Source: a virus. Taken from it: DNA of 64,000 bases. The notes beneath the pieces are model-generated. The model did not search any database, had not been told where the DNA came from, and saw only the letters and a program-made list of their open reading frames with translations. Shown one piece after another: positions 1 to 64,000 of the stretch. Both the position numbers and the translations under genes were made by a program. The stretch lies in IMG/VR virus record IMGVR_UViG_3300048924_000586, positions 5,776 to 69,775 of that record, one strand, 5' to 3'. How positions within the stretch are numbered: the first letter of the stretch is position 1; each line of letters starts with the position of its first letter.

Positions 1-843
1 CCGCGTCAGGAACCCTTCACCACCAATATCAGCCACTACGAAGCGATCGATAAGATCGTCGAGTTCTATCGCCTCCGGCAAGATATGATCCGCGCGAGAA
101 CGAAACTCATTCTGCAGGCTCAAGCCTCCCTTCGGCGGTTGTTCAATGGCGACAAGGAATTGGCGGCGAAGAGCTTTGCGGAAGCAGCAAAGGAGACCGA
201 CCATTACCTCCGTCCGATGCTCTCGCCATATTTGACCGCCCTCGACGTTTTCGACAGGCAGCAGTCAGATTACGAAAAGCAGTTGGTGAAGGCTGTCAAG
301 GTGCTGCCGATCTATACGTGGGCAAAGGAATTGAAGGGTCTCGGCGATCTTTCACTGGCCTGTATCATCGGCGAGGCTAGTGGTTACGGTAAAGAGAGCG
401 GCGATTTTTATTCGGTTGGCGATTTCAAATCTGTATCAGCGCTCTGGAAGCGCATGGGTCTTGCGGTGATGAACGGCCACCGCCAGGGCGCGCCCGGCAA
501 GGGCGCGACCGCAGAAGACTGGATCGTCGAGGGCTACAGCAAGACGCGGCGCTCGGTCATGTGGAACGTCGGTAACTCCCTGATCCTGTCCATGGGCAAA
601 TTCCGGCCGATGTACGGCGAGGATATCCGCGCTAACCCTGCGTACACTGAACTGCAGTGCGTGTTCGCCGAACGGGCTCGATACGAAGCCGAGCGCCTGC
701 CTCACAAGTGCGGCACACCTATCAAGGAAAGCGCGACCGGCAAGGACAGCTATACGCTCCACGCAGCGAACCGCGCAAAGCGGTACACCGAGAAGCGCCT
801 GCTACGTATGCTGTTCGCTGAGTGGCGCCGGTGCATGGGCTAG
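1..843 (+). CDS. IS110/Nop-domain family protein (Tas-like), 5' end probably outside the window
   Basis: Frame is open from base 1; coiled coil YRLRQDMIRARTKL, HhH-like LKGLGDLSLACIIGE, GDFKSVSALWKRMGL, C-terminal HAANRAKRYTEKRLLRMLFAEWR. Confidence 0.7.
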   Translation, partial: PRQEPFTTNISHYEAIDKIVEFYRLRQDMIRARTKLILQAQASLRRLFNGDKELAAKSFAEAAKETDHYLRPMLSPYLTALDVFDRQQSDYEKQLVKAVKVLPIYTWAKELKGLGDLSLACIIGEASGYGKESGDFYSVGDFKSVSALWKRMGLAVMNGHRQGAPGKGATAEDWIVEGYSKTRRSVMWNVGNSLILSMGKFRPMYGEDIRANPAYTELQCVFAERARYEAERLPHKCGTPIKESATGKDSYTLHAANRAKRYTEKRLLRMLFAEWRRCMG

Positions 844-1625
844 AGGGCAAGCTGCAGCCAGTAATAGTAGCCGTCGCTGCGCTCTTCGATTGTGAAGGTT
901 GCTGGGAAGGCTGCGCCATTATTTGTAATAATGTCTGCGCGGCAGTTCGTCTTGCCGCCAGCCTTGCCCGTCTCTGAGATGTTCTTCACCTCTAACGCAG
1001 GCAGTTTAGCGAAGTTGACTGGAAGGTCGGGAAAAATCTCCTTCACCTTCTCAATCGAGGTGCTCGACGAGCAGCCTGGAGCGCCCAACCCGAGGTAGGG
1101 CATCGTGAAGCCGTTCTGCACGAAATAGGGAAGGAAGAGAGCCGCGAGCCAAACGACCAACGGTAGCTGGTTCTTCTGCAGACGACGGTTTCGGCCAAAA
1201 AGATATACCGGAACTAGGAAGCCAGTCCACACGCCAGAAAGCCGCCACGTGCGGCCGCTGGATCGGATCGAGTTTTCATCCTTACGGATCAGGAAGCAAT
1301 TGATGCCCAAGTAGGCGAGTGCAATCAAACCCCAGTGAGGATTGAGACCTTCCAAAAATGCAACTTCACCAAGGAATCCAAGAAGCGGAACCAGGGCCAG
1401 CACCCAAAGCCAAAACTCGTTGATCTGTGCGACGGGCAACGGAGGCGGGGTGTCCGATCCATACAGGTCGGACACTTCGGAAAATTTTCGCCAGTCGGCT
1501 CCAAACGAGCCATTCCAAACGAGCGTGTCGGGGGAAATCTTCCCCCGCTGAAACATGAATTTCAATTCGTCGGTGGTGACGGGTCCAATTTTCCCGCCGT
1601 TGTCGCTGTAATGCCAGTCCGTCAT
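840..1625 (-). CDS. GYF_2/DUF4339-domain membrane protein (lysogeny moron, possible exclusion function)
   Basis: WHY..GGKIGPV...ISPDTLVW..F.ADW N-terminal motif followed by about 4 hydrophobic segments. Confidence 0.75.
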   Translation of the reverse strand: MTDWHYSDNGGKIGPVTTDELKFMFQRGKISPDTLVWNGSFGADWRKFSEVSDLYGSDTPPPLPVAQINEFWLWVLALVPLLGFLGEVAFLEGLNPHWGLIALAYLGINCFLIRKDENSIRSSGRTWRLSGVWTGFLVPVYLFGRNRRLQKNQLPLVVWLAALFLPYFVQNGFTMPYLGLGAPGCSSSTSIEKVKEIFPDLPVNFAKLPALEVKNISETGKAGGKTNCRADIITNNGAAFPATFTIEERSDGYYYWLQLAL

Positions 1626-1714
1626 CAGTCACCCCTAAAGCCCATGAGGAGCATAGCACGGCTGATGTAATCTGGAAGTTGCAGCAGTGACACGCTGACA
1701 GAAAAGAATGCTTG

Positions 1715-1849
1715 CAGACGGCAAGTCGACCCTGAGGCCGACACCACTCGCTTAGCGACTTGCGTCTGAAGATCGTACTAGACCGAGGAGGAGACCTGCT
1801 TCGTGGGCGTGGTTTTACTCAAGGTCGTTCCATATCGACACCACATCGA
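1715..1849 (+). other. Intergenic structured-RNA candidate (three hairpins)
   Basis: Stems 1715-1768, 1781-1826 (several G-U pairs on +) and 1835-1849 (loop CACCACA). Confidence 0.35.
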
Positions 1850-1869
1850 CAGAAGGCTTTGAGCATATT

Positions 1870-1885
1870 TTGGCAAATTTGTCAA
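1870..1885 (-). promoter_or_regulatory. Putative repressor operator overlapping a leftward TTGACA -35
   Basis: TTGACAAATTTGCCAA on minus strand, variant of the palindrome at 2501, 12433 and 54832. Confidence 0.6.
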
Positions 1886-1893
1886 CAATCACA

Positions 1894-2499
1894 TCAGACT
1901 CGCTCTGCGAGGACGATCACGTGGACAGCCGTGAGGTCGCCGACGGTAAGAGGTTCGCCGGAATATCGGCTGAGCCGGGCCGTTTCTCCGAGCTCCTCAA
2001 GCCGACCTATCCAAGCTACGCCACCGCGACTGTGGGCAATTACGTCGTTGCCCGGCTGTGGCCAGATCGTGGGGTCGAGCCATATCTTGCAGCCAACCTT
2101 GTAGACCGGCTCCATGAGCTTTGTGTCTACGATAACGGCATAGCGGCCATCAGGGACAGCTTTGCGCGTCGAATCAAATTTGAATTTTCCGCCTTTGCGG
2201 TCGGATACCCGGCCATATGTACTGGCCTTGGCGTACGCCGTAAGGGGCGCGATCTTGCCGCCTGCCACAGCATCGCGCGCCTCTTCAACGAGATCTGCGA
2301 GATTGATCTCGGAGATTCCGAGGAAGGTCGCGAGGTTTGGCCGGGGCAGGCGAGGCAGGCTGCCACGCTTCCAGGTGCTGAAAGTTTGCTGCTGTTCATT
2401 GAGTTCGATCGCGGTTTCGCGGTCGGTCAAATCGCGCTCTCTTTGCTTGTCGACAAGCATCTGCGCGAAGCGGGATTTCTTCTCAGGCATTCCGTTCAC
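1894..2499 (-). CDS. CI-like phage repressor (HTH plus degenerate S24-like C-terminal domain)
   Basis: N-terminal HTH (LTDRETAIELNEQQQTFSTWKRGSLP); C-terminal YAVIVDTKLMEP..GCKIWLDP; divergent from the early operon. Confidence 0.85.
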   Translation of the reverse strand: MNGMPEKKSRFAQMLVDKQRERDLTDRETAIELNEQQQTFSTWKRGSLPRLPRPNLATFLGISEINLADLVEEARDAVAGGKIAPLTAYAKASTYGRVSDRKGGKFKFDSTRKAVPDGRYAVIVDTKLMEPVYKVGCKIWLDPTIWPQPGNDVIAHSRGGVAWIGRLEELGETARLSRYSGEPLTVGDLTAVHVIVLAERV

Positions 2500-2500
2500 C

Positions 2501-2546
2501 TTGACAAATTTGTAAAATAATTATAGGGTGCAAACGTAAATTTCAA
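2501..2546. promoter_or_regulatory. Immunity switch: operator TTGACAAATTTGTAAA over the rightward promoter, with an overlapping leftward promoter
   Basis: TTGACA(2501)-17-TAGGGT on +; TTGAAA-15-TATAAT on minus; near-perfect palindrome 2501-2516. Confidence 0.75.
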
Positions 2547-2597
2547 GTATCCGCAGTCAACCAACCTGCGGGGCTTCTTCACCACAAGAGGAGAGAC

Positions 2598-2906
2598 ATG
2601 ACTAAAATCACCAGCGATCAGCTGGCGAAAATGCACGACCGTCGCCTGAGAGGCGAAAGCTGTGCCGATATCGCCAGATCCTTCGGTCTCAACGAGATGA
2701 CCGTCTACCAGCGTCTTCGTCGCGAGTTCGGCCTCGACGTCTATAAGTTTCCTCCGCCTGTTGCTGCTAACGACAACGTGCCAGGCCGAGTTCGCAAGAT
2801 GACGGCGCACAACGGCGGTTGCTCTACGCTGAGCGGCAAGATGCCGGTGACGCTTGTTCGCATCCCGACCATTGACGGTCCGGCACCAGCGCAGGTGGCA
2901 GCATGA
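2598..2906 (+). CDS. HTH DNA-binding protein in the Cro position
   Basis: GESCADIARSFGLNEMTVYQRL HTH; strong RBS; contains AANDN, ends VAA. Confidence 0.75.
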   Translation: MTKITSDQLAKMHDRRLRGESCADIARSFGLNEMTVYQRLRREFGLDVYKFPPPVAANDNVPGRVRKMTAHNGGCSTLSGKMPVTLVRIPTIDGPAPAQVAA

Positions 2907-3190
2907 GTGGCGCCTGCGATTGCGATGAATTCCACCTCGGCGACTGGGTCGAGTGCAAGCTGAATACCGATCTTTTCGGTATCGTCGTCGGCGACGCTGA
3001 TTTCGGCCGCTACGTGAACGTTCAGTTGGCCGGCTCACTCGGAACGATGCCCTTCCATGCCGTTACCCTCCGCCACATCGAGCCAAAGACCCCACCGGCG
3101 GCGGAAGACGACGACACCAACGTCGTCCACGTGGACTTCACTAAGCCACGTTCCCTGGATGCCACCACCACCACAGAAGGAGCTGCTTGA
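2903..3190 (+). CDS. Hypothetical phage protein
   Basis: ATGA-coupled to the upstream gene; ends GAA. Confidence 0.7.
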   Translation: MSGACDCDEFHLGDWVECKLNTDLFGIVVGDADFGRYVNVQLAGSLGTMPFHAVTLRHIEPKTPPAAEDDDTNVVHVDFTKPRSLDATTTTEGAA

Positions 3191-4344
3191 TGGGGAAGTT
3201 TGAAAAAGGTCAGTACGTGAGAGTGCTGCACACCGATTATGCTGAGGTTCTCGCCGTCGGCGACACTTTCAAGGTCGGCGAGGCCTATGGTCACGGCGCT
3301 GAGCCCGAGGGCGAGAACAAAGATCTGTTTTTCCTCAACCACGAACTCGAGCAGTGGGTACCGAAAGTCGGCGAGCGGGTGACGGTCAGTGCATCTGACG
3401 TGCTGGCTCACTGGAATGCGTATTGGGCGGAGACCGCCGGCGTTCGTTTGAACAAAGACGACCTCGTCTATGTGACGCAGGTCACGCCAAACTACAGTGC
3501 CGGTAAGGCTGGAATCAAGATTGCGGTGAAGGCTGGGGGAAAGGGTCCCATCTGGACGGTCGATCGGTTCAGCCCGGCTCTCGCCACCCTTACCATCGAA
3601 GCCGGCAAATTCTATAAGACGCGCGACGGCCGGAAGGTCGGGCCGGTGACGCACAACGGCTACGGTGTTTATGGGGCGCCCGGCTTCGGCGGCGCCAAAT
3701 GGTATGCAACTGGTCGCAGCTATTCGGATGAAAAGACGCTTCCCTCTGATCTCGTCGCCGAATGGGTCGACGAGCCGAAGGCCGGCAACGACAATGTCGG
3801 TATCGGGAGCCTGATCGGCAAGACAGTCACCGTCAAGATCGATAAGTCGAAGTTCAACGTCGGCGACCGTGTGAACAAAACGGACTGGCAGAGTTACAGC
3901 CCCAAAGGCTACGTCGTGACAAAGGTTGCGTCGGACGGGCTTTGGCTCGATCCCGGCAATGGAATGGCGCCGGTTCGCTACAAACTGCCAGACGACGAAT
4001 TCTGGCTGGTTCCGGCGAAGCCCGCCACCAAGCCCGCCATCGTCTGCCTCATCGAGAACGGCCAGCCCAAGCCATCCGATCGCCCGCACATCCATGCCGA
4101 CGAAGCCAAGGCCGGCAAGGAAGCCGCGCGTCTCGCGGGCGTCTATAAGGGCAAGGAGTTTGGCGTCTTCGTGCTGACCTCCAGCACGTCGCAGCCCGCG
4201 CCGGTCTACAAGCACGAATGGCAGCGCCAGGCCGCCGCCGGTAACAAGATCAGTGCGATCAAGGAACTGCGGGCCGCCAATGACCTGACGCTCAAGGGCG
4301 CCAAGGATGCCGTCGAGCACTGGCTCGACTTCATCGCCGCCTAA
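3190..4344 (+). CDS. Mosaic early protein with a C-terminal ribosomal L7/L12-CTD-like domain
   Basis: GNKISAIKELRAANDLTLKGAKDAVE resembles the L7/L12 KIxxIKxxR..LKxAK motif; ends IAA. Confidence 0.65.
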   Translation: MGKFEKGQYVRVLHTDYAEVLAVGDTFKVGEAYGHGAEPEGENKDLFFLNHELEQWVPKVGERVTVSASDVLAHWNAYWAETAGVRLNKDDLVYVTQVTPNYSAGKAGIKIAVKAGGKGPIWTVDRFSPALATLTIEAGKFYKTRDGRKVGPVTHNGYGVYGAPGFGGAKWYATGRSYSDEKTLPSDLVAEWVDEPKAGNDNVGIGSLIGKTVTVKIDKSKFNVGDRVNKTDWQSYSPKGYVVTKVASDGLWLDPGNGMAPVRYKLPDDEFWLVPAKPATKPAIVCLIENGQPKPSDRPHIHADEAKAGKEAARLAGVYKGKEFGVFVLTSSTSQPAPVYKHEWQRQAAAGNKISAIKELRAANDLTLKGAKDAVEHWLDFIAA

Positions 4345-4409
4345 ACCAACCCACCACCATCACCACAACAAGGCCGTGCGGCTCACCACCGCACGGCGAG
4401 AGGAGACCT

Positions 4410-4613
4410 ATGTCCAGACATCGCTCGACGACCAATCCCTACGCCACCAGTTTCACCCGCACGGGCAAGCTCAACATGACCAACCGCAAGCCGTACCGCA
4501 CCGCGGCTCAGCAAGCAGATGCCCGCGCCAACGCCGTCAAGGTGAACGGCACTTTCGTGTCGAACGCACCGGTCAGCTACCACCGCTCGCCGAAGAAGCA
4601 GGTGGCAGCATGA
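4410..4613 (+). CDS. Small basic hypothetical protein
   Basis: GAGAGGAG RBS after a hairpin leader; ends VAA. Confidence 0.7.
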   Translation: MSRHRSTTNPYATSFTRTGKLNMTNRKPYRTAAQQADARANAVKVNGTFVSNAPVSYHRSPKKQVAA

Positions 4614-4852
4614 GCAACGTTTTCAACAAGCTCGCCGCGCGCTAACACGCCAACGACACCAAGCTCGGCCTGCCTTCCACCGACCGCGCCCACTACGACC
4701 GCCGCAAGCACCTGATGTCGGTTTTGGCCGGTGGCAAAGGATGGCGCATCCTGGCAAAGGAGCCGGCTCGCCGGGCAGACGGCACTACGCGGGGTGAGCG
4801 CAAGCGTGCTCGTGCAGAGCAGGCCTTCGCCCATCTTCGGGTAGCAGCATGA
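4610..4852 (+). pseudogene. Small early gene interrupted by an in-frame TAA (4643-4645)
   Basis: MSNVFNKLAAR*HANDTKL...AHLRVAA; same frame, ATGA-coupled at both ends. Confidence 0.65.
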
Positions 4853-5028
4853 GCAAATCACCATGGGGCAGCCCGCCCATCACCGGCACGCCGCTCGACT
4901 ACGTGCCGATCCATGCAGAGGTCGGCAAAGGCATCGACATCCCTGACCGGCCTTCACGCATGCTCGGCTACGCCTTCGTCATAGGAGCGCTGATCATCGG
5001 CGTCCTGCTCGGCGCGGTGGCTGTCTGA
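4849..5028 (+). CDS. Small membrane protein (59 aa)
   Basis: ATGA-coupled; C-terminal hydrophobic helix; translated by hand. Confidence 0.6.
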   Translation: MSKSPWGSPPITGTPLDYVPIHAEVGKGIDIPDRPSRMLGYAFVIGALIIGVLLGAVAV

Positions 5029-5105
5029 TGTGGTCACCGTTTAGCTGGCTGCCGACGCTCTGCGTGCTCGCCGCCTTCGTCTTGATCGGCTGGATCATGA
5101 CCTAA
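5028..5105 (+). CDS. 25-aa hydrophobic peptide
   Basis: TGATG coupling; MWSPFSWLPTLCVLAAFVLIGWIMT. Confidence 0.45.
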   Translation: MWSPFSWLPTLCVLAAFVLIGWIMT

Positions 5106-5161
5106 CCCACCTGCGGCTGGCCACCACCAGCCGCAACCATCCCCACCACAGAGGAGACTAC

Positions 5162-5974
5162 ATGGCTATTTCATGGGATAAGCTTGAAGACACGTCCGAT
5201 ACCGATCCGCCGATCGTAACGCTCTATGGCGGCGCGAAGCTCGGCAAGACCACCCTCGCATCTGAGTTTCCGGCACCCTACTACTGCCGCACCGGTGAAG
5301 GCGAGAGACAGTCGGCCGGCGCACCGATGAAGTCGTTCGGTGTGTCCGAGACCTACCAGGACGTCATCGACCAGGCCGATTACCTCCTGCAGGCGGAGCA
5401 TGACCGCAGGACCTATGTACTCGACGCGCTCGACGGTCTGGAAATCATGATCCATGCCGAGGCGTGTGCACGCAACAACTGGCCGGATATCGAGGCACCC
5501 GGCTTCGGCAAGGGTTACGCTGCTGCGCAGGCCATCTGGCACGAGTTCATCAAGAAGATGCTCGAACTCAAGAAGGCCGGCTTCTACGTCATCTTGATTT
5601 CGCACGTGAAGGCGAAAACCGTGCCGGGTGTCACAACCGACAGCTACCCGCGGTACATGCTCAATCTGCGCGATGACGCCGGCAGTGCGATTTGCGATGC
5701 GTCCGACCTTATCGGTTTTCTGCATCAGCCGGTGTCGATCAAGAAGGAAGATCTGGGATTCAAGAAAACCGCTAATCGCGGGCAGGGCGGAGGCGACGTT
5801 TCCATTGCTGTGCAGGAGCGGCCGGGCTTCATCGCCGGCAACCGCTATCAGATCCCGAACCCGACCTTGTCATTCAAGATGGGGAAGGGTTTCGCTGCGC
5901 TGAACGCATTCTTCCCACCGCAGCCGGACATCGCCACCGAGGTGGTCGAAGAAGAGCAGGAGGAGGCGGCGTGA
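5162..5974 (+). CDS. AAA_24/Sak4-like recombination ATPase
   Basis: Walker A YGGAKLGKTT, Walker B YVLDALD, ISH motif, GFGKGY. Confidence 0.85.
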   Translation: MAISWDKLEDTSDTDPPIVTLYGGAKLGKTTLASEFPAPYYCRTGEGERQSAGAPMKSFGVSETYQDVIDQADYLLQAEHDRRTYVLDALDGLEIMIHAEACARNNWPDIEAPGFGKGYAAAQAIWHEFIKKMLELKKAGFYVILISHVKAKTVPGVTTDSYPRYMLNLRDDAGSAICDASDLIGFLHQPVSIKKEDLGFKKTANRGQGGGDVSIAVQERPGFIAGNRYQIPNPTLSFKMGKGFAALNAFFPPQPDIATEVVEEEQEEAA

Positions 5975-6114
5975 TCTCCGGCGGCAATTGGTTCGCTTGG
6001 TTCCCTGTGCTCGTCAGCACCTATCGCGGCAAGCGCATCGCATGGCTCGAAACTGTGCACCGCGAACGCGTCACCAGCCCATATGGCAGTGGGCCATTCC
6101 GCTACTACGCCTGA
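5971..6114 (+). CDS. Small hypothetical protein (47 aa)
   Basis: GTGA-coupled; WFAWFPV..AWLETV motif common in phage small proteins. Confidence 0.55.
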   Translation: MISGGNWFAWFPVLVSTYRGKRIAWLETVHRERVTSPYGSGPFRYYA

Positions 6115-6135
6115 CAACCAAGAGGAGATGCAACG

Positions 6136-6351
6136 ATGGCAATATTCAAATCGGACTCGCTCGACGGGATCCTGAACACTTTCAACAAGACGATCACGCG
6201 GCTCGACGCCTTCTCGGCAAAGCGCCAGCAGGACGCCGATGCCGCCGCAGCGCTCATCCAGCAGAAGCAGGACGAGCAGAAGGCCGCTCTCGCCGACGTC
6301 ACCAAGTCGGCCGCCGTTCGCTCTAAAATCAGCGACCTGATCGCCGCCTAA
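6136..6351 (+). CDS. Small coiled-coil protein
   Basis: AGAGGAG RBS; ends IAA. Confidence 0.75.
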   Translation: MAIFKSDSLDGILNTFNKTITRLDAFSAKRQQDADAAAALIQQKQDEQKAALADVTKSAAVRSKISDLIAA

Positions 6352-6378
6352 CACCACACCACCAGAAGGAGACTATGC

Positions 6379-7017
6379 ATGGCCAAGATTGGTTTCGAAT
6401 ACGAAGTCGATTTCGACAACACCGACAAGCAGGGCGGCGGCGGACTTCTGCCGAACATGTTCGCCCGCATTTGGGCTGAATCCATCGAGCTGAAGGAGAC
6501 CAATGACCAGAAGGGTCATCAGGCCGAAATCACGTTCGAGGTGCAGGAGCCGGAAGCATTCAAGGGTAAGAAGTTCTGGGCCTATTGGACGATCGTCCAC
6601 GCGGACGGCTTCAACTTCGGCCAGTACAAATACGGCAAGCCGATGTTCGACCGCCTGGCTCGCGCCGTCGAAGTCAACGTGACAGGCGACACAGACACCG
6701 ACGAGTTGCTGTTCAAGCCTTTCGTCGTCGAGATCGAGGTGCAGGAAGGCGGGCTGAAGAACGACGGAAGCGGCACCAGCTACAAGGACAAGAACCAGAT
6801 CGCGAAGTTCTTCTTCGAGGACGACGCAGCGAAAGAGCCCGTTCCGGAGCTCGGCCTGATCGGTGACGGCTCGGCAAGACGCCCGCCTTTCGGCAGCAAG
6901 GCCAAGGCACCGGCCAATGACAACCGTGCTCCTGCTGCGAACGACAACCGCTCGGCGGCCAGCGGGAAGCCCGCTGCAGCTGCTGGCGGCGCCAAAAAGA
7001 ACCCTTGGAGCAAGTAG
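6379..7017 (+). CDS. Phage ssDNA-binding protein (DUF669-like)
   Basis: Follows the Sak4-like ATPase; beta-rich core, YKDKNQI, low-complexity tail with two ANDN copies ending KKNPWSK. Confidence 0.7.
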   Translation: MAKIGFEYEVDFDNTDKQGGGGLLPNMFARIWAESIELKETNDQKGHQAEITFEVQEPEAFKGKKFWAYWTIVHADGFNFGQYKYGKPMFDRLARAVEVNVTGDTDTDELLFKPFVVEIEVQEGGLKNDGSGTSYKDKNQIAKFFFEDDAAKEPVPELGLIGDGSARRPPFGSKAKAPANDNRAPAANDNRSAASGKPAAAAGGAKKNPWSK

Positions 7018-7072
7018 CCACCACATCGCGGGCCGACTCATCAGCGGCTCGCAACACCACAGAGGAGAGACG

Positions 7073-7906
7073 ATGACCAACTACACGGCGGAAGCCGCGA
7101 AAATCAGAGAGAAGTGCGATCGTATCGACGGCGCATTCGTGGCAGGTGGCGCAGTTACCAGCGTCTTTACCGGCAAGGATATCAACGACATTGACGTCTA
7201 TTTCAAGAGCCGCGAGGCTTTCGAGTACGCGGTAGCGCAGGCGTATGACGAGGGCTGGTGGTGTGTTGCAGCCACCAAGCGAGCAGTGACGTTCAGCGAT
7301 CACGGCGGGGCGCCTGTTCAATTCATGCACTTCGACTTCTTCCCGACGGCGCAGGACATCTTTTCGGCCTTCGACTTTACCGTCGTCATGGGCGCGCTGG
7401 ATTTCGACACTGGCGAGTTCGTCTTTCACGATGATTTCCTGAAGCACAACTCGCAGCGCTTCCTGCGCTTCCATCCCGGCACGCGTTTCCCGCTCGCGTC
7501 GGCCACGCGAGTCCTGAAGTACCAGACGCGCGGCTACACCATCGGCAAGGGTGACATCCTTAAGATCGCACTCGCCAGCCGAAAGGTGAAGATCGATACG
7601 TGGGAGGAGCTGAGGGATCAGATTGGCGGCGCCTATGGCGAAAAGGTGGTTCTGGCCGGTGAACATCAAGAGTTCTCGGTGGATGCTGCGATTGAGGCTC
7701 TTTCCGTCGATGAGGACGGGAAGGAAAAGTTCATCGTGAACGACAACGAGGAGCAGCCGGGCTCGGCGCGCGGCCTCCACATGAAGATCGCCGCCCTCAA
7801 CGGTAAAGATTGGGGCGATCTCGACGAAGCCCGTTTCGATGACGACGGATATCCCGTTGGCTACGAGCCACCGGCGCGCAAATCGCCGTTCTCGTTTGCC
7901 GCCTAA
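7073..7906 (+). CDS. Pol-beta-superfamily nucleotidyltransferase-like protein
   Basis: FVAGGAV...INDIDVYF and FDFT motifs; ends FAA. Confidence 0.7.
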   Translation: MTNYTAEAAKIREKCDRIDGAFVAGGAVTSVFTGKDINDIDVYFKSREAFEYAVAQAYDEGWWCVAATKRAVTFSDHGGAPVQFMHFDFFPTAQDIFSAFDFTVVMGALDFDTGEFVFHDDFLKHNSQRFLRFHPGTRFPLASATRVLKYQTRGYTIGKGDILKIALASRKVKIDTWEELRDQIGGAYGEKVVLAGEHQEFSVDAAIEALSVDEDGKEKFIVNDNEEQPGSARGLHMKIAALNGKDWGDLDEARFDDDGYPVGYEPPARKSPFSFAA

Positions 7907-7966
7907 CCACCACCCCGCCGCACGGCGCACCACCGTGCGGCAACCACCACATCAGAGGAGATCACC

Positions 7967-9025
7967 ATGCAGCTGAAAACCAGCCGCACCGAGCTCGCGC
8001 GCGTCGTTGGCGCCGTCGGTAAGGTCATTGAAGCCAGAAACACCATTCCGATCCTGTCCAACATCCTGCTGGAAGCTGAGGGTGACCGCCTTCGCCTGAC
8101 CGGCACAGATCTCGACATCCAGGCGACGGCATCCGCGCCTTGCAAGATCACGACACCCGGCAAGGTCACTGTCAGCGCCAAGCTACTTGGCGATATCGTC
8201 CGCAAAGCCGGCGCGGATGACATCTCACTTGACCTGAAGGATGGTCGTCTGACCGTGAAATCAGGGCGTTCGCGCTTTGTCTTGGAGACCTTGCCAGCAT
8301 CGGACTATCCGGATCTCGCCGTCGGTACCTATGACGCTGATTTCGAAATTGATCTTGCGGCGCTGTTCGCACCAGTGTCGTTTGCGATCTCGTCGGAGGA
8401 AACCCGCTATTATCTCAACGGGATCTTCTTCCACAGCGAAGAAGGCAAGCAAGCCGTGGCGGTAGCTACCGATGGCCATCGCCTTGCCCGCAACCGTGGT
8501 CCCGAACTGCCAGTTTTCGCTGGCATCATCGTGCCGCGCAAGACGGTCGGTCTTCTGCCGAAGGGCTCGGCGAAGGTGTCGGTCTCGGATACCAAAATTC
8601 GCATCGAGACAGCCGACCTCCTGCTCGTGTCCAAGCTAGTCGACGGCACATTCCCCGACTACGAGCGCGTCATTCCGCGCGAAAACGACAAGACGGTCAC
8701 CGTCAACCGCGATGAGATGATGAAGGCCGCCGATCGCGTCGTCACCGTATCGTCGGAGAAGGGACGCACAGTCAAGCTGAGCATCGCACCAGGCTCTATT
8801 GCGCTGGCCGCACGCTCCGATGCTGGATCGGCCGAAGATGAGGTGGCCGCCGAATACAGCGGGGAGCCATTCGATGTCGGTTTCAACAGCCAGTATGTCC
8901 GCGACATCTTCGCCGTTCTGCCGGCCGGCGACGTCAACCTTCGTCTTCGTGATGGAAGCTCGCCTGCGCTAATCACTGGCGGCCTTGAGGGCTGGGACGG
9001 CGTCTTGATGCCGATGCGGGTCTAA
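7967..9025 (+). CDS. dnaN: DNA polymerase III beta sliding clamp (phage-encoded)
   Basis: RNTIPILSNILL, TDLDI, EETRYYLNG, ATDGHRLA, GTFPDYERVIP, GFN..Y, LMPMRV. Confidence 0.97.
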   Translation: MQLKTSRTELARVVGAVGKVIEARNTIPILSNILLEAEGDRLRLTGTDLDIQATASAPCKITTPGKVTVSAKLLGDIVRKAGADDISLDLKDGRLTVKSGRSRFVLETLPASDYPDLAVGTYDADFEIDLAALFAPVSFAISSEETRYYLNGIFFHSEEGKQAVAVATDGHRLARNRGPELPVFAGIIVPRKTVGLLPKGSAKVSVSDTKIRIETADLLLVSKLVDGTFPDYERVIPRENDKTVTVNRDEMMKAADRVVTVSSEKGRTVKLSIAPGSIALAARSDAGSAEDEVAAEYSGEPFDVGFNSQYVRDIFAVLPAGDVNLRLRDGSSPALITGGLEGWDGVLMPMRV

Positions 9026-9336
9026 TGACCTCCACCGAGCAGGGAGGCGGGCTGTGGCGGCCCGCCAACGCAGCTGAAGGCCATAACTTCGAGGACAACT
9101 GGTGCGGTCACTGCTTGGAGGAGCGCGGCGAGGATTGGGAAGACGAGTTCGGCAATCATGTCGAGGGTTTTTGCCCGATCCTCTCGTATGCGCAGTCCGC
9201 CGGTCAGCCTGAGCATTGGGTGCTCCGACACGGCATGCCTTGGTGCACCGCTTTCCGCCAGGATCCAGAGCGGCCAGCGCGATGCCTTTTCACAGAGGAG
9301 ATGCCATTTGGCTCCCATCCCCAAACCCCAATCTAG
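9025..9336 (+). CDS. Cys-rich hypothetical protein
   Basis: TAATG coupling; WCGHC and further Cys residues. Confidence 0.6.
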   Translation: MTSTEQGGGLWRPANAAEGHNFEDNWCGHCLEERGEDWEDEFGNHVEGFCPILSYAQSAGQPEHWVLRHGMPWCTAFRQDPERPARCLFTEEMPFGSHPQTPI

Positions 9337-10240
9337 CACGCTACTCTCCATCCAGACCGCGCTGGAAACCGGCCACGATGACTGGGAGTCAGTCGGCGTG
9401 CCCGCCGGCGATATCGGCGTTGAATGCGACCGGGCGATCTGGCTGGCCTTTCGCCGCGCGTCGTCGCCCGAGTTCATTGACTGGCGGAAGCGTCGCATTT
9501 TCGAGCGAGGCAATATCGAGGAAGATCGACTGCTTGATCTGCTACGCCTGGTCGGCTGCGAGGTGTGGGGAGAGCAGGATCGCGTTCGTGCCGCCGGTGG
9601 CCATTTGCGTGGGAAGATCGACGGCCGCGTGGTCGGCATCCTCGAAGCGCCGAAAACCGAGCACATCGTCGAGTGCAAATCGTCGAAACAGGAGATCTTC
9701 AACAAGGTGAAGAAGCATGGAGTGAAGGTCGGCAAGCCGGAGCACTACGCGACCTTCCAGTTCTACATGCACGGCCTCGGCATCAGCCGTGTCTACTACA
9801 TGATGTCGAACAAAAACGACGAGGATCTGCACCTCGAGCGCGTCGAATATGACGTCGAGTTCGCGATCCGTGCCGTCGCCCGCATAGAACGCATCATCAA
9901 CATGCCGGAGCCGCCCATCCGCCTCTGCAAGAAACGCGACGACTTCCGCGGCATCTTCTGCCGACAGGCTGCGGTCTGCTGGGGTGAAGAGATGCCGCGC
10001 GCACACTGCCGCTCTTGCATTCACTCCACGCCTCTGATGAACGGCAATGCGGCATGGGATTGCGCCAGATGGCAGCAGCCGTTGTCGCTTGCCGATCAGG
10101 CAGCCGGGTGTCCGGCGCATCTTTTTATCCCCTCCATGCTCGCCGGCCTTGAAATGGTGTCGGCCGATCAGGAAGCGGAGACCATCACCTACCGTCGACC
10201 AGACGGCACGACTTGGACTGACGGCGCCACCACCGCCTGA
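9308..10240 (+). CDS. Cas4-like PD-(D/E)XK exonuclease
   Basis: TTG start after AGAGGAG; G.ECDR, GKIDG, VECKS, QFYM, C-terminal Cys cluster. Confidence 0.8.
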   Translation: MAPIPKPQSSTLLSIQTALETGHDDWESVGVPAGDIGVECDRAIWLAFRRASSPEFIDWRKRRIFERGNIEEDRLLDLLRLVGCEVWGEQDRVRAAGGHLRGKIDGRVVGILEAPKTEHIVECKSSKQEIFNKVKKHGVKVGKPEHYATFQFYMHGLGISRVYYMMSNKNDEDLHLERVEYDVEFAIRAVARIERIINMPEPPIRLCKKRDDFRGIFCRQAAVCWGEEMPRAHCRSCIHSTPLMNGNAAWDCARWQQPLSLADQAAGCPAHLFIPSMLAGLEMVSADQEAETITYRRPDGTTWTDGATTA

Positions 10241-10265
10241 ATTTACCACCACAGAGGAGACTGCC

Positions 10266-10703
10266 ATGACCGCATACCGCCCAGCGAATTTCGACGCACG
10301 CCTACTTTCCTACCGTCCTTTGCTTATTCGGATGGCCACAAGATACGGCGAGCCAGCCGACCGTGAAGACCTGGTGCAAAGTGCTCTCGCGCGCGCCATG
10401 GAGAAATGGTTGGATTGCCGTGATGGCTTCGCCGCATGGCTGCGGGGCGTAATGCTCGCCGAGATCCAGATGTACCGCACCGCTCGGCGGCCGCGAAAGG
10501 GTGTAGCGGCGAACGACAATACGCCCGCTACGCAGGAGGACACCGTTGCTGCCGCGCAAGCCATTAGTCGCTGCCGTAATCCAGACATCATGATTCAGGT
10601 TGGAATGGGGGCGACCATGCAGGATATCGCCGCTTCGCGCGGCATCTCCAAGCAGGCGGTAAGCGTCAAGGTGCGTGCCGACCGAGCAAGGCTGGCCGCC
10701 TGA
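10266..10703 (+). CDS. ECF-sigma-like/HTH transcriptional regulator
   Basis: DREDLVQSAL...FAAWL (region 2-like) and MQDIAASRGISKQAVS HTH; AANDN linker; ends ARLAA. Confidence 0.75.
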   Translation: MTAYRPANFDARLLSYRPLLIRMATRYGEPADREDLVQSALARAMEKWLDCRDGFAAWLRGVMLAEIQMYRTARRPRKGVAANDNTPATQEDTVAAAQAISRCRNPDIMIQVGMGATMQDIAASRGISKQAVSVKVRADRARLAA

Positions 10704-12430
10704 TGCTTGAGCTCCGATATTATCAGCGCGATTCTCTGGACGCGCTTTACAAGTATTGGGAAGAGGGCGGTGGGAATGGTCTCATCGTCCTACCGACCGG
10801 CGCGGGTAAGGCGCTCGTCATCGCAAAACTGATCGAGGAGTTGCTCGCTGACTTCCCGTCGATGCGCATCCTCAACATCACCCATGACGCCCGACTCGTT
10901 GAACAGAATTTCAAGGAGTTCATCGGGCTCGCACCGTTTGCGCCGGCTGGCATTTACTCTGCCGGCCTTAACCGTCGAGATGCCCATGCGCAGGTTCTAT
11001 TCTGCGGCATTCAGTCGGTATGGAACAAGGTTGAGCAGCTCGGCGACATCGATCTCATCATCGTCGATGAGGCGCATGGCATCTCGCGCAACGCCAACAC
11101 CCAGTATGGCAAGTTTTTTAAATCGGTCCGCAAGCACAATCCAGATAGTCGGACATGCGGCACGACGGCGACCGACTATCGTATGGATTCAGGTCGCCTG
11201 ACGGACGCGCTCGATGAGGACGATTCCCTTGATCCGATCACCGGCGAGACGGTGAAGTTCAAGCTGTTCGACGATGTTGTCTACGAGATCGGCATTGGCG
11301 AGCTTATCGAGCAGGGGTATCTCACGCGACTGACCAGCCAGAAGACCACCTCGAAAATCGATCTGAAAGGCGTCGGCACACGCGGCGGCGATTATATCCC
11401 CGGCCAAGTGTCCGAGGCCGCCGAGCAGATCATTGAGGAGGCCATCGCCGAGGACATGGCGCTTTCAGAGGGCAGGCGGGCTGGGCTGTTCTTCAGCACC
11501 AGCAAGGAAAACGCGCAGCATATCGCTGACGCGATTAATCGATATGGCCGCAGGTGCGCCGTCCTGACCAGCGATAATGCCCACCAGACGAAGGAGATCT
11601 TCGAGAAATTCAAGTCCGGCTACTATTGGGCAATCTCGTCGGTGAGCATGATCACGACCGGCACCAACTTCCCGTGGGTGGACTTCATTTCGCTGATCCT
11701 GTCGACGAAGTCGGCCGGAAAACTGGTGCAGATCCTCGGTCGCGGCACTCGCAATTTTCCCGGCAAGACAGACTGCCTGGTCGCAGACCACGGCAAGAAC
11801 CTCGCCTATCACGGCCCGATCGACCAGATCCGGCCGCGCGAGCCTGGCAAGGGGTTGGGTGACCAGCCGAAGAAGCTGTGCCCGCAGGACAAGCCGGACA
11901 TTCAAGGCAAGTGCGGTTGTGGCGAGCTTATCGCCATCTCGATCATGGAATGCCAGTGCTGCGGCTATATCTTCCCGCCGAATGAGGAGGAGAAGATCAC
12001 GGCGAAAGCAGACCTCACGCCAGTGCTTTCAACGGAGAAGCCGTGGCACGAGGTTTCATCTCGTTCCTTCTTCCACCATCCGGGCAAGGAGGGGAAACCC
12101 GATTCCGTCAAGGTGACATACCTTGTCGGGATGAAGTCGGTGAACGAGTGGATCTGCTGCGCTCACTCCGGCTTTCCGAAGTCCAAGGCTAACCGCTGGT
12201 GGATGACCCACGGCGGGAAGACGCCATATCCGAATGACGTCATCGAGTTCCTTGAACGTCAGCATGAGTTGATGGACACTACCGAGGTTCAGCTCGATTA
12301 CGGCCGAAACCCGAAATATCCGGATATCGCGGCCCACCGCGTCGCGCCGGCGAATGATAATCACGAGCCTGCGGCGAACGATAACCGACGGCGACCGGCT
12401 TGGATGGATGAGGAGGATATTCCGTTCTGA
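10703..12430 (+). CDS. SF2 DEAH helicase (RadD/YejH-like)
   Basis: LRYYQ, PTGAGK, DEAH, TAT, QILGRGTR, Zn-finger; tail with two ANDN copies and DEEDIPF. Confidence 0.92.
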   Translation: MLELRYYQRDSLDALYKYWEEGGGNGLIVLPTGAGKALVIAKLIEELLADFPSMRILNITHDARLVEQNFKEFIGLAPFAPAGIYSAGLNRRDAHAQVLFCGIQSVWNKVEQLGDIDLIIVDEAHGISRNANTQYGKFFKSVRKHNPDSRTCGTTATDYRMDSGRLTDALDEDDSLDPITGETVKFKLFDDVVYEIGIGELIEQGYLTRLTSQKTTSKIDLKGVGTRGGDYIPGQVSEAAEQIIEEAIAEDMALSEGRRAGLFFSTSKENAQHIADAINRYGRRCAVLTSDNAHQTKEIFEKFKSGYYWAISSVSMITTGTNFPWVDFISLILSTKSAGKLVQILGRGTRNFPGKTDCLVADHGKNLAYHGPIDQIRPREPGKGLGDQPKKLCPQDKPDIQGKCGCGELIAISIMECQCCGYIFPPNEEEKITAKADLTPVLSTEKPWHEVSSRSFFHHPGKEGKPDSVKVTYLVGMKSVNEWICCAHSGFPKSKANRWWMTHGGKTPYPNDVIEFLERQHELMDTTEVQLDYGRNPKYPDIAAHRVAPANDNHEPAANDNRRRPAWMDEEDIPF

Positions 12431-12432
12431 TC

Positions 12433-12460
12433 TTGACAAATTTGTAAATATCAACATGAT
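12433..12460 (+). promoter_or_regulatory. Operator overlapping a sigma70-like promoter
   Basis: TTGACAAATTTGTAAA identical to 2501-2516; CATGAT 16 bp after TTGACA. Confidence 0.75.
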
Positions 12461-12518
12461 GCATTGCATGTAAAGCGCCTACCAAGCGCGACGACACACA
12501 CCACCAGAGGAGATATCG

Positions 12519-13292
12519 ATGACTAGAAGACAGGCGGAACCAGCTTTCGACCCATTTGCCATCGCGACAGGCCATAACGGCGGTCCGCCGCTCGATGACG
12601 AGCCCGCGAACGACAACGAGCCCGCCTACGTCGCCATCTTTACCGAGATCGACGACCTCTATGGAGAGGCCAAGAACTGGGCCGACGGCGATGCCATCTC
12701 CAGTCAGGAGATGCACGACCAGATCGAGAAGCTGTATACCGGTCTGCACGAGGCGGGTAAACGCGCGGACGATCTGCGCGTCGAGGAAAAGAAGCCGCTC
12801 GACGACCAAGTGAAGGCGATCCAAGATCGTTACAATCCCTACATCCAGCCGAAAAAGGGCAAGGTCGACCGCGCAAAGGCGTCGCTCGGCGAACTGCTGG
12901 CCCCATGGCGCAAAAAGCTTGCCGACGACAAGGCCGCCGAAGCCGCGAAGAAAGCCGCAGAGGCAGCGGCGGCCACAAAGGCGGCCGAGGATGCGATCCG
13001 CTCGTCATCCGGCAATCTTGGTGCGCGCGAATACGCCGAGGAGCTGCTCGCCGACGCGAAGAAGCTGGAGCGCGGCGCGAAGCGTGCGGACAAAGCCGCA
13101 ACCACCGGCTTGGGGTTGCGGTCGGTCTGGAACGTGAACATCGCCGACGAGACGAAGGCGCTGGACTGGGCGTTCGAGCATGCGCCAGGCGAGTTCATGG
13201 CAATGGCGCTGTCGCTGGCCGAAGAGCAGGTTCGAAAGGGTGTGCGCTCGATCGAGGGATTCTCGATCGTTGAGGACAAGGTGGCTCGTTAG
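12519..13292 (+). CDS. Coiled-coil hypothetical phage protein
   Basis: Leader hairpin and RBS; GHNGGPP motif, PANDN. Confidence 0.8.
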   Translation: MTRRQAEPAFDPFAIATGHNGGPPLDDEPANDNEPAYVAIFTEIDDLYGEAKNWADGDAISSQEMHDQIEKLYTGLHEAGKRADDLRVEEKKPLDDQVKAIQDRYNPYIQPKKGKVDRAKASLGELLAPWRKKLADDKAAEAAKKAAEAAAATKAAEDAIRSSSGNLGAREYAEELLADAKKLERGAKRADKAATTGLGLRSVWNVNIADETKALDWAFEHAPGEFMAMALSLAEEQVRKGVRSIEGFSIVEDKVAR

Positions 13293-13510
13293 GAGTCTGC
13301 CTTGAGAGCGTCGATCACCGCAACAATCTTTGCCGCTTCTTCGATCTCGCAAACCCATACGCCGTCTTTGTACGGATCCAGACCTGGAAAACCGATCCGT
13401 TGCGCCATTTCTGTAACGAACCCGTAGCTGATCCTGTCTTCGGGGTTTCGACCTTTTGAGCGGCATATAGCTTTGGCCGCAATTTCGATCCGCCTCACAT
13501 CGTTAGCCAT
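13289..13510 (-). CDS. Small hypothetical protein (antisense moron)
   Basis: GGAGG RBS before ATG at 13510; convergent with the upstream gene. Confidence 0.55.
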   Translation of the reverse strand: MANDVRRIEIAAKAICRSKGRNPEDRISYGFVTEMAQRIGFPGLDPYKDGVWVCEIEEAAKIVAVIDALKADS

Positions 13511-13594
13511 TGTGTCCTCCGGTTGAACGACTCTCAGGATACCACACCACCCAGCGCGCCACCAACGTGTTGGTTTCACCACAGAGGAGAGAAT

Positions 13595-14164
13595 ATGAAC
13601 CCGTTACCCGAGGGACGCTACGGCGCCATCCTTGCTGACCCTCCGTGGTCATTCAGAACATATGGCAAGCAGGACGTGGCGCCCGCGCGCGGCGCACAGC
13701 CGTATTCCGTCATGTCTCTGGCCGACATCAAAGCACTGCCCGTTGCTGACGTCGCTGCCAAGGACTGCCTTTTGTTCATGTGGACCGTTTCGCACTTGCA
13801 GGGCGCCGCCATTGAGGTTGCGGCAGCATGGGGCTTCACGCCTGTGTCGATCGCTTTCGTTTGGGACAAGGGGCGCATGGGCATGGGCTACTGGACCCGC
13901 CAAGAGGTGGAGGTTTGCCACCTGTTCAAGCGTGGAAAGCCGCGTCGTTTGTCGCGTGGGGTCCGATCCGTGATCCGCGCACCGCGCCGCGAACATAGCC
14001 GCAAGCCTGATGAGCAGTACGGCCGGATCGAGCAGCTGGTCGGCGGCCCGTATCTTGAGCTCTTCGCCCGGCAGGCGTGGGCTCGTTGGTCGGCATGGGG
14101 CAACCAGGTCGGCAAGTTCGAGGCCGACAATGATAACGACCTCCTGCAGGCGAGGGCCGCCTAA
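13595..14164 (+). CDS. MT-A70-family adenine methyltransferase
   Basis: ILADPPW, LFMW, EHSRKP, LELFAR, WGNQ. Confidence 0.93.
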   Translation: MNPLPEGRYGAILADPPWSFRTYGKQDVAPARGAQPYSVMSLADIKALPVADVAAKDCLLFMWTVSHLQGAAIEVAAAWGFTPVSIAFVWDKGRMGMGYWTRQEVEVCHLFKRGKPRRLSRGVRSVIRAPRREHSRKPDEQYGRIEQLVGGPYLELFARQAWARWSAWGNQVGKFEADNDNDLLQARAA

Positions 14165-14982
14165 TGGCGAAACTCACCAAAGCACAAGCGAAGGCTCACG
14201 CGCAGGCGTGTGACCTGCTGACGAAGCCGGTCCTGACAGAAGAAGACAAGGACTTCGTTCTCAAGAACTGGAACGAAGGCGCCAACCACGTCAACGGCGC
14301 GGCCGGCGCGTTCTTCACGCCATACGATATGGCGTTCGATTTCACGATCGACGCCATTGGGCAGGGCGGTTACGGCGGCCGGATCATTGATCTTTGCGCG
14401 GGGATCGGCATGCTCTCTTATGCCTGTTGGCATCGCAGCCACCAGAAGGCGCGCATCACCTGCGTCGAGCGCAATCCAGACTACCTCTCTGTTGGGCAGA
14501 AGATCCTGCCAGAGGCGGAGTGGATCCTTGCTGACGTGCTGGACGTGATCGACATGGACCTCGGTCGTTTTGACGTGGCCATCAGCAATCCGCCGTTCGG
14601 CGCGATCAAGCGGGAGAAGAACGCTCCGCGGTATTCGGGCAAGGACTTCGAGTTCCACGTTATCGATATCGCGGCGCATCTCGCGCGCGAAGGCGCGTTC
14701 ATCGTCCCGCAGATGTCGGCCGGTTTCAACTTCAGTGGCGGCGGCCACTACCGGCGGCAAAAGGACGGCAAAGCAGTCAAATTTCAGGAGTTGACCGGCC
14801 TTCACTTCGAGGCAGGCTGCGGCATCGACACCAACTTCTACATCAACGATTGGAAAGGCGTGTCGCCCATGTGCGAGATCGTGTGCGTGGACTTCGGGCC
14901 GGAGAATCAGGCTGTTGAAGCTGTGGTCCCGGCCAATGACAATGTGCCTGCTCAGGCGGACTTGTTCGGGGCTGCGGCATGA
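14164..14982 (+). CDS. N6-adenine DNA methyltransferase
   Basis: AFFTP, IIDLCAGIG, ISNPPF; tail PANDNVPAQADLFGAAA. Confidence 0.88.
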   Translation: MAKLTKAQAKAHAQACDLLTKPVLTEEDKDFVLKNWNEGANHVNGAAGAFFTPYDMAFDFTIDAIGQGGYGGRIIDLCAGIGMLSYACWHRSHQKARITCVERNPDYLSVGQKILPEAEWILADVLDVIDMDLGRFDVAISNPPFGAIKREKNAPRYSGKDFEFHVIDIAAHLAREGAFIVPQMSAGFNFSGGGHYRRQKDGKAVKFQELTGLHFEAGCGIDTNFYINDWKGVSPMCEIVCVDFGPENQAVEAVVPANDNVPAQADLFGAAA

Positions 14983-15209
14983 GCCCGGCCGAGATGGAAG
15001 CCGCTTGCAAGGACAGCCTTGCTGGCGCCGTTGAGTTTGGCCTGCCTGAGAACAAGGCTTGCGTGAACCTCGTCACGCCCAAAGGCTGGAAGCCATCGCC
15101 GGGTTTCCCGCGGGGCTACTTGCTGCAGGTGAAGGAAAACGGCGACCGACTGTGCAGTTACCCGTCACTGCGCCTGCTGACGTGGATCAGAAAGGCGGTG
15201 GCAGCATGA
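14979..15209 (+). CDS. Hypothetical protein
   Basis: ATGA-coupled; ends VAA. Confidence 0.65.
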   Translation: MSPAEMEAACKDSLAGAVEFGLPENKACVNLVTPKGWKPSPGFPRGYLLQVKENGDRLCSYPSLRLLTWIRKAVAA

Positions 15210-15406
15210 TCGGTCTTGAGATTGTTGGGGCGACGGCATTGTATGTCGCTGCAGTCGTCGCGGCTGCATATGTTTCCGCTGGCATTGCCGCATTCATCAA
15301 CCGCAATGCGGGTCTCGAAGGTTTGGTGCCGGTCATCATCTCCTTCTTCGCAGTCATTTTCGTGGGCGCGGTCGCGGGCCTTGTTCTCTTGGGGACGGCG
15401 CTATGA
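15206..15406 (+). CDS. Small 2-TM membrane protein
   Basis: ATGA-coupled; two hydrophobic helices. Confidence 0.6.
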   Translation: MIGLEIVGATALYVAAVVAAAYVSAGIAAFINRNAGLEGLVPVIISFFAVIFVGAVAGLVLLGTAL

Positions 15407-15783
15407 CCAAAATCCCCGGAAAACCCGTCCTGCCCATCACGCCCACCTGCGACGAGATCGGCGCCCCCACCACATGCAGGGCTTGCGGCCGCATCGCCAT
15501 GGGTATCGGCGTCGGCTTCAAGACCAAATCGGACAAGGATCCCGGCTACCTCTGCAAGGGGTGCATCACCGCCGTCTCCGACCTGTCGAAGATGGACCGG
15601 CTCAGCTTGTTCGAATTGCGGGCCTTGGATGCTGGCGTTGAGGCAGTCGGCGAATACATCGGAGAGCACGGCGTGACCGAGCTTCTCCACTTCGACGAGC
15701 TGATGCAGCGCATGATGGTCAAGGCCGCATGGGAAGGCTGCATTCGCGGGGTGAGGGCGGCTTTGAAGGAGGCACCGTTTTGA
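15403..15783 (+). CDS. Zn-binding hypothetical protein (DUF6511-like)
   Basis: Two CxxC motifs; ends EAPF. Confidence 0.65.
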   Translation: MTKIPGKPVLPITPTCDEIGAPTTCRACGRIAMGIGVGFKTKSDKDPGYLCKGCITAVSDLSKMDRLSLFELRALDAGVEAVGEYIGEHGVTELLHFDELMQRMMVKAAWEGCIRGVRAALKEAPF

Positions 15784-16244
15784 TGGAGGCGATGATGGAT
15801 TACGACAAGCAATACATGGCCGCAGCGGAACTTACGGCTGCCAATAGCAAGGACCGCTCCACAAAGACGGGATGCGTTATTGTCTCGCCAGATCACATCA
15901 TCCGCGCCGTTGGATACAACTCTTTTCCGGCTGGCGTCCATGATCTCGATGATAGGCACGAGAGGCCGGAGAAATACTTCTGGACCGAGCACGCGGAGCG
16001 TAACGCGATCTACGACGCTGCCAAAAGGGGCGTCTCGTTGGATGGCTGTACCGCCTACATCAACTGGTATCCATGCATGGATTGCGGTCGAGCATTGGTG
16101 CAATCCGGCGTGACCGCCATCGTATGCCGCGAAGTGAACATGGACCACGAAAAATACGCGGCTGATTTTCGACGAGCAGCCACCTTATTCGCCGAGGCTG
16201 GCATCGAGGTTCGCTTCGTTGTGGGTGAGGCCGACGCCGCCTAG
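15783..16244 (+). CDS. dCMP deaminase
   Basis: SKD.STKTGCVIV, GYN, HAERNAI, PCMDC. Confidence 0.95.
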   Translation: MEAMMDYDKQYMAAAELTAANSKDRSTKTGCVIVSPDHIIRAVGYNSFPAGVHDLDDRHERPEKYFWTEHAERNAIYDAAKRGVSLDGCTAYINWYPCMDCGRALVQSGVTAIVCREVNMDHEKYAADFRRAATLFAEAGIEVRFVVGEADAA

Positions 16245-16315
16245 CCAACCACCATTCTAACCGACGACGCCACCAACGTCTCGGCGACACCACACCACAT
16301 CCAGAGGAGACTACC

Positions 16316-17947
16316 ATGACGATTCATTTCGCGCCGGATCCCGCACGCCCGCTCATCATCGACAGCTTCGCCGGCGGCGGCGGCGCATCCACCGGCATCG
16401 AGCTTGCCCTCGGCCGCTCGCCGGACATCGCCGTCAACCACAATCCGGCGGCGCTGGCGCTGCATGCGGCCAACCATCCCGAAACGCTCCACCTGTCGGA
16501 GAACGTATACAAGGTGGATCCGCTTGATTACCTGCGCCGCAGACACGTCGGCCTCGCCTGGTTCTCGCCAGACTGCAAGCACTTCTCGAAGGCAAAGGGC
16601 GGTAAGCCGGTCGAGCGCAACATCCGCGACCTCTGCTGGATCATTCCCGGCTGGATCGAGCGCATCCAGAAGAGCGGCGGGAAGGTCGACGTCGTCATCA
16701 TGGAGAACGTCGAGGAGTTCAAGGATTACGGCCCGCTGATGCAGACCGAGCGTGGCCTGATGCCAGATCCAGAGCGCAAGGGCGAGACCTTCAAGGACTG
16801 GTGCAAGAAGCTGCGCAAACTCGGTGGCAAGATCGAGTTCCGCGAGCTGCGTGCCTGCGACTATGGTGCGCCGACGATCCGTAAGCGCCTATTCGTCATC
16901 GTCCGGTTCGATGGTAAGCCGATCGTGTGGCCGCAGCCCACGCATGCCAAGCCGACCGATGTGGATGTCATCGCTGGCCGCAAGCTGGCATGGCGCACGG
17001 CGGCCGAGTGCATTGACTGGAGCCTGCCTTGCCCGTCAATCTTTGACACCTCGGAGCAAGTGATGGCTCGCCATGGTCTTCGAGCTGTTCGTCCGCTGGC
17101 CGACGCCACCATGTCGCGTGTTGCACGCGGGATGAAGCGTTATGTGCTGGATGCGGAGCGGCCGTTTTTGGTGAACCTGACGCACGGCGGCCGAGTCGAA
17201 GACATAGCCGAGCCTGCACGCACGATTACGGGTGCCCATCGTGGGGAGAAAGCACTGGTTTCTCCGCATCTTTCGGCTTTTTATGGTGTGGGCAAGGGCG
17301 GCAATGATCGCGCAGCGTCTGCGGACGAGCCCATGTCGACAGTCACCGCCACCGGTGCGCAGCAGGGCGTTGTCTCGGCGTTCGTCTCCCGCCAGTTCGG
17401 CGCTTCGGTTGGCCACGGCATTGAAGAGCCATCGGCGACGGTAACCGCAGGCGTCAACAAGTCGGCTCTCGTCGCACCTTACCTGCAGGCTTATTACGGC
17501 ACCGGTGACGGTGGCGAGGAGAACCAGCCAGCACGAACCATCACGACGAAGGACCGGCACGGCCATGTCGAGGCCAGCCTCAGTGTGCCGCCATTCACAG
17601 CCGATCAGGAGGCTCGCGCTCGCGAAGTTGCGGACTTCATGCGCGAGCATGGCTTCTGGGACGATCGTGAATTTGTCACGCTAACCGTTGGCGCCGACAC
17701 TTTTGTCATCGTCGACATTGGCATGCGCATGCTCACGCCCCGCGAGCTATACAACGCGCAGGGTTTCCCGTCCGATTACCGGATCGACGAGGATGCCGAC
17801 GGCAATGCGTTCCCGAAGTCGGTTCAGGTCAGCTGCGTCGGCAACTCGGTGTCTCCACCGGTGGCGCGTGCGCTGGTCGCGGCCAACTGCGGACACTTGG
17901 CTGCGGCGAATGACAATGTCAGCGCTGTGTCTCTTCGCGCCGCTTGA
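16316..17947 (+). CDS. C5-cytosine DNA methyltransferase
   Basis: DSFAGGGG, SPDCKHFS, MENV, YGAPTIRKR, RMLTPRE..AQGFP, GNSV. Confidence 0.96.
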   Translation: MTIHFAPDPARPLIIDSFAGGGGASTGIELALGRSPDIAVNHNPAALALHAANHPETLHLSENVYKVDPLDYLRRRHVGLAWFSPDCKHFSKAKGGKPVERNIRDLCWIIPGWIERIQKSGGKVDVVIMENVEEFKDYGPLMQTERGLMPDPERKGETFKDWCKKLRKLGGKIEFRELRACDYGAPTIRKRLFVIVRFDGKPIVWPQPTHAKPTDVDVIAGRKLAWRTAAECIDWSLPCPSIFDTSEQVMARHGLRAVRPLADATMSRVARGMKRYVLDAERPFLVNLTHGGRVEDIAEPARTITGAHRGEKALVSPHLSAFYGVGKGGNDRAASADEPMSTVTATGAQQGVVSAFVSRQFGASVGHGIEEPSATVTAGVNKSALVAPYLQAYYGTGDGGEENQPARTITTKDRHGHVEASLSVPPFTADQEARAREVADFMREHGFWDDREFVTLTVGADTFVIVDIGMRMLTPRELYNAQGFPSDYRIDEDADGNAFPKSVQVSCVGNSVSPPVARALVAANCGHLAAANDNVSAVSLRAA

Positions 17948-18107
17948 TATCCAGATAGTTGAGCAGGTCGACCAGATCGTCGGCCTGCTCCATGTCCAGA
18001 CCGTCTTGGAGAACGCCTTTAACCTTCGCCGGTAGGCCGGTGAAGATGTCGAAGACCGTCCACGAACCATCATTCTCTTTGCGCATGTCATAGCGGTTCT
18101 TATGCAT
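17919..18107 (-). CDS. Small hypothetical protein
   Basis: GGAGG RBS; RYDMRKE..WTVFDIFTG. Confidence 0.6.
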   Translation of the reverse strand: MHKNRYDMRKENDGSWTVFDIFTGLPAKVKGVLQDGLDMEQADDLVDLLNYLDIKRREETQR

Positions 18108-18128
18108 GCCGGTACCTCCGGAGGGTTT

Positions 18129-20459
18129 ATGCCTGATCTTACCACGCAGCCAACCACCCCAAAAGACCTCGCCCTCTCATACGTCTATCGCGGTGTCCCG
18201 GTGTTTCCGTGCCGGGCCGCCGACGAGGTGACGGACCAGTTCGACCCCGATACCGGCGAGATCATCGTCTACAAGGCGAAGACCCCGCTGCGCTCCAACG
18301 GCTTCAAAGGCGCGACCGTAAACGGCGGTCTCGTCGGCCGTATGTGGGACAATTACCCGTCTGCCATGGTCGGCATCCCCACCGGTGAGCAGCTCGGCGC
18401 ATGGGTGCTCGACGTTGACGTTCACAAAGACGAAAATGGTAACGTCATCAATGGTTACGAGACGCTCGCTCGACTCGAAGATAAGCACGGCACATTGCCG
18501 GAAACCGCCCGTGCCAAGACGGCAGGCGGCGGCACCCACTATTATTTCAAGCACGTCCCGAGCGTCCGAAACCGCGGTGGTCTCGGCGCCGGTCTCGACG
18601 TGCGTGGATCCGGTGGCTACGTCATCGCCCCCGGCAGCGTGACCGGCGACGGTCGAGAATATCTATGGGTGGACTTCGACGGCGAGGGCATGCCGGACAT
18701 CGGCGATGCCCCAGAATGGCTGCTCGATCTGGTCACGCCCCCGCCAGCCACGTCCGGCCCGGTGGACTATAGCTATGAGCCCGGCACGAACGACGCCTAT
18801 ATCGATCAGGCAATCCGGTTGGAGCTTGAGGAGACGGCGGCTGTCCCGATGGGCGGTGGCCGCAACAATCGTCTCAATCAGGCATCCTATGCACTTGGCA
18901 CATTCGTCGGCGCTGGCGCTTTGCGGGAGAGCGAGGCGCGAGACTTATTGCAGGGCGTGGCGCGTGCGTGGGCTCGCGACTGGACGCAGTGCTGCAAGAC
19001 GATCGATAATGGCTTGAAGGCTGGCATGGCGAACCCGCGCGTCATTCCCGAACGGACGATGGCCGACACGACGCCATCGATCGACGCCGAGCGCATGGTC
19101 GCGAACACGCTGGCCAAACGAGAGCATCCCACCCCCGAACCCGTCGTGGAAGATGACGAGCTGCCCGAGTACAAACTTGAGGCGGTGCGAGAGCTTGAGG
19201 ATCTGACCTATCCAGGTGGACTGGTGGAGGATCTCATCGACTGGATCGTATCGTCAGCCGAGCAGCCCAGCCGGCCTTTGGCTCTCGCTGCCGTGTTGCC
19301 GTTCGTCGCCTCGCTTTGCGGACCGCGGTACTCGACGACGAGCCGAGACACGCGCCCGAACATCTATTCCGTAGCCCTCGCTGAATCGGGTTTCGGTAAG
19401 GATCACGCGCGCTCGCAGATCAAACGGCTGCTGATGTCTGATCACGGCGTATTCGAGAAGTTCAGCGGCCCGGCCCGTATCATGTCGGCATCAGCGCTGC
19501 GCGAGGTCCTCGAAGCCAACCAGTCCGTCAATTGTCAGATCGACGAGTTCGGCGGCTTCATTCGCGATATCACTGACCGAAAGGCTGGCAGCCACCAGCG
19601 CGCGATCTCCACAGACTTACGCGACTACTATTCCGCCAGCTCAACCTTCTTCGAGGGAGCAGCCTATCGCGGCACGCCCCCGAAGCGGATCTACAACCCA
19701 ATCTTGTGCGTCCACGGCACATCGACGCCTGAGCAGTTCTGGTCGGCCTTGTCATCGGCCAGCGCCGAGGATGGCCTGCTGCCGCGTCTGATCCTGTTTC
19801 ATATCACCGGATCAAAGCCGGCAGTGGTGAAGCCCACCAAGACCGTCCGCGACGTGCCGTACCTCCTCATGGAGCGCATGGCGACCGTGGCCGGTATCGA
19901 TGTGGCCAAGAAGCGCGGAAACCTCGGCAAGGTCGGTTACTCGTCCGACACGGCGCCGTCGGGTGAGGTCAAGCCGCATGTCATCCCATGGACGCCGGAT
20001 GCGGAAGGCTTGCTGCGGGCGGTCAAGGAGACGATCGAGGAAAAGGAGAGGGCGGTCGCGGCTGATGCGCAGCCATTTGTTCGCCGCATCGTCGAGAACG
20101 CCATCAAGCTGGCCATCGTCGTCGCTGTCGGCCGTGACCCGGTCGAGCCGGTAATCAACGAGGAGGTCTTTGAATGGGCGGCTGCCGTGGCGTGGACCTG
20201 CGCTGCTGCGATGCTCTCGGAGGTCGGTGAGCGCCTGGCGGACAACCAGCGTGAGGCGAACTACAAAAAGATCGCCGGGCTGATCAAGAAGGCCAAGGGC
20301 GGCATCACCGAAGGCAAGCTGGCAGATCGATGCAAAGCTATTGATGGTTGGCAACGCAAGGAGATCCTTGAGGACCTTCAGAAGACTGGTCAGGTCGAGT
20401 TTGCCGCCAATGACAATAAGCCAGGCAGGCCGTCTCGGCGATTGATATGGGTTGGGTAA
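18129..20459 (+). CDS. Bifunctional primase-polymerase fused to a DUF3987-like helicase
   Basis: PVFPC, VLDVD, TAGGGTHYYF, LDVRGSGGYVIAPGS; AESGFGKD, IDEFG, DGLLPR. Confidence 0.92.
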   Translation: MPDLTTQPTTPKDLALSYVYRGVPVFPCRAADEVTDQFDPDTGEIIVYKAKTPLRSNGFKGATVNGGLVGRMWDNYPSAMVGIPTGEQLGAWVLDVDVHKDENGNVINGYETLARLEDKHGTLPETARAKTAGGGTHYYFKHVPSVRNRGGLGAGLDVRGSGGYVIAPGSVTGDGREYLWVDFDGEGMPDIGDAPEWLLDLVTPPPATSGPVDYSYEPGTNDAYIDQAIRLELEETAAVPMGGGRNNRLNQASYALGTFVGAGALRESEARDLLQGVARAWARDWTQCCKTIDNGLKAGMANPRVIPERTMADTTPSIDAERMVANTLAKREHPTPEPVVEDDELPEYKLEAVRELEDLTYPGGLVEDLIDWIVSSAEQPSRPLALAAVLPFVASLCGPRYSTTSRDTRPNIYSVALAESGFGKDHARSQIKRLLMSDHGVFEKFSGPARIMSASALREVLEANQSVNCQIDEFGGFIRDITDRKAGSHQRAISTDLRDYYSASSTFFEGAAYRGTPPKRIYNPILCVHGTSTPEQFWSALSSASAEDGLLPRLILFHITGSKPAVVKPTKTVRDVPYLLMERMATVAGIDVAKKRGNLGKVGYSSDTAPSGEVKPHVIPWTPDAEGLLRAVKETIEEKERAVAADAQPFVRRIVENAIKLAIVVAVGRDPVEPVINEEVFEWAAAVAWTCAAAMLSEVGERLADNQREANYKKIAGLIKKAKGGITEGKLADRCKAIDGWQRKEILEDLQKTGQVEFAANDNKPGRPSRRLIWVG

Positions 20460-20497
20460 ATTTACTGAGTAAAATTAGGCAAAGGTTACCCTCAAAG

Positions 20498-20525
20498 AAA
20501 AGGCGGCATTTTTGCCGCCTTTTTT
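20498..20525. terminator. Bidirectional intrinsic terminator
   Basis: AAAAGGCGGCA-TTTT-TGCCGCCTTTTT between convergent genes. Confidence 0.85.
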
Positions 20526-20530
20526 GCATT

Positions 20531-21160
20531 TTAACCAGTAGCGATCGCATTCTCCGCAGCTTGTATGCCGCGCTCAATCTTCGCAGTAAGGACAAACATA
20601 AAATTGCCTAGTGCTTCGGCAAACTCGACCGACTGCTTTGCTTCCTCGTATGAAACATGAGGGTTTTCTGCATCTGCATGTCTTGGTCTATTCGAACCAA
20701 GCCTTACAGCGTGCGCCCAGTCCGCCATTCCCTGAGTTAAGATACCATCAGCTCGTGCCTTATCGATTCTGCTGTAAAGAGACCCTTCAGTATACGCTCG
20801 CTCCTTGAGCATCGCGTCAACCGCACTGCCAGCCATAACGGCGGCTGCGTCGGGCGCGTGTAGTACATCGAATGCTTGCTGTAAAAACCGTCTTGCAACG
20901 TCTGGAATATCATTGTGCGCCAGTTTGGGCGCTGGATACACGTCTGCCGCCACTTGATTGAGATAAGCTGTGTGAGACTTTGCGGTAGTCGCGCCTCCAC
21001 AAGTGCTGCAAAGGTAGCAAGCCCAAGCTTTCTGCTGCTGTCTATCCGCTCTTGGTGTCCCAACTCCATCATGAGACATCCAGACCAACTGCATCAAAGG
21101 CGCCGTTACTGCGCAGTGTGGGCACTTCTCAACATCCAGCTGCTGCCCCATTGTGGCCAT
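20531..21160 (-). CDS. DUF4145 (HEPN-like) protein with an N-terminal Zn ribbon
   Basis: CPHC and CSTC; AAAVMAGSAVD..LYSRID..WAHAVRLGSNRPRH; lower GC; GAGGAG RBS. Confidence 0.8.
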   Translation of the reverse strand: MATMGQQLDVEKCPHCAVTAPLMQLVWMSHDGVGTPRADRQQQKAWACYLCSTCGGATTAKSHTAYLNQVAADVYPAPKLAHNDIPDVARRFLQQAFDVLHAPDAAAVMAGSAVDAMLKERAYTEGSLYSRIDKARADGILTQGMADWAHAVRLGSNRPRHADAENPHVSYEEAKQSVEFAEALGNFMFVLTAKIERGIQAAENAIATG

Positions 21161-21177
21161 TCAAATTCTCCTCATCT

Positions 21178-21450
21178 GTTTCGTCCGAAGTTTCGTCTTT
21201 TTGCCGAGTTTCGTCCATGGACGAAATTGAGTTTCGTCCATTTCGTCCGAGTTTCATCCACCCCTAAAAAAGACGAAACTCAATCCGGAAAACTCAATGA
21301 AATCAGTACCCTGTATATACTATATATAGTTTCATCATTTTATCCTTATCGTTATAGTAAGTACCTAATTTTCAATCATTCTGTTGATCTGTGTAGAATA
21401 TAGGGGAGGAAATGACGAAACCCGTCTCCAAGAATTCTAGCTGACGAAAC
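21178..21450. repeat. Iteron-like GTTTCGTC(C) repeats plus AT-rich tract: probable replication origin
   Basis: About 10 direct/inverted copies (21178, 21190, 21208, 21219 inv, 21231, 21241, 21251, 21272 inv, 21414 inv, 21443 inv) around AT-rich 21300-21400. Confidence 0.75.
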
Positions 21451-21474
21451 AGCCGCGCCACCTACTATGTTGGT

Positions 21475-21996
21475 ATGGCAAAAATCCCCACACAGAGAAC
21501 CACGCAGACCACGCGCTACCAAGGCCGGAAGGTTCGCATCATCACCACGACATCCTCGACAGGCACGAAGGTCACCGTGACGGATGCGCCGGTCGAAGAA
21601 TGGATCTTGCAGGCCGCCGCTGTCGCCGCACTCAAAAACATGCCGGAATACGCTGGCGACGCCGACAAGGTGGCTGCCAACGACAACGCAGGACGGCCGA
21701 GCTTCACTCTTGCAGCAGACATGAACGGCGATAATCGAAGCCGACAGGCTGCCCTGAAGGCAACGGCGACGGGCATTGCGGCCGGTGATCCTGATCTCCG
21801 CATCTACCTGCCCAACGGCGTTCTCAAGCTGATCGAATACAAGAATGCCGAGGGCGTACTCACTAAGAGCCAGCGCATTCGTCACCCGCTTCTTTTCCGT
21901 CTCGGCCATCCGGTCGTTACTCTCAAGGTAGCGAGCAAGGAAGAGGCGGCGGCAAGGACGGTCGAGCTGGTTCGAAACTGGCTAGCTGTTGCTTGA
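21475..21996 (+). CDS. VRR-NUC-like nuclease
   Basis: EWILQ, GIAAGDPDL, IEYK...SQ. Confidence 0.8.
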   Translation: MAKIPTQRTTQTTRYQGRKVRIITTTSSTGTKVTVTDAPVEEWILQAAAVAALKNMPEYAGDADKVAANDNAGRPSFTLAADMNGDNRSRQAALKATATGIAAGDPDLRIYLPNGVLKLIEYKNAEGVLTKSQRIRHPLLFRLGHPVVTLKVASKEEAAARTVELVRNWLAVA

Positions 21997-22164
21997 CGCA
22001 TCGCGCCACTCTGCGCGCTCAGCTTGGCGATTGCGCCACTGCTCGCGTTTGGCTTCACGGTCTCGGCAAACGGGCCCGTCGTCATTCCAGCCTTTGGCGA
22101 ACCAAATGCCTAATCCGGCAAGGACGACAATCACGAAGCCGCTCATGAGAAACGAAACAACCAT
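21982..22164 (-). CDS. Small membrane protein
   Basis: AGGAGG RBS; N-terminal TM helix. Confidence 0.5.
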   Translation of the reverse strand: MVVSFLMSGFVIVVLAGLGIWFAKGWNDDGPVCRDREAKREQWRNRQAERAEWRDASSNS

Positions 22165-22229
22165 AACACCCTCCTGAACACGTCAGCCTCTAACAACTGC
22201 TCATGATCTTGGAGGTTCCCAAGCGTCTG

Positions 22230-22364
22230 CTAACGTACCCGCTGTATTGAACCCGTCATGGTGTGGTCGACGCCGTCGAAGCGGTCAAGCGCCAGTGAGG
22301 CGCCGAACATCAGAATGGCGATAATGGGGATTGCGAATAGGACGATAGATCCTGGTACGCGCAT
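22230..22364 (-). CDS. Small exported/membrane peptide (44 aa)
   Basis: MRVPGSIVLFAIPIIAILMFGASLAL..; GGAG upstream; translated by hand. Confidence 0.4.
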   Translation of the reverse strand: MRVPGSIVLFAIPIIAILMFGASLALDRFDGVDHTMTGSIQRVR

Positions 22365-22474
22365 GAACCAACTCCGAACAAATGGCTGCGTCGGCGCCAT
22401 CAATGCCCTGCGGCATTTAACGCAAAGTTAACAGATCGCGTTTGCGCACAGTTAACCACCACAGAGGAGACGAC

Positions 22475-23392
22475 ATGGCACGACACGGATCACTTGCTGA
22501 GCAACTCGATGCATTCCTGACATTCGCCACCGCGCCGGACCATGAGCCGGAGCCGATCCAGACGAACTGGGCCATCACGCCGGCCAATGACAACAATCCT
22601 GAAGATGTTGCCGATCTCAAGACCGAGAAGCTCTGGGACATATCGCCCTCGGTCGAGGAGGTGATGAGGCAGGTCAAGTCTGGCCCGGTTCATCGCAACG
22701 ATGCTGGTCAGACGGTGCGTATTGGTCGCTTACGCTTCTCAGACGGCACGCAGACCGAGCAGGCCATGAAGGTCACCATCGACGGGAAAGTCGTCACGTT
22801 CCAAGATCGCATGCCTACAGGCGCCATGCTCGGCACGATCGACAAGGAGAGGGCGCAGCGCGGTGGTGATGACAATCCGCAGGAACTCACAGACAGCAAC
22901 GAATATTTCGCCGAGATGCTCGGAACCCGCAAGCCGCGCTATGTCACCGCTTCGAAGAAACGTCAGCCACGACAGCAGATCAGCCACGACGAGGCAAAGC
23001 GCATTCTGGCGGACGCCTACGCCAAGGCAGGCGACGTCAACAAACTGATCACGCGCTACCCGGATGGCCTACCTTGCGGGTCGCAAAAGGTGGCGGATAG
23101 CTTTCTCGGCATGCGGAAGACGACCTGCGCAGGTGGTGGATCGATGGCGTGGCAGGATGTGGCTTCGGAAACCGAGCAGCGACGGTCATGGCATGAGGCG
23201 GTTGGCTACATGGCAGACGAGCACTTCGACATTCTGACAAGCGCCAGCAAGTCCAAGAGCCTGAAGGAAATCGGTCAGGCCCGAGGCTTCAAAGGGCAGT
23301 ATGCAATCGAGGCAGGAAGGCGACTGTTGATTGCCGCCAACGATAACTTCGCAGAAGCGCTGGATTTGGCGCGTTATGCCAAATCGGCCTGA
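22475..23392 (+). CDS. Hypothetical phage protein, probable late-gene regulator
   Basis: Last early gene; C-terminal HTH-like SLKEIGQARGF; PANDN and AANDNFAE. Confidence 0.7.
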   Translation: MARHGSLAEQLDAFLTFATAPDHEPEPIQTNWAITPANDNNPEDVADLKTEKLWDISPSVEEVMRQVKSGPVHRNDAGQTVRIGRLRFSDGTQTEQAMKVTIDGKVVTFQDRMPTGAMLGTIDKERAQRGGDDNPQELTDSNEYFAEMLGTRKPRYVTASKKRQPRQQISHDEAKRILADAYAKAGDVNKLITRYPDGLPCGSQKVADSFLGMRKTTCAGGGSMAWQDVASETEQRRSWHEAVGYMADEHFDILTSASKSKSLKEIGQARGFKGQYAIEAGRRLLIAANDNFAEALDLARYAKSA

Positions 23393-23417
23393 CTTTCTGA
23401 GAAGTTGCCACCTGTAT

Positions 23418-23870
23418 AGGTGAAGGGGTTGCCGGATAGGCGCCCCACACCTTTCCGGGCGCACCGATGTTGCGACGGAGCCTCGGCCAGCGATGAGCCG
23501 GGGCTAACTATCCTGAACCGCGACAGGACGAGCCACGACGGTGGACCCTTTCCGGTATTCGAGCATTAGCTCAATCCGTATCGCTGCGGTGATGCGGCAC
23601 CTACAGCCTACCCTTGATCCTCTGTCCCTTCGTCTGCACCGGGTTTCGTACCGTGGCAGAGGCGGCGGATATGTCTGGCCCGTGAAATGACAGGGCGACG
23701 CTGCGGACGCGCTTCGTTGGTAGTCCATATTCGGCCATTCACCGATAGATGCTTGCGGCTTGGACGCGGCATTCGGTTGGCCTTGCCAATCCCCACGTCG
23801 ACCTCTCCTCCGTCGTGTGGTGATCCCTGCGGCTGGCTCGCTTCGGCTTGAGCCGGCCGCTTTCGGTTTC
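23418..23870 (+). ncRNA. Candidate structured late-leader RNA/sRNA
   Basis: About 450 nt without a credible ORF; consecutive hairpins with G-U pairs; CTCTCCTCC loop at 23803-23811. Confidence 0.5.
23829..23869 (+). terminator. Intrinsic terminator
   Basis: GCGGCTGGCTC...GAGCCGGCCGC followed by TTTCGGTTT. Confidence 0.7.
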
Positions 23871-23970
23871 TCGGGGTGTGCACCAGATAAAGTTGTGGAT
23901 TTTTACTGATTCGCTCTTATCTTGAACGCCTTCGCATGCTGTCTGGGCTCATCAGCTTATGGTGGGGGCC

Positions 23971-24813
23971 ATGGACAAGAGTTTCACATTTCGTTTCTAC
24001 AACGTTTCTCGTACCGACCCAAAAAAGCCACCGATGGTGGACCTGTTGCGACAAGTTGCACAGGAAAAAGACCGTTTAAAAAGGGAACATCAAGTAATTC
24101 AGGGCTATACTATTCGCCTTGAGGAATTAGAAGATGACGGCGCGGACGCGGTAATTGGTGAATTTGTCCGATGCCAATCGACAAATCTACCGAGTGAGAT
24201 TGACGGCTCCGCCAGGAGAGCCTTGGCTGCCAAGCAGTTGGGACATAGCATCGTTTTCCGATTGAACCACAAATTGGGCGTTATCGGCATTCAGCATGAT
24301 CCTCGAATAGTGTCGCTAGGTAGGATTCTGGAGTATCTCAGGATCTACAATGCGGGTGCCTTCTTCGACGTTGCACCTAGAATCAACAAAGATGCATGGA
24401 AAAAATTCAACGCAGGATCAGTGCGAAAGCTTTCTTTGAGAATTGCCTCTCCAGATACGATGGATGACTTAGGTGGCGATGGAAAAGCGGCATCAAGCGG
24501 ACTGAAAGCGCTCGCAGACGCGTATGACGCGCCGACGATCGGAATAGAGCTGTCGATGGGCAACCACAAAGGTTTCCTAGCCAACTCCGTCAAAGGTCTC
24601 GCTGATCTTCTCTCAAAAGCAGTGGGGCCGACTTCCCGCGTAGATAAACTTACTGCTGTTACCGTAATCAACGATGTTTCTGAGGAGGTTGACTTGATCG
24701 AGGAAAGGCAAATACTGCAAGACACACTGGCAATAGATGACCGTGATCCAGATAAAAATTATGAAGTGAAGAAAACATATCTAGCACGTGAAATGAAGAA
24801 GTTGATCGGATGA
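23971..24813 (+). CDS. Moron protein, DUF6731/DUF4747-like
   Basis: Low GC relative to flanks; F.FYNV..., IRLEEL, GEFVR; family assignment from memory. Confidence 0.6.
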   Translation: MDKSFTFRFYNVSRTDPKKPPMVDLLRQVAQEKDRLKREHQVIQGYTIRLEELEDDGADAVIGEFVRCQSTNLPSEIDGSARRALAAKQLGHSIVFRLNHKLGVIGIQHDPRIVSLGRILEYLRIYNAGAFFDVAPRINKDAWKKFNAGSVRKLSLRIASPDTMDDLGGDGKAASSGLKALADAYDAPTIGIELSMGNHKGFLANSVKGLADLLSKAVGPTSRVDKLTAVTVINDVSEEVDLIEERQILQDTLAIDDRDPDKNYEVKKTYLAREMKKLIG

Positions 24814-25286
24814 CAGCGGCGATCGAGCGTTTCGGACCTGTATGTGCTGCGTCGCTCATGGTGGCTGCGCTGTACTATTTCCGTGGCGACTTAGTTCTAA
24901 TGGCGTTCAACGGGCAGCTAGACCTGAAAAACGTATATGCCTCTGTGTTCGATTGGTCATCCATCCAAACGGGTTTTGTATTCGGGATTTTTGGCTTTGT
25001 AGCAGGTAAGAGCGGAGGTTTTATCGAGGCCATTCGCGATACTAAGGAAATGGCTCTCTTTCTCACATATACAAAGCGAGCTATTTACCTAGGCTTCTGC
25101 CTGACGTTCTCCAGCATAGTCATGTCGATCACGTCATTCGATGTTTCGAGCGGTGGGCCTTGGAAGTTTCATATTTTTGCTGTCTGGTCGTTTGTATCAT
25201 TATGGGGATTCCTAGCGTTTCTCCGTGTTGCGTACATTTTTGGTGACATACTGCGGGTACGTGATCGAGTGCGGATCCCGGGATAA
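24810..25286 (+). CDS. 4-TM membrane protein, partner of the upstream moron gene
   Basis: ATGA-coupled, low GC, four hydrophobic segments. Confidence 0.75.
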   Translation: MTAAIERFGPVCAASLMVAALYYFRGDLVLMAFNGQLDLKNVYASVFDWSSIQTGFVFGIFGFVAGKSGGFIEAIRDTKEMALFLTYTKRAIYLGFCLTFSSIVMSITSFDVSSGGPWKFHIFAVWSFVSLWGFLAFLRVAYIFGDILRVRDRVRIPG

Positions 25287-25326
25287 TGCCTGATACTGGC
25301 GCTGCGCCACTTCCCGAGTAAACCCC

Positions 25327-25962
25327 ATGATCGTGATGACAGTCGTCGGCAGTGGCATGGCCCAGCTTGAGGAAGCGACCATCATCCTCGGCACACAGGG
25401 CCGTGCTCGACGCGCTTATTCCCGCGCGATCAACCACACTGGCGACATCGTTCGAAACGAAGCTGGCAGCGCGCTGTCTGCCCAGACGGGCCTACCCAAG
25501 CGTACGGGCAAGAAGGCTTATCGGATATCTGGCGAGCGCGCCAAGCCAGACACGCTGACGTATGTGGTCAACGGGCAGGGTGGCGATATCGCCCTCAAAT
25601 ACTTCAAGGCCAGAGAGACCAAGAAGGGTGTCAGCGCTGCTCCTCACAATGCGAGGCGTGTGTTCGCATCCACCTTCATGAAGGCTGGCTGGTGGCCCAA
25701 GCGAGTTGGCAAGCCTGGTTGGAATAAGCAGGTCTTCATCCGGTCAGGTGATGGCTATAAGTACAACATCGCCCGCAACAATCCATTCGATGCCAAGCGC
25801 GTTCGTCTCAAGACCAACTTCCGCAAGGTCAAGTCAGGCGTCTTCGTCCCGCAGGAGATGGTTCAGGGCCTTGCTGGTGAGGCGTGGAGGAAGGGCGCTC
25901 AGCGCCTACAGCCACGTGTCGAGCACGAGGTCAGAGCAATGACCAAGGGGATCGTTAGTTGA
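25327..25962 (+). CDS. Lambda gpZ-like basic phage protein
   Basis: RAYSRAINHTG, IALKYFKARETKKGV, TFMK. Confidence 0.7.
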   Translation: MIVMTVVGSGMAQLEEATIILGTQGRARRAYSRAINHTGDIVRNEAGSALSAQTGLPKRTGKKAYRISGERAKPDTLTYVVNGQGGDIALKYFKARETKKGVSAAPHNARRVFASTFMKAGWWPKRVGKPGWNKQVFIRSGDGYKYNIARNNPFDAKRVRLKTNFRKVKSGVFVPQEMVQGLAGEAWRKGAQRLQPRVEHEVRAMTKGIVS

Positions 25963-26013
25963 TGCACTGGATGAAAAAAGCGATGCAAAATACTGAAAAC
26001 CATCATTTTATTG

Positions 26014-26042
26014 TTGACAACGCCGGTGGCGCATGCTATCAT
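26014..26042 (+). promoter_or_regulatory. Sigma70-like promoter upstream of the packaging genes
   Basis: TTGACA-17-TATCAT. Confidence 0.6.
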
Positions 26043-26054
26043 GGTGAGGCCACC

Positions 26055-26135
26055 CCCTCGGTCGGGTCCCTCTGACCCCCTGCCGGGCCTATGCGGGCGG
26101 GAAGGCCCGGACTTGAACTAGGTACGAAATTTTCC
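26055..26135. other. Probable cos region
   Basis: GC-rich GGGTCCC...TATGCGGGCGGG block directly upstream of Nu1/GpA-type terminase genes; cut site not determined. Confidence 0.45.
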
Positions 26136-26199
26136 AGAACCGCTTTCCTACTTGTCTACCCCGGCTGTCTCCCCCGTAGGGGGAGGTTGAGCGCCAACC

Positions 26200-26751
26200 A
26201 TGAAAGTGCTGACGCCGATGTCCAAGGGTAAGGAAGTCAGCCAGGCCGAACTTTCCGACATCATCGGCAAATCGCAGGTCACGCTCCGTGCGTGGGAGCG
26301 GGAAGGCATGCCGGTACTGTCGAAGGCCGGCAAGGGTAGAGCGTCGACCTACAACACGGTCGAGGTGATCGAATGGATGGAAGCGCGCCTGATATCCAAG
26401 TTTGCGGCCAGCAAGGAAGACGACACGGATGTCGTCTCAGAGGATGAGGGCCGGCGCCGCAAGATCGTAGCCGAGGCCAAGCTGGCCGAACTGAAACTTG
26501 CTGTCGAGAGCGGGGAGCTGGTCGAGATCGAGGCCGTTGGGGTCGAGGTCGATACTGTGTTGAGCAGCGTGCGAGCGCGGCTCCTGGCAATACCCGGAAC
26601 GCTGGCGCTGACGCTGACAAACGAACCGGACCCGTCCGTCGTTCGTGATCGCGTCTTTGACGAGATTTCGGGGGCACTGAATGAGCTATCAGCCGCTGAT
26701 CTCGGCAGGCCGAGCGAAGCTACAGGCGCGACTGAGGCAGTCGAGGCTTAA
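26200..26751 (+). CDS. Terminase small subunit (Nu1-like)
   Basis: wHTH VSQAELSDIIG..TLRAWEREGMP, YNT.EVIEW, coiled coil, RARLLAIP. Confidence 0.92.
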   Translation: MKVLTPMSKGKEVSQAELSDIIGKSQVTLRAWEREGMPVLSKAGKGRASTYNTVEVIEWMEARLISKFAASKEDDTDVVSEDEGRRRKIVAEAKLAELKLAVESGELVEIEAVGVEVDTVLSSVRARLLAIPGTLALTLTNEPDPSVVRDRVFDEISGALNELSAADLGRPSEATGATEAVEA

Positions 26752-28807
26752 AGGCCTTACGCCTCCGCCCAAGCTCAATCTGGTTGAATGGGCCGACACC
26801 TATCGTTTTCTGAGCCCAGAGGCGTCGTCCTCGCCGGGCCGCTGGCGCACTTCGAACGTTGAGGTAGCGCGCGGCCCGATGCTGGCTGCCACGGATCCTC
26901 GCATCCATACCGTCACCATCATGTGCTGCACGCAGCTCATGAAGACGGAGCTAATCAACAACGTCGCCGCCTTCTACATCCATCAGGATCCGGCGCCGAT
27001 CATTCTGATTCAGCCGACTACCAAGCTCGGCGAAAGCTGGTCCAAGGACCGCTTCGATAAACTGCGCCGTGACACGCCGGTTATCCGCGACCGTGTCCGC
27101 GAGGCACGCTCGAAAGACAGCGGCACCACGATCCTGCATAAGGACTTCGATGGCGGTCACCTGACCATTGTCGGTGCGAATAGCCCGGTTGATCTGGCGT
27201 CGCGTCCTATCCGCGTGGTGCTCGCCGACGAAATCGACAAATACCCGGCCAGCGCCGGCAAGGAAGGCGATCCGCTCTCACTTGCTGAGGAACGCGCTGC
27301 ATCGTTCTGGAATCGCAAGTTCATTAGAGCTTGCTCGCCGACGATTGCCGGCAATTCGAAAATCGAATCCGAGTACGAGGCGTCCGATCAGCGGAAGCCG
27401 TTCCTGCCTTGCCCTCATTGTGAGGCTTTGCAGGTCTTAGAGTTCGAGCGGGTCCGGTGGGATAAATCGGCCGACGGTCAACATCTGCCGGCGACAGCGA
27501 AATATCACTGCGTGGAATGCGAGAAGCCTTGGGAGGAGACGGCACGCCAGCGAATGCTGAGAACGCCGAACTCAATTACTTGGCGCCAGACCGCGACCTT
27601 CATGTGCTGTGGTGATGAACAGTCACCATCCAAATGGGATGCCGAGGGCCGATCTCTCTGCAAATATTGCGATAAGCGCTCAGCGTTTGACGGACATGCT
27701 GGCTTCTGGGCATCCAAGCTCTATTCGCCTTGGGGCGGTCTGGACGACGTCGCGCGAAAATGGCTTAAAGCTAGTGGTTCCAAGAGCAGCGAATTGCTCA
27801 AGACCTTCTTCAATACGCAGCTCGGCAAGACTTTTCAAATCACCGGTGATGCACCGGAGTGGCGCAAACTTTACGACCGACGAGATCAGCACAGCCTTGG
27901 GACCATTCCACGCGGCGCATGCTTCCTGACCGCAGGGATCGACATCCAGCGTGACCGCATCGAGATGCACGTCTGGGGCTGGGGTCGCGGTCTGGAGTCG
28001 TGGCTCGTCGACGTTGTCGTCTTTGAAGGCGTGACTGCCGATATCGGTCATCAGGTCTGGAAGGATCTGGCGGCGGCGCTCAAGCGGACATGGTCACATG
28101 CTGCCGGCGCCAACCTGCCAATCATGCGGGCGGCGATCGATACAGGTGACGGTCTGACGACTTCGGTCGTTTATGAATGGTGCCGACTGCAAGGTCGAGG
28201 CCAGGTCGTGGCCATCAAAGGTGACCGCGAAAAGCTCAACGCTGTATCGCCGGTCGACGGCCCGAAATGGATGGACGTCAAGGTCAGCGGCAAGAAGATC
28301 AAACGCGGCCTAGCCCTCTATATGGTCTCCGGTCCTTTCTTCAAGCAGGAGCTCTACCGCTACCTGCGGCTCGACAAACCCACCGATGAGGACCTGGCCG
28401 TCGGCGTCTGCTTTCCAGACGGCTACGTCCACATTCCACAGGGAGCAACGGGCGAGTGGGTCGAGCAGCTCGTCGCTGAGCAGCTTGTTACCGAGAAAAA
28501 CAAGATCACTGGTTTCGGCAAACTCCGCTGGGTCAAGACCCGCGAGCGAAACGAGGCACTCGACTGCCGAGTCTATGCACGCTCGATGGTCTGGCTTCTT
28601 GGAGCTGACCGCTGGTCAAATGCTCAATGGTACAAGCTTGAAGTGCAATGCGGCGGCTCTGCCGAGCCAACCGAAAGGCCGGCATTCACTGCAGCACCGG
28701 TACCCCAGTCGAAGCCAGAAGATCCACCGCCACCACCACCAGCAAACGACAATCCTGCACCTCCTCCGGCACGGAAGCCGAAGAAGGCCGCATCATCATG
28801 GCTTTAG
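26681..28807 (+). CDS. Terminase large subunit (GpA family)
   Basis: EWAD, QLMKTE, LADEIDKYP, EGDP, SPT, TAGIDIQ, RNEALDC. Confidence 0.97.
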   Translation: MSYQPLISAGRAKLQARLRQSRLKGLTPPPKLNLVEWADTYRFLSPEASSSPGRWRTSNVEVARGPMLAATDPRIHTVTIMCCTQLMKTELINNVAAFYIHQDPAPIILIQPTTKLGESWSKDRFDKLRRDTPVIRDRVREARSKDSGTTILHKDFDGGHLTIVGANSPVDLASRPIRVVLADEIDKYPASAGKEGDPLSLAEERAASFWNRKFIRACSPTIAGNSKIESEYEASDQRKPFLPCPHCEALQVLEFERVRWDKSADGQHLPATAKYHCVECEKPWEETARQRMLRTPNSITWRQTATFMCCGDEQSPSKWDAEGRSLCKYCDKRSAFDGHAGFWASKLYSPWGGLDDVARKWLKASGSKSSELLKTFFNTQLGKTFQITGDAPEWRKLYDRRDQHSLGTIPRGACFLTAGIDIQRDRIEMHVWGWGRGLESWLVDVVVFEGVTADIGHQVWKDLAAALKRTWSHAAGANLPIMRAAIDTGDGLTTSVVYEWCRLQGRGQVVAIKGDREKLNAVSPVDGPKWMDVKVSGKKIKRGLALYMVSGPFFKQELYRYLRLDKPTDEDLAVGVCFPDGYVHIPQGATGEWVEQLVAEQLVTEKNKITGFGKLRWVKTRERNEALDCRVYARSMVWLLGADRWSNAQWYKLEVQCGGSAEPTERPAFTAAPVPQSKPEDPPPPPPANDNPAPPPARKPKKAASSWL

Positions 28808-28816
28808 GAGGCAATC

Positions 28817-29008
28817 ATGGCTGACAATTCTGCACAGATTGCCGCCCTTCGAGACGCTATCTCGCAAGGTGCCCGTCGTGTCGTTTTTCGAGACGGCGGC
28901 ACCCACCGCGAGGTGGAATATCACTCGCTGAAAGACATGCGGGATACACTGGAATGGCTAGAGGCGCAGCAGTCTCGCAAGTCGCGTGTAACGCTGGCGG
29001 CATTCTGA
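28817..29008 (+). CDS. gpW-like head-tail joining protein
   Basis: Between terminase and portal; AISQGARRV..VEYHSL.DM. Confidence 0.85.
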   Translation: MADNSAQIAALRDAISQGARRVVFRDGGTHREVEYHSLKDMRDTLEWLEAQQSRKSRVTLAAF

Positions 29009-29012
29009 GACC

Positions 29013-30530
29013 ATGGGATCAGCAAATCTGCTTGACCGCGCCATTGCGGTGGTGGCGCCGCGCACTGCTGCGCGTCGTGTCGCTGCCCGAAGGGCGTTCG
29101 ATGTCATGTCGCGAGGCTACGACGGTGCTAACCGTGACCGCCTTCGTAATAGCTGGCGCTCGCACAACACGAGCGCAGACACCGAGATCGCTGCCGCCGG
29201 CTCGCTTTTGCGAGACCGCATGCGCGATCTAGTCCGCAACAATCCTTACGCTGCGAATGCTCTCGCCGTCCTCGTTACCCACGCCGTTGGCGCCGGTATC
29301 GTACCGCGGTCGAAGGACAAGAAGGTCAACAAGCTCTTTGCTGACTGGATGAAGCAGTGCGATGCCGATGGTCATCTCGACTTTCACGGCATTATCTCGC
29401 TCGCTACCCGCGAGATGCTCGAGTCTGGCACCGGGATGGTTCGCCGTCGCAGGCGCCTTGCCGAGGATGGCTTGGCAGTTCCGCTGCAGCTTCAGGTCTT
29501 GGAAGTCGATCACCTCGACGCTACCAGGCACGGCGAGTTGGCTACCGGCCGACGCGCCTCGTACGGTATCGAGTACAATGGCATTGGCAAGACCACTGCC
29601 TACTGGCTCTTTCCGAACCATCCCGGCAGCACAGCACTTACGTCGACGACCTCGTTGTCGTCGGTGTCGGTACCCGCCGAGGATATCGTTTTTGGCTTCA
29701 AGAAGCTGCGGGCAGGGCAGTCGCAGGGCGTTCCGTGGGGGCATGCAGCCGTCACGTCGCTCTATGACCTGTCCGGATATGAACAATCCGAGCTCGTCCG
29801 CAAGCGTCTAGAATCGTGCATGGTTGGTGTTGTCACCGGCGGTGATGACGAGGGTGGAATTGGCCTGCCTATGGGCGACGACGACGTTCCGGGTGTTTAT
29901 AACGCCGACGGAGAGATCGTCGAAAAGTTCGCGCCCGGCATGCTTTATCACGCTCGCGGCGGCAGGGACATTAAGTTCACACAGCCGGCGAACACGGCGA
30001 ACTACGATTCCTACAAGACCTCCATGCTTCACACAATCGCCGTCGGCTTTCATGTGCCGCACGCCTTCCTCTCTGGAAGGCTGGACAAGGTCAATTACTC
30101 GTCGAGCAAAATCGGCCTTGAGACCTACAAGAAGATCATTGATGACCTGCAGTGGCAGGTGATCATCCCGATGATCTGCCAGCCTCTTTGGGACTGGTTC
30201 TGCGAAGCTGCATTCTGGGCTGGCAAGATCAAGACGCGCAAAGTTGCCGTCGAATGGTCTCCGCCCCGATTCCCGAGCGCCGACGAGGCCAAGGATGTGG
30301 CGGCACGCGTCGCAGCGGTTCGTTCCGGTCTGCTCAATCCATTGGTCGCCATCGCTGAGACTGGCTTCACGCCGGAGGAGGTCATTGCTGGCTTCGTCGA
30401 GTGGAACGCCTTGCTGGACGATAACAAGCTGATCTTTGATTCCGACCCGCGTCGAATGTCGCAGGCCGGCCAGACACAGCAGGACGCTGACGCCGACAAA
30501 GCTGACGCCTCCATTGAGGACACCTCATGA
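29013..30530 (+). CDS. Portal protein (lambda family)
   Basis: RMRDLVRNNPYA, LQLQVLE.DHLD, R.GQ.QGVPW, VNYSS. Confidence 0.96.
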   Translation: MGSANLLDRAIAVVAPRTAARRVAARRAFDVMSRGYDGANRDRLRNSWRSHNTSADTEIAAAGSLLRDRMRDLVRNNPYAANALAVLVTHAVGAGIVPRSKDKKVNKLFADWMKQCDADGHLDFHGIISLATREMLESGTGMVRRRRRLAEDGLAVPLQLQVLEVDHLDATRHGELATGRRASYGIEYNGIGKTTAYWLFPNHPGSTALTSTTSLSSVSVPAEDIVFGFKKLRAGQSQGVPWGHAAVTSLYDLSGYEQSELVRKRLESCMVGVVTGGDDEGGIGLPMGDDDVPGVYNADGEIVEKFAPGMLYHARGGRDIKFTQPANTANYDSYKTSMLHTIAVGFHVPHAFLSGRLDKVNYSSSKIGLETYKKIIDDLQWQVIIPMICQPLWDWFCEAAFWAGKIKTRKVAVEWSPPRFPSADEAKDVAARVAAVRSGLLNPLVAIAETGFTPEEVIAGFVEWNALLDDNKLIFDSDPRRMSQAGQTQQDADADKADASIEDTS

Positions 30531-31159
30531 CAGACAAAAACGTGAGCCTGCCGAAGTTCGGCAGGAACGCCGAGGTGCGTTCTGCGTCGTTCGACGAAGC
30601 GGACAACACCATTGAAGTCATCTGGACGACTGGCGCCGCCGTGCGCCGGTGGTCTTGGCGACATGAGCGCTACTATTCGGAAGTTCTGGAGGTTACGCCG
30701 CAGGCGATCCGACTGGAGCGGCTGAATGCAGGCGCACCATTCCTCGATACCCACGACGATTGGTCTCTCCGGTCGGTCATCGGATCCGTCGTGCCTGGCT
30801 CGGCCAAGATCGAAGGCGGCAAGGGTTACGCCCGCGTCAAGCTTTCGCGTGCAGCTGAAGACACTGCGATCGTCGAGAAGATCAAGGACGGCATCATCCG
30901 TAACATCAGCGTCGGTTACGCAATCCACAAGGTCGTGAAAACCGACTCGGATGGCGACGGTACCGATGAAGAATGGCGCGTCGTTGACTGGGAGCCGCTG
31001 GAAATCAGCGCTGTCCCAGTACCAGCGGACGCCGGGTCTCAGATCCGCAAAGACGAGCAGAAGCTCATCCCCTGCGAGTTTGTAGGCGAACAGGCCACAG
31101 GCCGAAACGAAGCGCGCCGAATCCGAATGGCGATGCGTCACCGTCAGTCCGTGGCTTAG
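30527..31159 (+). CDS. Prohead protease (HK97-type)
   Basis: APFLDTH, DGIIRNISVGY, WEPLEISAVPVPAD. Confidence 0.92.
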   Translation: MTDKNVSLPKFGRNAEVRSASFDEADNTIEVIWTTGAAVRRWSWRHERYYSEVLEVTPQAIRLERLNAGAPFLDTHDDWSLRSVIGSVVPGSAKIEGGKGYARVKLSRAAEDTAIVEKIKDGIIRNISVGYAIHKVVKTDSDGDGTDEEWRVVDWEPLEISAVPVPADAGSQIRKDEQKLIPCEFVGEQATGRNEARRIRMAMRHRQSVA

Positions 31160-31188
31160 GCACGGCCCTCTTTTTTTAGGAATACCAT

Positions 31189-32745
31189 ATGACACTTCGT
31201 GAGAAGCTGGCCCTGCTGGAAAAGCGCGCCGCTGACAAGCTTGCCGAAATCAAGGACGACACCGCAGCTGACGCTGCCCGCGCGATCGAAAAGGATCACG
31301 AAGGCATTCTGGCGGAAATTGCCGAAGTCCGAAAGCAGATCGCAGCCGCTGATGCCGCTGAGGATGCTGCCCGCGCTGCACCGCGTCAGGACCAGACCCC
31401 GCCGGTCGACGTCGATGCTGCTATCCGTAAGGCCCTCGACACCGAACACAAGCGCGCATCCGAAATCCGCACGCTCGCCAAAGAAGCCGGTGAGGCTGAG
31501 CTCGGCGACGAGCACATCGACAAGCGATCGAGCGTCGAGCAGTTCCGATCTGCACTTCTGGAAAAGATGATGAAGCGCGAAGCACCCGCCACCGACAACC
31601 GCAGCCCGGCCAATGTCGGCGAAGAGCATCACGAGAAGCGCGCCTCCGCCATGCGCGAGGCGCTCGCTCACCGCGCCGACCCGTCAAAGCCTCTGGGCGA
31701 CGGCGGCCGCGAGTATCGTGGCTTCTCGCTGATGGATATGGCCCGCGAGGCACTGGAAACCCGCGGCGTGAAGACGCGCGGCATGTCCCGTGACGAGATC
31801 GCTGGCGCCGCTCTCGCTCAGCGTTCCGGCTATGGCTCGACATCCGACTTCCCGATTATCCTCGGCAATGTGGTCAATACTACCCTGCGCGCTGGCTATG
31901 AGGCTGCCGGCCAGACCTTCCGTCCGCTGATCCGCGAGACGACGGTCGCCGACTTCAAGGCCATCAACCGCGCCCAGCTTGGTGAAGGTCCAGCCTTCGA
32001 CAAGGTGAGCGAGTCCGGCGAATTCAAGCGTGGAACCGTCGCTGAAGGCAAGGAATCCTACAAGATTGCGACCTTCGGTAAGGTCATCGCCATCACCCGC
32101 CAGGTCATCATCAATGATGATATGAACGCGTTCAGCCGCATCCCACAGCTGATGGGTGGCGCGGCCGCGCAGCTGGAAAGCGATCTCGTGTGGGCTCAGA
32201 TCCTCTCCAACCCAGCAATGGGCGACGGCAAGCAGCTGTTCAGCGCTGATCACAAGAACGTGCTGGCCGCAGCTGCTTTCGGCGTTGCCTCGCTCGGCAA
32301 GGGTCGCGCTCAGATGGCGAAGCAGGTCGGCCTCGACGGCAAGACTGTGCTGAACATCCGTCCGCAGTTCCTGATCGTGCCCGTCGAACTCGAAACGACT
32401 GCCGAGCAGGTGCTGAAGTCCACCTTCTTCGCCGATGACGCTTCCAAGGTCGCGACGGAATCCATGCGCAAGCTGCAGATCATTGCTGAGGCTCGCCTTG
32501 ACAATGGCATCAGCAACCCGGCCGCTGTGTCTTCGAAGATCGATGGGTCGACGACCGCCTGGTATCTGGCCGCATCGCCCGCACAGGTCGACACGGTCGA
32601 GCTTGCCTATCTCGAAGGCAACCGAGGCGTCTACATCGAGACCCGTCAGGGCTTCGACGTCGATGGTCTCGAAGTCAAGGCTCGCCTTGATGTTGGCGCT
32701 AAGGCCATGGATCACCGCGGCCTCGCCAAGAACGCCGGCGCCTAA
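31189..32745 (+). CDS. Major capsid protein with N-terminal scaffold
   Basis: STSDFP.IL, V.DFK, V.ESGEFK, TFGK...TRQVIINDD, EL AYLEG. Confidence 0.93.
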   Translation: MTLREKLALLEKRAADKLAEIKDDTAADAARAIEKDHEGILAEIAEVRKQIAAADAAEDAARAAPRQDQTPPVDVDAAIRKALDTEHKRASEIRTLAKEAGEAELGDEHIDKRSSVEQFRSALLEKMMKREAPATDNRSPANVGEEHHEKRASAMREALAHRADPSKPLGDGGREYRGFSLMDMAREALETRGVKTRGMSRDEIAGAALAQRSGYGSTSDFPIILGNVVNTTLRAGYEAAGQTFRPLIRETTVADFKAINRAQLGEGPAFDKVSESGEFKRGTVAEGKESYKIATFGKVIAITRQVIINDDMNAFSRIPQLMGGAAAQLESDLVWAQILSNPAMGDGKQLFSADHKNVLAAAAFGVASLGKGRAQMAKQVGLDGKTVLNIRPQFLIVPVELETTAEQVLKSTFFADDASKVATESMRKLQIIAEARLDNGISNPAAVSSKIDGSTTAWYLAASPAQVDTVELAYLEGNRGVYIETRQGFDVDGLEVKARLDVGAKAMDHRGLAKNAGA

Positions 32746-32793
32746 TCTTCAAAGGGCGGCCTAGTGCCGCCCGACATCCTTTCGGAGAAACAG

Positions 32794-33120
32794 ATGAAGA
32801 ATTACATTCAGCCGGGCAACACTGTCACGGTAACCGCTCCCTATGACGTTGTGTCTGGCGGCGGCGTTCTGGTCGGCACTATCTTTGGTGTCGCCGCAAC
32901 GACTGCAAAGGCCGGCGAATCTGTCGAGATCAAGCTCAACGGCGTCTACGAACTCGGCAAGACTTCCGCTCAGGCGTGGGCGTTCGGTGCGCTCGCGTAT
33001 TGGGACGACACCAACAAGCTCGTCACGACGACCGCATCGGGCAACACGCTCATCGGCAAGACGCTCGGCGTGGCAGCCAACCCGTCAGCCACCGGCATCG
33101 TACGACTGTCGGCAGCGTAA
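32794..33120 (+). CDS. DUF2190 capsid cement protein
   Basis: MKNYIQPG.T, FGVA, GVYEL.K, YWD. Confidence 0.9.
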   Translation: MKNYIQPGNTVTVTAPYDVVSGGGVLVGTIFGVAATTAKAGESVEIKLNGVYELGKTSAQAWAFGALAYWDDTNKLVTTTASGNTLIGKTLGVAANPSATGIVRLSAA

Positions 33121-33482
33121 TGGTCAACTGGCGCGCCTTGGAGGCGGGAGTGGATCGCAAAATGGCGGCCACCTTCGGCGAAGAGGTGCGTCTGGCCTTC
33201 AAGAACAGCGGAGTGGCCGACAGCGGCCGCCCCGACATTGATATCCGAGCCGTGCTTTACACGGCAGGGAACATACCGACCGCGCTCGGTCCCGGCTTCA
33301 CCACGATGGTGTCCGCAGGCCAAGGCATATTGGCCATCAACCGGTCTGAATACTCAGGACCCGATATCTTCCCGAAAGACAAGGTCCGCGCCACTGAGCG
33401 CGCCGGACAGCCTTGGTGGGAAGTTGCCGATGTCACGAGCCGGCACTCGAACTTGATTGTCCTGACGCTAACGCAAAAATGA
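33120..33482 (+). CDS. Head-tail joining protein
   Basis: Position and size; TAATG coupling. Confidence 0.65.
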
Positions 33483-33492
33483 GGAGGGCGGC

Positions 33493-34287
33493 ATGTCGCT
33501 GGTTCGTATTGCCGCTCGCATCGCAGCTGTTCAAGCTCTTAAGGGGCAGACGTCAGTGGGCGACAACGTTCTCGACAGCGAGATCGGTGCGCTCGACGTC
33601 GATGGTGACGGCAACCTTCGCAGCACCAAGCCGAAGCCGTTCATCTCGGTATATACTGATGAAGCTCGCGCGGATGACAACCAGCTGCGGGCATGGGTCG
33701 GAAACGGCCGGACAGAATTTCTCTTTGAGGCCGGCGTCACAGCTGCGCACGCGGACACCGATACAGAGACGGGCGACAGCCTTCTCTATCCAGGCGTCCC
33801 AGACACGGATGCTGCGTTTGAATTTCATTTGGACTTGATAGCGCGCCAGATTGGCGATGCCTTGTCCGATCCAGAGAATGAATGGGCGGAGATTTTCCGC
33901 AAATTCACCAAGACGATTGTGCGCATCGAGCGCTCGCGCACAAGCAGCGGCGCAAAGGACGGCACCCGTTTGGCGGCCCATCAGGTCAAGGTCACGGTCG
34001 AGCTGGTGTCGGATCCCCCAAAGGGCGAGCCGCTCAGTGCCAGAGGACCTATGGCATTATTCTTCGCGAAGGCTGCCGAGCTGCCGGGACTATCTGGCCG
34101 CATCTCGCTCATGCAGGCGCAACTGATTGGAGCTCCTCTGGAATGGGAAGCGTCAATGCGCCGTTTCGGTATCGCTCACAGCGAAGCGGATTCGTTGCTC
34201 ATCACGCCGGCAACAGGTGCGGACGGTGGCTTACCGATCGTTGCTGTCAACGCGCAGCCGGCACAGATCGCAGGAGGTCAGGTATGA
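33493..34287 (+). CDS. Virion neck/tail-completion protein
   Basis: Position; [14 protein letters not shown]. Confidence 0.65.
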
Positions 34288-34712
34288 TCCCATCGACTTT
34301 GCCGGACCAGATCTCAGACTTGTATTTTCGGATCGCTGAAGTCGAGAGACGCGCGCGCAACCGAAAGCGTAAAGGCACAGTGGCCGAGATCGGCACAGGT
34401 GAAGACGCTGGCAAGTATCGCGCTCAGCTTTCCGACCAGAACGGCAAGCCGTTTCTAACCGGGTGGCTGAAGACGCGACAACTCGGCGCCGGCGGGGTCA
34501 AGATCGACATCATGCTTACCAAGGGTGAGCAGGTGGACATTATTTCCGAAAGTGGCGACCTGACAGACGCTCAGATAGATTTTTCGACGTATAGCGACGA
34601 CAACAAGCGTGAGAACAGCGACACGCCGCTGCACATCAAGATCGGTGAGACCGTCCTTGCTGTTTCGAACGAAGGCGTCACCATCACAGCCGGCGTCGGA
34701 CACCTTGCCTGA
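34284..34712 (+). CDS. Baseplate spike protein (gpV-like)
   Basis: [23 protein letters not shown]. Confidence 0.8.
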
Positions 34713-34969
34713 TGCCGCGCATCGCACGGCTTGGTGACAGCGGCACGCATGGTGGCTCGATCATAAGCGCTGCGTCGAAATGGAAATGTGAAGGCGCGCT
34801 GATCGCTCGCACAGGCGACCTTTACGCCTGTCCAATTCACGGAACAAACCCGATCGTCGGCGGCTCGTCGAAGTGGAAATGCGAAGACGCTGACATAGCC
34901 AGGCACGGTGATGCAACGGCCTGCGGTGCGACGCTCATTTCTGGCGCCTCGAAGTGGGAGTGCGACTAA
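34712..34969 (+). CDS. PAAR-domain spike tip protein
   Basis: IARLGD/IARTGD/IARHGD repeats, CPIHG, CGATLI. Confidence 0.92.
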   Translation: MPRIARLGDSGTHGGSIISAASKWKCEGALIARTGDLYACPIHGTNPIVGGSSKWKCEDADIARHGDATACGATLISGASKWECD

Positions 34970-35343
34970 TGTCCGATTCAGCTGGCGTGAATGTCGGAAA
35001 TGGCAACCGGCTGACAAACTGGCAGCACGTCCAGCAGTCGATCCACAAAATCCTTACGACCCGGCTCAACACGCGCGTCATGCGTCGTGACTTCGGTTCG
35101 GAACTTCCTGATCTGATCGACGCCAAGATGATTGGTCGAAATGTCCTCGCCGTCTACTCGGCTGCGGCGACAGCGATCAAACGCTGGGAGCCTCGCTACC
35201 GAGTGAGGGCAGCTCGCGTCACGAACCTGACTGCCGGCGGACAGGTCACCCTTGAGCTGTTCGGGCTCTATTACCCGCGCGGGCATCTGAACGACTATTC
35301 GATTGTCGAGGATGCCAGCACGCGCATAATCTTTGAGGTGTGA
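34969..35343 (+). CDS. Baseplate wedge gpW/gp25-like protein
   Basis: HVQQSI..ILTT..TRVMRRDFGS, WEPR. Confidence 0.92.
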   Translation: MSDSAGVNVGNGNRLTNWQHVQQSIHKILTTRLNTRVMRRDFGSELPDLIDAKMIGRNVLAVYSAAATAIKRWEPRYRVRAARVTNLTAGGQVTLELFGLYYPRGHLNDYSIVEDASTRIIFEV

Positions 35344-36233
35344 CCTTGGCTTTTTCCGCGATTGATCTCGCTTCCCTGCCGGCACCCACAATTGTCGAAA
35401 CTCTGAATTTCGAGGCAATCCTCAGTGAGAGGAAGGCGTCATTTCAGTCACTCTGGCAGGCGGTTCGAGCATCGAATCCCGATCTCAACCTTCCTGAATA
35501 TGACGTCGGCATGCTCGAAACAGATCCGGTCGTCGTCCTTCTGGAAGAGGAAAGCTACCGCGAGATCATAATGCGCGCCCGCATCAACGCCGCGGCGCGA
35601 TCGAACTTTCTAGCCTTCGCAACCGGCGCAGAACTCGAGCATCTTGCGGCTTTCTACGACGTCGTTCGAATGGTTGGCGAACTTGACGATCGCCTACGTG
35701 AACGCGTCGTCCTCGCGATACAGGGCCGGAGCCCAGGTGGCACGAAGGAGCGCTACAAGTTCGTAGCTATGACGGCGTCGATCGAGGTCGAAGGCGTTGA
35801 GGTCTATCGCGCCGGCAAGTCTCCCGTCGTTCACGTCGCAATCTTCTCAACGGCGGCTGACGGGGTGGCCTCGACTGCTCTTCTGGCCACGGTCACTACG
35901 GCTTTGCAAGCGGCTGACGTTATCATGGTCAATGATACCATCTCGGTTGAATCGGCAGTCCGCATCGTTGTCGACATCGAGGCCGACTACTTCCTTAATC
36001 CTAGCGCTCCGCTTTCGACAAACCTCACCATGGAACAGAACCTCCGCGACACGTGGGCTGCCGTTCAGGCGCTCGGTCGCGATCTTCCGACCAGCTGGTG
36101 GGTCTCGAAACTGATGATTGCCGGTGTCCAGTCGGTGATCCCGCTTGTGCCGATCGAAACTCAAGTTGCTCCGGATTACGCAGCGATCTCGCTCGGGACG
36201 GTCAAACTCAATTACAAGGGTAGGGCGTTCTAG
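35340..36233 (+). CDS. Baseplate J-like protein
   Basis: IDL..LPAP.IVE.L.FE, RARINAAA, DDRLRER. Confidence 0.92.
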   Translation: MTLAFSAIDLASLPAPTIVETLNFEAILSERKASFQSLWQAVRASNPDLNLPEYDVGMLETDPVVVLLEEESYREIIMRARINAAARSNFLAFATGAELEHLAAFYDVVRMVGELDDRLRERVVLAIQGRSPGGTKERYKFVAMTASIEVEGVEVYRAGKSPVVHVAIFSTAADGVASTALLATVTTALQAADVIMVNDTISVESAVRIVVDIEADYFLNPSAPLSTNLTMEQNLRDTWAAVQALGRDLPTSWWVSKLMIAGVQSVIPLVPIETQVAPDYAAISLGTVKLNYKGRAF

Positions 36234-37357
36234 TGGCAGAATCGTTGCTCCCGCCGTCGGGCACTGGTCTCTTCGAAAAGACGTTCGAAGCTTCCGCGTT
36301 CCCACGGTGGGACAGCTTCGACGTATCCGCCGATTTCATTCGTGGCTTGAAGTACAGCGCCGAAATGCCGGCCACTTTCAAGCCGTTCATCATCTATGAA
36401 TATGGGCTGGATGTGCTCCGGCCATTCGTTCCAAACCTCGACGACCTGGTCGACGAGGCGGTCCGCTGGCAGAGGCTCCGGGGCACAACCCGGTCCATAG
36501 AGGTCGCTTTGGGATGGATCGGCTATAGCGCCACCATCGTACAGCAGTCGCCAACGCGGAATTGGTGGAACAGCTTCCAGCTCTATTTCACAGACCTTCC
36601 GCGATACGATTTTCCCGACCTGGTGCAGATCGAGGGTGTCGTTGATCTCTCCGTGCCCGTGCGATCGATGTTTCGACGCGGTGTTCACGGTTACGACGTC
36701 ACCGCACTGGTGGAAGACAACGGCCGCCTTGATGGTTCGTTGCTGGATTTTGAGAGCGGTACGACCTACGCTGACGGCGACACCCTGTGGTCTTTCGGTC
36801 GTCTGACGGAAATCGAGCACGTCCTTGAGGAGGATGAAGGTGTAGCAATAGGCAACTGGCTTGCCGAGACTGGCGACGGCGGCATTCCGTGGGTCTCGAT
36901 GACCTATCCATGGGTAAGCGCGCAATTCCAATGGGCACTCAATCCCGAGGCTCAGCGCCGCGTCCTGTTGGCATCGTTCTTCAGGGAATTTCCTTCGGTC
37001 TACATGGAATTCATCGGAGACGATGACGTCACCATTGGCTACCGAAAGTGCAAGGTCGCGCAGGTGCGAGCTACCGCCGGCGGCGACTACACGTATGGTG
37101 GGGTCCGTTACGCGCCGATGACATCGGGCGACGCCGTCTACATCGAGGCTCGAACAGGCTTCAACGACGTCGATGCATGGAGAGCGACAAAGGTTCGCCT
37201 GGTATCCAGAGCGGTTCTTGCGCCCGGTATCCCAGCCGGTCGGCTGTGGCTTCATCCCGGCGACATCGTGTCCGGCCCGACATTCTCCGAAACACCATTC
37301 GACTTATCGATGCGCCTCACGGTGCGAGATCAGGTCAAGATACTCCTGAGGTTTTGA
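36233..37357 (+). CDS. Tail protein I-like baseplate protein
   Basis: SLLPP start, WQRLRGT..I..AL. Confidence 0.8.
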   Translation: MAESLLPPSGTGLFEKTFEASAFPRWDSFDVSADFIRGLKYSAEMPATFKPFIIYEYGLDVLRPFVPNLDDLVDEAVRWQRLRGTTRSIEVALGWIGYSATIVQQSPTRNWWNSFQLYFTDLPRYDFPDLVQIEGVVDLSVPVRSMFRRGVHGYDVTALVEDNGRLDGSLLDFESGTTYADGDTLWSFGRLTEIEHVLEEDEGVAIGNWLAETGDGGIPWVSMTYPWVSAQFQWALNPEAQRRVLLASFFREFPSVYMEFIGDDDVTIGYRKCKVAQVRATAGGDYTYGGVRYAPMTSGDAVYIEARTGFNDVDAWRATKVRLVSRAVLAPGIPAGRLWLHPGDIVSGPTFSETPFDLSMRLTVRDQVKILLRF

Positions 37358-40300
37358 TGGCTTACGAACACAAGTCCGGGCTGGCCTACACGTACGATCG
37401 TGCAGAGGGCCACCCGGAGCAGCAAGGAGTCGTCTTCGGAGGCAAGGACCGCATCATCCAAGCGGCCGAACTGAACGAAGTCCAGACCATTGCACGCAAT
37501 CGTCAGACCCGACTGAGCCGCCTTGTGGCTTCTGACGGCGACCGCGTTGATCGTGCAGATGCCATCGTCGATATCGAGGCGAAGACCGTTCGGCTGACTG
37601 CCGGCATGATATACGTTCAGGGCGACGTCATGGCGGTGGCGGAGGCGCTCCTCGTGGATGTTCCGATGACTGGTCGTATCCAGCTCGGCGTCCGGCTTGG
37701 CACGACCTACATCACGGCCGAGACCAACCCGGAATTGATGGGTCTGGTGCCTGGTTCGCTCGCTGAGCTTGAACCTGGCGCGGCACGCGAGGTAGCAACA
37801 ATCACATGGGCGCGCGGCGACGTTGACGCGCCTGGCGATTTCTACGCCGTCTACACAATGCAGGACGGCACCATCCTCGATCAGACGTCTCCTTCGATCT
37901 TGGAGCCCGCCATGCAGGCGCTGGCGATCTACGACAGGCCCAACGGCAACTACATCGTCTCCGGTTGCCGCGTGACTGCCGTAGGTCTCAACGCAGGCGC
38001 TCGCGTTTTCTCGATCGAGCAAGGCGAGTTCAACGTCTACGGCTTCAAGCGGACCCGCTTTGCGTCGCTCCGATTCGAACAAGAGGAAGATTGGGACGAA
38101 GGCGCAGTTGTCGGTGAGACACACACCTATGCTGACACAGCCGGTTCCTACACCTTCGCGGTCGCTGAGTCGCCGATCGGCGTCATCAACAGCATCCTGC
38201 TGACCAGGCAGAAGACAGTCACAATCACCAGAGGCAGTATTGCCAACGGCGCGGATGCCCTGCCTGACACGTCGGTCATCTCGGTTTCGTCTGTTGTTCA
38301 GGGCGGCACGACCTTCGCTAGCCCGGCCTCATATAATCTGGTCAACAACACGATTGACTGGGCTCCCGGCGGAGCAGAGCCGGCAACCGGCTCTTCTTAC
38401 AACGTGACATATCGCTATCGTGCTTCAGTTACGGCTACGAGCTTCACGGACACGACCATAACGGTTTCCGGCGGCGTCACGGGCGGCGATGTCATCGTCA
38501 GCTATACGCGCAAGCTGCCTCGAATCGATCGCATCGGCCTGCTTCAGGACGGCTCTCCGGTCTACCTTATGGGGCAGTCGGCGCGAAGCAATCCGCAGGC
38601 ACCGGGCGTTCCTGAGACGGTCTTGAACCTCTGCACGGTCTCAAACGACTGGATGACCGCGCCGACCATCGTGAATGATGGCACGCGCTCGCTCACCATT
38701 CAGGAGCAGTGGAAGTACAACAACCGTCTGTTCGACCTCGAATACCTTATCATGAGGGAGCGAGGCCGGCATGCAATCGACAGCAAGGAGCCAGTCGCAA
38801 AGAAGGGCGTCTTTGTCGATCCTCTTCTGGATGACACCTACCGTGACCTCGGGTCGGCAGGCACGCAGTCCGGCGCCATTGGCAACGGCTTCATGCAGTT
38901 GGCGATTCGGCCAACGTTCTTCTACGGGAATATCACATACCCGATCACGCTCGACTACGTCGAGGAGGTCATCGTCACGCAGGATCTCAAGACGTTCTGC
39001 GAGAAGATTAATCCTTACGCCAACTTCAACCCGCTACCCGGCGCCCTGCGTATTAACCCGTCCGTTGATTTTTGGACCGTCTCGCAAACCTCTTGGCTGT
39101 CCGAGCAGACCTTGGAGTTCAACCAAGGCGTCCGGACAGATGGCGGCCCTTTGCAGACGACCTCGTCTGAAAATCAGGTTGTGGACCAACGGACTGAACA
39201 GGCTGCGTTCCTGAGGCAGATCCCGGTCACCTTCACCATCTCCGGCTTTGGAATTGGCGAAGTCCTGAAGTCGATGACGTTCGACGGTATCAATGTGAAG
39301 CCAGCAGGCACCCAGACGGCCAATGCCAATGGGGAGATCAGCGGAACCTTCACAATCCCCGCCAACGTTCCTGCTGGGACCAAGGTCATCGCAGTCGATG
39401 GCATGGGTGGCACACAGGCGACCAACATGTTTGTCGGGCAGGGTACCGTCCTCACTGACGTAATGCGGCGTGTCACCACGATCGAAAATTGGTCGAGGCC
39501 GGTCGTCACTCAGGTGGTGCAGCCATCGGTATTCCCTCCTGTTCCTGGTGGCCTTGGTGCCGGCAGTGGCGGCAATGATGGCTTCGACCAAAGCGATGGC
39601 GGCGGAGCGGATCCTCAGGCCCAGTACTTCGGCATCAATCAGGCTCGCCAGATCATCGGCGTTGATTTCCACATGTGCGCCTTCGGCGACCTGACGAAGC
39701 ATATCCTTGTTGACCAGGTCACGACGGACAACGGCTATCCGACTGCAGAAATAAGGGCGGAAGCTGTTGTCCAGGTTGGCGCCGCAGTTCCCGGTTGGCG
39801 CTCTGCTCGCTATGCCGTTCCACTGACCACGCTTCCGACCGAGAACCATGCTTTTGTCATCAAGTCCGATGACAACCTGCACTCAGTTTCCGGGGCAAAG
39901 CTTGGCGGTTTTGATGCCGACAGGCAGGAGTTCGTCTCTAAGCATCCGTATGTGACCGGACCGCGTTTCTCGTCGGTCAATGCGAAAACGTGGACGGCTC
40001 ATCAGGATGAGGCGCTGGCCTTCCGTTTGGTTGCTGCGCGCTACACGCAGACGACGAAGACGGTCAACCTCGGCACCTTCAATCTGGTAGAATGCTCTGA
40101 TCTTCAGGTACGCTGTGTGGCGGAGCTTCCAAGTTCCGGCTGCTCGGTCGTGTTCGAGGTCCAGCGTTCGAACGGGACAGTCTACAAGCTGCTGCCATTC
40201 CAGGTCTTGCAGCTGACAGAGTACGTCACGGACACCGTTCAGCTGCGCGCAGTCCTGACCGGTACGGCGACACTCTCGCCGGTGCTTTACGCTCCGGTCG

Positions 40301-40620
40301 AGCTGATCTCGGGCCGCATCGACTCATCGATGGTCTACATCACCCGTGCGTTTGACTTGGGTACGGCCGTCAGACTGACGGACTATCTCAAGGCCTACCT
40401 GCCCGGCGGCGCGAGCGTCTCGGTTTCCTACTCGATCGACGGTGGAGCGTTTACGAACCTGCCGCTGGCAAGCACGGAAGCCTTGGCGTTCCCGCTTTGG
40501 GTCGAGAATAAGTACCAGGTCGCGAGCATCACGGGGCTAAAGGTACGGCTCCGGATCACCGCAACAGGCGGCCCGTCCGCGCGCGTCATCCTTGGCGATT
40601 TTGGCGCCGGCATCTTCTAA
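37357..40620 (+). CDS. Large baseplate/tail protein (DUF4815-like)
   Basis: IQAAELNEVQ, GNYIVSG, LPRID, GVFVDP, INPY, W.AHQDE. Confidence 0.8.
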   Translation: MAYEHKSGLAYTYDRAEGHPEQQGVVFGGKDRIIQAAELNEVQTIARNRQTRLSRLVASDGDRVDRADAIVDIEAKTVRLTAGMIYVQGDVMAVAEALLVDVPMTGRIQLGVRLGTTYITAETNPELMGLVPGSLAELEPGAAREVATITWARGDVDAPGDFYAVYTMQDGTILDQTSPSILEPAMQALAIYDRPNGNYIVSGCRVTAVGLNAGARVFSIEQGEFNVYGFKRTRFASLRFEQEEDWDEGAVVGETHTYADTAGSYTFAVAESPIGVINSILLTRQKTVTITRGSIANGADALPDTSVISVSSVVQGGTTFASPASYNLVNNTIDWAPGGAEPATGSSYNVTYRYRASVTATSFTDTTITVSGGVTGGDVIVSYTRKLPRIDRIGLLQDGSPVYLMGQSARSNPQAPGVPETVLNLCTVSNDWMTAPTIVNDGTRSLTIQEQWKYNNRLFDLEYLIMRERGRHAIDSKEPVAKKGVFVDPLLDDTYRDLGSAGTQSGAIGNGFMQLAIRPTFFYGNITYPITLDYVEEVIVTQDLKTFCEKINPYANFNPLPGALRINPSVDFWTVSQTSWLSEQTLEFNQGVRTDGGPLQTTSSENQVVDQRTEQAAFLRQIPVTFTISGFGIGEVLKSMTFDGINVKPAGTQTANANGEISGTFTIPANVPAGTKVIAVDGMGGTQATNMFVGQGTVLTDVMRRVTTIENWSRPVVTQVVQPSVFPPVPGGLGAGSGGNDGFDQSDGGGADPQAQYFGINQARQIIGVDFHMCAFGDLTKHILVDQVTTDNGYPTAEIRAEAVVQVGAAVPGWRSARYAVPLTTLPTENHAFVIKSDDNLHSVSGAKLGGFDADRQEFVSKHPYVTGPRFSSVNAKTWTAHQDEALAFRLVAARYTQTTKTVNLGTFNLVECSDLQVRCVAELPSSGCSVVFEVQRSNGTVYKLLPFQVLQLTEYVTDTVQLRAVLTGTATLSPVLYAPVELISGRIDSSMVYITRAFDLGTAVRLTDYLKAYLPGGASVSVSYSIDGGAFTNLPLASTEALAFPLWVENKYQVASITGLKVRLRITATGGPSARVILGDFGAGIF

Positions 40621-40631
40621 GGAAACCATGA

Positions 40632-41951
40632 ATGGCAACGACGCCGAATATCGGGCTCGATCTTCCGGTTGATACCGCGAACATCGACACCGAGATCTAT
40701 CGCCTTCTTTCCAACCTGCAGCTCCTCGATACCACCATCGGGACGCTACAGGCGTTGGCGGCGGGCAAGGCACCGCTCATCCATTCCCATGAGTTGGCGG
40801 ACGTCACCGGTTTGGTCGCGGCCCTCAACAACAAGATGGCCGCTACAAAGACCTTCGCCCTGTCGGACCTCACGGACACCCGCAACATTGCGGGTGCTCC
40901 AGCCGGGTACATTTTGGTTAAACAGGAAGATGGGAAAATCGAGCCGGTCTCAGCGCCATCCGTATTCGGCACGTTCCTGCTTCGCATTGATTCCGCCCAG
41001 ACACTGACGGAAGCGCAAAAATCTCAAGTCATCGCCAATATATTCTCGGGATTGACTACGGCGCAGAAGAGCCAGGCGCTCGCTAACATCGGTGCAACTC
41101 CGGGGTGGAACGAGATCATCAACGGCGACTTCCGTGTCGCGCAAGGTGGTGTTGGTCCTTTCAATGCGGCTGGCTACACTTTCGACCAGTGGGCGATCAG
41201 CGGGGCGAACGTCTACCTCTCCCGCGAGGGAGGAAATCCTAGGTTTCAAGTGCGGCTGTCTCGAAGCGTTGCGGCGCTTGGGACAACGACGCTTTACCAG
41301 AAGCTCGAGGCGCATCGCGCAAATGGGTTGAAGCCCGATGGCAACAACCCGGGCGGCGTAGTGACAATCACGTTTGACTGCGCAGCGGCTGGAGCGCCCT
41401 CCGACCTTACGGTTTCTCTGATCACGACTGACGGTGACACGAATTTTAATAATCCCGTCGTCCGAGGGACATTCACCGTTCCTGTTTCTGGCAATACGGA
41501 TTTCAATGGACGCAAAGAGCTTGTCGTCGTCCTGCCGACCGGCATCGCGCAGCAGGGCGCCTATGTGTCGTTTTCGGCTGACACGTCGAACGCGGCATCT
41601 TGGGCAATCCGTGATGTTGAAATGTGCGCGGGACCGTCGGCGAAGACCTTTCGTCCGCGCAATCCAGAGGTTGAGCGGGGCCTTTGTGAGCGGTTCTTCT
41701 ACAAAGGGCGCGTAAGCCACGGCACTTACTTTGCGGCGGCAAATTCTTCTTCGCTTATAGCCCGCCCACTTCCAGCCGTCATGCGGGCAACGCCGAGTGT
41801 CAATGTGGTACAGCAAGTTGGCTCAACAAATCTTCTGACAAATACGCTGACGGTTCTTGATGAGGGGTGCTTGCATTTCCGCATCAACAACAATGCCGTT
41901 GGTTACGGTGAGGGCGTACTGGAATTCACCGCAAGTGCGAGGTTGGGTTGA
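40632..41951 (+). CDS. Tail fibre protein
   Basis: H.H...DV.GL..AL, AQTLT.AQK.Q repeats, NEIINGDF.VAQ, E..LCERFF. Confidence 0.85.
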   Translation: MATTPNIGLDLPVDTANIDTEIYRLLSNLQLLDTTIGTLQALAAGKAPLIHSHELADVTGLVAALNNKMAATKTFALSDLTDTRNIAGAPAGYILVKQEDGKIEPVSAPSVFGTFLLRIDSAQTLTEAQKSQVIANIFSGLTTAQKSQALANIGATPGWNEIINGDFRVAQGGVGPFNAAGYTFDQWAISGANVYLSREGGNPRFQVRLSRSVAALGTTTLYQKLEAHRANGLKPDGNNPGGVVTITFDCAAAGAPSDLTVSLITTDGDTNFNNPVVRGTFTVPVSGNTDFNGRKELVVVLPTGIAQQGAYVSFSADTSNAASWAIRDVEMCAGPSAKTFRPRNPEVERGLCERFFYKGRVSHGTYFAAANSSSLIARPLPAVMRATPSVNVVQQVGSTNLLTNTLTVLDEGCLHFRINNNAVGYGEGVLEFTASARLG

Positions 41952-42382
41952 TGCAGGTCCTTGGATTCAATGAAGACGGCATGATCCGCGTAACGCTTGA
42001 AGGACAACCGAGCGAAACACTCGTTCCTGATGATATGCGGAATGCGGATCGTGAAAAGATTGCGGAATGGGAAGCAGAGGGAAACACGATCCCGCCGTAC
42101 GTTTCACCTCCTCCGTCCGTCACGCACTACGAAGAGGCTATTCAAGACCTTGTCGACGCATCTGCTCGTTCAAGGCAGTTTCGGGATGGTGGCATGCTCG
42201 CCACCTACGTCGCCTCGACAAACCCGCAATGGTCAGCTGAAGCCCAAGCATTTGTCGCTTGGCGTGACGGCGTTTGGGAATATGCATACGCTGAGCTGGC
42301 GAAAGTCATGGCTGGTCAGCGTGAGCAGCCGTCGATCGAAGACTTTTTGACCGAAATCGATCCGATCGAGTGGCCGATCTAG
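41951..42382 (+). CDS. Tail fibre assembly chaperone
   Basis: Follows the fibre; TYV.STNP.W.AEA.AFVAWRD.VW. Confidence 0.75.
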   Translation: MQVLGFNEDGMIRVTLEGQPSETLVPDDMRNADREKIAEWEAEGNTIPPYVSPPPSVTHYEEAIQDLVDASARSRQFRDGGMLATYVASTNPQWSAEAQAFVAWRDGVWEYAYAELAKVMAGQREQPSIEDFLTEIDPIEWPI

Positions 42383-42446
42383 CGGCCTAGCAGCCTGCGC
42401 TCAGCTACCGCACCACCACCAAAACACCACATCAGAGGAGGCCGCT

Positions 42447-43907
42447 TTGGCTGACCTATCGTACTTCCATGGCGTTCAGGTGCTCGAAAGCCCTGACAGC
42501 CCGTCGCTTCTGCGCGTCACCAACTACGGCATTTCGTTCGTTAACGGCACTGCACCAGGAGCCGACGCTGCCACATTCCCGCTCAACAAGCCGACGCTGG
42601 TCACGAACCTGTCGCAGGCTGCGCTCCTCGGAACGCAGGGTACGCTCTACAATGACGTGGTCACCATCTTCGGTGAGGGTGGCTCGATTGTCATCGTAAA
42701 CCGCGTGGAGCATAGCGATACGCCTGCCACACTGCAGGCAAACCTGATCGGCGACGCGGGCCAGCGCACTGGCCTTTACTCCGCACTGCGCGCAAAGGCG
42801 CTGCTCGGCTACCAGCCGCGCGTCATTGTGACCGCCGGCAATACCGGCACGTGGATCGAGGGCGGACTCCTGTCTGTTGCAGTGTCTGGCGGTGGCAGCC
42901 TGCTGACTGAGGCGCCGACGGTAACTTTCACAGGTGGCGGCTCCGATGCCGGCAAGGTGCTGCCAACCGCGGTAGCAGTCCTCGGTACGGGCATCAACGC
43001 TGGTAAGGTCCTGTCTGTCACCGTTACCAGTGCTGGCAAGGGCATGACACAAGCTCCCGTCGTTGCCTTCACGGGCGGTGGCACTGAGGCAGGCAAGGTT
43101 CTCCCGACCGCAACCGCCAACATCGGAGACGTCGGCAACCCGTTCGTCTCGGCGCTGGCGACTATCACGGAACAGGTTAAGGCTCGTGCCTATATTGCCG
43201 GCCCGAACACGACCAATGCCGATGCGGTGCGCTTCCGCGCCACCATCAACAGCGGTCGCATCCTGCCTATTGACCCGGCCGGTATCAAGAACGTCGACGG
43301 CGTGCCCGTCATCGTGCCGATCGCGCCGGTCTTCGCAGGCATTCGTTCCCGTGTTGTCGGGTCCGCCGAGGGCGTTTCCGGTTCGGTTTCGAACAAGGAA
43401 ATTCGCACGCTGGACGGCGTGGCGCGCACGATCGCATACCCGACCGACAGCAATTACCTGAACGACAAGCAGATCGCGACGGTGATTAACGAAAACGGCC
43501 TGCGGACGTGGGGCTCCCGCCTCGCGACGTCGGATGCGCTCTGGCAGTTCGACAGTGTCCGCGCGACTGCCGACATGATCAACGAGAGCCTCGAGCAGAT
43601 CTACTTCAAGTGGGTCGACAAGAAGTTCACGAAGGCCAACCTGAAGATGATGATCGAGGACGGCAACGCCGCCCTGCGCGTCTTCAAGAAGAACGACGAC
43701 ATCCTCGGCGGCAAGGTCTGGCTGTCCGACATCAACCAGCCAACGGTCAACGCCAACGGCCAGGTCTACCTAAATGTCGAGTTCGAGCCCGTCGGCCTGA
43801 TGGAGCAGATCAAAATCACTACGCATCGCAACATCCTCTACTACCAGATCCTTCTGGATGAGGTCCGTGGCGCGATCGACAATGGCCCGCTCACGCTGGC
43901 CGCCTAA
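42447..43907 (+). CDS. Tail sheath protein
   Basis: YFHGV, FPLNKP, RTGLY.AL, SVSNK, LRTWG.R, VRATAD; TTG start after AGAGGAG. Confidence 0.95.
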   Translation: MADLSYFHGVQVLESPDSPSLLRVTNYGISFVNGTAPGADAATFPLNKPTLVTNLSQAALLGTQGTLYNDVVTIFGEGGSIVIVNRVEHSDTPATLQANLIGDAGQRTGLYSALRAKALLGYQPRVIVTAGNTGTWIEGGLLSVAVSGGGSLLTEAPTVTFTGGGSDAGKVLPTAVAVLGTGINAGKVLSVTVTSAGKGMTQAPVVAFTGGGTEAGKVLPTATANIGDVGNPFVSALATITEQVKARAYIAGPNTTNADAVRFRATINSGRILPIDPAGIKNVDGVPVIVPIAPVFAGIRSRVVGSAEGVSGSVSNKEIRTLDGVARTIAYPTDSNYLNDKQIATVINENGLRTWGSRLATSDALWQFDSVRATADMINESLEQIYFKWVDKKFTKANLKMMIEDGNAALRVFKKNDDILGGKVWLSDINQPTVNANGQVYLNVEFEPVGLMEQIKITTHRNILYYQILLDEVRGAIDNGPLTLAA

Positions 43908-43920
43908 GGAGTTTCCCTAA

Positions 43921-44430
43921 ATGGCGACAAGTCTTCCGCGCTTCCTCATGCGCGACTGCATGCTGTGGGCTGACACCGTTTCCCAGCTTGGTCAGATCGG
44001 CGACATTACGCCGCCGGTCCCACAGATCAAGGTCGAGGAAATGCGCAATGCCGGCATGATCAAGCCGCGCGAGGTTCACATGGGCTACGAGAAGCTGGAA
44101 TTCAGCTTCAAAATGCCCGGCCTTGATCCGCAGGTTCTCAAGCTGTTCGGCCTCAGGCCCGGCTCCGAATATCCGTTCATGATCACCGGCGCGCTCGTCG
44201 ACGAGGATGGCACCGACCATTCCGCAGTCATGACGATCCGCGGTTTTCTCAAGCAGGCCGACCACGGTTCTTGGAAAACCGGCGATCAGGCGGAGAACGA
44301 CTACACGGTCTCGGTCAACTACTACAAGCTCGAGATCGACGGCGAGCCCGTCTACGAAATGGACGACTTCGACGTCCTCATCGGAGGCGTCAGCCAGGTC
44401 AGCGGTCAGCGCAACTCGCTGCTGCTCTAA
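43921..44430 (+). CDS. Major tail tube protein (P2 FII-like)
   Basis: EEMRNAGM, GYEKLE, YYKLEIDG. Confidence 0.93.
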   Translation: MATSLPRFLMRDCMLWADTVSQLGQIGDITPPVPQIKVEEMRNAGMIKPREVHMGYEKLEFSFKMPGLDPQVLKLFGLRPGSEYPFMITGALVDEDGTDHSAVMTIRGFLKQADHGSWKTGDQAENDYTVSVNYYKLEIDGEPVYEMDDFDVLIGGVSQVSGQRNSLLL

Positions 44431-44511
44431 GCCACCAACCATCACCAGCATAACCCGAAGGGCCGCCTCACCAGCGGCCTTTCGCTTTTCTGCACCACAG
44501 AGGAGGGTCTC

Positions 44512-44769
44512 ATGACCACTATCAAGCTTTCCACGCCCGTCGAGCATTCTGGCGTCACCTATTCCGAAATCTCCTTCGACGAACCGACGGTCGGCGATCT
44601 CGCCGCTGCCGATCTCGTAAAGGGCGAAACCCATCAGATGCTCGCCGTCCTTGCGAGCATGTCCGGTGTTCCGATCCCGGCACTTAAGAAGATCAAGGCC
44701 AAGGAGTTCGCCAAGTTCTCCAAAGCGATTGATCTGGGAAACGAGCCGGAGCCCACGACTGGCGAATAG
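44512..44769 (+). CDS. Tail assembly chaperone (gpE-like)
   Basis: IKL..PV, F.EPTVGDL; between tube and tape measure. Confidence 0.85.
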   Translation: MTTIKLSTPVEHSGVTYSEISFDEPTVGDLAAADLVKGETHQMLAVLASMSGVPIPALKKIKAKEFAKFSKAIDLGNEPEPTTGE

Positions 44770-44894
44770 TCGCGGGCTTTGTCGCCAGCGTGCTCCACAC
44801 ATCGCTCGACGTGATCGAGCGATGGCCGCCTGAGAAGGCTCTGGCCTACTTCGATACGGCCACAGAAATCCATAAAGCGACGAGGGCTCTCTGA
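44736..44894 (+). other. -1 programmed frameshift site G GGA AAC and gpE+E'-like extension
   Basis: Slippery heptamer 44736-44742 in the correct phase; -1 frame open (KRAGAHDWRIVAGFVASVLHTSLDVIERWPPEKALAYFD...) to TGA 44894. Confidence 0.8.
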
Positions 44895-47062
44895 TGGCCG
44901 TCCTTCAAAGTCAGCTGCGCCTGTCGCTGCTGGATCAGGTCTCTGCGCCTATCCGCAAGGTGTCGGGCGCGCTGAGTGGCTTGCAGCGTCAGACCATGGC
45001 GTTCACAAACCCGCTTCGCGGTGCCATTGGGCAGCTTGCCGCTTTCGGCGGAGCCTATGTCGGGATCACCGAAGGCATGAAGGCCACCATTGGCTCGGCT
45101 ATTACCTTCGAATCCGCATTCGCTGACGTCCGCAAGGTCGTCGAGGCGTCGGACGAGCAGTTCGACAACATGCGCCGGACGATCCGGCAGATGTCGACCG
45201 AAATTCCGATGACCGCCAATGACATCGCCGCGCTGTTCGCAGCTGCCGGCGAATCCGGCATTGCGACAACCGAACTCAAAGAATTCTCCGAAATGGCGGC
45301 CCGTGTGGGGATCGCCTTCGATATCGGAGCCGGGCAGGCGGGCGAGACGCTCGCGAAGCTCAAGACCCAGTTGGGCATGTCCGTTGCTGACGTCGGCTCA
45401 CTTGCTGATGCGATCAACCACCTTTCGAACAACATGGCCTCCAAGGCCAGCGACATCACCGATTTCATGCTTCGCGTCTCGGCGCTTGGTAAGATGGGTG
45501 GTTTCACCGCAGAACAGATTGCCGGCATTGGTTCGGCTATGATTGCTGCGGGTGCGCCTTCTGAGGTCGCCGGCACTGCAATGCAGAACGTCGTGAAGGC
45601 ACTGACCCGTGGCAACTTCGCGAAGAAGGACCAGAGAGACGCCGCCAAGGCGCTCGGTCTTGACCTGCCGCAGATTGCCAAGCAAATGCAGAAGGACGCG
45701 CCGAAGGCGCTGAAAACTGTCCTGAAGGCTATCGCCAAGGCGCCGAAGGATCAGCACATTGCGATCCTGTCGCAATTCTTCGGCGATGAAGCCAAAGCCT
45801 TTGCTCCCTTGATCGGCAACGTTGGTCTTCTGGATCAGGCGCTGGACAGCGTCGCTGACAAGGCGAAATACACCGGCTCAGCGTTCAACGAATTTGTTCA
45901 GCGATCGAGCACCGCTGCGAATGCCGCCCAGTTGCTTGGAAACAAGATTTCCAATCGGTTCTGGGAAATGGGTGACCGTATGCTGCCCACTATCAAGGAG
46001 GGCATCGCCGGCATCAGCGAGGTGATCGACACCCTCGATTCCCGCGTCTCCATCTTCGACAAGATGGAAACGAGCATCATGGGCTTTGCTCAGGGGCTTG
46101 GCTACAACGGCGTCAAGGAAGTTATTGCTGACCTCGGCGACCTGTTGTTCGGCAAGGTTGACGGCACTGCCGGTGACCAACTCGGCCGCTTGTTCATGCA
46201 GGCGAAGGAGTGGGGCGCCACAATCCGCGAGCTCAGTGCTGCGATCAAGGAAAACCCAATCGCTCAGTTCTTTGCTGATTTGGCACCTTACGGTTTTCAG
46301 ATCATGGCTTGGGGTCTTGCTATCGGCGTTCTAGCTGGGACTGTCCGAAAGCTTGCAGCTGCGATGATGTTCCTCAGCGGAGCGTCGACGATCGTCGGAG
46401 CACTGAAGGCTGCGGGCACTGTTGCCGACGTCCTCTCTGGCGGCACCATGCCAGGCGGCAAGGGCGCGGGCAAAGCCGGTTCTGCGGGCACTTCCGTTCC
46501 CAAGCCAGACACCGGTGTCATGGCGACGCTGGCAGCATGGGGATCATGGGTTAAGGGCGCAGTGGTCGCCGGAGCACCTGGCCTCATGTCGGAAGCAATG
46601 TCGTTCACGCCAGGCGACACTTTCGAAGATCAGGTGCGACTGCAAAAGCAGCACCGCGAAGACCTTGAACGGATCACCGGTCTGAACCGCCAAGCCATCT
46701 CCGAAGGCTTGCAGAGAAACTTCGGCCAGACCACACTGCCCGGAGTTGGCGCTCAGCAGGCGATGGACAATGCGCGGGCCTTCGGTCCAGGCGGCCGAAC
46801 AACGGACCAGTTGCCCGGCAAGACGGCAGACGATCTCAGCATTGTCAGGACGACGCGCATCGACTCCTCGTCGATCGCGGCAATGATCCAGCCATCCGGC
46901 ACGCAGGACGTTCGCGTCACCAACCCTCAGCCGCCGAACGTCACCGTCCACGCGCCAATCAGCATTACAGGCGTCGCGGATTCACAAGCAGCTGCAAGTT
47001 CGGCCGCATCGCAGCTGGGTGGAGCGGTCAAGTCTGCGGTGGAAAGCACCTACAGCGATTAA
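44894..47062 (+). CDS. Tape measure protein (TP901 family)
   Basis: FESAFADVRKV, LADAINHLSN, FGDE. Confidence 0.93.
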   Translation: MAVLQSQLRLSLLDQVSAPIRKVSGALSGLQRQTMAFTNPLRGAIGQLAAFGGAYVGITEGMKATIGSAITFESAFADVRKVVEASDEQFDNMRRTIRQMSTEIPMTANDIAALFAAAGESGIATTELKEFSEMAARVGIAFDIGAGQAGETLAKLKTQLGMSVADVGSLADAINHLSNNMASKASDITDFMLRVSALGKMGGFTAEQIAGIGSAMIAAGAPSEVAGTAMQNVVKALTRGNFAKKDQRDAAKALGLDLPQIAKQMQKDAPKALKTVLKAIAKAPKDQHIAILSQFFGDEAKAFAPLIGNVGLLDQALDSVADKAKYTGSAFNEFVQRSSTAANAAQLLGNKISNRFWEMGDRMLPTIKEGIAGISEVIDTLDSRVSIFDKMETSIMGFAQGLGYNGVKEVIADLGDLLFGKVDGTAGDQLGRLFMQAKEWGATIRELSAAIKENPIAQFFADLAPYGFQIMAWGLAIGVLAGTVRKLAAAMMFLSGASTIVGALKAAGTVADVLSGGTMPGGKGAGKAGSAGTSVPKPDTGVMATLAAWGSWVKGAVVAGAPGLMSEAMSFTPGDTFEDQVRLQKQHREDLERITGLNRQAISEGLQRNFGQTTLPGVGAQQAMDNARAFGPGGRTTDQLPGKTADDLSIVRTTRIDSSSIAAMIQPSGTQDVRVTNPQPPNVTVHAPISITGVADSQAAASSAASQLGGAVKSAVESTYSD

Positions 47063-47074
47063 GAGGAGGTCTGC

Positions 47075-47545
47075 ATGGCAGGACCGGTAGCGATGGCCCT
47101 TGGGCCATTCGCTTTCGAGGCTATCGGCTTCGGATATGACGGCGTCTCGCGCAAAGTGCAGACACCATGGGCTGACGTACAAGTGGCGCAGTCACTGAAC
47201 CAGCAACAGTGGACTGGACCGACATCGGAAGAGATCACGATCAAGGGTGTGCTGTTTCCTGCGGAATTCGGTGGGCAGAGCTCGCTATCTGGTATCGTGT
47301 CGGCCGCAATGGGCGGCACACCACTGATGCTGGTCTCTGGTGACGCGGACGAAGGGCTGATCCACGGCACGTTCACCATCCAGTCGGTGGATGAAGATCG
47401 CTCCTCGCATAACAACCGTGGCACCGCTCGGCGCAATGCCTACACCATCTCGTTGAAACGGTATGCCGATGGAGACCCGGCCGGCTTCGACCTGTCCGGT
47501 GCCATCGGCTCGATCGTCGCCCCCATCGTGAACCTGTTTGGATAA
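47075..47545 (+). CDS. Tail protein gpU-like
   Basis: MALGPF.F, QWTGP..E.ITIKGVLFP, ISLKRY. Confidence 0.9.
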   Translation: MAGPVAMALGPFAFEAIGFGYDGVSRKVQTPWADVQVAQSLNQQQWTGPTSEEITIKGVLFPAEFGGQSSLSGIVSAAMGGTPLMLVSGDADEGLIHGTFTIQSVDEDRSSHNNRGTARRNAYTISLKRYADGDPAGFDLSGAIGSIVAPIVNLFG

Positions 47546-47548
47546 ATG

Positions 47549-47761
47549 ATGAGCACGATCGTAACCACGAAACAGGGACAGACCGTCGATTTGGTCTGCC
47601 TACTTCATTACGGCCGCACGGCCGAAGTCACCGAGATGGTGCTCGCAGCCAATCCGGATATTGCTGCGGCGGGCATCATCTTGCCGTTGGGCACCAAGGT
47701 GTTGATGCCGACCGCTCCGTCTCGGCAGCAGGCGGCAAAGCTCACCAGCCTTTGGGAGTAG
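47549..47761 (+). CDS. Tail protein gpX-like
   Basis: TKQG.TVD.VC..HYG, VL.ANP, LP.GT, LWE. Confidence 0.9.
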   Translation: MSTIVTTKQGQTVDLVCLLHYGRTAEVTEMVLAANPDIAAAGIILPLGTKVLMPTAPSRQQAAKLTSLWE

Positions 47762-47764
47762 CCC

Positions 47765-48922
47765 ATGCACCCGCGTATTGAGGTTACGGTCGACGGCACA
47801 CCGGTGGCAGGCGCTTTCTATGAGCGTCTTGTTTCCATAACGGTGACGGACAAGGAAGGGGCTCAGGCCGACACTGTCGACATCGAGTTGAACGATGGGC
47901 CGCCGAACTTCCTTGCCTTGCCACGCACCGGCGCCATCATAGATGTGCGGCTCGGCTACGGGCAGATGAGAAGCCTCGGCAAGTTCACTGTCGACAAGGT
48001 CACTCCCAAGTGCCTGCCCTATAGTATGTCGATCTCTGGTAAGTCCGCCGACCTTCGCAGCAAGAAGCTCAAGGAGAGGCAGGAGCGCCACTGGGATAAG
48101 AAAAAGGTGAAGGACATCGTTGACGAGGTCGCAAAAGAGAGCGGCCTCGAAGCCTCGGTGGATGCGGAGATCGGTGACCACGAATATGAGTGGTTCTCAC
48201 AGCAGGACGAATCCAACATCCACTTTCTGCGGCGGCTGGCAGAACGGCATAATGCCCTTTTCTCAGTGAAGCAGGGTAGGGTGATCTTCTCGAAGCAAGG
48301 CTCCGGCAATTCAGCGTCCGGCCAGTTTATCGGCTCGGTCGTTGTTTCGCCTTCGAAGATCATCCAAGGCACTTGTAGTTTCGAGGCCAACGACCGCACC
48401 AAGTATTCGAAGGTCGTCGCCTACTATCAGGACAGCGACAAGGCACAGCGCGTCGAGATCGAGGCAGATGGTGATGCAGATGGCGATAGCGTCTTCCGCA
48501 TTCCAGAGCCGTTCGCCAGCGTCAAGGAGGCAGACAAAGCCGCCCAGTCGAAGGCGAAAGCCCTCAAGCGAGGCGAGGGGGCTGCATCAGTCACCGTGGT
48601 CGGTGATACGGCCATCATCGCAGGAGCTCCGCTCCTCTTTGAGGATGTGAGGCCGGGCCTCGACGGCGTCCCTTACGTCATCGACACGGCGACCCACACC
48701 TACCGGAAGACCGAAGGTTATCGCACGGCAATCAGCGCGAAGCTGTACGATGGAAAGTCTGGCGGGAGCAAGAAGTCGGCCGCTAACGACAACGATCCGG
48801 ACAGCACCTCGGAGACCAGCAAGTCGGAAGACAAGGTCGCACCAAATGCGCCCGCAGGAACGCCGGCTACCCCATCTGAATGGACGGGGCAGCGACGTTA
48901 CGGTCGAACGGACGAGAACTAG
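47765..48922 (+). CDS. Late control/baseplate hub gpD-like protein
   Basis: TDKEG.QAD, LGY, Q.DES..HFL.RLA; tail with AANDN. Confidence 0.92.
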   Translation: MHPRIEVTVDGTPVAGAFYERLVSITVTDKEGAQADTVDIELNDGPPNFLALPRTGAIIDVRLGYGQMRSLGKFTVDKVTPKCLPYSMSISGKSADLRSKKLKERQERHWDKKKVKDIVDEVAKESGLEASVDAEIGDHEYEWFSQQDESNIHFLRRLAERHNALFSVKQGRVIFSKQGSGNSASGQFIGSVVVSPSKIIQGTCSFEANDRTKYSKVVAYYQDSDKAQRVEIEADGDADGDSVFRIPEPFASVKEADKAAQSKAKALKRGEGAASVTVVGDTAIIAGAPLLFEDVRPGLDGVPYVIDTATHTYRKTEGYRTAISAKLYDGKSGGSKKSAANDNDPDSTSETSKSEDKVAPNAPAGTPATPSEWTGQRRYGRTDEN

Positions 48923-49062
48923 TTGGCGAGTTGCGGCTCGAGTTCGTCATTCGCGGGCTCGTCAAACACCGGCGTTTCCGCCAGCTCGCGGAGCGTAGCG
49001 GCTAAAGCTGCCAATTGCTGCGCGATTTCGCTGATCGATAGCGCGGCGAGATCTTCATTCAT
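48919..49062 (-). CDS. 47-aa antisense peptide ending PANDELEPQLAN
   Basis: AGGAGG RBS before ATG at 49062; amphipathic helix. Confidence 0.55.
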   Translation of the reverse strand: MNEDLAALSISEIAQQLAALAATLRELAETPVFDEPANDELEPQLAN

Positions 49063-49148
49063 TGCGTCCTCCTGACTCTTTGGCAGGACGCAAAACAATC
49101 TGCCGACCGCCAAGATAGGCCGGCTCTCCCTAAAATCAAAGGGGTATC

Positions 49149-49361
49149 ATGAAACTCCTTCCAGACTGGCGCGCCGTGATCGGTCGCGCTTGGTCGTTGC
49201 GGCTTATTGAGATCGCAGCAGCCGACGACATCATCCTGAACGTCGTGCCCTTCGTGTCTGACTGGCTGCCATGGTGGCTCACCATCGCACTGCTTGCAGC
49301 AGCTTGGGGCGCGCGCATTCTTTCCCAGCCCGAAAAGGAGCCGGCGAATGCCGATCAATAA
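49149..49361 (+). CDS. Holin
   Basis: MKL..DWR.V..RAWS, TM segments, ARI..Q; precedes lysozyme. Confidence 0.75.
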   Translation: MKLLPDWRAVIGRAWSLRLIEIAAADDIILNVVPFVSDWLPWWLTIALLAAAWGARILSQPEKEPANADQ

Positions 49362-49923
49362 AATCCTGCCCTCCAAGCGGGCAAAAAGCGCTATTGCCGC
49401 TGTCATGGCTGCGGTCATGGTGGGTACCGCCTCCCTGCTGCCCAGCGGCACGCCAGCGCCTGTCACCCTCGCGGTCGACCACCTCATCAAGCCGTGGGAA
49501 GGCCTGCACACGCGTGCCTACCTTGATATCGTGAAGGTCCCAACGATCTGCTACGGCGAGACCAAGGGCGTGAAACTAGGCCAGACAAAGACGGTGGCGC
49601 AATGCGAAAGCATGCTCATCACACGCGTCACCGACGACTATTACCAGCCGCTTACAAAGTGCATCGCAGGATTCACCAAGATGCCGGTGAGCGTGCAGGC
49701 GTCCATGATCTCCGGCGCCTACAACTTCGGCGTCGGCGGGATGTGTAGTTCGTCTGCTGCCCGCCTTGCGAAGGCTGGCCAGTATCAAGCGGCATGCGAA
49801 GCGCAGACCGCGTGGAACAAGGCCGGCGGTCGCATCGTCAATGGTCTCGTTAAGCGCCGTGAAATGGGTGATGCGCAGCGGATCGGCGAAGCTGAGCTGT
49901 GTGTGTCTGGTCTGCCGAAATGA
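49348..49923 (+). CDS. Endolysin (GH24 lysozyme, SAR-like N-terminus)
   Basis: WEG....AYLD...VPTICYGET, AYNFG, GLVKRR. Confidence 0.95.
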   Translation: MPINKILPSKRAKSAIAAVMAAVMVGTASLLPSGTPAPVTLAVDHLIKPWEGLHTRAYLDIVKVPTICYGETKGVKLGQTKTVAQCESMLITRVTDDYYQPLTKCIAGFTKMPVSVQASMISGAYNFGVGGMCSSSAARLAKAGQYQAACEAQTAWNKAGGRIVNGLVKRREMGDAQRIGEAELCVSGLPK

Positions 49924-50318
49924 TCGGAGCGTTTGCGAAGCTGCTGGGCGTCGATGCCTGGCTTGTGAAGGCCGGTGCGGCATTGCTCGTCGGCCTATCG
50001 CTCATGGCGGGCGCGTGGTGGGTTCACGGCAGGATCTACGACGACGGCTACCAGACGGCCTCGGCCAAGTACGAGGCGCAGATTGCTGCCGACGCGCTCC
50101 AGCGAGCCGAGGCGAGCCTGAACGAACAACGTAGGCAGGCCATCGCCAACAATGCCGCTAAGCAGCGCGAGGCGGAAGCCATCGCCACCCTTGAGGCTCA
50201 GGAAGCCGAGAACCTCGAACTACGTAGGAGGCTGGCCAGTGAAGCTCAGCAAGATCCTGACGCTGGCCGCCCTAGCCTTGGCTCTGGCAGCGTGCAGCGT
50301 ATCAACCAAGTCCGCTAG
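49920..50318 (+). CDS. i-spanin (Rz-like)
   Basis: N-terminal TM followed by coiled coil, after the endolysin. Confidence 0.75.
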   Translation: MIGAFAKLLGVDAWLVKAGAALLVGLSLMAGAWWVHGRIYDDGYQTASAKYEAQIAADALQRAEASLNEQRRQAIANNAAKQREAEAIATLEAQEAENLELRRRLASEAQQDPDAGRPSLGSGSVQRINQVR

Positions 50319-50538
50319 TATCGTGCCACCGGTGGCGCCGGTGATCGCGCGGCCAGACAGCAGCTTACTGAAGGTCTGCGGCTTGCCCGTCGATATTGGT
50401 AAAGGCGCGCTCAGTCAGGCGCAAGTCGAGGATCTCTGGATCTCGGACCGGGCGGCACTATTGACGTGTTACCGGCGCCACACGGCGCTCCGCAATTTCA
50501 TCATAGACCGCGATAACGCATTGAGAGGTAGCCAGTGA
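50239..50538 (+). CDS. o-spanin (Rz1-like lipoprotein)
   Basis: Overlaps the Rz 3' end; lipobox LAAC; Pro-rich. Confidence 0.8.
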   Translation: MKLSKILTLAALALALAACSVSTKSASIVPPVAPVIARPDSSLLKVCGLPVDIGKGALSQAQVEDLWISDRAALLTCYRRHTALRNFIIDRDNALRGSQ

Positions 50539-50876
50539 CCGGCTCTGAAATCATGGCCGTAGTCGGCTTTTTTGTAATGGTGTCCGGTGCCCTTTGGGGC
50601 ATCTGGTGGCGCATCGAAGGCAGGGTGAAAGAGGCCAAAGATTCGGCCGTCGGTACCGCTACTGCTGCGCAGGCACTTGCTAACCTTGCTCGCGACGAGC
50701 TGGCCGCACATCGCCTGCATGTCGCCGAGACATACATTACCAAGGCTGGCATGCGCGAAACCACCGAGCAGCTCATGGAAGCCATCAGCGGCGTCAAGAG
50801 CGCCGTCGACGGCATGACGCTTCGCATCGACCGGGTGGTCGAAGGCCAGCCTCGTCGATCCACCACTCGTACTTAA
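50535..50876 (+). CDS. Membrane-anchored hypothetical protein
   Basis: N-terminal TM; LHVAETY.TK coiled coil. Confidence 0.7.
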   Translation: MTGSEIMAVVGFFVMVSGALWGIWWRIEGRVKEAKDSAVGTATAAQALANLARDELAAHRLHVAETYITKAGMRETTEQLMEAISGVKSAVDGMTLRIDRVVEGQPRRSTTRT

Positions 50877-50888
50877 GGAAGCTGAAAC

Positions 50889-51206
50889 ATGGCTTTTTCA
50901 GGCGTTCACGTAGTGTGCGCATATGCCGGTTCTCTGGCATTCCAGCGCGCCCCCACACAGCCGATCATCGGCAAGGTCAATTGGTCTGAATCGGTATCGT
51001 CCGGCTCCATGACCGCCAACTCCGCTCCCGGCCTTCACGGCGCGGCCGGGCAGCCTATCTTCCGCATTCGCTCCTCTGCGGAGGTGTGGGTGTCGGTCGG
51101 ACCTCAACCGGACCCGGTCGGCGGCAAGCGGTTCATCGTTCCTGCTGGTGTTGACTACGACGTTTACGTCGATGTTGGTGACCGCCTTGCTTGGACGTCC
51201 GCTTGA
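50889..51206 (+). CDS. Hypothetical phage protein
   Basis: RBS; beta-rich. Confidence 0.7.
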   Translation: MAFSGVHVVCAYAGSLAFQRAPTQPIIGKVNWSESVSSGSMTANSAPGLHGAAGQPIFRIRSSAEVWVSVGPQPDPVGGKRFIVPAGVDYDVYVDVGDRLAWTSA

Positions 51207-52525
51207 TGAGTGGCTTGCGAGGGCTAGGCAGTGGGCCGAGAGCACTGACTGATCGCAATGTCAGGATGAGCGGCGCGGAGGCAGTGAATAAGCTGCTCCG
51301 CGCATTCCGAAAGGCGGAAGACAACAACCCGTACCAGTTGCCGGAGATGGCGAACCCGCCGACGGTTGCTGTATCTGCGACGACAGACGCCGCTCTTGCC
51401 GCATCTGTCGCGCTTGCGACGGCTAACGCCCTGACCGCCGCGGCATCCAAGGTGGCTTGGTATGGCGGCGTTCCTGCCGTTATCGCGAACACCTTCGTGG
51501 GCATGCCGGTGGTTAGCAACTTGCCGGCCAACGGCAATCTTGCTTCGCTTGCAAATGCCAATGTGACGGCCGACCTGTCGATGTATAATCACGCCGCCGA
51601 GATCATGACCGACGCGGACGTTGTTGAATTCTCGATCTACTGCAGAACCGACCGGAAGGTCATGTTCCAGGTCGATGGACAGTATGTCAGCAAGGCCGGC
51701 CATCTCGGCGTGACGGCGAGCAACAGCTACAACTTTTTCAAGTTGACGTTCGCGAGTAAGCGGCCGCGCCGAATTCGCATCCTGATGTCGAACATGTCAG
51801 AAGCCGCTAGTTCTCCCACCATGCTCTCGGCGATCCGATTGGCTGCGTTGTCGGCATTTTGGAAGCCAGATCAGTCCGGCGTGCTACGCCTTGGCTGCTA
51901 TACTGACAGCTACGGCATGGGCGGCGGTATCCAGACCAATTGGGACACTCCCAACGCTGCATTCACCACACTCGCTGGTGAGCTGTTGGGAATGCGAGAT
52001 GTGCGGCAGCTATCGCAGTTCGGCACGGGATACGTCGCTACTGGCTCAGGTCGGTCGAAGTTACTCGCACAGATCCCCCGATCTATCTCGCAGCAGGGAC
52101 CTTGGGACCTGATACTCGTCGCTCACGGCTACAACGATGCGGCGCAAGCGCCAGCGACTATTCAGGCTGAAGCTCTTGCCGCTTTACGACTGATCCGTGA
52201 GGGTGCGCCAAACGTGCCGATCGTCGTAGTTGGGCCGTGGGGAGGCAGGACAGGGCCAAGCGCGGCAGTTGTTGGCGTCGAGAACGCTATCAGTGCTGCG
52301 GTCACTGCCTTGGCCGATCCGCTCTGCAGGTTTGCGCCAAACAGTACGGCCGCGCAGCCCTTTCTGTTTGGGACGGGCTACCAAGGCGCGACCAACGCCA
52401 GCGGCAACAGCGACATCTACATCGGCACGGACGGCACGCATTTCACACCGATCGTCGGTCACGAATACGGTGCATATCGTGTCGCGAGCGCAGTGCGAGA
52501 CGCTGTTGAGGCTATGTTGAAATAA
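51206..52525 (+). CDS. SGNH/GDSL hydrolase-domain protein
   Basis: TDSY (block I variant), GTGY, GYND, DGTH. Confidence 0.85.
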   Translation: MSGLRGLGSGPRALTDRNVRMSGAEAVNKLLRAFRKAEDNNPYQLPEMANPPTVAVSATTDAALAASVALATANALTAAASKVAWYGGVPAVIANTFVGMPVVSNLPANGNLASLANANVTADLSMYNHAAEIMTDADVVEFSIYCRTDRKVMFQVDGQYVSKAGHLGVTASNSYNFFKLTFASKRPRRIRILMSNMSEAASSPTMLSAIRLAALSAFWKPDQSGVLRLGCYTDSYGMGGGIQTNWDTPNAAFTTLAGELLGMRDVRQLSQFGTGYVATGSGRSKLLAQIPRSISQQGPWDLILVAHGYNDAAQAPATIQAEALAALRLIREGAPNVPIVVVGPWGGRTGPSAAVVGVENAISAAVTALADPLCRFAPNSTAAQPFLFGTGYQGATNASGNSDIYIGTDGTHFTPIVGHEYGAYRVASAVRDAVEAMLK

Positions 52526-52581
52526 GGGATTCCCTCGCGGAATCTCACGGTGTATGCTGCTAGCCAGCGGACCAAGTTTGA

Positions 52582-52622
52582 ACGCCCTCTGCCTATCGGT
52601 GGAGGGCGTTTTTTCGTTTTTA
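52582..52622 (+). terminator. Intrinsic terminator ending the late operon
   Basis: AACGCCCTCT..GGAGGGCGTTTTTT. Confidence 0.8.
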
Positions 52623-52991
52623 CTGCGGAAAGTCTTTCGAGGCTTTTGCTGTCGCCAGCGTCTTGCCGCTTGCATCTAGAGCCTTGACCGTAAAGCGATA
52701 AGTGTGACGCATCGGCGGGCATGGACCCTTGTAACGAAATGCGCCGTACGGAAGGGACTGCTGGCCTTTGAAGTCGACCTTTCCGCCTCCATGATCAAAA
52801 CTCATCGCGTCCGTGTCGACCATTTTGATGTCGAGTTTCGCTGTCCCGGCCGGAACGCCTGACAGAGAGATTGGAGGCGATTTAGAGTCGAAGCATTTCT
52901 TCGTCGGACCCCATTCGAAAGATGCCTGCATATCGGCAAGGGCCACGGTGGTGAGTGACAATGAAAACAATACGGTAAGGGCGATTCTCAT
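52620..52991 (-). CDS. Exported YbhB/YbcL (PEBP-like) protein
   Basis: Signal peptide; SPP...GVP.GT, M.D.D, Y.GPCPP..H.Y.F.V.ALD. Confidence 0.85.
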   Translation of the reverse strand: MRIALTVLFSLSLTTVALADMQASFEWGPTKKCFDSKSPPISLSGVPAGTAKLDIKMVDTDAMSFDHGGGKVDFKGQQSLPYGAFRYKGPCPPMRHTYRFTVKALDASGKTLATAKASKDFPQ

Positions 52992-53080
52992 GTGGATCTC
53001 GTATGTTGTTGGCAGCGCCACTTTATGGAGTGCATTCCAACTCACAAGTGTGTTTTCTCGTTTCACCCAATAAAGGTGTG

Positions 53081-53290
53081 TCAAGGTAGGCCGATGCTAT
53101 CCGCAAGCTCTGCTGCCTCGTTCCGCACGGTACCGCGTTTGTAAGGATAGTGGTCATAGCACCACCATTTTGGTTCATCGTGCCCATGGCGAAAGCCCCA
53201 GCCGCCCCACTTGCCGCAGCCTTCCACGATGCAGAAGTGAATATACGGTCCGGCCCCGTCCAATTGGGCTGTACGGCTTTCGTCGCTCAT
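53081..53290 (-). CDS. Small Cys/His protein in the SOS moron
   Basis: HFC.VEGCGKWG.WGF, WWC..H; coupled to the upstream gene. Confidence 0.65.
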   Translation of the reverse strand: MSDESRTAQLDGAGPYIHFCIVEGCGKWGGWGFRHGHDEPKWWCYDHYPYKRGTVRNEAAELADSIGLP

Positions 53291-53541
53291 TTTCCTGACT
53301 CGATGAGAATGTTGGCTTTCAATAGACAAGGGAACCGAGCTTCGCATTGATCGGTTCCGCGGCGGTCGCAGCCGATGGCCATTATGCGGCGAAGTTCGAC
53401 GAATTCTGTTTCGGCACCGAGCTTTCTAACCAGTTGTTTGTGGTCATAGACGCCGTGGCGGTCGCACCGGTGGCAGACCATTTCAATCTTGTCGCCGCGG
53501 AAGTCCCGCAGTTTGGGAAGGCTCAAAGTGCTGCCCTCCAT
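53287..53541 (-). CDS. Small Zn-binding protein in the SOS moron
   Basis: CHRCDR.G.Y, two further Cys. Confidence 0.65.
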   Translation of the reverse strand: MEGSTLSLPKLRDFRGDKIEMVCHRCDRHGVYDHKQLVRKLGAETEFVELRRIMAIGCDRRGTDQCEARFPCLLKANILIESGK

Positions 53542-54254
53542 GGGTCTTCTCGTTCTTCGATAGATGTCATGTGGCCTGTTGCGTTGGACGCGTTTACCTC
53601 AACGTCAAAACTCTCAGCTGCGCGAACACGCATGAGCTCAAGAAACCAGCGGGGCCGACCAATGCCGGGAACGGGTAGGGGTTCAGAAGGAAGGGGTGAC
53701 ACCCGCCATCTCGTCATCGAGGCGGTCGGGCTTCCGAAGTCTGTGGCTTCTTGCTGGCGTCGCCACCGACGAATGATAAGCCCGGTTGCTCCAGACTGCT
53801 CTGCGGCGAGTTGGAAGCGTCGGCTGGCTACCATCGGCAGGCGCACGAGTTCGGCGACAACAACTGCCACGCCGCGATACCGCAGGCCTTCCTCGGCGCA
53901 TTCAATCACGCCTTCTTCATCTTTGGATTCGACGAAAATCACGCGGTCCATGCTGAGGCCGACCTGCACCAAGGATGGCGCGAAAAGATCGGTGCGAGTT
54001 AGACACCATATCACCGGGCCGGGTATCCGCGCTGCTATCCCTGCCGTAAACAGCGCCGACACTGCCCCGGACACTACATCGGTTCCGCCGCCCGCAATCT
54101 CGTGCGTTGCTCCGAGCGCCAATCCGCCGCCAGGCAACCGGCTATCAATTTCGGGCACTCCGAAAGGGACCATTTGGCGCTGACGCACAGCTCCGCCGGC
54201 GATCTGGTCGATGCGCTCCTGTAGATCTGCGATGACGGTGCGATTAATTCTCAT
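53523..54254 (-). CDS. imuA: ImuA (RecA-like SOS mutagenesis protein)
   Basis: FGVPEIDSRLPGGGL..G..HE, DLFAP, EEGLR, SRR.QLAAE, TRWRV. Confidence 0.92.
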   Translation of the reverse strand: MRINRTVIADLQERIDQIAGGAVRQRQMVPFGVPEIDSRLPGGGLALGATHEIAGGGTDVVSGAVSALFTAGIAARIPGPVIWCLTRTDLFAPSLVQVGLSMDRVIFVESKDEEGVIECAEEGLRYRGVAVVVAELVRLPMVASRRFQLAAEQSGATGLIIRRWRRQQEATDFGSPTASMTRWRVSPLPSEPLPVPGIGRPRWFLELMRVRAAESFDVEVNASNATGHMTSIEEREDPWRAAL

Positions 54255-54273
54255 GATCTCACAATAGGTTTTT

Positions 54274-54288
54274 GTTCCTATTATGTTC
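54274..54288. promoter_or_regulatory. Alphaproteobacterial LexA box
   Basis: GTTC-CTATTAT-GTTC (GTTC-N7-GTTC) 20 bp upstream of imuA. Confidence 0.88.
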
Positions 54289-54557
54289 TCATTGATAGTA
54301 GAGTCAACGGCCTGTGAGCGGTGACCGCGTAGCCAACTGAAACTGCTAATTTATATATTCAGTTGGGGTTGTGGACAGACGGTGGATAATCCAATCCGGG
54401 TTGTCGATATGTTCAGCAGTAGACCAAGAGTGTTCTAAACGCACAAAGCCCCGCGCATGTCGGTACGCGGGGCAATGGCGCTGCCAGCTGACGCATCGTC
54501 AAGATCAACCGGCGCAACTTCAAAACCATGATCGTCCCCATACGTTCCGAGATTATT

Positions 54558-54806
54558 TTACTTTTGCTTCAGGCGATTCACCGTCTCTAGGATTTGCCTG
54601 AGTTCCTCGTCTGCGCCCATGCCGAGTGCCAAATTTTCTGCGACCTCGACAACAGCTGCTAGGGTTTCGGCCTCTGTCCAGCCGGCTTTCATCGCGTCGG
54701 CAATAAGCTCCTGCAACTGGCCTTCGATCGCCTCCTGACATTCGATGAAGCGGTCGGAAGAATTCGCGCGGGGTTTATCCGTGCCGCCTAACGAACTCAA
54801 CCGCAA
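54558..54806 (-). CDS. Small hypothetical protein (start uncertain)
   Basis: DRFIECQEAIE..AGW...E..AA; possible TTG start after GAGGGG. Confidence 0.5.
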   Translation of the reverse strand: MRLSSLGGTDKPRANSSDRFIECQEAIEGQLQELIADAMKAGWTEAETLAAVVEVAENLALGMGADEELRQILETVNRLKQK

Positions 54807-54831
54807 GCAGTTCCCCTCAGCATCACAAATC

Positions 54832-54860
54832 TTGACAAATTTGTAAATATATTGTAGTGG
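54832..54860 (+). promoter_or_regulatory. Operator/promoter of the distal early operon
   Basis: TTGACAAATTTGTAAA (54832-54847) identical to 2501 and 12433. Confidence 0.75.
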
Positions 54861-54908
54861 TAGTTCATTGGCCTCACCAGCCAAATTCACCACACAGAGG
54901 AGGCCGTC

Positions 54909-55565
54909 ATGACCAGGTTCAGACGCATTGCGTTCGCATCCGTCGCTGTCGCACTCAGCAGCGTCGCCTACTTCGCCGCCCCTACAGTTGCGGCCTATAC
55001 CGAAAAGTTCACCGCCGCGCCGGTTACAGCCGCCGCGACGGTCAAAGTCGTTACAAAAACCGGCCACGGCTCGGGTGTGCACATCGGCACAGGATTTGTT
55101 CTGACTGCTGCGCACGTCGCCCGCGACGTGAAGTCGGTGCAATTGGTGACTAAGGATGGTCAGTCACGCCAAGCCGACGTCCTGTGGATCAACAATGAAT
55201 ACGACATCGCGCTGCTGCGCACGTCGCCCGCGACGTTGCCTGCCGCTCACCTGGACTGCGGTCGTATGGATGTCGGGGCGGTCATCGAGGCAATGGGCAA
55301 TCCTCTGGTCGTCGACTTTGTCTCAGCCTACGGCAAGATCGCCGGCGACACTCGGACGCAAGGTCCTTGGAAGTCGGTCTATGTCACCGACATAACGACT
55401 GTGAAGGGCATGAGCGGTGGCCCGGTATTCTCGTCGTCTGGCGATGTCGTCGGCATCACCGTAGGCCTGCTGTCTGACGCTACCGGGCTGATCCCGATCG
55501 GCGTGCGATTTGGTTTCGTCGTTCCGTCGTCAGATGTCTGCGCGCTTTTGGGGCGGGTGTCTTGA
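54909..55565 (+). CDS. Exported trypsin-like serine protease
   Basis: Signal peptide; GSG, LTAAHV, DIALL, GMSGGP. Confidence 0.92.
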   Translation: MTRFRRIAFASVAVALSSVAYFAAPTVAAYTEKFTAAPVTAAATVKVVTKTGHGSGVHIGTGFVLTAAHVARDVKSVQLVTKDGQSRQADVLWINNEYDIALLRTSPATLPAAHLDCGRMDVGAVIEAMGNPLVVDFVSAYGKIAGDTRTQGPWKSVYVTDITTVKGMSGGPVFSSSGDVVGITVGLLSDATGLIPIGVRFGFVVPSSDVCALLGRVS

Positions 55566-55765
55566 TGCGCGAGTACAGGATAGTTCGCGACGGCTACGCC
55601 GGTTACGAGGTGCAGGTGCGCACAAAGTGGTGGCCCTTCTGGCGTCAACCGCTAACCAACACCCACTCGACGATTGAGGCCGCCGAGAGATGGGCGCGAA
55701 ATCACGCATCGAGCAAGACGGCCGGTGTTGCACGATTTCAGCCGAAGTACCTCGGCAGGCTCTAA
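55565..55765 (+). CDS. Small hypothetical protein
   Basis: Coupled start; YRIV..YEVQ..WWPFW. Confidence 0.65.
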   Translation: MREYRIVRDGYAGYEVQVRTKWWPFWRQPLTNTHSTIEAAERWARNHASSKTAGVARFQPKYLGRL

Positions 55766-55787
55766 CCACCACATAGAGGAGACTTCC

Positions 55788-56075
55788 ATGTCCGACCCAA
55801 TCGTCGTCGATATCGGCGCCGCAATGCAGACGCTCGAGGCCAATCCGGATCTCGCAGAGAAGATGGCAGGCCTTATGGGTCTAAAGGAGCGATATTACCT
55901 GTCGCCGGACAACGACGGCCACTGGTTTGTCGTCCCGATCACGAAGGCTTCCGAGTGGGGCGAGTGGAAGCGAATTCCCGCTGACGACGAGCGCGCGTGG
56001 ACGCCTCCGGATTTCGCAAAGCAGGTGGGCGGATCGCCTTGCCTCGTCACCTTCACCAACCCGGAGATTTCATGA
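55788..56075 (+). CDS. Hypothetical protein
   Basis: CCACCACATAGAGGAG leader. Confidence 0.7.
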   Translation: MSDPIVVDIGAAMQTLEANPDLAEKMAGLMGLKERYYLSPDNDGHWFVVPITKASEWGEWKRIPADDERAWTPPDFAKQVGGSPCLVTFTNPEIS

Positions 56076-57328
56076 AAACCAGCCCAGAAGAACTGCAGCG
56101 CAGAGCGGACGCCTATCGCGAGCACGGAACGCTCGTAAAGGCGGCCGCCGCGCTCGGCATCAAGAAGTCGGCACTGCACGACAGCATCAAGCGAGCCGCC
56201 GAGGTTGGTCTGCTCGGCACAAAGCCGGTGTTGCCAGGCTTCGCCATAAAGTCTATTGCGAGCAAGGACGGCGACGCATGGATCAAGCAGACGAAAGCTC
56301 CGGGTGAGGTGTTCGAGCTCCCCGTAGGCCAGGTTGTCAAAGGCGTGTCGGCTCTCGTTGATGGGCAGGGCAGGGAAGTCGCCAAGTGGATTAAGACGGC
56401 CGCAGACGCAGAAAACCAGCTTGCCGCAATGCGCGCCGCAGTCGAGGCCTTCAAGGAAGACATTCCTCGGGCTGAGCCGGTGGCGGCTCCGATCTATTTC
56501 GAGGACGATCTTCTCTGCCAATACACCATCACCGATGCCCACCTCGGCGCTCTTGCTTGGAATGAGGAGACTGGATCGGGAGATTACGACCTGTCGATCG
56601 GAGAGAAGCTCGTGATGGACTGGTTCGCGTCGGCTATCTCAGTAGCGCCGGCTGCTCGTCGTGCCGTGTTCGCGCAGCTCGGCGATTTCCTCCACTACGA
56701 TTCGTTCAAGAGCGTCACGCCAGAGCACGGTCACCTTCTGGACGGCGACACCCGCTATCCGAAAATGGTCCGTGCCGCGATCCGGATAGTCCGACGCGTC
56801 ATCGGTCTGCTGCTACTCAAGCACGAGCGCGTCGACATCATTATGGCCGATGCGAACCACGACCCCTCAAGTGAGGTCTGGCTGCGCGAGATGCTGGCTG
56901 CGTTCTATGAGGACGAGCCTCGCATCACCGTCGACACGAGCCCCGGCACCTACTCCATGATCGAGCATGGCGCCGTCACGCTCTTCTATCATCACGGTCA
57001 TCGCCGTGGCGTCGGCAACGTCGACTCGGTCTTCGTCGGGAAATTCCGAGAGGCATACGGCAGGACACGGTTCAGCTATGCGCACGTCGGCCATAAGCAC
57101 TCTGACGAACTCAAGACCACCAACCTCATGAAGGTCGAGCAGCACGAGACGCTCGCCGCGCCAGATGCCTACGCGGCGAATGGTGGCTGGCTTTCGGGTC
57201 GATCGGCAAAAGTCATCTTCTACCACAAGCAGGCTGGCGAGGTCGGTCGTAGCGTCATGACGCCGGAAATGGTTGCGGGCAAGTATGCAGCTGCCAACGA
57301 CAACGTGCCTGCGAAGGCGGCGGCGTGA
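56072..57328 (+). CDS. HTH plus calcineurin-like metallophosphoesterase
   Basis: TDAH.G, GDFLH, ANHD, HHGH, GHKH; ends AANDNVPAKAAA. Confidence 0.88.
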   Translation: MKTSPEELQRRADAYREHGTLVKAAAALGIKKSALHDSIKRAAEVGLLGTKPVLPGFAIKSIASKDGDAWIKQTKAPGEVFELPVGQVVKGVSALVDGQGREVAKWIKTAADAENQLAAMRAAVEAFKEDIPRAEPVAAPIYFEDDLLCQYTITDAHLGALAWNEETGSGDYDLSIGEKLVMDWFASAISVAPAARRAVFAQLGDFLHYDSFKSVTPEHGHLLDGDTRYPKMVRAAIRIVRRVIGLLLLKHERVDIIMADANHDPSSEVWLREMLAAFYEDEPRITVDTSPGTYSMIEHGAVTLFYHHGHRRGVGNVDSVFVGKFREAYGRTRFSYAHVGHKHSDELKTTNLMKVEQHETLAAPDAYAANGGWLSGRSAKVIFYHKQAGEVGRSVMTPEMVAGKYAAANDNVPAKAAA

Positions 57329-57885
57329 GGAAGGTCAGCGTTTGTTCGGTCGACGGGTGTGAAAATCCCGTCGGCAGGACCGGTGGCCTAGGGTGTTGCC
57401 GAAAGCACTATCGGCGCATGAGGGCGCACGGTGATCCTCTCGCTGGTAGTACCGAAAAAGGAGCCGCCAAGACGTTCGTAGAGGAAGCGGCGCTGTCCGA
57501 GGCTGGTGAATGCGTCATCTTCCCGTTCTTCCGCAACAAGGAGGGCTACGGTCGATTGAACTTGGACAGCGGCCGATATGTTGGGGCGCATTTCTACGCG
57601 TGCGAGATCCGGAATGGATCGCGTCCATCGAGCGAGCACGAAGCAAGGCACTCGTGCGGCAATGGGCATGAGGGATGCGTGAACGGCAGCCACCTTTCTT
57701 GGGGCACTCGCAAAGAGAACGTAGCGGATGCGATCAAACACGGCACAGCGATGTTCTGGGGCGTCCCGGTGTCGTCCTACGGCGCGTTTCGATCATCTAT
57801 CGGTGGACGCGTGGATACCGCCGATGTCAAGGAATGGCTCGCCGCCAATGACAACGTGCCGACGGAGCAGAGGAGGGTGGCCTAA
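57325..57885 (+). CDS. HNH/His-Cys-box endonuclease
   Basis: CSVDGC..C.KHY.R, GYG, AH, RHSCGN...CVN..HL.WGT..EN. Confidence 0.85.
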   Translation: MRKVSVCSVDGCENPVGRTGGLGCCRKHYRRMRAHGDPLAGSTEKGAAKTFVEEAALSEAGECVIFPFFRNKEGYGRLNLDSGRYVGAHFYACEIRNGSRPSSEHEARHSCGNGHEGCVNGSHLSWGTRKENVADAIKHGTAMFWGVPVSSYGAFRSSIGGRVDTADVKEWLAANDNVPTEQRRVA

Positions 57886-58130
57886 AGCGGATTGTCGTTG
57901 GCCGTCAGGTGAAGGAGGATTGCCGCCCTTACTTCGACGTCCGCGGCTCCGCACTGTTTTGAAATCTCTTCAATGGCCAGATCGACATTGGCGACAATTG
58001 GGTCTTTGAGGACCTGGTGCAGCATTGGTCCGAAGGGTCCGAATGAGACTAGCTCTGAATTGCCGTGCAGCCCGGTCTGAACCAGGATCTCCGCGTACGG
58101 CCCTTTGAAACTCGACTTTACAATTTTCAT
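57882..58130 (-). CDS. Small antisense protein ending TANDNPL
   Basis: Fills the gap, convergent with the HNH gene; start uncertain (58130 or 58139). Confidence 0.5.
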   Translation of the reverse strand: MKIVKSSFKGPYAEILVQTGLHGNSELVSFGPFGPMLHQVLKDPIVANVDLAIEEISKQCGAADVEVRAAILLHLTANDNPL

Positions 58131-58246
58131 TGCCGCCACTCAGTAAACCGAAAAGCGATTTTATATCGCTTTTCGGCTGCGGGCAATACCTTGACGACGC
58201 CGCCGGCCACCAACCGGCAGCAACCACCACCACAGAGGAGACTGAA

Positions 58247-58870
58247 ATGGAAATCGTAGGAAAACTGAGAAACGCGCGCCGCTTAGGCTTCATTGAAGAT
58301 CCGCGCGGGCCTTGCCTTTACGGGCAGGTCTATGGCGACACCAAGGGCCGGTTCCGTGATGGTGAGTACATCACGACCAGTAGAATCCAAAGCGAAGAGG
58401 GCGACGTCTTCAAAACGCGTTACAGTGCGTATCGTGTCGAGCATTGGGAAGGCCAGCCTGTCGATCCACCAGTTTCCGCCAACGACAACCAGGCGCCTGC
58501 CTACACCCACGCCGCCGCCATTAACATCTTCGCAGCCGACTGCCACGCACGCAGCCGTGCTGCTGGCTGGTACACCGACCTCGCCACCGGCAAGACGCTC
58601 GATCGCAACGTGCCGGAGATGCTTTGCCTGATCCATTCCGAGATCAGCGAGGCCATGGAAGGATTCCGCAAAAAGCTGCAGGACGACAAGCTGCCGCACC
58701 GGAAGATGATGGAGGTCGAACTTGCCGACGCCATGATCCGCATCGGCGACCTAGCAACGTTCATGGGCTACGACCTCGGCGGCGCGATCGTCGAGAAGAT
58801 GGCCTACAATGACAAGCGGGAAGATCACAAGATCGAGAACCGGCTCAAGGCTGGCGGGAAGGGCTTCTGA
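58247..58870 (+). CDS. MazG-like NTP pyrophosphohydrolase with an extra N-terminal domain
   Basis: LIHSEISEAMEG.RK, ELAD..IRI.D, EKM.YN..R; SANDN in the linker. Confidence 0.85.
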   Translation: MEIVGKLRNARRLGFIEDPRGPCLYGQVYGDTKGRFRDGEYITTSRIQSEEGDVFKTRYSAYRVEHWEGQPVDPPVSANDNQAPAYTHAAAINIFAADCHARSRAAGWYTDLATGKTLDRNVPEMLCLIHSEISEAMEGFRKKLQDDKLPHRKMMEVELADAMIRIGDLATFMGYDLGGAIVEKMAYNDKREDHKIENRLKAGGKGF

Positions 58871-59043
58871 TGTCGGTTGTCATCAACAACATCTCACGCC
58901 ACGGCGATTTGCGCGGCCTCAATCAATACCAGGTCCGCATCAACAACGATCCAGTGATTGCACGTTTCAGCGACGTTCGGACCGAGGGGCTGGCCACTTG
59001 CCTGCGCAAAGCGGCGGACGCCGTCGAAAAGGAGACCGCGTGA
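58870..59043 (+). CDS. Small hypothetical protein (57 aa)
   Basis: TGATG-coupled on both sides; translated by hand. Confidence 0.6.
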   Translation: MSVVINNISRHGDLRGLNQYQVRINNDPVIARFSDVRTEGLATCLRKAADAVEKETA

Positions 59044-59582
59044 TGGAGCTCCACCAGCTTATGGAAATGGGAGAGGTGGCCACCACCACCTTCGCACCGC
59101 TCGACAAGTACGTCGCTGCGAACGACAACCATCAGGGTGGTCGCTACATCGGTCTCCGCCGGCAGACGCTGCCAGTAGCCGAGCGCGTCACTGTTACGCT
59201 CGACGACCTGTCCGGCCTGTCCGGCTACATTTACCTCGGCTCGCCGTATTCGAAGTACGCGCAGGGCCTAGACGTTGCGGCGAAGATCGTTGCGGAAAGC
59301 GCGGCCATCCTTATGCGTCGCGGCCTCGTCGTCTTCTCGCCGATCGCACATGGCCACGTCGTCGCCAATGACGGCGGACTTCCCGCGCTCGATTGGACGT
59401 TCTGGCAGCGCCAGTGCGACCCACTCGTCGATGCGTCGGCTGCGCTCGTCGTGCTGCAGATGGAAGGCTGGTGGGAATCGGTCGGTCTCGAATACGAGAT
59501 CAAACGGTTCAGGGATTCGGGCAAGCCGATCGTTTATTTGCCGCCGGCGGCGCTGGGCGTGTGGGAGAGGCGGGCAGCATGA
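59043..59582 (+). CDS. DUF1937 / nucleoside deoxyribosyltransferase-like protein
   Basis: IYLGSPYS, FSPIAHGH, GW.ES.G...EI, GKPI. Confidence 0.8.
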   Translation: MELHQLMEMGEVATTTFAPLDKYVAANDNHQGGRYIGLRRQTLPVAERVTVTLDDLSGLSGYIYLGSPYSKYAQGLDVAAKIVAESAAILMRRGLVVFSPIAHGHVVANDGGLPALDWTFWQRQCDPLVDASAALVVLQMEGWWESVGLEYEIKRFRDSGKPIVYLPPAALGVWERRAA

Positions 59583-60244
59583 AAAGTGACGATTACAAGC
59601 CGTCGGTCGATTCCTTCTTGAAGGAAGTCGCCGACCACAAGATGACCGGCCATGTCATCCACGGCGCCTATCGACACATTACGTTCAGCCGCCCCGGATC
59701 TTCGGTCTACCGTTTTCATCTGACAACGTGGCCGGGTTACCTCGCAATTTCGGGAGATATGGGAAGCTTCGTGTTCTCGCGGCTGCCAGACATGTTCGAA
59801 TTCTTCCGCGATAAATGGATCAATCCGCAATATTGGGCGGAGAAGATCCAAGCTACCAACAAGCACGGCGGCCACCGTAAGTTCAGCTTTGATCGCCTCA
59901 AAGCGGCGGTAGAGACCGACTTCAACAACTGGGACTTCGATGATGAGGAGCAAAAGGCAGCTGCGTGGAAAGCTGTCACCGAAGATCTTTTCGAAGAAGC
60001 CGAAAGCAGCGACCTGCAATTCGCCACCAGCACGGTCATGGACTGGAAGTGCCCAGTGACTGGTCAGGAGTTCAACGACTTCTGGGAACACGATCTGGAG
60101 GATTACACCCACCATTACATATGGTGCTGCCGGGCCATCCTTTGGGGCATCGAGCAGTTCGATGCGGCCACAGCTGAAAAGGAGAAGGCGCTGGTCGAGG
60201 CGGCACGACTCGTTCGCTTGCCTGAGATGAAGGAGGCGGCGTGA
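59579..60244 (+). CDS. Conserved phage hypothetical protein
   Basis: YRH..F..PG, TWPGYL.ISGDMG, DMFEFFR, YW.EK; ends EAA. Confidence 0.8.
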   Translation: MKSDDYKPSVDSFLKEVADHKMTGHVIHGAYRHITFSRPGSSVYRFHLTTWPGYLAISGDMGSFVFSRLPDMFEFFRDKWINPQYWAEKIQATNKHGGHRKFSFDRLKAAVETDFNNWDFDDEEQKAAAWKAVTEDLFEEAESSDLQFATSTVMDWKCPVTGQEFNDFWEHDLEDYTHHYIWCCRAILWGIEQFDAATAEKEKALVEAARLVRLPEMKEAA

Positions 60245-60501
60245 TGTTTAATTCCTTCGGAAACACCATCATGGGCGTCCAGATCGTTGAGGATCCAAAC
60301 ATGCGGGAGGTCGTGGGAGAAGACTGGTCCAATGTCCGGTCACCCGGCCGCGCGCGGCGGCGACGGCGGAAGCACAGGCAAAATATTCTGCCGCTCTATG
60401 CGCCCCTCAAACAGTTCTACCACGTTGGTAATCGCATCATCTGCCATCCAGCCGTGGCGGCGCAATTACGGGCAGCCGTGCCCGACAGGAGAGCAGCATG
60501 A
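60241..60501 (+). CDS. Hypothetical protein
   Basis: GTGA-coupled; Arg-rich RSPGRARRRRRKHR segment; ends RAA. Confidence 0.65.
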   Translation: MMFNSFGNTIMGVQIVEDPNMREVVGEDWSNVRSPGRARRRRRKHRQNILPLYAPLKQFYHVGNRIICHPAVAAQLRAAVPDRRAA

Positions 60502-60776
60502 CCACAATCAAACCCGGTGACGAGATCGTCTGCATCGACGACGGCGTCTACCAGGAGCAATACCTCGGCATCACCGCCGGCGCCGTCTACAAGGCCCGAT
60601 GGGTCGGCCCGGTCACCAGCTACATGAACGGCGATTACATCGGCGTTCGGCTGGAGGGCATCAACCGCGGTGTCTGCCCACAGTTCGGCGATGAAGATCC
60701 GCCGTTCAACGTTCGCCGATTCAGGCCGGTGGTGAAGCCCGGCACGCCAGCGAAGAAGCTTGAGGAGGCACTATGA
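60498..60776 (+). CDS. Hypothetical protein
   Basis: GD.IVCIDD...RFRP; ATGA-coupled. Confidence 0.7.
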   Translation: MTTIKPGDEIVCIDDGVYQEQYLGITAGAVYKARWVGPVTSYMNGDYIGVRLEGINRGVCPQFGDEDPPFNVRRFRPVVKPGTPAKKLEEAL

Positions 60777-61462
60777 CTATCGAATCACAGGACAACGGCT
60801 GCATCACCGCAGTTCCCACCGAATTGCGCGCGCTTGGCGCGAGAATCGGGAAGGTGGATCGCCACTATTACGACGATGCTGAAGACTTTGCCTATGGGAC
60901 TGGCCGCTACGCCAGGCAGCCCGCCAACGACAACCTCCCGCCGATCGTAGCCTTCACCGGCCCGGCTGGCAGCGGCAAGTCCACTGCGACCGGCTACCTG
61001 ATCGACGTTCATGGCTACACGCTTGTGAAGTTCGCAGGACCGCTGAAGGACATGATGCGGGCGGTAGGCCTGAGTGAACGGGAGATTGAAGGCGACCTCA
61101 AGGAGAAACCGAGTTATCTGCTCTGCGGCAAGACGCCGAGGCACGCCATGCAGACCTTAGGCACCGAGTGGGGCCGTGACATCCTCGGCATTGACTTCTG
61201 GATCCGGCTTTGGCGCGCTCGTGTCGAGCAGGCGGCATCGGAGGGCAAGCGCGTCGTCGTCGACGACCTGCGGTTCCCCAATGAAGCGAAGGCCATCCGG
61301 CAGCTGGGCGGCGATATCTACCGCCTGACTGGGCGAGGGGGAATTGTCGGCGAGCACATCTCTGAACGCGGCTGCGGTGACGAGGACCTTGTCATCGCGA
61401 ACGACAACTCGCCTGACGCGCTCTACAACAAGGTCGAGGACGCGTTGCGGCGTTATGGGTGA
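60773..61462 (+). CDS. Deoxynucleoside monophosphate kinase
   Basis: GPAGSGKST, FAGPLK, TPR..MQ.LGTEWGR, DLRFPNE, H.SE. Confidence 0.92.
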   Translation: MTIESQDNGCITAVPTELRALGARIGKVDRHYYDDAEDFAYGTGRYARQPANDNLPPIVAFTGPAGSGKSTATGYLIDVHGYTLVKFAGPLKDMMRAVGLSEREIEGDLKEKPSYLLCGKTPRHAMQTLGTEWGRDILGIDFWIRLWRARVEQAASEGKRVVVDDLRFPNEAKAIRQLGGDIYRLTGRGGIVGEHISERGCGDEDLVIANDNSPDALYNKVEDALRRYG

Positions 61463-61504
61463 GGCGCACTCTGGAACAATAAGTAGCCACGGCCGTTCAA
61501 ATGG

Positions 61505-61527
61505 AAACGGCGGGATTTCTCCCGCCG
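61505..61527 (-). terminator. Intrinsic terminator
   Basis: CGGCGGGA..TCCCGCCG stem with a T-run on the minus strand. Confidence 0.6.
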
Positions 61528-61534
61528 CCTATGG

Positions 61535-61666
61535 TTACTTCTTCTTAGTGTCGCCGTATCCCGGCTTCGGCACGCGCTCCACGATGTCGCGCTTGCGCAC
61601 TTCATCGAGCGGCTTGAAACGCCCGTTGTCAGTATCGCGTCCGATCTTGAACGTCTTAGTAGTCAT
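61535..61666 (-). CDS. 43-aa basic peptide
   Basis: MTTKTFKIGRDTDNGRFKPLDEVRKRDIVERVPKPGYGDTKKK; GAGGGA RBS. Confidence 0.6.
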   Translation of the reverse strand: MTTKTFKIGRDTDNGRFKPLDEVRKRDIVERVPKPGYGDTKKK

Positions 61667-61782
61667 AGTCTCAGTTCCCTCTGGCCTTGCCAAAAAGACT
61701 TTTGGGAGCTACAACGAAGTTCTTCACGCAACGCAGCAGCCCACGGACGCCGACGGCGGCCAGGGGAACCGCAGCAACGCAC

Positions 61783-61814
61783 AAAAGCACGTCGAGGAAT
61801 CGACGTGCTTTTTT
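61783..61814. terminator. Bidirectional intrinsic terminator-like hairpin
   Basis: AAAAGCACGTCGA-GGAA-TCGACGTGCTTTT. Confidence 0.75.
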
Positions 61815-62040
61815 ATGCCCGAATCAATCCGGCATTGCAAGCGGTTAACGCACCATTAATTTCGGGAAATTCTCTATGAGGGGCGTTATACACCCCTTAG
61901 TGCAACTGTCAATCTGACTAACCGGTCAAATTGACCATTATTTTGCAGTCTCGCTACAAGTTGGTTGCATTATTTCACATACAAGCCGCGGCACTAGAGC
62001 CAGCTGCGCGTGCTTGGCAATTTCAGTTCTGCCGCCCATT

Positions 62041-62313
62041 CTACATGAAGCTGAGATGCTCCACCGCCTTTAGTCGAGGCGCCAACACTGATGCAGGCAT
62101 CTGCATATTTGAAGTGCCGAACGGCGACCTTGTGATCCAAACCGAGTACATCTCACACCCGCCGGGTGTGCGACTGCGATCAAGGATCATTCCGAAGATG
62201 TGGCCACCGCATCGCACTGACGCGCCGACCTCGAATTTCCATGACGCAATATAGACGCGCCGTCTGCGCGTGGGTGATTCTGGGTATGCGACTTCTCGTA
62301 TGCGGTTATGCAT
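62041..62313 (-). CDS. Hypothetical protein
   Basis: ORF with GAAGGG upstream; no recognised motif. Confidence 0.4.
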   Translation of the reverse strand: MHNRIREVAYPESPTRRRRVYIASWKFEVGASVRCGGHIFGMILDRSRTPGGCEMYSVWITRSPFGTSNMQMPASVLAPRLKAVEHLSFM

Positions 62314-62638
62314 TGCCGTTCCCTTCAGCGAGGCGATCGGCGCCTCGAGCCGGGAGTTGATAACACGCTGTTTAGACGAGCCGACGCGCCTTTAGGCCGA
62401 AGCCTTGGACATTTCCGTGCTTGCACACTCGGCACGCAGAAGCGTGCGACGCATCGCTCCCGGCCCATTGAATGAGCCGAGGCGCACGCCAGCCGCTAAG
62501 CTGCGCAGGGGTTCGGAGCGCAAAATGCGCACCTATAAACAGTCAGGGTTATCAAGCCCGCAGTGGTTATAGATGTATTAAAGCAGGACGCAATATGCGA
62601 AATTCAATGGGTGGTTGTTTGGGGGTGTACCAATACCG

Positions 62639-64000
62639 TCATACCTCTTCCTTAATCCAACTGACATTCAGCTTTATTTCGTTCAGAAATTCCTGCCGGC
62701 GCTTCATTTCCGCTCCGTCGCCATAGGTCGGGCGGCCGAATTCGTGACCCATAAGGTCAGCCTGCATACGATCGGAGGCGCTAGCGTTTTCGATACGGTC
62801 TTGAAAGGTGTGCCGCAGACTGTAGGCCGTGTGCCTCTTTGTCGGGCGCAGTTTGTTCTTACTCAGGATCTTGTTGATGATAGCCGAAGCCGAGTCAGCC
62901 TTGTCCGCATAGCGCGGAAAGCCGCCGGGGCGTTGCTTCATCGCCCACAGGGCGATGCCCACAAGCGGAATGCGTCGGATCGAGTGGTCGGTCTTCTGGC
63001 GCCTGTCGGTGCGCTCAGCGACTTCGACGTGAGGCGTGGCGTCGTCCAGGCGGATATCCTGCGGGCGAAGATTGCAAACCTCCCCGAGGCGCATACCGGT
63101 TTCAGCCATCGTGTAGATGATAAACCGGGCGTCCTCATTCAGATTGTCGAGCGCGCCAGCGGCCAGCAACTTGTCTTGCAGGAAGTCCACCGAGAACGGA
63201 ATGCGCTTGTCGAGCTTCGTCGCATTCGTCTCCTTCAGACGGATCTTGTCCCAAGCCAGCCGATAGTTCGTATGCAGCGCATCGTCGATGACCGTAAGCA
63301 TGCCCTTGAGATCGCTGAAGCTCCGGTTGGCCGTGTAGGCCTTCAGGCTTTCTTTCTTCTCGCCAGCGGCCGTCTGAGCGCCCTTGGCGATCTTCTCAAC
63401 CCACCAGTCGCGGAACCGCAAAACGTCGTTGCGAGTTACCTGTCGCCAAGGCTGGTCGCCGAGCAGGTCTTGCAGATAGGCGATAGCGCGCTCACGTGAG
63501 GTCTTGTGTTTGTCCAGCTGCCTCGGCGACATGCCGGTAAGGCCGGCTTTGTTGTGCTTCTCGTATAGCTTCCACGTGTCACTGATCTTGGGGTCGGGGT
63601 CTGGCGCTGTACCGGTGACGCCTTGGACGACGGAAACACTCGTTTCAAGGTACCGTTCGCCAATGGCCATTCGCTCGCGGAACTCATCTAGCGGCACTGT
63701 CGCAACTTCCTGCACGGACCGATACGTGAAGCCGAGAGACTGAGCATCTTTCACTGCGCGCTCATATTGCTCGATCGTATTGGCGTTGTCGTTGCCGGCT
63801 GAGATAGTTCGCCAGAGATGCGTTGTCGCCTTGTGAATAGCATCAGCGCGCTCCAGGGCGTCTTTCAGCGACTTCGTCTTCAGGCTCTTCTTGAGGTGAG
63901 GGGCGCCGCCTGTTTTTTCTAAAACCTCCTGCGGCACGCGTCGATAGTATCGGTAGATGCCGTTCGGCTGCCGCTGAACGTATTTCGATATGTCATCCAT
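62639..64000 (-). CDS. int: Tyrosine recombinase / phage integrase (DUF6538-type N-terminus)
   Basis: Y.YYRRVP..KSLKT; TGMRLGEV, K, YSLRHTF.DR, LMGH, Y; ATG at the window edge, so the true start could lie beyond. Confidence 0.95.
   Translation of the reverse strand: MDDISKYVQRQPNGIYRYYRRVPQEVLEKTGGAPHLKKSLKTKSLKDALERADAIHKATTHLWRTISAGNDNANTIEQYERAVKDAQSLGFTYRSVQEVATVPLDEFRERMAIGERYLETSVSVVQGVTGTAPDPDPKISDTWKLYEKHNKAGLTGMSPRQLDKHKTSRERAIAYLQDLLGDQPWRQVTRNDVLRFRDWWVEKIAKGAQTAAGEKKESLKAYTANRSFSDLKGMLTVIDDALHTNYRLAWDKIRLKETNATKLDKRIPFSVDFLQDKLLAAGALDNLNEDARFIIYTMAETGMRLGEVCNLRPQDIRLDDATPHVEVAERTDRRQKTDHSIRRIPLVGIALWAMKQRPGGFPRYADKADSASAIINKILSKNKLRPTKRHTAYSLRHTFQDRIENASASDRMQADLMGHEFGRPTYGDGAEMKRRQEFLNEIKLNVSWIKEEV

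Follow-up and report, generated by a model that had tools for sequence, protein, structure and literature searches.

A recurrent sense-strand leader precedes most early genes that are not translationally coupled in the window, the 64,000-nucleotide stretch of DNA analyzed here. With a probability of about 0.5, we read it as a lineage-specific, cis-acting, start-associated leader of 16-3-like Rhizobiaceae temperate phages, in which a C/A enhancer, an extended Shine-Dalgarno and an insulating/stabilising hairpin are combined; most likely it comprises a built-in translation and mRNA-stability cassette rather than a new antitermination system. The dispersed element proposed in the sequence-only reading, with variable stems, an ACCA-containing loop, CACCAC flanks and a GAGGAG ribosome site, was recovered in our analysis.

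Anatomy and distribution of the leader

Using gene starts from our own rough gene call, we found 18 + strand starts (Table 1) at which a CA-rich tract runs directly into (A/G)GAGGAG or AGAAGGAG, the ribosome-site motif standing 4 to 7 nt from the start codon. Searching the window for CACCACAGAGGAG with up to one mismatch allowed returned seven matches where 0.08 were expected. Every one is exact and lies on the + strand, and none of 100 shuffles reached this count; the whole 69,775-bp record likewise holds seven forward and no reverse matches, and a backwards control gave 0/0. At each of the six places where only a CACCAC tract and a ribosome site had been reported, the sequence was as described.

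Table 1. Leaders of the window, their elements from 5' to 3' and the genes they precede
Positions (strand)	Elements	Gene	Remarks
2550..2597 (+)	hairpin 2550-2572, loop TCAACCAAC; CTTCTT-CACCAC-AAGAGGAG	2598	starts ~15 nt after predicted early-transcript start (promoter at 2501)
3150..3189 (+)	leader-only, (CCA)4 CAGAAGGAG	3190	within end of gene 2903-3190
4345..4409 (+)	stop codon; 28-nt CA tract; hairpin 4373-4397 (9 bp, loop CTCACCA); GAGAGGAG	4410	GAGAGGAG starts 1 nt after hairpin
5102..5161 (+)	hairpin 5112-5135 (9 bp, loop CCACCA); ACCATCCCCACCACAGAGGAG	5162 (Sak4-like)	
6115..6135 (+)	CAACCAAGAGGAG	6136	weak leader-only site
6352..6378 (+)	CACCACACCACCAGAAGGAG	6379 (DUF669-like)	leader-only
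7018..7072 (+)	CCACCACATC; hairpin 7028-7052 (loop CTCATCA); AACACCACAGAGGAG	7073	loop without ACCA
7907..7966 (+)	CCACCACCCC; hairpin 7917-7941 (9 bp, loop CGCACCA); AACCACCACATCAGAGGAG	7967 (sliding clamp)	orthologous site of covariation test
10223..10265 (+)	small hairpin GGCG-CCACCAC-CGCC; ATTTACCACCACAGAGGAG	10266 (sigma-like)	hairpin in last codons of gene 9308-10240; GGCG-CCACCAA-CGCC in relatives
12467..12518 (+)	hairpin 12475-12489 (4 bp, loop CTACCAA); ACACACACCACCAGAGGAG	12519 (exonuclease)	5' end of second early transcript
13536..13594 (+)	ACCACACCAC; hairpin 13551-13573 (8 bp, 2 of them G-U; loop CCACCAA); TTTCACCACAGAGGAG	13595 (methyltransferase)	
16245..16315 (+)	CCAACCACCATTCTAA; bulged hairpin 16261-16284 (loop CCACCAA); CGACACCACACCACATCCAGAGGAG	16316 (methyltransferase)	
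22446..22474 (+)	AACCACCACAGAGGAG	22475	leader-only
42383..42446 (+)	CCGCACCACCACCAAAACACCACATCAGAGGAGG	42447 (tail sheath)	leader-only
44431..44511 (+)	CA tract; hairpin 44456-44484 (11 bp, loop CTCACCA); CTTTTCTG; CACCACAGAGGAGG	44512	terminator-like through U-rich tail; can also pair with Shine-Dalgarno (44485-44505)
54866..54908 (+)	hairpin 54868-54884 (5 bp, loop CTCACCA); ATTCACCACACAGAGGAGG	54909	5' end of third early transcript
55766..55787 (+)	CCACCACATAGAGGAG	55788	leader-only
58198..58246 (+)	hairpin 58202-58218 (5 bp, loop CCACCAA); AGCAACCACCACCACAGAGGAG	58247 (pyrophosphatase)	

Among + strand genes with an intergenic gap >10 nt, the leader is found in 12 of the 16 located in the early block (2.5-23.4 kb) vs 2 of the 15 in the late block (26-52.5 kb). 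Genes with overlapping stop/start do not carry it, gene 3190 being the exception. The strand of the leader tracks that of the gene, as minus-strand genes of the relatives have it on the minus strand.

ACA normally lies just 5' of the Shine-Dalgarno (CACA|GAGGAG), leader positions -10 to -2 are nearly all C or A, and the consensus after GAGGAG is A (98/116) and C (84/116). This conserved AC we take to be unpaired with the 16S 3' end (our own alignment with the assumed 16S tail). Within the CA tracts, which also occur 5' of the hairpins and distant from the ribosome site, the words ACCA (3.6x), CCAC (2.6x) and CACC (2.5x) are over-represented and CCCC (0.07x) and AAAA (0.15x) are avoided, figures somewhat inflated by the picking of leaders for containing one such word. 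A merely unstructured tract would need no such word pattern, which counts against a plain C/A enhancer, as do the unpaired AC and the tracts 5' of the hairpins. Predicted accessibility from -16 to +3 is 0.52 in the 18 motif leaders, compared with 0.41 at 37 other uncoupled starts (p = 0.006, Mann-Whitney) and 0.39 at 30 coupled starts (p = 0.004), a modest gap, with the motif leaders of genes 42447, 44512 and 54909 scoring at most 0.35.

The window, a Rhizobiaceae provirus, has an early module similar to that of Sinorhizobium phage 16-3, and the bearers of the leader are a group of Rhizobium-type temperate phages that includes this classic phage; the leader is present in close relatives and absent from distant ones. 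Sak4, DUF669, clamp, PD-(D/E)XK nuclease and helicase are the early proteins common to all, and the phage, which encodes a sigma factor of its own, has three early promoters separate from one another. Ala-Ala C-terminal ends were observed in 17 of 86 proteins. The leader is phage-specific, since 10 of 12 genome-wide matches in one host and 11 of 16 in another fall inside prophage, with two and five, respectively, lying outside prophages. If the leader were nothing more than the ribosome site that host ribosomes recognise best, it would be odd for the host not to use it.

Folding and conservation of the hairpins

The sequences of the 11 hairpins listed in the sequence-only reading agree with the window, and in each case the proposed hairpin is the structure of minimum free energy (-5.0 to -19.9 kcal/mol, z-scores from -1.9 to -5.4); of 200 shuffles, 0 to 13 folded equally well. 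The weakest are the three promoter-proximal ones at 2551 (-10.3), 12475 (-5.6, 4 bp) and 54868 (-5.0, 5 bp). Three hairpins had been said to follow operator-controlled promoters, and the exact 16-mer TTGACAAATTTGTAAA indeed occurs three times on the + strand, at 2501, 12433 and 54832, 35 to 50 nt upstream of each of these three. The restriction to the sense strand likewise held for structure: the window has six hairpins on the + strand and none on the - strand that combine a stem of 6 bp or more with a loop of exactly 7 nt containing ACCA, and this class reached a mean of 1.13 and a maximum of 4 in 100 Markov shuffles. ACCA occurs in 47 of 74 leader-associated hairpins, 36 of the 47 having a 7-nt loop, vs 9/244 (+) and 2/277 (-) among all 7-nt-loop hairpins of the window; it takes two different registers in the loop, and at 7028 it is absent, the loop being CTCATCA as had been reported. 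The 47 ACCA-loop hairpins, which come from the window and from 14 relatives, have their 3' ends 12 to 62 nt (median 25) away from a start codon; 8 of the 11 window hairpins are intercistronic. Seven of the 18 leaders lack a hairpin when the small 10223 stem is counted as one. The stems of 33 hairpins contain 5 G-U vs 4 A-C combinations, so that folding on the RNA strand is not independently proven by this count.

Two sites picked by synteny retain the hairpin with altered stems. The claimed stem covariation was borne out at the clamp site, where RNAalifold revealed compensatory changes in 4 of 6 pairs, and it is directly visible in the sequences of both sites. At the other site, downstream of the 3190-family gene, the hairpin abuts the Shine-Dalgarno in 10 of 10 relatives, in the window and in phage 16-3. 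The conserved loop that had been claimed alongside did not extend to three more distant relatives (L132, L137 and L143), which bear unrelated stems with CGGA, GCGA and GCTG tetraloops and no ACCA at this site, and the clamp site of L137 has a TTCG loop. Hence, the hairpin outlives its loop sequence. The leaders are also islands of nucleotide conservation: that of L128 matches window positions 5102-5169 with 88.6% nucleotide identity over 70 nt, and the Sak4 proteins encoded downstream are 36% identical.

A proposed translation and stability cassette

In the leader, the upstream stop codon is followed by a single-stranded tract of ACC/CAC units. About half of the sites continue with a GC-rich stem-loop that presents ACCA once more in its loop of 6-7 nt, and a second CACCAC(A) tract then leads into the extended Shine-Dalgarno, GAGGAG(AC), at a spacing of 4 to 7 nt from the start. 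We infer that the C/A tract acts in the way of the C/A-rich (ACA) enhancers known from enterobacterial mRNAs: the 30S subunit would land or stand by on this unstructured stretch, probably via protein S1, and a very strong Shine-Dalgarno would be left accessible; each early gene without translational coupling would therefore have its own efficient start. The hairpin may represent a structural module that insulates the ribosome site from the sequence upstream. It would also stabilise the message by guarding RNA ends, forming a stem-loop close to the 5' end of the three early transcripts and a barrier where it separates cistrons. According to the available text of PMC3879156, whose reference list includes Komarova et al., translation is enhanced by CA-rich/ACA elements that precede the Shine-Dalgarno and are loosely constrained in position, S1 being their proposed receptor.

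Alternative explanations

The ACCA motifs in loops and single-stranded CACCAC could instead be multivalent sites at which a dedicated regulator binds in trans. Such a regulator, either an RNA-binding protein of phage or host or a small RNA rich in G and U, would switch the translation or stability of the early regulon together; we consider this possible, at a rather low probability. T4 RegA, CsrA and GcvB switch their own regulons jointly in this manner. The biased word spectrum with its avoidance of C and A triplets, the enrichment of ACCA in leader hairpins over other 7-nt loops, the several ACCA copies per leader on both sides of the hairpin, the limitation to the phage and a single class of genes and the conserved AC after the Shine-Dalgarno all fit such a regulator, and GcvB targets just such CA-rich enhancers (PMC3879156, available text). 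Against it, neither binder suggested in the sequence-only reading is conserved, the 4410 protein occurring in 3 of 12 motif-bearing loci and in none of 5 relatives at least 92% complete, and the 60241 protein in 1 of 5 relatives; the 20 proteins scanned with Pfam and 30 with PHROGs revealed no RNA-binding domain; and no G/U-rich anti-motif cluster on a separate transcript was found in the record, where the matches are complements of the leaders themselves. The persistence of the hairpin with CGGA, GCGA, GCTG and TTCG loops and the two registers of ACCA also weaken the CsrA-style regulon put forward earlier, and the leaders without any hairpin speak in the same direction. A role at the DNA level, as gene-boundary linkers shared for recombinational shuffling of early genes or as a spreading repeat cassette with secondary RNA features, seems unlikely. 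Homology blocks between the window and its relatives do often start at leaders (4335, 5143-5162, 6343-6352, 7938-7945, 13577), some isolated matches of 70-85 nt with 84-89% identity span the leader only, the hairpin type GGCGGGTCG-TCACCAG-CGGCCCGCC precedes different genes in different relatives, and these phages encode the Sak4 annealing protein. Mosaicism at gene boundaries is, however, common to phages at large and requires no special sequence, and the leader strictly follows the orientation of its gene and is tied to a Shine-Dalgarno and start codon at the correct spacing; moreover, compensatory stem changes that keep the pairing point to selection on RNA structure rather than on DNA identity.

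Two transcriptional roles appear very improbable. Under the nut/boxB-like role that had been suggested, CACCAC would take the place of boxA and the sites would repeatedly load an antitermination factor on RNA polymerase, which would suit the three hairpins lying ~2 to 15 nt from where the three early transcripts under operator control are predicted to start, the small basic 4410 protein (12 K/R vs 1 D/E) encoded early, and the C-rich single strands flanking the hairpin, which recall the rutA-boxB-rutB layout of lambda tR1. Yet most window hairpins are intercistronic and all lie within 12 to 62 nt of a start codon, 18 leaders per genome contrast with the two nut sites of lambda, the basic protein is missing from most hairpin-bearing relatives, and the scanned proteins (Pfam, PHROGs) gave no match to an antiterminator family. 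Visible terminators to override are also few in the operons, as checked at the hairpins and over 1-20 kb, because a U-rich tract follows hairpin 44456 only, and the three separate early promoters and the phage's own sigma factor argue in the same sense. The same tracts, being C-rich, nearly G-free, unpaired, intercistronic and present on both sides of the hairpin, could likewise be read as Rho-loading (rut) sites that make transcription of the next gene depend on its translation (polarity); at just 10 to 35 nt, they are hardly compatible with the roughly 60 to 80 nt that Rho requires, and they directly precede strong ribosome sites, which would cover them.

Comparison with known systems

Lambda nut sites, composed of boxA and an N-bound boxB, share with the leader small conserved-loop hairpins with unpaired conserved flanks, some of them just downstream of early promoters; the leader differs in number, start-codon adjacency and loop type, and no conserved N-like protein goes with it. 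The ompA 5' hairpin, REP elements and puf operon hairpins resemble the leader hairpins as GC-rich structures without a U tract located at transcript 5' ends and between cistrons, but exhibit neither a conserved loop nor coupling to a conserved ribosome-site leader.

As described in the available text of PMC3879156, the C/A-rich (ACA) enhancers of the enterobacterial GcvB small RNA targets gltI, dppA and yifK have an unpaired C/A-rich tract of flexible position upstream of or within the ribosome site, like the leader, in which ACA as a rule lies just 5' of the Shine-Dalgarno. The unit is ACC/CAC in the leader vs ACA in the enterobacterial enhancers, and the leader, as a putative enhancer, differs in forming a phage-wide hairpin cassette with no G/U-rich partner RNA found in the record. 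The start-associated sequences (SAS) and extended SAS (ESAS) of Cluster K mycobacteriophages, according to the available text of PMC3203893, are likewise short, asymmetric and conserved, with a Shine-Dalgarno core, a few nucleotides ahead of the start codons of many mostly non-structural genes, in a single orientation, virtually absent from the host genome and accompanied by an upstream inverted repeat at about half of the sites. The sequences differ (GGGATAGGAGCCC for SAS, CACCAC(A)GAGGAGAC for the leader), as do the hosts (Actinobacteria and Rhizobiaceae), and the 17-bp repeat arms of ESAS are conserved around a variable spacer, whereas the leader combines variable stems with a conserved loop; the role suspected for both is translation initiation.

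Leader Architecture and Associated Hairpins

The sequence-only reading had described dispersed ACCA-loop hairpins together with CACCAC runs and a ribosome-binding site, and all of these sequences were present in the window where it had placed them. At 18 plus-strand starts, GAGGAG or AAGGAG is immediately preceded by a CA-rich tract; the start and gap counts rest on our own rough gene call. An automatic leader criterion had returned 20 window genes, from which 50889 and 56072 (genes and hairpins are named here by start coordinate) were removed after inspection because their CA words lie in coding sequence and no GAGGAG accompanies them. The leader consensus is CACCAC(A)GAGGAGAC, with GAGGAG located 4–7 nt from the start codon and always on the strand of the gene. 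Within the Shine–Dalgarno block, GAGGAG is followed by A (98/116) and then by C (84/116), and is usually preceded by CACA or CACAA. In the CA runs, the words ACCA, CCAC, and CACC are over-represented 2.5- to 3.6-fold and homopolymeric C or A stretches hardly occur, a bias that is partly due to how the leaders were selected. The 13-mer CACCACAGAGGAG has seven exact copies in the window, all on the plus strand, versus 0.08 expected, and its backwards control had no match over the 69,775-bp record.

All 11 proposed hairpins coincided with the minimum-free-energy fold of the local sequence (−5.0 to −19.9 kcal/mol; z −1.9 to −5.4), the three promoter-proximal ones being the weakest. Hairpins combining a stem of at least 6 bp with a 7-nt ACCA loop occur six times on the plus strand and never on the minus strand, compared with an average of 1.13 and at most 4 across 100 shuffles. 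The loops place ACCA in two registers, CNC-ACCA and CN-ACCA-A, and the hairpins are flanked by CACCAC runs. All ACCA-loop hairpins are situated 12–62 nt from a start codon, and 8 of the 11 in the window are intercistronic. The predicted accessibility of the ribosome site was 0.52 in motif leaders, against 0.41 in other uncoupled starts and 0.39 in coupled ones (p = 0.006 and 0.004, respectively).

We rejected a role of the hairpins as intrinsic terminators, given that 10 of the 11 are followed by C/A-rich sequence and lack a U tract, only 44456-44484 being followed by the U-rich CTTTTCTG; no plus-strand hairpin in the 1–20 kb region was listed as terminator-like. The RNase P minihelix (a stem followed by ACCA) was likewise discarded, as it fits only hairpin 5112, the others being followed by different sequence. 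Comparison with 4227 Rfam families, a check that the sequence-only reading had suggested, yielded no match in the window at gathering thresholds. In some leaders, a U-rich run 5' of CACCAC can pair with the Shine–Dalgarno sequence (2574-2591, 44485-44505, and upstream of the clamp gene in the related viral locus L128), through CTTCTT/AAGAGG at one site and CTTTTCTG/CAGAGGAG at another, and CACCAC would then form the loop of a small hairpin sequestering the ribosome site. Over 44456-44505, the U run doubles as the terminator-like tail of the preceding hairpin, between the tail tube and chaperone-like genes.

Genomic Context of the Leaders

The window, which covers bases 5776-69775 of a 69,775-bp IMG/VR provirus record, has a G+C content of about 59%, and the plus strand holds nearly all of its genes. 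Judged from the sequence, the genome is a mosaic of an early module (2.5-20.5 kb) and a virion module (26-52.5 kb). The early module resembles the siphovirus 16-3 and its relatives, and the virion module harbors a contractile-tail sheath (phrog_23, E = 3e-61). By clamp protein, the nearest named phages are Sinorhizobium phage AP-16-3 (61.5%), two Rhizobium RHph phages, and Rhizobium phage 16-3 (55.6%), and the nearest host genomes are those of Rhizobium daejeonense (76%), R. esperanzae (69%), and Falsochrobactrum ovis (48%). Phage 16-3 carries two adjacent sigma genes at the position matching the single window sigma gene. A megablast search with 20 kb of the window found nothing in the phage collection, the tRNA/tmRNA scan was empty, and PDB sequence searches with three conserved early proteins returned nothing below E = 0.2.

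Coordinates of the main features in the window
Feature	Position	Strand	Description
CI-like repressor	1894-2490	−	phrog_4; faces the early block
TTGACAAATTTGTAAA, copy 1	2501-2516	+	Heads an early transcription unit
TTGACAAATTTGTAAA, copy 2	12433-12448	+	Heads an early transcription unit
TTGACAAATTTGTAAA, copy 3	54832-54847	+	Heads an early transcription unit
Early block	2.5-20.5 kb		Sak4-like annealing protein, DUF669-like protein, sliding clamp, PD-(D/E)XK nuclease, sigma-70-family protein, helicase, exonuclease, two methyltransferases, dCMP deaminase, primase
Sigma-70-family protein	10266-10703		Sigma70_r2, E = 1.1e-7
dCMP deaminase	15783-16244		Nucleotide metabolism
Virion block			From small and large terminase to tail sheath (42447-43907)
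Second non-structural block	54.9-61.5 kb
MazG-like pyrophosphatase	58247-58870		Nucleotide metabolism
dNMP kinase	60773-61462		Nucleotide metabolism
Integrase	62639-64000
Ala-Ala-ending genes	Ends at 2906, 3190, 4344, 4613, 5974, 6351, 7906, 10703, 14164, 14982, 16244, 17947, 33120, 43907, 57328, 59582, 60244

Among plus-strand genes preceded by a gap of more than 10 nt, the leader was found in 12 of 16 in the early block versus 2 of 15 in the late block. Sixteen of the 18 leaders lie outside the virion module; of the other two, one precedes the tail sheath and one a tail protein. No leader accompanies a gene whose start overlaps the preceding stop, with the exception of 3190, whose motif lies inside the upstream reading frame. 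Together, the gap counts and the leaderless overlapping starts indicate that the leader marks early genes without translational coupling. Starts in the virion module have ordinary Shine–Dalgarno contexts.

The early transcripts are headed by the exact 16-mer TTGACAAATTTGTAAA, in which a −35 hexamer and the palindrome ACAAATTTGT overlap. The earlier proposal that hairpins follow operator-bearing promoters held for all three copies, each located just upstream of a hairpin that begins roughly 2 to 15 nt from where the transcript is predicted to start. A fourth, variant copy (1870-1885) sits beside the CI-like repressor gene, and TTGACAAATTTGTAAA heads operons in relatives also.

Scanning host genomes with CACCACN{0,6}GAGGAG, we observed 10 of 12 matches in R. 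daejeonense (5.1 Mb) within one stretch of ~60 kb containing a prophage, and 11 of 16 in R. esperanzae (6.0 Mb) within the prophage stretch. On this sequence distribution, the leader is assigned to the phage rather than to the host. Outside the window, on its 5' side, a plus-strand (TGG)6 run at record positions 2489-2508 reads as (CCA)6 on the minus strand, and probably represents an extreme leader belonging to a minus-strand gene, since the CA leaders in that part of the record are on the minus strand.

Distribution and Conservation in Relatives

In each of the five relatives with a completeness of 92% or more, 9 to 13 leader matches and no control match were found, and these matches cluster in the same two non-structural regions, oriented with the genes. 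Across 80 clamp-linked viral loci, the strict motif was present in 14 and absent from the other 66; the carriers comprise 13 of the 14 loci with clamp identity of at least 56% (L137 being the one without) plus L142 at 48%. A looser criterion placed a CA leader on 6 to 12 genes per close locus, on 7 of 22 genes in L142, 4 of 31 in L143, and 2 of 27 in L137, and on none or one in each of the ten loci examined that are most distant. Scanning every viral contig with a 16-mer detected 76 stretches, 36 of them with at least three leaders, and a collection scan with the 14-mer CACCACAGAGGAGA was uninformative, almost only single matches being found among those listed. Phage 16-3 also has leaders and ACCA-loop hairpins, with GCCGTGCGC-CTACCAA-GCGCACGGC before p075 and CCGCGCG-CCACCAA-CGCGCGG before p096, and its database record annotates no leader or hairpin feature.

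Two syntenic sites enabled the hairpins to be followed across relatives. Upstream of the clamp gene, an ACCA-loop hairpin is conserved in all 12 distinct close relatives with at least five different stem sequences, and RNAalifold on 11 of these sites recovered six pairs, four with compensatory changes, which bears out the stem covariation that had been expected from the window. Downstream of the 3190 family, where sequences were compared by inspection, MAFFT and RNAalifold being unable to align heptaloop with tetraloop hairpins, a hairpin abutting the Shine–Dalgarno sequence was present in 10 of 10 relatives, as well as in the window and in 16-3. At this site, close relatives alternate G-C and C-G at the loop-closing pair and display the loops CTCACCA, CGACCAA, CCACCAA, and CTACCAA, and the more distant L132, L137, and L143 have unrelated stems with the loops CGGA, GCGA, and GCTG; the clamp-site loop of L137 is TTCG. 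The maintenance of the hairpin with other loops indicates selection for the hairpin itself, ACCA in the loop being a replaceable habit of the lineage.

The window and 14 relatives together supplied 125 distinct leaders, an automatic set that includes some false positives in the relatives (CA words in coding sequence without GAGGAG); 74 of the 125 have a GC-rich hairpin within −80 to −9, with ACCA in 47 of the 74 loops, 36 of these 47 being 7 nt long. A covariance model of the bare hairpin (R1), whose 25 positions confer little power, reported non-training window hits with E = 0.0014 to 3.8 and did not report hairpin 54868; its pair statistics are circular, as the training hairpins were hand-selected. 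The balance of G-U versus A-C in stems (5 vs 4) was uninformative.

C-Terminal Ends of Early Proteins

An Ala-Ala end was found in 17 of the 86 predicted window proteins, compared with 1.1 expected from alanine frequency, and all four alanine codons are used. The same end occurs in 30–45% of early-region proteins in close relatives, in 9 of 28 early proteins of the annotated phage 16-3, and in none to two proteins per locus in ten distant loci. It is kept in orthologs of only 30–45% identity with differing preceding residues, and is conserved in the 3190 family (6/6), the 2598 family (8/8), Sak4 proteins (13/16), and sigma-like proteins (8/11). ClpXP recognizes C-terminal Ala-Ala. Judging from these sequence patterns, the Ala-Ala end may be an ssrA-like degradation signal, in which case the early proteins would be short-lived. 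Further early families have conserved C-terminal tips of their own across relatives, namely D-[IV]-P-F in the helicase (10703-12430), PWSK or PWGSK in the DUF669-like protein (6379-7017), and APF in the DUF6511 protein (15403-15783). The helicase tip is similar to DDDIPF, the acidic tail of E. coli SSB.

Proposed Function and Alternative Explanations

We favor the interpretation that leader and hairpin form a cis-acting cassette. This preference stems from the higher predicted ribosome-site accessibility of motif leaders, the persistence of the hairpin after loss of the ACCA loop, the lack of a binder co-occurring with the motif, and a tract placed and composed like the C/A-rich (ACA) enhancers of Salmonella. 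In such a cassette, the hairpins would insulate the ribosome site and shield RNA ends. Neither binder suggested by the sequence-only reading accompanies the motif, the small basic protein 4410 being encoded in 3 of 12 loci and in none of the five near-complete relatives, and the 60241 protein in one of those five; the early proteins common to all relatives serve replication and recombination. On our own alignment to the 16S sequence, we rejected the idea that the CA tract pairs with the 3' tail of this RNA.

The alternative of a dedicated factor with specific recognition draws on the word bias of the CA runs, the conserved AC after GAGGAG, the CA tracts also found upstream of hairpins, and the host genes without a leader, all of which fit such recognition better than a mere absence of structure; we consider it the less probable of the two. 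The candidate factor could be host- or phage-encoded, protein or RNA; a search of the 69.8-kb record for a G/U-rich anti-motif RNA of the GcvB type on a separate transcript found only complements of leaders. In its broadest form, ACCA loops and CACCAC runs would constitute the operator set of a new post-transcriptional regulon in 16-3-like rhizobiophages, in which an ACCA-specific factor, with several copies bound per leader, would switch the whole early gene set on or off as one, alongside Ala-Ala C-termini possibly shortening early-protein life; to this form we give the same weight as to the dedicated factor. Nut-like antitermination, one of the roles first proposed, is unlikely in view of how many hairpins there are and where they stand, with neither a conserved partner nor visible terminators, and no antiterminator family was detected among the scanned proteins. 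Lambda-type nut sites differ in that each early operon has one, placed after the promoter and independent of starts, compared with 11 mostly intercistronic, start-proximal hairpins here, and in having a co-conserved small basic antiterminator, which neither 4410 nor 60241 resembles in its distribution. A CsrA-style regulon with a new specificity had also been put forward, and this reading is weakened; the leaders do not match the CsrA/RsmA type itself, in which dimers bind GGA in loops and over the Shine–Dalgarno sequence, whereas the present loops hold ACCA, and no CsrA family was detected among 20 phage proteins scanned with Pfam. As a side effect, the leaders may also act as linkers at the DNA level, since several homology blocks begin at leaders and isolated leader-only matches occur (70–85 nt, 84–89% identity), although the strict orientation with the gene and the compensatory changes point to RNA.

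If the cis-acting cassette is a translation and stability module, it would provide a natural, portable, and strong ribosome-site design for Rhizobiaceae. As the same features occur in 16-3 of Sinorhizobium meliloti, which is cultivable and genetically tractable, cis enhancer and trans-factor regulon can be directly tested against each other.

Comparison with Known Systems

We came across no account of this leader element in the literature covered, and in the AP-16-3 paper (2023), on a close relative of 16-3, the terms hairpin, stem-loop, Shine-Dalgarno, ribosome binding, and intergenic each have zero occurrences. C/A-rich (ACA) enhancers of Salmonella are nearly position-independent, with S1 as the proposed receptor (PMC3879156); the present leaders likewise have a C/A-rich tract, predicted to be unpaired, inside the ribosome binding site or immediately 5' of it.

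The closest formal analogue is the SAS/ESAS of Cluster K mycobacteriophages (PMC3203893). There, a conserved asymmetric sequence with a Shine–Dalgarno core (SAS, consensus GGGATAGGAGCCC) precedes many start codons by 3–8 nt in a single orientation, the elements belong to non-structural genes and are nearly absent from the host genome, and the ESAS arms form a 17-bp inverted repeat that is conserved and encloses a variable spacer. The 18 leaders described here, all on the strand of their gene and with GAGGAG 4–7 nt from the start codon, share with them the logic, the non-structural gene class, and the absence from the host. The consensus is nonetheless a different one, and arms are conserved and spacer variable in ESAS, whereas stems are variable and the loop conserved here, such that the leader is an analogue rather than a member of SAS/ESAS. 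If the translation and stability module holds, this would be a second independent temperate phage lineage, after Cluster K, standardizing its non-structural gene starts, which would point to a general strategy instead of a curiosity.

Follow-up and report, generated by a model that had tools for sequence, protein, structure and literature searches.

An ANDN tetrapeptide matching the head of host ssrA tags recurs in the mostly DNA-handling proteins of a rhizobial phage family and may be a built-in degron mimic

The DNA analysed here (the window) is a stretch of 64,000 nucleotides, positions 5,776 to 69,775 of IMG/VR record IMGVR_UViG_3300048924_000586, and comes from a temperate, rhizobial phage, a member of the phage 16-3 group. 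When the window was translated in six frames, exactly 22 ANDN tetrapeptides emerged, all of which the initial annotation had located, with coordinates beginning one codon upstream. The + strand carries 21 of them, all read in frame with a long ORF and distributed over 17 genes. The 22nd is on the - strand (57891-57902), six residues ahead of the stop of a doubtful 85-aa antisense ORF (57882-58139) that overlies the gap between two + strand genes and has no family match; this copy could be due to chance or mark a small real gene. The annotation had counted 18 carrier proteins; 17 are borne out, the 18th being this antisense ORF, for which no PHROG family was found. The remainder of the genome (69,775 bp in total) holds one further ANDN, on the - strand. 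The AGNDN, ADNDN and VNDN variants were recovered in the genome as described, and PANDE was located in a small antisense ORF. The 17 carriers are mostly DNA-handling proteins, and ANDN is found in their loose ends and linkers. All copies described below are on the + strand.

The HTH (Cro-like) protein (102 aa, 2598-2906) carries ANDN at residue 57 (2766-2777), C-terminal to the HTH domain (16-47), and ends in VAA. A 212-aa protein (6379-7017) holds a tandem ANDN-x4-ANDN at residues 179 and 187 (6913-6948) within a low-complexity tail. Its earlier name, SSB, was not supported: the protein has no Pfam match and matches phrog_2300, of unknown function, and the gene at this position in the cultured relative RHph_X2_25, equated by position alone, is annotated as DUF669 and lies directly upstream of the beta-clamp gene. 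The sigma-70-like protein (10047-10703) has ANDN at residue 155 (10509-10520), directly after region 2 (88-148), as a lineage-specific insertion present in 3 of 11 homologues, and ends in LAA. The DEAD/ResIII helicase (10703-12430) carries the second tandem ANDN-x4-ANDN, at residues 550 and 558 of 575 (12350-12385), in a C-terminal tail past the region common to the helicases of other phages; the tail ends in DEEDIPF, and the two copies are kept in 24/32 and 15/32 homologues, with xNDN variants also occurring. In the exonuclease encoded at 12519-13292, the motif (residue 30, 12606-12617) is part of an N-terminal insertion ahead of the PHROG match (33-256) and is shared by 3 of 21 homologues.

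The methyltransferase at 14164-14982 terminates in ANDNVPAQADLFGAAA (16 aa, 14932-14979), which also contains a QADLF clamp-binding-like motif, and the C5 cytosine methyltransferase (16316-17947) terminates in ANDNVSAVSLRAA (13 aa, 17906-17944); both are complete C-termini resembling a tmRNA (ssrA) tag. The Prim-Pol/DUF3987 primase (18102-20459) has ANDN at residue 769 of 785 (20406-20417), which opens a 17-aa tail ending in WVG; 11 of 36 homologues share it, the remainder having SNDN, DNDN, ANSN or unrelated residues. A nuclease-like protein (173 aa, 21475-21996), labelled VRR-NUC only through the annotation of the same-position gene in RHph_X2_25, carries ANDN at residue 68 (21676-21687) in a variable loop, absent from many homologues and exact in 1/34. 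The 316-aa protein encoded at 22442-23392 bears two copies. The one at residue 48 (22583-22594) lies where predicted pLDDT is <50 and is kept in 12/16 homologues; the other opens the C-terminal 18 residues, ANDNFAEALDLARYAKSA (23336-23389), and is kept in 14/16, most of which end in AA 14 residues after the first Ala of the motif. This terminal copy sits in a confidently predicted helix (pLDDT 83-89) and may be partly structural. The designation of this protein as a late regulator found no support, as its PHROG family is of unknown function and a fold search returned no significant match.

The virion module (28.8-56 kb) contains only one of the 21 copies, in the gpD-like tail/baseplate protein (47765-48922), at residue 340 of 385 (48782-48793) and C-terminal to the domain (86-314). 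The gpA-type large terminase (26681-28807) carries ANDN at residue 688 of 708 (28742-28753), in a proline-rich tail past the nuclease domain (339-644). Downstream, the SbcD-like DNA repair exonuclease (55997-57328; PHROG match 26-426) ends in a complete tag-like C-terminus of 11 aa, ANDNVPAKAAA (57293-57325), and the HNH endonuclease (57325-57885) in the tag-like 13-aa ANDNVPTEQRRVA (57844-57882). In the MazG-like pyrophosphatase (58130-58870), ANDN at residue 117 (58478-58489) falls between sub-matches 60-103 and 126-233, probably in a linker. The DUF1937 protein (58809-59582) has it at residue 104 (59118-59129), N-terminal to the domain (140-242), and ends in RAA. The dNMP kinase (60773-61462) has one copy at residue 51 (60923-60934), directly ahead of the P-loop, and a second at residue 209 (61397-61408), inside the DNMK domain match (123-220), which may be structural or a chance occurrence.

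Overall, no fewer than 13 of the 21 copies are outside Pfam/PHROG domain matches. Two copies depart from the placement in linkers and tails that the initial annotation had proposed for most, as they are in folded elements: the terminal helix of the protein encoded at 22442-23392 and the DNMK domain. About half of the window copies are >22 residues away from the C-terminus, and six of the 17 proteins end in Ala-Ala, the other 11 having different endings. Beyond the names already discussed, most of those proposed earlier were supported (HTH, sigma-70 region 2, helicase, two methyltransferases, Prim-Pol primase, gpA-type TerL, gpD, HNH, DUF1937, dNMP kinase, SbcD-like exonuclease and pyrophosphatase).

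The abundance of ANDN far exceeds chance. Composition predicts 0.12 copies per 20,574 residues, and 0.19 are expected in six-frame ORFs of at least 100 aa, against 22 observed, in agreement with the earlier estimate of well under one chance copy. None of the 11 remaining permutations of A, N, D, N is found more than twice (0-2 copies each, compared with 23 for ANDN). The codons follow GCN AAY GAY AAY, with a synonymous usage that resembles the background of the same genes: AAC is used in 14/21 and 15/21 copies at the two Asn positions (background 0.67), and GCA, the codon in two host ssrA genes, appears in only 1/21. As the wobble bases follow the background and GCA is so rare, the copies are neither pieces of ssrA DNA nor a DNA site, and the signal is at the peptide level. 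A nucleic-acid signal, either a DNA site (for packaging, recombination, methylation or uptake) or an mRNA element, GCNAAYGAYAAY, that translates as ANDN, could account for one strand carrying all window copies but one, as polar DNA motifs do. However, the variable positions are all wobble positions at background frequency, and each of the 21 copies on the + strand is read in the coding frame, as the initial annotation had stated in arguing for peptide-level selection, with none outside an ORF. In addition, the copies in relatives are all on the coding strand (see below). The four reverse-strand copies of phage 16-3 are grouped within one 1.4-kb stretch (32072-33436), which would agree with coding-strand placement if the genes there use that strand. 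Such a signal is extremely improbable and already close to refuted; ANDN is selected as a peptide.

The motif is maintained across the whole phage family. In 35 related loci (719 kb), drawn from two collections and including some apparent duplicates of one another, 221 ANDN were counted, 221/221 on the coding strand, compared with 0-21 for the other permutations. ANDN occurs 20 times in the cultured phage RHph_X2_25 and 18 times in the cultured phage 16-3. The helicase and 22442 copies are conserved amid variable flanks, and the lineage-specific insertions elsewhere point to repeated gain and loss. The tandem ANDN-x4-ANDN, with its fixed spacing, was found in two protein families in at least 118 IMG/VR stretches, mostly of 55-61% G+C. 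Four control phages had no in-frame ANDN. None was present in the Rhodobacter phages (two) or the Brucella phage (one), whose hosts' tags are expected to begin with ANDN as well. Their lack of it indicates that the device is not something that alphaproteobacterial phages need in general.

The tetrapeptide is identical to the head of the host tag. In five of five genomes of hosts with related prophages, the tmRNA tag begins with ANDN (ANDNNAKGYALAA, ANDNYAEARLAA or ANDNNAKGYAVAA), SspB is encoded, mostly adjoining ssrA, and ClpX has a zinc finger; these tags and SspB proteins are those of hosts of relatives of the window phage. No phage-encoded SspB or tmRNA was found. Within two host genomes the DNA pattern for ANDN is concentrated in the prophage, with 19/38 matches within ~74 kb of 5.1 Mb in G001 (~70-fold denser than the rest) and 17/64 within ~70 kb of 8.4 Mb in G003 (~45-fold). 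In both genomes ssrA itself accounts for one match; a reversed-pattern control gave 6-9 matches per genome. In G003, further small clusters sit in ORFs bearing similar tails.

The similarity to the tag extends beyond the head. Filtered ORFs contain 145 ANDN; for 63 of these the stop is 11-18 residues away, the most frequent distance being 13, and native tags are 12-13 residues long (13-14 counting the tmRNA-borne Ala). Of 85 distinct tails of up to 22 residues, 38 end in AA and 54 in A; the corresponding numbers for 2308 other ORFs are 146 and 400. Many copies are complete tag look-alikes, with the native length and an Ala-Ala end. The extended motif is [A/P]-A-N-D-N-x-[P/A], with a variable residue directly after ANDN and with Pro at +2 in 74/211 contexts, where host tags have Ala.

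To look at the SspB interaction, a complex was predicted between the SspB of a related host (residues 1-125) and the 35-residue tail of the SbcD-like exonuclease. It scored 0.39 (runs 0.39, 0.41 and 0.36) compared with 0.01 for the best of three controls, the runs agreeing in at least 66% of contacts with a partner pLDDT of at least 50. The pass mark is reached by 58/80 solved complexes and 2/110 mismatched pairs, and passes scoring 0.60 or less include only seven of the 80 solved complexes and both passing mismatches. The prediction gives weak support to an SspB-tail complex, and the pass may reflect the structures of Caulobacter SspB that are already solved (2NYS, 2QAS, 2QAZ).

We favor, with a probability of about 0.6, a model where ANDN is a modular mimic of the host ssrA degron in non-virion proteins; binding by SspB, degradation by ClpXP and the purpose are inferred. 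The phage family would have repeatedly evolved ANDN in the disordered tails and linkers of such proteins and in extensions of their N-termini, copying the invariant head of the host tmRNA tag, the part that the alphaproteobacterial adaptor SspB reads. A tail with a C-terminal Ala-Ala 11-18 residues from the motif would as a whole resemble a full ssrA tag. SspB would bind such a protein and hold it at ClpX, and ClpXP would take hold of it by its Ala-Ala end and degrade it. Internal copies, six carriers of which still end in Ala-Ala, would serve as tethering sites or adaptor competitors. The lifetime of the carriers is thus probably tied to host SspB-ClpXP, the likely purpose being to keep potentially harmful proteins (replication proteins, DNA-modifying enzymes, nucleases and regulators) short-lived or below a threshold. 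The interpretation given in the initial annotation is supported in part, by peptide selection, tag-head identity, the SspB and ClpX of the hosts of related prophages, prophage specificity, family conservation and tag-like geometry.

For copies >22 residues inside, or in proteins that do not end in Ala-Ala, simple tag mimicry is insufficient. Although they have two ANDN each, the helicase and the protein encoded at 6379-7017 keep other conserved ends (IPF and PW..K), which fits docking or titration better than degradation. ANDN might bind SspB mainly to occupy it, with abundant two-copy carriers of this kind acting as sponges that, at high expression, would slow the SspB-assisted degradation of tmRNA-tagged host proteins or Ala-Ala-ended phage proteins. 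The fixed-spacing tandem in those two families with other end motifs, across at least 118 stretches, and the distance of about half of the window copies from any C-terminus would agree with this. However, Ala-Ala at native-tag distance in 38/85 distinct short tails would be superfluous for a pure decoy, and we consider adaptor jamming as the main role rather unlikely. Jamming and turnover are not exclusive.

The motif might also serve in docking to, or processing by, a partner different from SspB, such as a hub or peptidase encoded by the phage or another host protein, its likeness to the tag head being convergent or incidental. The Pro-rich flanks and variable +1 residues are unlike native tags, further short motifs in the tails (QADLF, DEEDIPF) suggest general docking platforms, RHph_X2_25 encodes a trypsin-like peptidase, and SspB binding is a prediction. 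Against this, the four residues are the exact invariant tag head in 5/5 hosts examined, the tails agree with the native tag in length and in their Ala-Ala ends, further ORF clusters of one host genome (G003) carry the motif too, and no candidate phage partner was found. We consider this reading quite improbable.

A degron mimic of the kind we favor would share with the native alphaproteobacterial ssrA tag, as in the Caulobacter AANDNFAEEFAVAA (quoted in an excerpt of PMC9393093), an identical (A)ANDN head, the same length range and a frequent Ala-Ala end, in hosts of related prophages that possess SspB and ClpX. It differs in being gene-encoded and not added by trans-translation, in a tail middle unrelated to the host tag with Pro frequent at +2, in its many internal or N-terminal copies and in codons unlike those of ssrA. 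Integration-dependent immunity is described for mycobacteriophage BPs and relatives (PMC4557955). These phages reportedly hard-code ssrA-like C-terminal tags in single phage proteins. There too, a built-in ssrA-type C-terminal degron in a phage gene lets a host protease set the protein level, but that system concerns one or two regulators and the C-terminal end only, and its tag is removed by integration, whereas here an adaptor-binding head is found in 17 proteins of one phage and family-wide. In agreement with the initial annotation, our literature search found no description of such mimicry at genome scale.

Escherichia coli RseA is a natural non-ssrA substrate with an SspB-binding motif (Flynn et al. 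2004, as cited in an excerpt of PMC5587285), and SspB-dependent tags have been engineered (excerpt of PMC3064785). In these cases, the peptide that binds the adaptor reportedly lies inside the protein or near its end, is distinct from the ClpX degron and brings the protein to ClpXP, but these are single host proteins or laboratory constructs. This is the logic required for internal ANDN copies. The RseA motif is not known to resemble the ssrA head. In lambda, O is degraded by ClpXP, N and Xis by Lon, and CII by FtsH. Both are temperate phages in which early regulators and replication proteins are, or here would be, short-lived via host proteases. If our model is true, one portable host-read signal does the job that lambda achieves for its unstable O, N, CII and Xis with a separate signal and protease per protein, the same motif being common to many proteins.

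ANDN (Ala-Asn-Asp-Asn), the head of the host tmRNA (ssrA) tag, was counted over a provirus record of 69,775 bp, of which the window is the greater part and whose G+C content is ~59%. Six-frame translation of the window yielded exactly 22 of these tetrapeptides, at the places where the initial annotation had seen them. It had distributed them over 18 proteins, and this held for 17 genes, in which 21 copies on the + strand lie in the frame of long ORFs; the 22nd, on the - strand, is found six residues upstream of the stop of an 85-aa ORF that matched no PHROG family. Outside the window, the record holds one further ANDN, in the tail AANDNGQQRRRAA of a - strand gene. Amino-acid composition predicts 0.12 copies per 20,574 residues, and six-frame ORFs of at least 100 aa contained 22 copies against 0.19 expected. 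Of all tetrapeptides in the window genome, ANDN shows the strongest over-representation by a wide margin: it was found 23 times in the genome compared with 0-2 times for each of the 11 other orderings of A, N, D and N, and one-letter neighbors (ANEN, ANDE and GNDN among them) occur 0-2 times. The expected counts and the permutation counts rule out an origin by chance or composition, and the excess is real and far beyond chance.

The DNA under the motif reads GCN AAY GAY AAY, with variation confined to wobble positions, and its wobble usage tracks synonymous usage in the same genes. AAC was used in 14/21 and 15/21 copies against a background of 0.67, and the Ala codon was GCC or GCG for most copies. 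A DNA site, as had been pointed out earlier, should be as frequent out of frame or between genes; this was not so, as all 21 + strand copies are in frame and none falls outside an ORF. Together with wobble positions at background usage, this shows that the motif is selected as a peptide. A signal at the nucleic-acid level would call for defined bases, independent of frame and present in intergenic DNA too, and is extremely improbable given wobble-only variation and 21/21 copies in frame. The evidence of frame, strand and wobble excludes a polar or dispersed DNA site of the Chi-like, packaging, uptake or methylation kind. Recent copying of ssrA DNA was also rejected, with two host ssrA genes using GCAAACGACAAC, a GCA start present in only 1/21 window copies, and unrelated flanks. 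Finally, these are not tags added by tmRNA, since the copies are in-frame parts of ORFs with codons unlike those of host ssrA; no tmRNA gene was found in the phage.

Searched with the primase, IMG/VR yielded 25 related loci and bacterial genomes another 10 (identities of 55-87%), some of the IMG/VR and bacterial entries looking like one prophage present twice. The bacterial loci came from Rhizobium, Mesorhizobium, Pseudaminobacter, Pseudohoeflea, a Xanthobacteraceae MAG and one entry labeled only "Proteobacteria". Over the 719 kb of these 35 loci there were 221 ANDN, all 221 on the primase-coding strand, compared with 0-21 for the other permutations; the most distant relatives carried few (0, 1, 1 and 3). 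The closest named phage, the cultured Rhizobium phage RHph_X2_25, has a helicase 81% identical to that of the window and 20 ANDN. Two ANDN placed eight residues apart were found in at least 118 stretches. Among the matches listed, those of 55-61% G+C were mostly helicase tails (..D[DE][IV]PF) or tails of the type encoded at 6379-7017, those of low G+C were simple repeats, and a group of 64-68% G+C corresponded to a different protein, probably structural. One IMG/VR locus reached through this tandem motif was 100% identical to Rhizobium phage 16-3, whose 60,195-bp record has 18 ANDN-pattern matches and 0 for the reversed-pattern control.

Conservation of the individual copies varied. In the helicase tail, the first ANDN was exact in 24/32 sequences and the second in 15/32, flanks varied freely, and the variants (DNDN, SNDN, GNDN, TNDN, CNDN) all retained NDN, which identifies it as the core. 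Both copies of the 22442-23392 gene fall in invariant or near-invariant columns (12/16 and 14/16). In the primase tail, 11/36 sequences have the exact motif, and at this position the others, the closest relative included, have either a one-step variant or unrelated residues. Three further proteins (the sigma-like protein, the exonuclease and the nuclease-like protein encoded at 21475-21996) have the motif inside insertions absent from most homologs. This is the pattern that would be expected of a short linear motif, easily gained and lost and apparently kept by selection once present. Over 211 distinct contexts, the wider consensus was [A 106 / P 63]-A-N-D-N-x-[P 74 / A 29], so that Ala precedes ANDN in 106/211 contexts, as in the real tag.

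The identities of the carriers were checked with Pfam and PHROGs. They comprise an HTH protein, a sigma-70 region-2 protein, a DEAD/ResIII helicase, an exonuclease, two DNA methyltransferases, a Prim-Pol/DUF3987 primase, a gpA-type large terminase, a gpD-like protein, an SbcD-like exonuclease, an HNH endonuclease, a MazG-like pyrophosphatase, a DUF1937 protein and a dNMP kinase. Two names of the initial annotation could not be retained. The product of 6379-7017, called an SSB, had no Pfam match and its sole PHROG match was a family without known function; at the equivalent position, RHph_X2_25 has a gene annotated as DUF669. The product of 22442-23392, called a late regulator, also matched a PHROG family of unknown function, and its poor AlphaFold model (mean pLDDT 51) gave no Foldseek match in the PDB at E ≤0.001, the top, non-significant rows being sigma factors. 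The carriers belong to replication, DNA modification, nuclease, nucleotide metabolism, packaging enzyme and regulation classes, and the virion module (~28.8-56 kb) holds only 1/21 copies. We also noticed a two-gene block (23959-25286), separating the 22442 gene from the packaging genes, with third-position G+C of 0.49 and 0.53 versus ~0.7 elsewhere and without ANDN or Ala-Ala ends, which is probably a recently acquired moron.

Within the proteins, 12/21 copies lie ≤34 residues from the C-terminus and at least 13/21 fall outside Pfam or PHROG domain matches; alignments placed several of the remaining copies in lineage-specific insertions. Two copies are in folded parts, namely the residue-209 copy of the dNMP kinase, within the DNMK domain match, and the C-terminal copy of the 22442 gene product, in a terminal helix predicted with confidence (pLDDT 83-89). 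Four window tails are complete or near-complete look-alikes of the tag, ANDNVPAKAAA, ANDNVSAVSLRAA, ANDNVPAQADLFGAAA and ANDNVPTEQRRVA, with Ala-Ala or Val-Ala ends, and an 18-residue tail, ANDNFAEALDLARYAKSA, closes with Ser-Ala. Of 17 carriers, six have an Ala-Ala end and three more an x-Ala end; by a crude gene call, Ala-Ala ends were present on 19/93 genes, with a single one of these in the virion module.

Tail geometry was evaluated in filtered ORFs of the window genome and the 35 related loci. The distance to the stop was 11-18 residues for 63/145 ANDN, with a mode of 13, and ≥60 residues for 37/145; native host tags have 12-13 residues as printed by ARAGORN. Among distinct ANDN tails of ≤22 residues (n = 85), 38 had an Ala-Ala end and 54 an Ala end, against 146 and 400 of the 2308 other ORFs passing the same filter. 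Eleven of these 85 tails close with PF and represent the helicase class, and ..DLF.. is common between ANDN and Ala-Ala in the methyltransferase tails; the phage has its own beta clamp. ANDN tails thus combine several short motifs. In the window, the methyltransferase tail (14944-14979) has QADLF between ANDN and AAA, tails of relatives have ..DLF.. or ..LFG.., and a full beta sliding clamp with three Pfam clamp domains is encoded at 7967-9025.

The tag, SspB (the adaptor) and ClpX (of the ClpXP protease) were examined in the hosts of five related prophages. The suggested comparison with the host tmRNA tag came out in favor of the mimicry, ANDN being the first four encoded residues in all five. 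The alpha-type tmRNAs found by ARAGORN encode ANDNNAKGYALAA, ANDNYAEARLAA (in three genomes) and ANDNNAKGYAVAA. SspB (PF04386) and the ClpX zinc finger (PF06689) were present in 5/5 hosts, the gene for SspB adjoining ssrA in four, and the C-terminal residues of SspB were invariant across four hosts. No SspB encoded by the phage was found. The rhizobial SspB matched solved structures, the Agrobacterium homolog 2NYS and the Caulobacter SspB 2QAS and 2QAZ. The ssrA-sspB neighborhood is itself conserved, sspB lying 150-250 bp from the tmRNA gene in 4/5 rhizobial genomes and ~3 kb away in the fifth (G001-G005, L036-L045).

In two of these genomes, the motif is strongly concentrated in the prophage. 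A ~74 kb prophage holds 19/38 DNA-pattern matches of the 5.1-Mb genome G001 (an enrichment of ~70-fold), and a ~70 kb prophage holds 17/64 of those of the 8.4-Mb genome G003 (~45-fold). The ssrA gene itself accounts for one further match in each, and the reversed-pattern control gave nine matches in G001 and six in G003. Other small in-frame ANDN clusters were seen in G003 (L046, at C1:3118-3127 kb, L048 and L052) in ORFs unrelated to the phage, for example a 405-aa ORF ending in ANDNRSKLDNAA and 554- and 561-aa ORFs with N-terminal copies. As these clusters have the same kind of N- and C-terminal motifs, other mobile elements of the host appear to use the motif, and the clusters are probably other prophages or mobile elements bearing it.

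A complex was predicted between SspB (residues 1-125) and the C-terminal 35 residues of the SbcD-like exonuclease. The SspB sequence was that of the bacterium carrying the closest related prophage, and four host SspBs made up the alignment given with it. The score was 0.39 (0.39, 0.41 and 0.36), against 0.01 for the best of three controls, and amounts to weak support. The runs share at least 66% of contacts with a partner pLDDT of at least 50. The mark applied was reached by 58/80 solved complexes and 2/110 mismatched pairs, and at scores ≤0.60 by only 7/80 solved complexes and by both of the passing mismatches. Because Caulobacter SspB structures have been solved, the pass may stem from a similar complex already known to the predictor, and the model would speak for likeness, not for binding. 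That ANDN addresses a partner other than SspB is quite improbable in our estimation.

The motif is the invariant head of the host tag, located mostly at flexible ends of non-virion proteins and often at the native distance from Ala-Ala, and it persists throughout a phage family with SspB and ClpX in its hosts. Tag mimicry, in which SspB-ClpXP keeps the carriers short-lived or below a threshold, is the reading we favor, with a probability of roughly 0.6, and it is well supported by sequence. SspB would bind ANDN and tether the carrier to ClpX, and carriers with an Ala-Ala end would be degraded like tmRNA-tagged proteins. Ala-Ala at the native distance from the head was found for a subset of copies and is lacking for about half of those in the window; carriers with internal copies might reach the protease by way of other ends, or might compete for SspB. 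Adaptor titration, which the initial annotation had offered beside turnover, could accommodate these internal copies, and the tag-like ends speak for delivery; as the main role of ANDN, we consider titration unlikely. With turnover by SspB-ClpXP, a temperate phage would likely benefit by having its nucleases, methylases, replication proteins and regulators short-lived or sub-threshold unless strongly expressed.

A more speculative extension, which we hold to be doubtful, is that the copies form a proteome-wide dosage switch on one host adaptor, setting a shared, titratable threshold for the lysis-lysogeny program. While expression in a lysogen is low and leaky, or just after the choice of lysogeny, SspB-ClpXP would clear every motif-bearing regulator, replication protein, methylase and nuclease. 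Once lytic expression is full, the adaptor would be saturated by the number of copies and all carriers would become stable together, with the largest share of saturation coming from abundant proteins that have two copies and no Ala-Ala end. If such a switch exists, it would operate in rhizobial temperate phages of a large group, as well as in other mobile elements, and would disturb host quality control as a side effect.

Four phages sharing the helicase or the terminase served as controls: Rhodobacter RcSpartan and RcKemmy, Brucella Wb and Pseudomonas LPPA15. None had ANDN in ORFs of ≥80 aa, and none had a comparable tetrapeptide outlier. At the DNA level, RcSpartan and Wb gave one match each, both out of frame or antisense to annotated genes, and RcKemmy and LPPA15 gave 0. 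In-frame ANDN is hence a trait of certain rhizobial temperate phages and neighboring elements and not of all alphaproteobacterial phages, and these four controls give a hint that it is tied to lifestyle (temperate versus lytic). The seven-residue head of the enterobacterial tag was found in at least 120 IMG/VR stretches, and in nearly all of those listed it formed part of ANDENYALAA with a stop codon directly after. Such matches most likely represent host ssrA genes lying where prophages border on the chromosome, and they are uninformative on a parallel mimicry in enterobacterial phages.

The nearest known system is the native tag-SspB-ClpXP pathway, and mycobacteriophage regulators have single, hard-coded ssrA-like ends. 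In open PMC and bioRxiv full text, we found neither ANDN nor tag-head mimicry described for rhizobial phages, and no account of tag mimicry at the present scale. SspB-binding motifs are reported in host substrates such as RseA (PMC5587285), engineered SspB-dependent tags are known (PMC3064785), and degradation of an ssrA-tagged protein in Caulobacter was rapid enough that sspB had to be deleted to slow it (PMC9393093), which shows that the adaptor matters in an alphaproteobacterium. If tag mimicry is correct, a group of temperate phages that includes the classic 16-3 would govern ~1/5-1/4 of its proteins by one four-residue signal borrowed from the host ribosome-rescue tag. This would be the first natural adaptor-motif mimicry at proteome scale, SspB-ClpXP would join the host hubs that phages reach through short linear motifs, and the lifetime of proteins in rhizobia could be adjusted by a simple means. 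The cultured phages 16-3 and RHph_X2_25, with their tractable hosts, make the reading directly testable, and the case shows that sequence statistics alone suffice to detect short linear motifs in phage proteomes.

Several minor features were also observed. The helicase C-terminus (12386-12427) ends in an acidic tip, D-[DE]-[DE]-I/V-P-F, which is also present in L001-L032 and kept in nearly all relatives (11 distinct PF tails). It resembles the C-terminal tip of bacterial SSB and may be a second hub-motif mimicry on the same tail. In three relatives (L001 2667-5240, L015 and L016), the helicase ORFs have 937-951 aa and are ~370 residues longer, the extra part containing two ANDN of its own and a ..GAMLGDGSL.. 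stretch like that of a LAGLIDADG homing endonuclease or intein. Each of the tetrapeptides YKFV and KFVK was counted four times in the window genome and four times in RHph_X2_25, versus 0.06-0.13 expected, and they probably derive from paralogous homing or HNH endonucleases. The N-terminal part of HK97-type capsids is a scaffold-like piece removed by the prohead protease, and in RHph_X2_25 (L176/L177, record position 53393) an ANDN is located at residue 23 of the stop-to-stop frame that contains the annotated major capsid protein.

Follow-up and report, generated by a model that had tools for sequence, protein, structure and literature searches.

What is encoded by the DNA that follows the phrog_36072 gene of this phage, and does it act on other phage genes? 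In the window, the whole stretch of 64,000 nucleotides that was analysed, positions 23393-23870 constitute a gene-free, structured region on the plus strand with an intrinsic terminator as its 3′-end, and no ORF of at least 100 aa is present within 23393-23958. An earlier note on this DNA had proposed that about 450 nt of back-to-back hairpins form a late non-coding RNA here, with a penultimate hairpin that exposes a sequence antisense to a leader shared by many of the phage's genes. Region 23393-23870 is the copy, in this prophage, of a conserved cassette for a non-coding RNA on the plus strand. It closes the replication operon, immediately 3′ of the phrog_36072 gene, and probably controls phage gene expression. 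Our best, tentative reading is that the cassette functions as an anti-Shine-Dalgarno (anti-SD) riboregulator.

A conserved cassette behind phrog_36072

Related cassettes are present in prophages of Rhizobium, Agrobacterium, Neorhizobium, Brucella/Ochrobactrum and Tianweitania, always behind a phrog_36072 gene and always between the replication module and tRNAs or packaging genes. Two parts are universal, a multi-helix 5′-domain (23399-23515 in this phage) and a 3′-unit (23789-23870) that consists of an anti-SD hairpin, D1, and a terminator hairpin, D2. They are joined by an insertion-tolerant linker that is occupied by mosaic modules here and by tRNA genes, or by almost nothing, in relatives; the minimal form of the cassette is 240 nt and that of this phage about 470 nt. 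A total of 94 sources were scanned with two covariance models, R1 for the 5′-domain and R2 for the anti-SD hairpin plus terminator. Four of five host genomes contain a single copy and the fifth has two strong matches, and of 141 genomes sampled from the family, 7 contain the cassette, so it is an element borne by the phage and not a host family. The Rfam search proposed in the earlier note gave no match at the gathering score in the whole window and none at E≤10 in 23300-24000, and neither conserved domain is known to Rfam; in 11 relatives, searched at E≤0.1, tRNAs are the sole matches within the cassette. ARAGORN identified no tRNA or tmRNA in the window, and our literature searches yielded no description of the cassette.

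The upstream gene (22475-23392, plus strand; PHROG match 4e-113) probably starts at ATG 22475 (MARHGSLAE...), preceded by the leader CACCACAGAGGAGA at 22457-22470, and M[AT]RHGS is conserved as the protein start among phrog_36072 relatives. Its earlier designation as a putative late regulator is not borne out. The protein has no Pfam family, a PDB profile search gave no significant match (best E 0.55), the AF2 model has a mean pLDDT of 42.9 with only residues about 250-315 confident, Foldseek with this model detected no PDB match at E≤0.001, and the Protein Atlas lists hypothetical proteins only. Homology to an antiterminator or sigma factor was not found by PHROG, PDB profile, Foldseek or Protein Atlas searches, and PADLOC returned nothing for this protein or for two moron proteins.

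The designation of the RNA as late also finds no support. In nearly all of the relatives listed, no more than ~15 nt separate the phrog_36072 stop codon from the 5′-domain, and no sigma-70-like promoter was found in 23000-23900, so the cassette looks like the tail of a replication (early/middle) operon. A moron and a strong sigma-70-like promoter (26014-26042; 11 of 12 positions) separate D2 from the terminase genes in this window. One soil metatranscriptome (share 0.06) contains three contigs of 151-267 nt that cover 23594-23873, and nothing on the flanks; they come from a 90-99% relative, have no readable strand or ends, and may be DNA carry-over.

Structure of the 5′-domain, the 3′-unit and the linker

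The 5′-domain scores 116.3 bits against R1 at 23399-23515, and R1 matches were obtained in 85 of the 94 sources, one per source and all on the plus strand. It is 117 nt in this phage and 110-160 nt across relatives, with three or more adjacent, stacked helices and no closing stem: an extended P2 stem (AGGUG-AA-GGGG...CCCC-A-CACCU), P3 (CCG-GCGC...GCG-CGG) and a long P4. Within the alignment, 93.9% of the cells are paired (30-42% in slid controls), 14 of 23 pairs have changed on both sides and G.U combinations outnumber A.C by 93:1. Several unpaired stretches are nearly invariant (GUA, UGAAGGGG, CCA...UGAG and (G/C)UAACUAU), and these conserved junction bases suggest a specific binding partner; the loops of the domain carry no anti-SD motif. 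A brute-force search of the domain for additional covarying column pairs or pseudoknots returned only wobble noise.

D1 (23789-23824) is the penultimate hairpin of the earlier description, and the MFE fold, with 12 pairs, does present CUCUCCUCC (23803-23811) in the apical loop, with 8/8 motif bases unpaired. Of the 44 folds listed, 40 leave at least 7 of the motif bases unpaired. R2 matches are present in 90 of the 94 sources, those counted being on the plus strand, one per source, and in the same place behind the gene. The model-based alignment has 94.3% of cells paired and both sides changed in 13 of 16 pairs; on an independent MAFFT alignment, not fitted to the model, the values are 91.9% and 10 of 16 pairs compensatory, and slid controls across R1 and R2 gave 30-58%. 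The outer stem of D1 covaries on both alignments, and the G.U to A.C ratio in the stems of the 3′-unit is 67:6. While the stems vary, the D1 loop retains its CU-rich core in 73/73 distinct copies and CTCCTC in 72/73, the longest pyrimidine runs being TTCTCCTCC (20 copies), TTTCTCCTCC (19), CCTCCTCTC (11) and CCTCCTCC (7), with TCCTCCTCCC in a single copy only.

D2 (23829-23860) has 12 pairs (9 G-C), a loop of 8 and the tail TTTCGGTTTC, the U-tract extending over 23861-23870, and a terminator scan identified it as an intrinsic terminator on the plus strand, where the earlier note had placed one. It also carries an internal CUC/UUGAG motif. Its stem is 98.6-98.7% paired across relatives, with compensatory changes in six of eight pairs. 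A U-tract (at least 6 T in the 10 nt after D2) is present in 51 of 73 distinct copies; the 22 that lack it are mainly of the Brucella-type group. The compensatory changes, together with the large excess of G.U over A.C in both domains, indicate that the plus-strand RNA is the form under selection. As judged from sequence and folds, the 3′-unit combines a conserved unpaired seed with a 3′ intrinsic terminator, as a trans-acting, base-pairing sRNA should. The folding-energy z-score of the ~450 nt (−2.38 for the plus and −2.07 for the minus strand) gives modest support, and the description of back-to-back hairpins holds, by comparison with relatives, for 23399-23515 and 23779-23878 but not for the middle of the region.

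This middle region is a mosaic. The linker (23516-23602) has no blastn counterpart in 69 distinct downstream regions, and is followed by a diverged copy of an insert, module B (23603-23725), with blastn matches in L099, L012, L036, L014, L095, L032 and other relatives. Cleaner copies in relatives have the order ...CCUAGUCCUCUG, a hairpin around CACCGGGUUUCGUACCGUGG, ...AACAGGAGGGCGC...GGAUGCA, and six further distinct copies were aligned by eye. Module C (23728-23782), a 55-nt block, is conserved far above its surroundings, with identities of 96% in L015 (over 23729-23869), 93% in L100, 87% in L092 and about 80% in L002 (Rhizobium phage RHph_TM3_3_14B). Inspection by eye of module C and the sequence upstream of D1 revealed no convincing sigma-32-like or phage-specific promoter motif. 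Inserts between the 5′-domain and D1 in relatives are often tRNA genes, and all 58 of the 58 neighbouring tRNAs are on the plus strand. In L022, a tRNA (3551-3624) is flush between the R1 end (3552) and the R2 start (3617), and a tRNA is similarly positioned in L083, an arrangement that makes release of D1-D2 as a separate RNA plausible. Downstream, the distance from the D2 stem to the start of a tRNA gene is 16 nt or less in 18 of 73 distinct copies, and L002 and L014 have an ORF that begins 19-20 nt past the stem; in L002 this ORF is the annotated HNH gene, the HNH-terminase operon beginning 19 nt past D2, and the spacer contains no sigma-70-like promoter. As these tRNAs and ORFs abut D2, with no room for a promoter, polymerase must often read through D2, and frequent read-through is at least as easily accommodated by a cis-acting leader or terminator switch as by an sRNA gene.

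The shared leader and its predicted pairing with D1

Positions 23803-23823 have the reverse complement TCACCACACGACGGAGGAGAG, as reported in the earlier note, and the three leaders quoted there are where it placed them, on the plus strand, and are candidate targets: TCACCACAAGAGGAGAG (2579-2595, before ATG 2598), TCACCACAGAGGAGAG (13576-13591, before ATG 13595; cofold ddG −12.8 kcal/mol) and TCACCACACAGAGGAG (54887-54902, before ATG 54909). The consensus, CACCACAGAGGAGA, is real and wider than first described: of 85 start regions, called crudely, 18 have CACCAC ahead of the SD. Twelve of these are located at 2.5-22.5 kb, four at 54.9-58.3 kb and two at 42-45 kb, and so mostly outside the structural module. 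TCACCACA occurs 7 times versus 1.56 expected, and 0 of 100 shuffles reached 7.

The CACCACA part of these leaders finds its complement in GUCGUGUGGUGAUC, the 3′-arm of D1 plus linker, and the 16 nt located 3′ of the loop have a complement of at least 7 nt in 17 of the 85 start regions, versus a mean of 1.9 when the 16-mer was shuffled 2000 times with its composition preserved (p about 0.003, a value weakened by this being the one positive among four distinct hairpin types). Cofolding predicts two-helix duplexes with a net −12 to −17.5 kcal/mol. These observations, and the position of the leaders mostly outside the structural module, favour the proposal made earlier that the RNA silences early genes as a class through the whole leader, CACCACA plus SD, but this model has only a small chance of being correct. 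The extension sits in the base-paired 3′-arm and its use requires a 5-nt bulge; only this phage and G001, which has the same module, carry it in a form antisense to the TCACCACA part, and in relatives its bases change together with those of the 5′-arm rather than being retained. The hairpins of four other relatives match their own start regions in only 1/36, 1/48, 0/51 and 2/80 cases, and three of the four relatives without the extension use the same CACCAC leaders (G003 and W01 do). The extension is lineage-specific, and only the CUCCUC loop is universal across relatives.

The mean predicted energy for the loop:SD duplex is −12.7 kcal/mol versus −10.6 kcal/mol for the Rhizobium-host 16S tail over the 18 CACCAC-type start regions, the 16S sequence being taken from G006, as the draft genome G005 has no 16S gene. 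The net cofold ddG is −11.3 for these 18 and −4.9 for the 67 other start regions, whereas plain duplex energies for 33-nt segments, all about −30 kcal/mol, were uninformative. The cofold energies have no own-versus-foreign specificity, D1 being predicted to bind start regions of foreign phages equally well. Pairing with an SD is generic, and any specificity for these targets is putative.

Known systems and alternative readings

The cuckoo sRNAs of alpha-proteobacteria (alpha-r14/NfeR1 of Sinorhizobium, CcsR1-4/RSs0680 of Rhodobacter), as described in PMC4615179, have variable stems and conserved CCUCCUCCC loops, are co-transcribed with the upstream gene and are defined by 2 to 4 adjacent hairpins with CCUCCUCCC in every loop. 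The cassette is likewise alpha-proteobacterial, its stems also vary by compensatory change while the loop keeps a CU-rich anti-SD, and a terminator is next. It differs in having one motif hairpin, D1, the next hairpin being the terminator, in its loops (CUCUCCUCC, UUCUCCUCC or CCUCCUCUC), and in being phage-borne, single copy, fused to a conserved 5′-domain and interleaved with tRNAs. Membership of the cuckoo family was rejected based on the different loop, the single motif hairpin and the lack of an Rfam model match. RNAIII-type regulators of S. aureus have C-rich hairpin loops that seed on ribosome-binding sites. They resemble the cassette as long, multi-hairpin RNAs in which a terminal loop by the terminator pairs, or in the cassette is predicted to pair, with SD regions, but the cassette is unrelated in sequence, host and context and has no coding part. 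Such regulators are mentioned in PMC4615179.

For the 5′-domain, the earlier note suggested a put-like antiterminator. HK022 putRNA, as described in PMC9378689, is about 70 nt with two stem-loops and is located just downstream of early promoters. The 5′-domain is similarly a phage-encoded structured RNA upstream of terminators that require read-through, but it is about 117-135 nt, has at least three helices and lies at an operon end behind a stop codon, leaving put-like as a functional analogy only. RNAs of the put type act in cis on RNA polymerase (beta′ zinc-binding domain) to suppress terminators downstream; for the cassette, the circumstantial sign of such an action is that tRNAs and genes abut D2 and leave a promoter no room. 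Lambda has the arrangement Q-PR′-qut-6S RNA-tR′, and Stx phages have tRNAs behind tR′. This phage family resembles the lambda Q region in its order of gene, short terminated non-coding transcript, terminator, then tRNAs and late genes, and differs in that no promoter was found, the protein has no detected similarity to a regulator and an RNA structure is conserved, not a DNA site. Small RNAs are also derived from tRNA spacers (3′ETS-leuZ), and large phage non-coding RNAs (GOLLD, ROOL) are located beside tRNAs. Like these, the cassette is a structured RNA joined to tRNA genes in a prophage context, and presumably freed by tRNA processing; it is unlike them in size and architecture, and matches no Rfam model, any for GOLLD and ROOL included, at E≤10 here, or E≤0.1 in the 11 relatives.

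As an anti-SD riboregulator, the cassette would form the 3′-terminal part of the transcript of the upstream operon. A D1-D2 RNA of about 85-100 nt would then arise through termination at D2 and 5′-processing, carried out by tRNA-processing enzymes in cassettes with an embedded tRNA and otherwise by RNase E-type cleavage. The exposed CUCCUC loop of this RNA could pair with purine-rich ribosome-binding sites (GAGGAG), in competition with the 16S anti-SD, and so reduce translation. The phage's own genes with the uniform CACCACAGAGGAGA leader rank first as predicted targets and, in this phage, the 3′-arm of D1 could extend the duplex onto CACCACA. The 5′-domain might be a separate functional RNA domain, either a binding site for a protein or RNA polymerase or an element for processing or stability. 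Taken by itself, the anti-SD reading leaves this domain unexplained. A broader version, in which the entire cassette acts as a single modular RNA regulator that is carried by the phage and belongs to a new class, is improbable. Here, the 5′-domain would dock the RNA to the transcription or translation machinery, or to the phrog_36072 protein, the accumulating anti-SD mimic would titrate the CACCACAGAGGAGA ribosome-binding sites of replication genes and controlled read-through of D2, possibly with tRNAs embedded in the RNA, would turn on tRNAs and packaging genes. If true, one RNA would provide an early-to-late switch at both the translational and transcriptional levels.

A possible, if doubtful, alternative is that the cassette is a cis-acting leader of the late/tRNA transcription unit with D2 gating the early-late boundary. 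Either by itself, as in HK022 put, or together with the phrog_36072 protein, as in lambda N-nut and Q-qut, the 5′-domain would make RNA polymerase read through D2 into tRNAs and packaging genes. The D1 loop would then bind a protein or act as a pause element, and the terminated RNA would be a side product comparable to lambda 6S RNA. The invariable location between the replication module and tRNAs or packaging genes, the tRNAs within 16 nt of D2, the spacer without a sigma-70-like promoter ahead of the HNH-terminase operon of RHph_TM3_3_14B, the strict linkage of gene and 5′-domain and the conserved unpaired junction bases of this domain all argue for such a leader. It gives no account, however, of the anti-SD D1 loop in 73/73 distinct copies, 22 of these copies lack a U-tract and the phrog_36072 protein has no detected antiterminator or sigma-factor homology. 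With the moron and promoter at 26014-26042, such a gate would also be without control of the packaging genes in this phage. A cis-acting leader and an sRNA can both hold.

It is very unlikely that the RNA is a mimic of the 16S rRNA 3′-end, a decoy that titrates some recogniser of that end rather than mRNAs. The loop equals the anti-SD core, 11 nt of helix 45 in a Rhizobium 16S rRNA recur unchanged at 23826-23836 (CCTGCGGCTGG) and GGUGAUC is complementary to 16S GAUCACC, but the order of these blocks differs from that in 16S and the 11-mer lies in the covarying terminator stem and, by eye, is shortened or changed in most relatives. A site that functions as DNA (cos, origin or attachment site) is still less probable, even at a module boundary and mosaic junction and in a phage with a lambda-like terminase (Nu1/gpA), and hence a cos somewhere. 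Strand-asymmetric G.U pairs and multi-helix covariation are signatures of RNA, and the cassette precedes tRNAs on the same strand. In lambda-like phages cos is normally just upstream of Nu1, a location that would here be the spacer 25963-26199. There is, finally, next to no likelihood that the motif is the ribosome-binding site of a small minus-strand ORF, which the earlier note had named as one finding that would overturn its interpretation. In this phage, GGAGGAGAGG is followed after 5-7 nt by GTG (23796) and a 62-codon open frame. Across 67 relatives, however, the frame after GGAGG encodes unrelated sequences of 2-67 aa that often run antisense into a tRNA, 14 of the 67 have no start codon within 3-12 nt, there is no Pfam or PHROG match, and the excess of G.U over A.C places selection on the plus strand. 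With neither the frame nor the start codon behind the SD conserved, a minus-strand coding gene was rejected.

The cassette constitutes a new, well-supported family of structured RNA, with two covarying domains, about 90 loci, at least five Rhizobiales host genera and no Rfam match, at a fixed position, one of functional weight, in the genomes of temperate phages. Our literature searches yielded no sRNA encoded by a phage in alpha-proteobacteria. The family accounts for the clustering of tRNA genes at the same spot in these phages, and R1 and R2 can be used to annotate the early-late boundary in Rhizobiales prophages. A phage hairpin that copies the anti-SD of the ribosome, in a genome in which the phage's own early genes share a uniform strong leader, provides a testable model, whether of translational control over a whole gene class or of an early-late boundary controlled by RNA.

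Gene order and distribution of the cassette

All genes around the cassette, a conserved RNA region behind the phrog_36072 gene, are on the plus strand of the provirus record (69,775 bases, of which the window covers positions 5776-69775). The primase/helicase (18102-20459) and VRR-NUC-like nuclease (21475-21996) genes are followed by the gene for the PHROG 36072 protein, of unknown function (22442 or 22475 to 23392), 566 nt without genes (23393-23958), a gene pair of low GC (23959-25286; GC 0.47-0.51 versus ~0.6), a neck/tail-completion gene and lambda-type terminase genes (Nu1 at 26200, gpA at 26681). The low-GC pair, directly 3′ of the terminator, encodes two proteins, one of 284 aa whose weak DUF6731 match falls below threshold and a membrane protein of 158 aa; PADLOC returned no match for either, and the insert resembles a moron placed at a mosaic junction. 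A metatranscriptome relative departs from the window exactly at 23873. The spacer upstream of the gene for the Nu1-like small terminase contains a near-consensus sigma-70-type promoter at 26014-26042 (TTGACA, 17 nt, TATCAT with TG; 11/12 positions), and a lambda-type cos site is also to be expected in this spacer.

Among GenBank phages, only Rhizobium phage RHph_TM3_3_14B (L002) matches the spacer, and it has the same gene order: primase, VRR-NUC, a homologous hypothetical gene, a 363-nt spacer, HNH, endonuclease VII and terminase. Searches with the phrog_36072 protein, followed by searches with an alignment of seven of its sequences, gathered 80 IMG/VR loci and 12 genome loci, the latter named Rhizobium, Neorhizobium, Agrobacterium, Brucella (pseudintermedia, pseudogrignonensis, daejeonensis), Tianweitania and a proteobacterial MAG. 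A long spacer lies 3′ of the gene in all eight sequences first compared. Four of five host genomes carrying a relative have one copy of the 3′ unit of the cassette, the fifth has two strong and one weak match, and 7 of 141 sampled genomes of the host family contain the unit, the pattern of a prophage element and not of a host sRNA family. Rfam has no match in the cassette of the window, and in 11 relatives only tRNAs match there. Elsewhere in one phage, L083:126-266 matches the alpha-proteobacterial sRNA family ar35 above the gathering score (52 bits; cut-off 45). The earlier note had taken the phrog_36072 protein for a putative late regulator and the RNA for a late transcript; PHROG/Pfam, PDB profile, AF2/Foldseek and Protein Atlas searches give the former no support, and none was found for the latter.

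Two structured domains and a mosaic middle

Folding energy gives modest support to the ~450-nt run of hairpins described in the earlier note, the whole 488 nt scoring only a little better than shuffles (z -2.38 plus, -2.07 minus). Conserved structure is found at its two ends. For the 5′ domain (23399-23515), RNAalifold folded the first ~120 nt of an eight-sequence alignment into a structure with compensatory changes in 8 of 23 pairs. The covariance model built from this alignment, R1, has one plus-strand match per source in 85 of 94 sources, starting no more than ~15 nt from the stop codon of the gene in nearly all rows listed. In 60 distinct rows, 93.9% of cells are paired (shuffled mean 84.4%, slid partners 30-42%) and both partners change in 14 of 23 pairs; fitting to the model makes this alignment lean towards the structure, but even so slid controls and pair-type numbers are far apart. 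By eye, helix P2 has an outer extension, for example AGGUG/CACCU in the window versus GAGCG/CGCUC or AAUGU/ACAUU in relatives, helix P4 can carry an optional extra hairpin, and the unpaired bases GUA, UGAAGGGG, CCA...UGAG and GUAACUAU are nearly invariant. Six sources without an R1 match (L083-L088) still have GTAAC-type words 5′ of the 3′ unit, and L083, L084 and L087 have, in addition, a correctly spaced UGAAGGG. Within ~20 nt at the stop codon of the phrog_36072 homologue, CTTTC(T/C) is kept in nearly all relatives. In the Brucella-type group (L044, L048, L051, L066 and others), a small hairpin, GCGGC...GCCGC, encloses this stop codon, and TTTTT comes after it, immediately 5′ of the 5′ domain.

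The 3′ unit has two hairpins. D1 (23789-23824) folds with 12 pairs and a 9-nt apical loop, CUCUCCUCC, at 23803-23811; D2 (23829-23860) was found by terminator scan as a plus-strand intrinsic terminator with the tail TTTCGGTTTC. A MAFFT alignment of 28 of 65 distinct sequences, picked for diversity, has 91.9% pairing over the 8 outer D1 and 8 D2 pairs named, 10 of the 16 being compensatory, versus 32-53% for slid partners. A covariance model, R2, has one plus-strand match per source in 90 of 94 sources, with two weak minus-strand extras, and pairing is 94.3%, with 13 of 16 pairs compensatory, over 73 distinct rows. CTCCTC is present in the inner part of D1 in 72 of these 73 copies, and all 73 have CCTCC, CTCCT or TCCTC there; by regex, 67 of 69 distinct relatives have a CU-rich word of CCTCCTC type 3′ of the 5′ domain. 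Of the 44 single-sequence folds listed, 40 leave at least 7 motif bases unpaired. At least 6 T follow within 10 nt of D2 in 51/73 copies, those without being mainly from the Brucella-type group. Within D2, relatives (for example L065:3820-3860 and L092:4010-4045) retain a UU-bulged helix, GG-UU-GAGC / GCUC-CC, which is on opposite arms by lineage (CUCCC...GGUUGAGC versus GGUUGAGC...GCUCCC).

G.U outnumbers A.C among paired cells by 93:1 in the 5′ domain and 67:6 in the 3′ unit. As A.C is G.U on the opposite strand, it is the plus-strand RNA that is under selection. The objection, raised in the earlier note, that the motif might be the RBS of a minus-strand ORF does not apply, since the frames after GGAGG span 2-67 aa, are unrelated in sequence, often run antisense through a tRNA and have no start codon within 3-12 nt in 14/67 relatives.

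The sequence between the domains is mosaic. With 23516-23958 as blastn query against 69 distinct downstream regions, 23610-23725 is common to one set of relatives and 23728-23782 to another (up to 96% identity), and 23516-23602 has no counterpart. Between the 5′ domain and the D1 loop there are 11 to 494 nt, so that a minimal cassette, ~240 nt, consists of just the two conserved parts with a direct join. Six relatives (L011, L014, L032, L085, L086, L095) share module B, a ~130-nt insert with internal CCUCUG...CAGGAGGG pairing that places an SD-like AGGAGG in the same RNA as the anti-SD loop; the copy in the window (23603-23725) has lost AGGAGG. Three short contigs from one soil metatranscriptome cover 23594-23873 at 90-99% identity and depart from the window just outside it, limits that fit the module boundaries without showing transcription.

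A shared leader and its complementarity to D1

Rechecking the sequence confirmed the three leaders quoted in the earlier note and the reverse complement given there for 23803-23823, and TCACCACA occurs 7 times in the window versus 1.56 expected. The shared leader is much commoner than had been noticed: with start regions called crudely (ORFs of at least 60 aa that have an SD-like word and are long or high in GC3), CACCAC lies 5′ of the SD in 18 of 85, usually as CACCACAGAGGAGA, then 4-6 nt, then ATG. Twelve of the 18 are at 2.5-22.5 kb, four at 54.9-58.3 kb and two at 42-45 kb, and the leader of the phrog_36072 gene itself is among them. This uniform leader is mostly outside the structural module (example start codons 5162, 7073, 10266, 13595, 22475 and 58247). 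The same CA-rich leader is also present in relatives (15/88 start regions in genome G001, 13/48 in G003, 16/80 in W01), and the Brucella-type G004 has AACACGAGGA instead.

The proposed antisense extension of the loop into the leader is significant in this phage (17/85 start regions versus 1.9 expected, p ~0.003) but is not conserved. G001 has the same D1-D2 module and leaders as the window; elsewhere, the hairpin of each genome matches few of its own start regions (G002 1/36, G003 1/48, G004 0/51, W01 2/80), and G003 and W01 use CACCAC leaders despite this. In cofolds of the 84-nt D1-D2 RNA with start regions, the net energy is -11.3 kcal/mol for the 18 of CACCAC type versus -4.9 for the remaining 67, with predicted duplexes involving the loop and 3′ arm of D1; the cofold energy matrix has no own-versus-foreign preference. 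Judged from these sequences, the universal feature is the D1 loop, not the antisense extension. With the 18 leaders, the loop is predicted to form a duplex no weaker than the one formed by the genuine 16S tail from a Rhizobium host (-12.7 versus -10.6 kcal/mol). An 11-mer at 23826-23836, CCTGCGGCTGG, has the same sequence as the 3′ strand of helix 45 in a Rhizobium 16S rRNA, and GGUGAUC at 23818-23824 is the complement of 16S GAUCACC, adjoining the anti-SD. As most relatives keep only part of the 11-mer, its identity may be chance in a G+C-rich terminator stem.

Terminator read-through and proposed regulatory function

The cassette is a conserved two-domain plus-strand RNA structure with an anti-SD loop and a terminator, linked physically to the phrog_36072 gene and to tRNAs. 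Plus-strand tRNA genes lie within 1300 nt in 45/69 distinct relatives, in some with a tRNA-Met flush between the 5′ domain and D1. A tRNA follows D2 within 900 nt in 37/73 distinct copies; in 18/73 the first starts no more than 16 nt past the D2 stem, where the U-tract ends. L002 and L014 have an ORF that begins 19-20 nt past D2, in L002 the annotated HNH gene; the spacer of L002 has no sigma-70-like promoter. With tRNAs and ORFs abutting D2, polymerase must often pass it. This arrangement, and the strict linkage of gene and 5′ domain, support the main rival reading, a cis-acting terminator/antiterminator leader, which would also supply a role for the 5′ domain; we consider it less likely than a riboregulator, with which it is compatible. 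The earlier note had suggested a put-like antiterminator; the cassette resembles putRNA in logic but lacks its defining features as given in passages of PMC9378689.

No description of the cassette was found in titles and abstracts or in the passages of PMC4615179 and PMC9378689. Cuckoo sRNAs, as presented in passages of PMC4615179, are a precedent for an anti-SD riboregulator; the cassette resembles these sRNAs in logic but lacks the defining features of their family. This precedent, and an exact SD complement kept while its stem drifts, which is hard to explain otherwise, lead us to favour, tentatively, an anti-SD riboregulator: the cassette could well be an RNA that would be set free, with its anti-SD loop, from the 3′ end of the operon.
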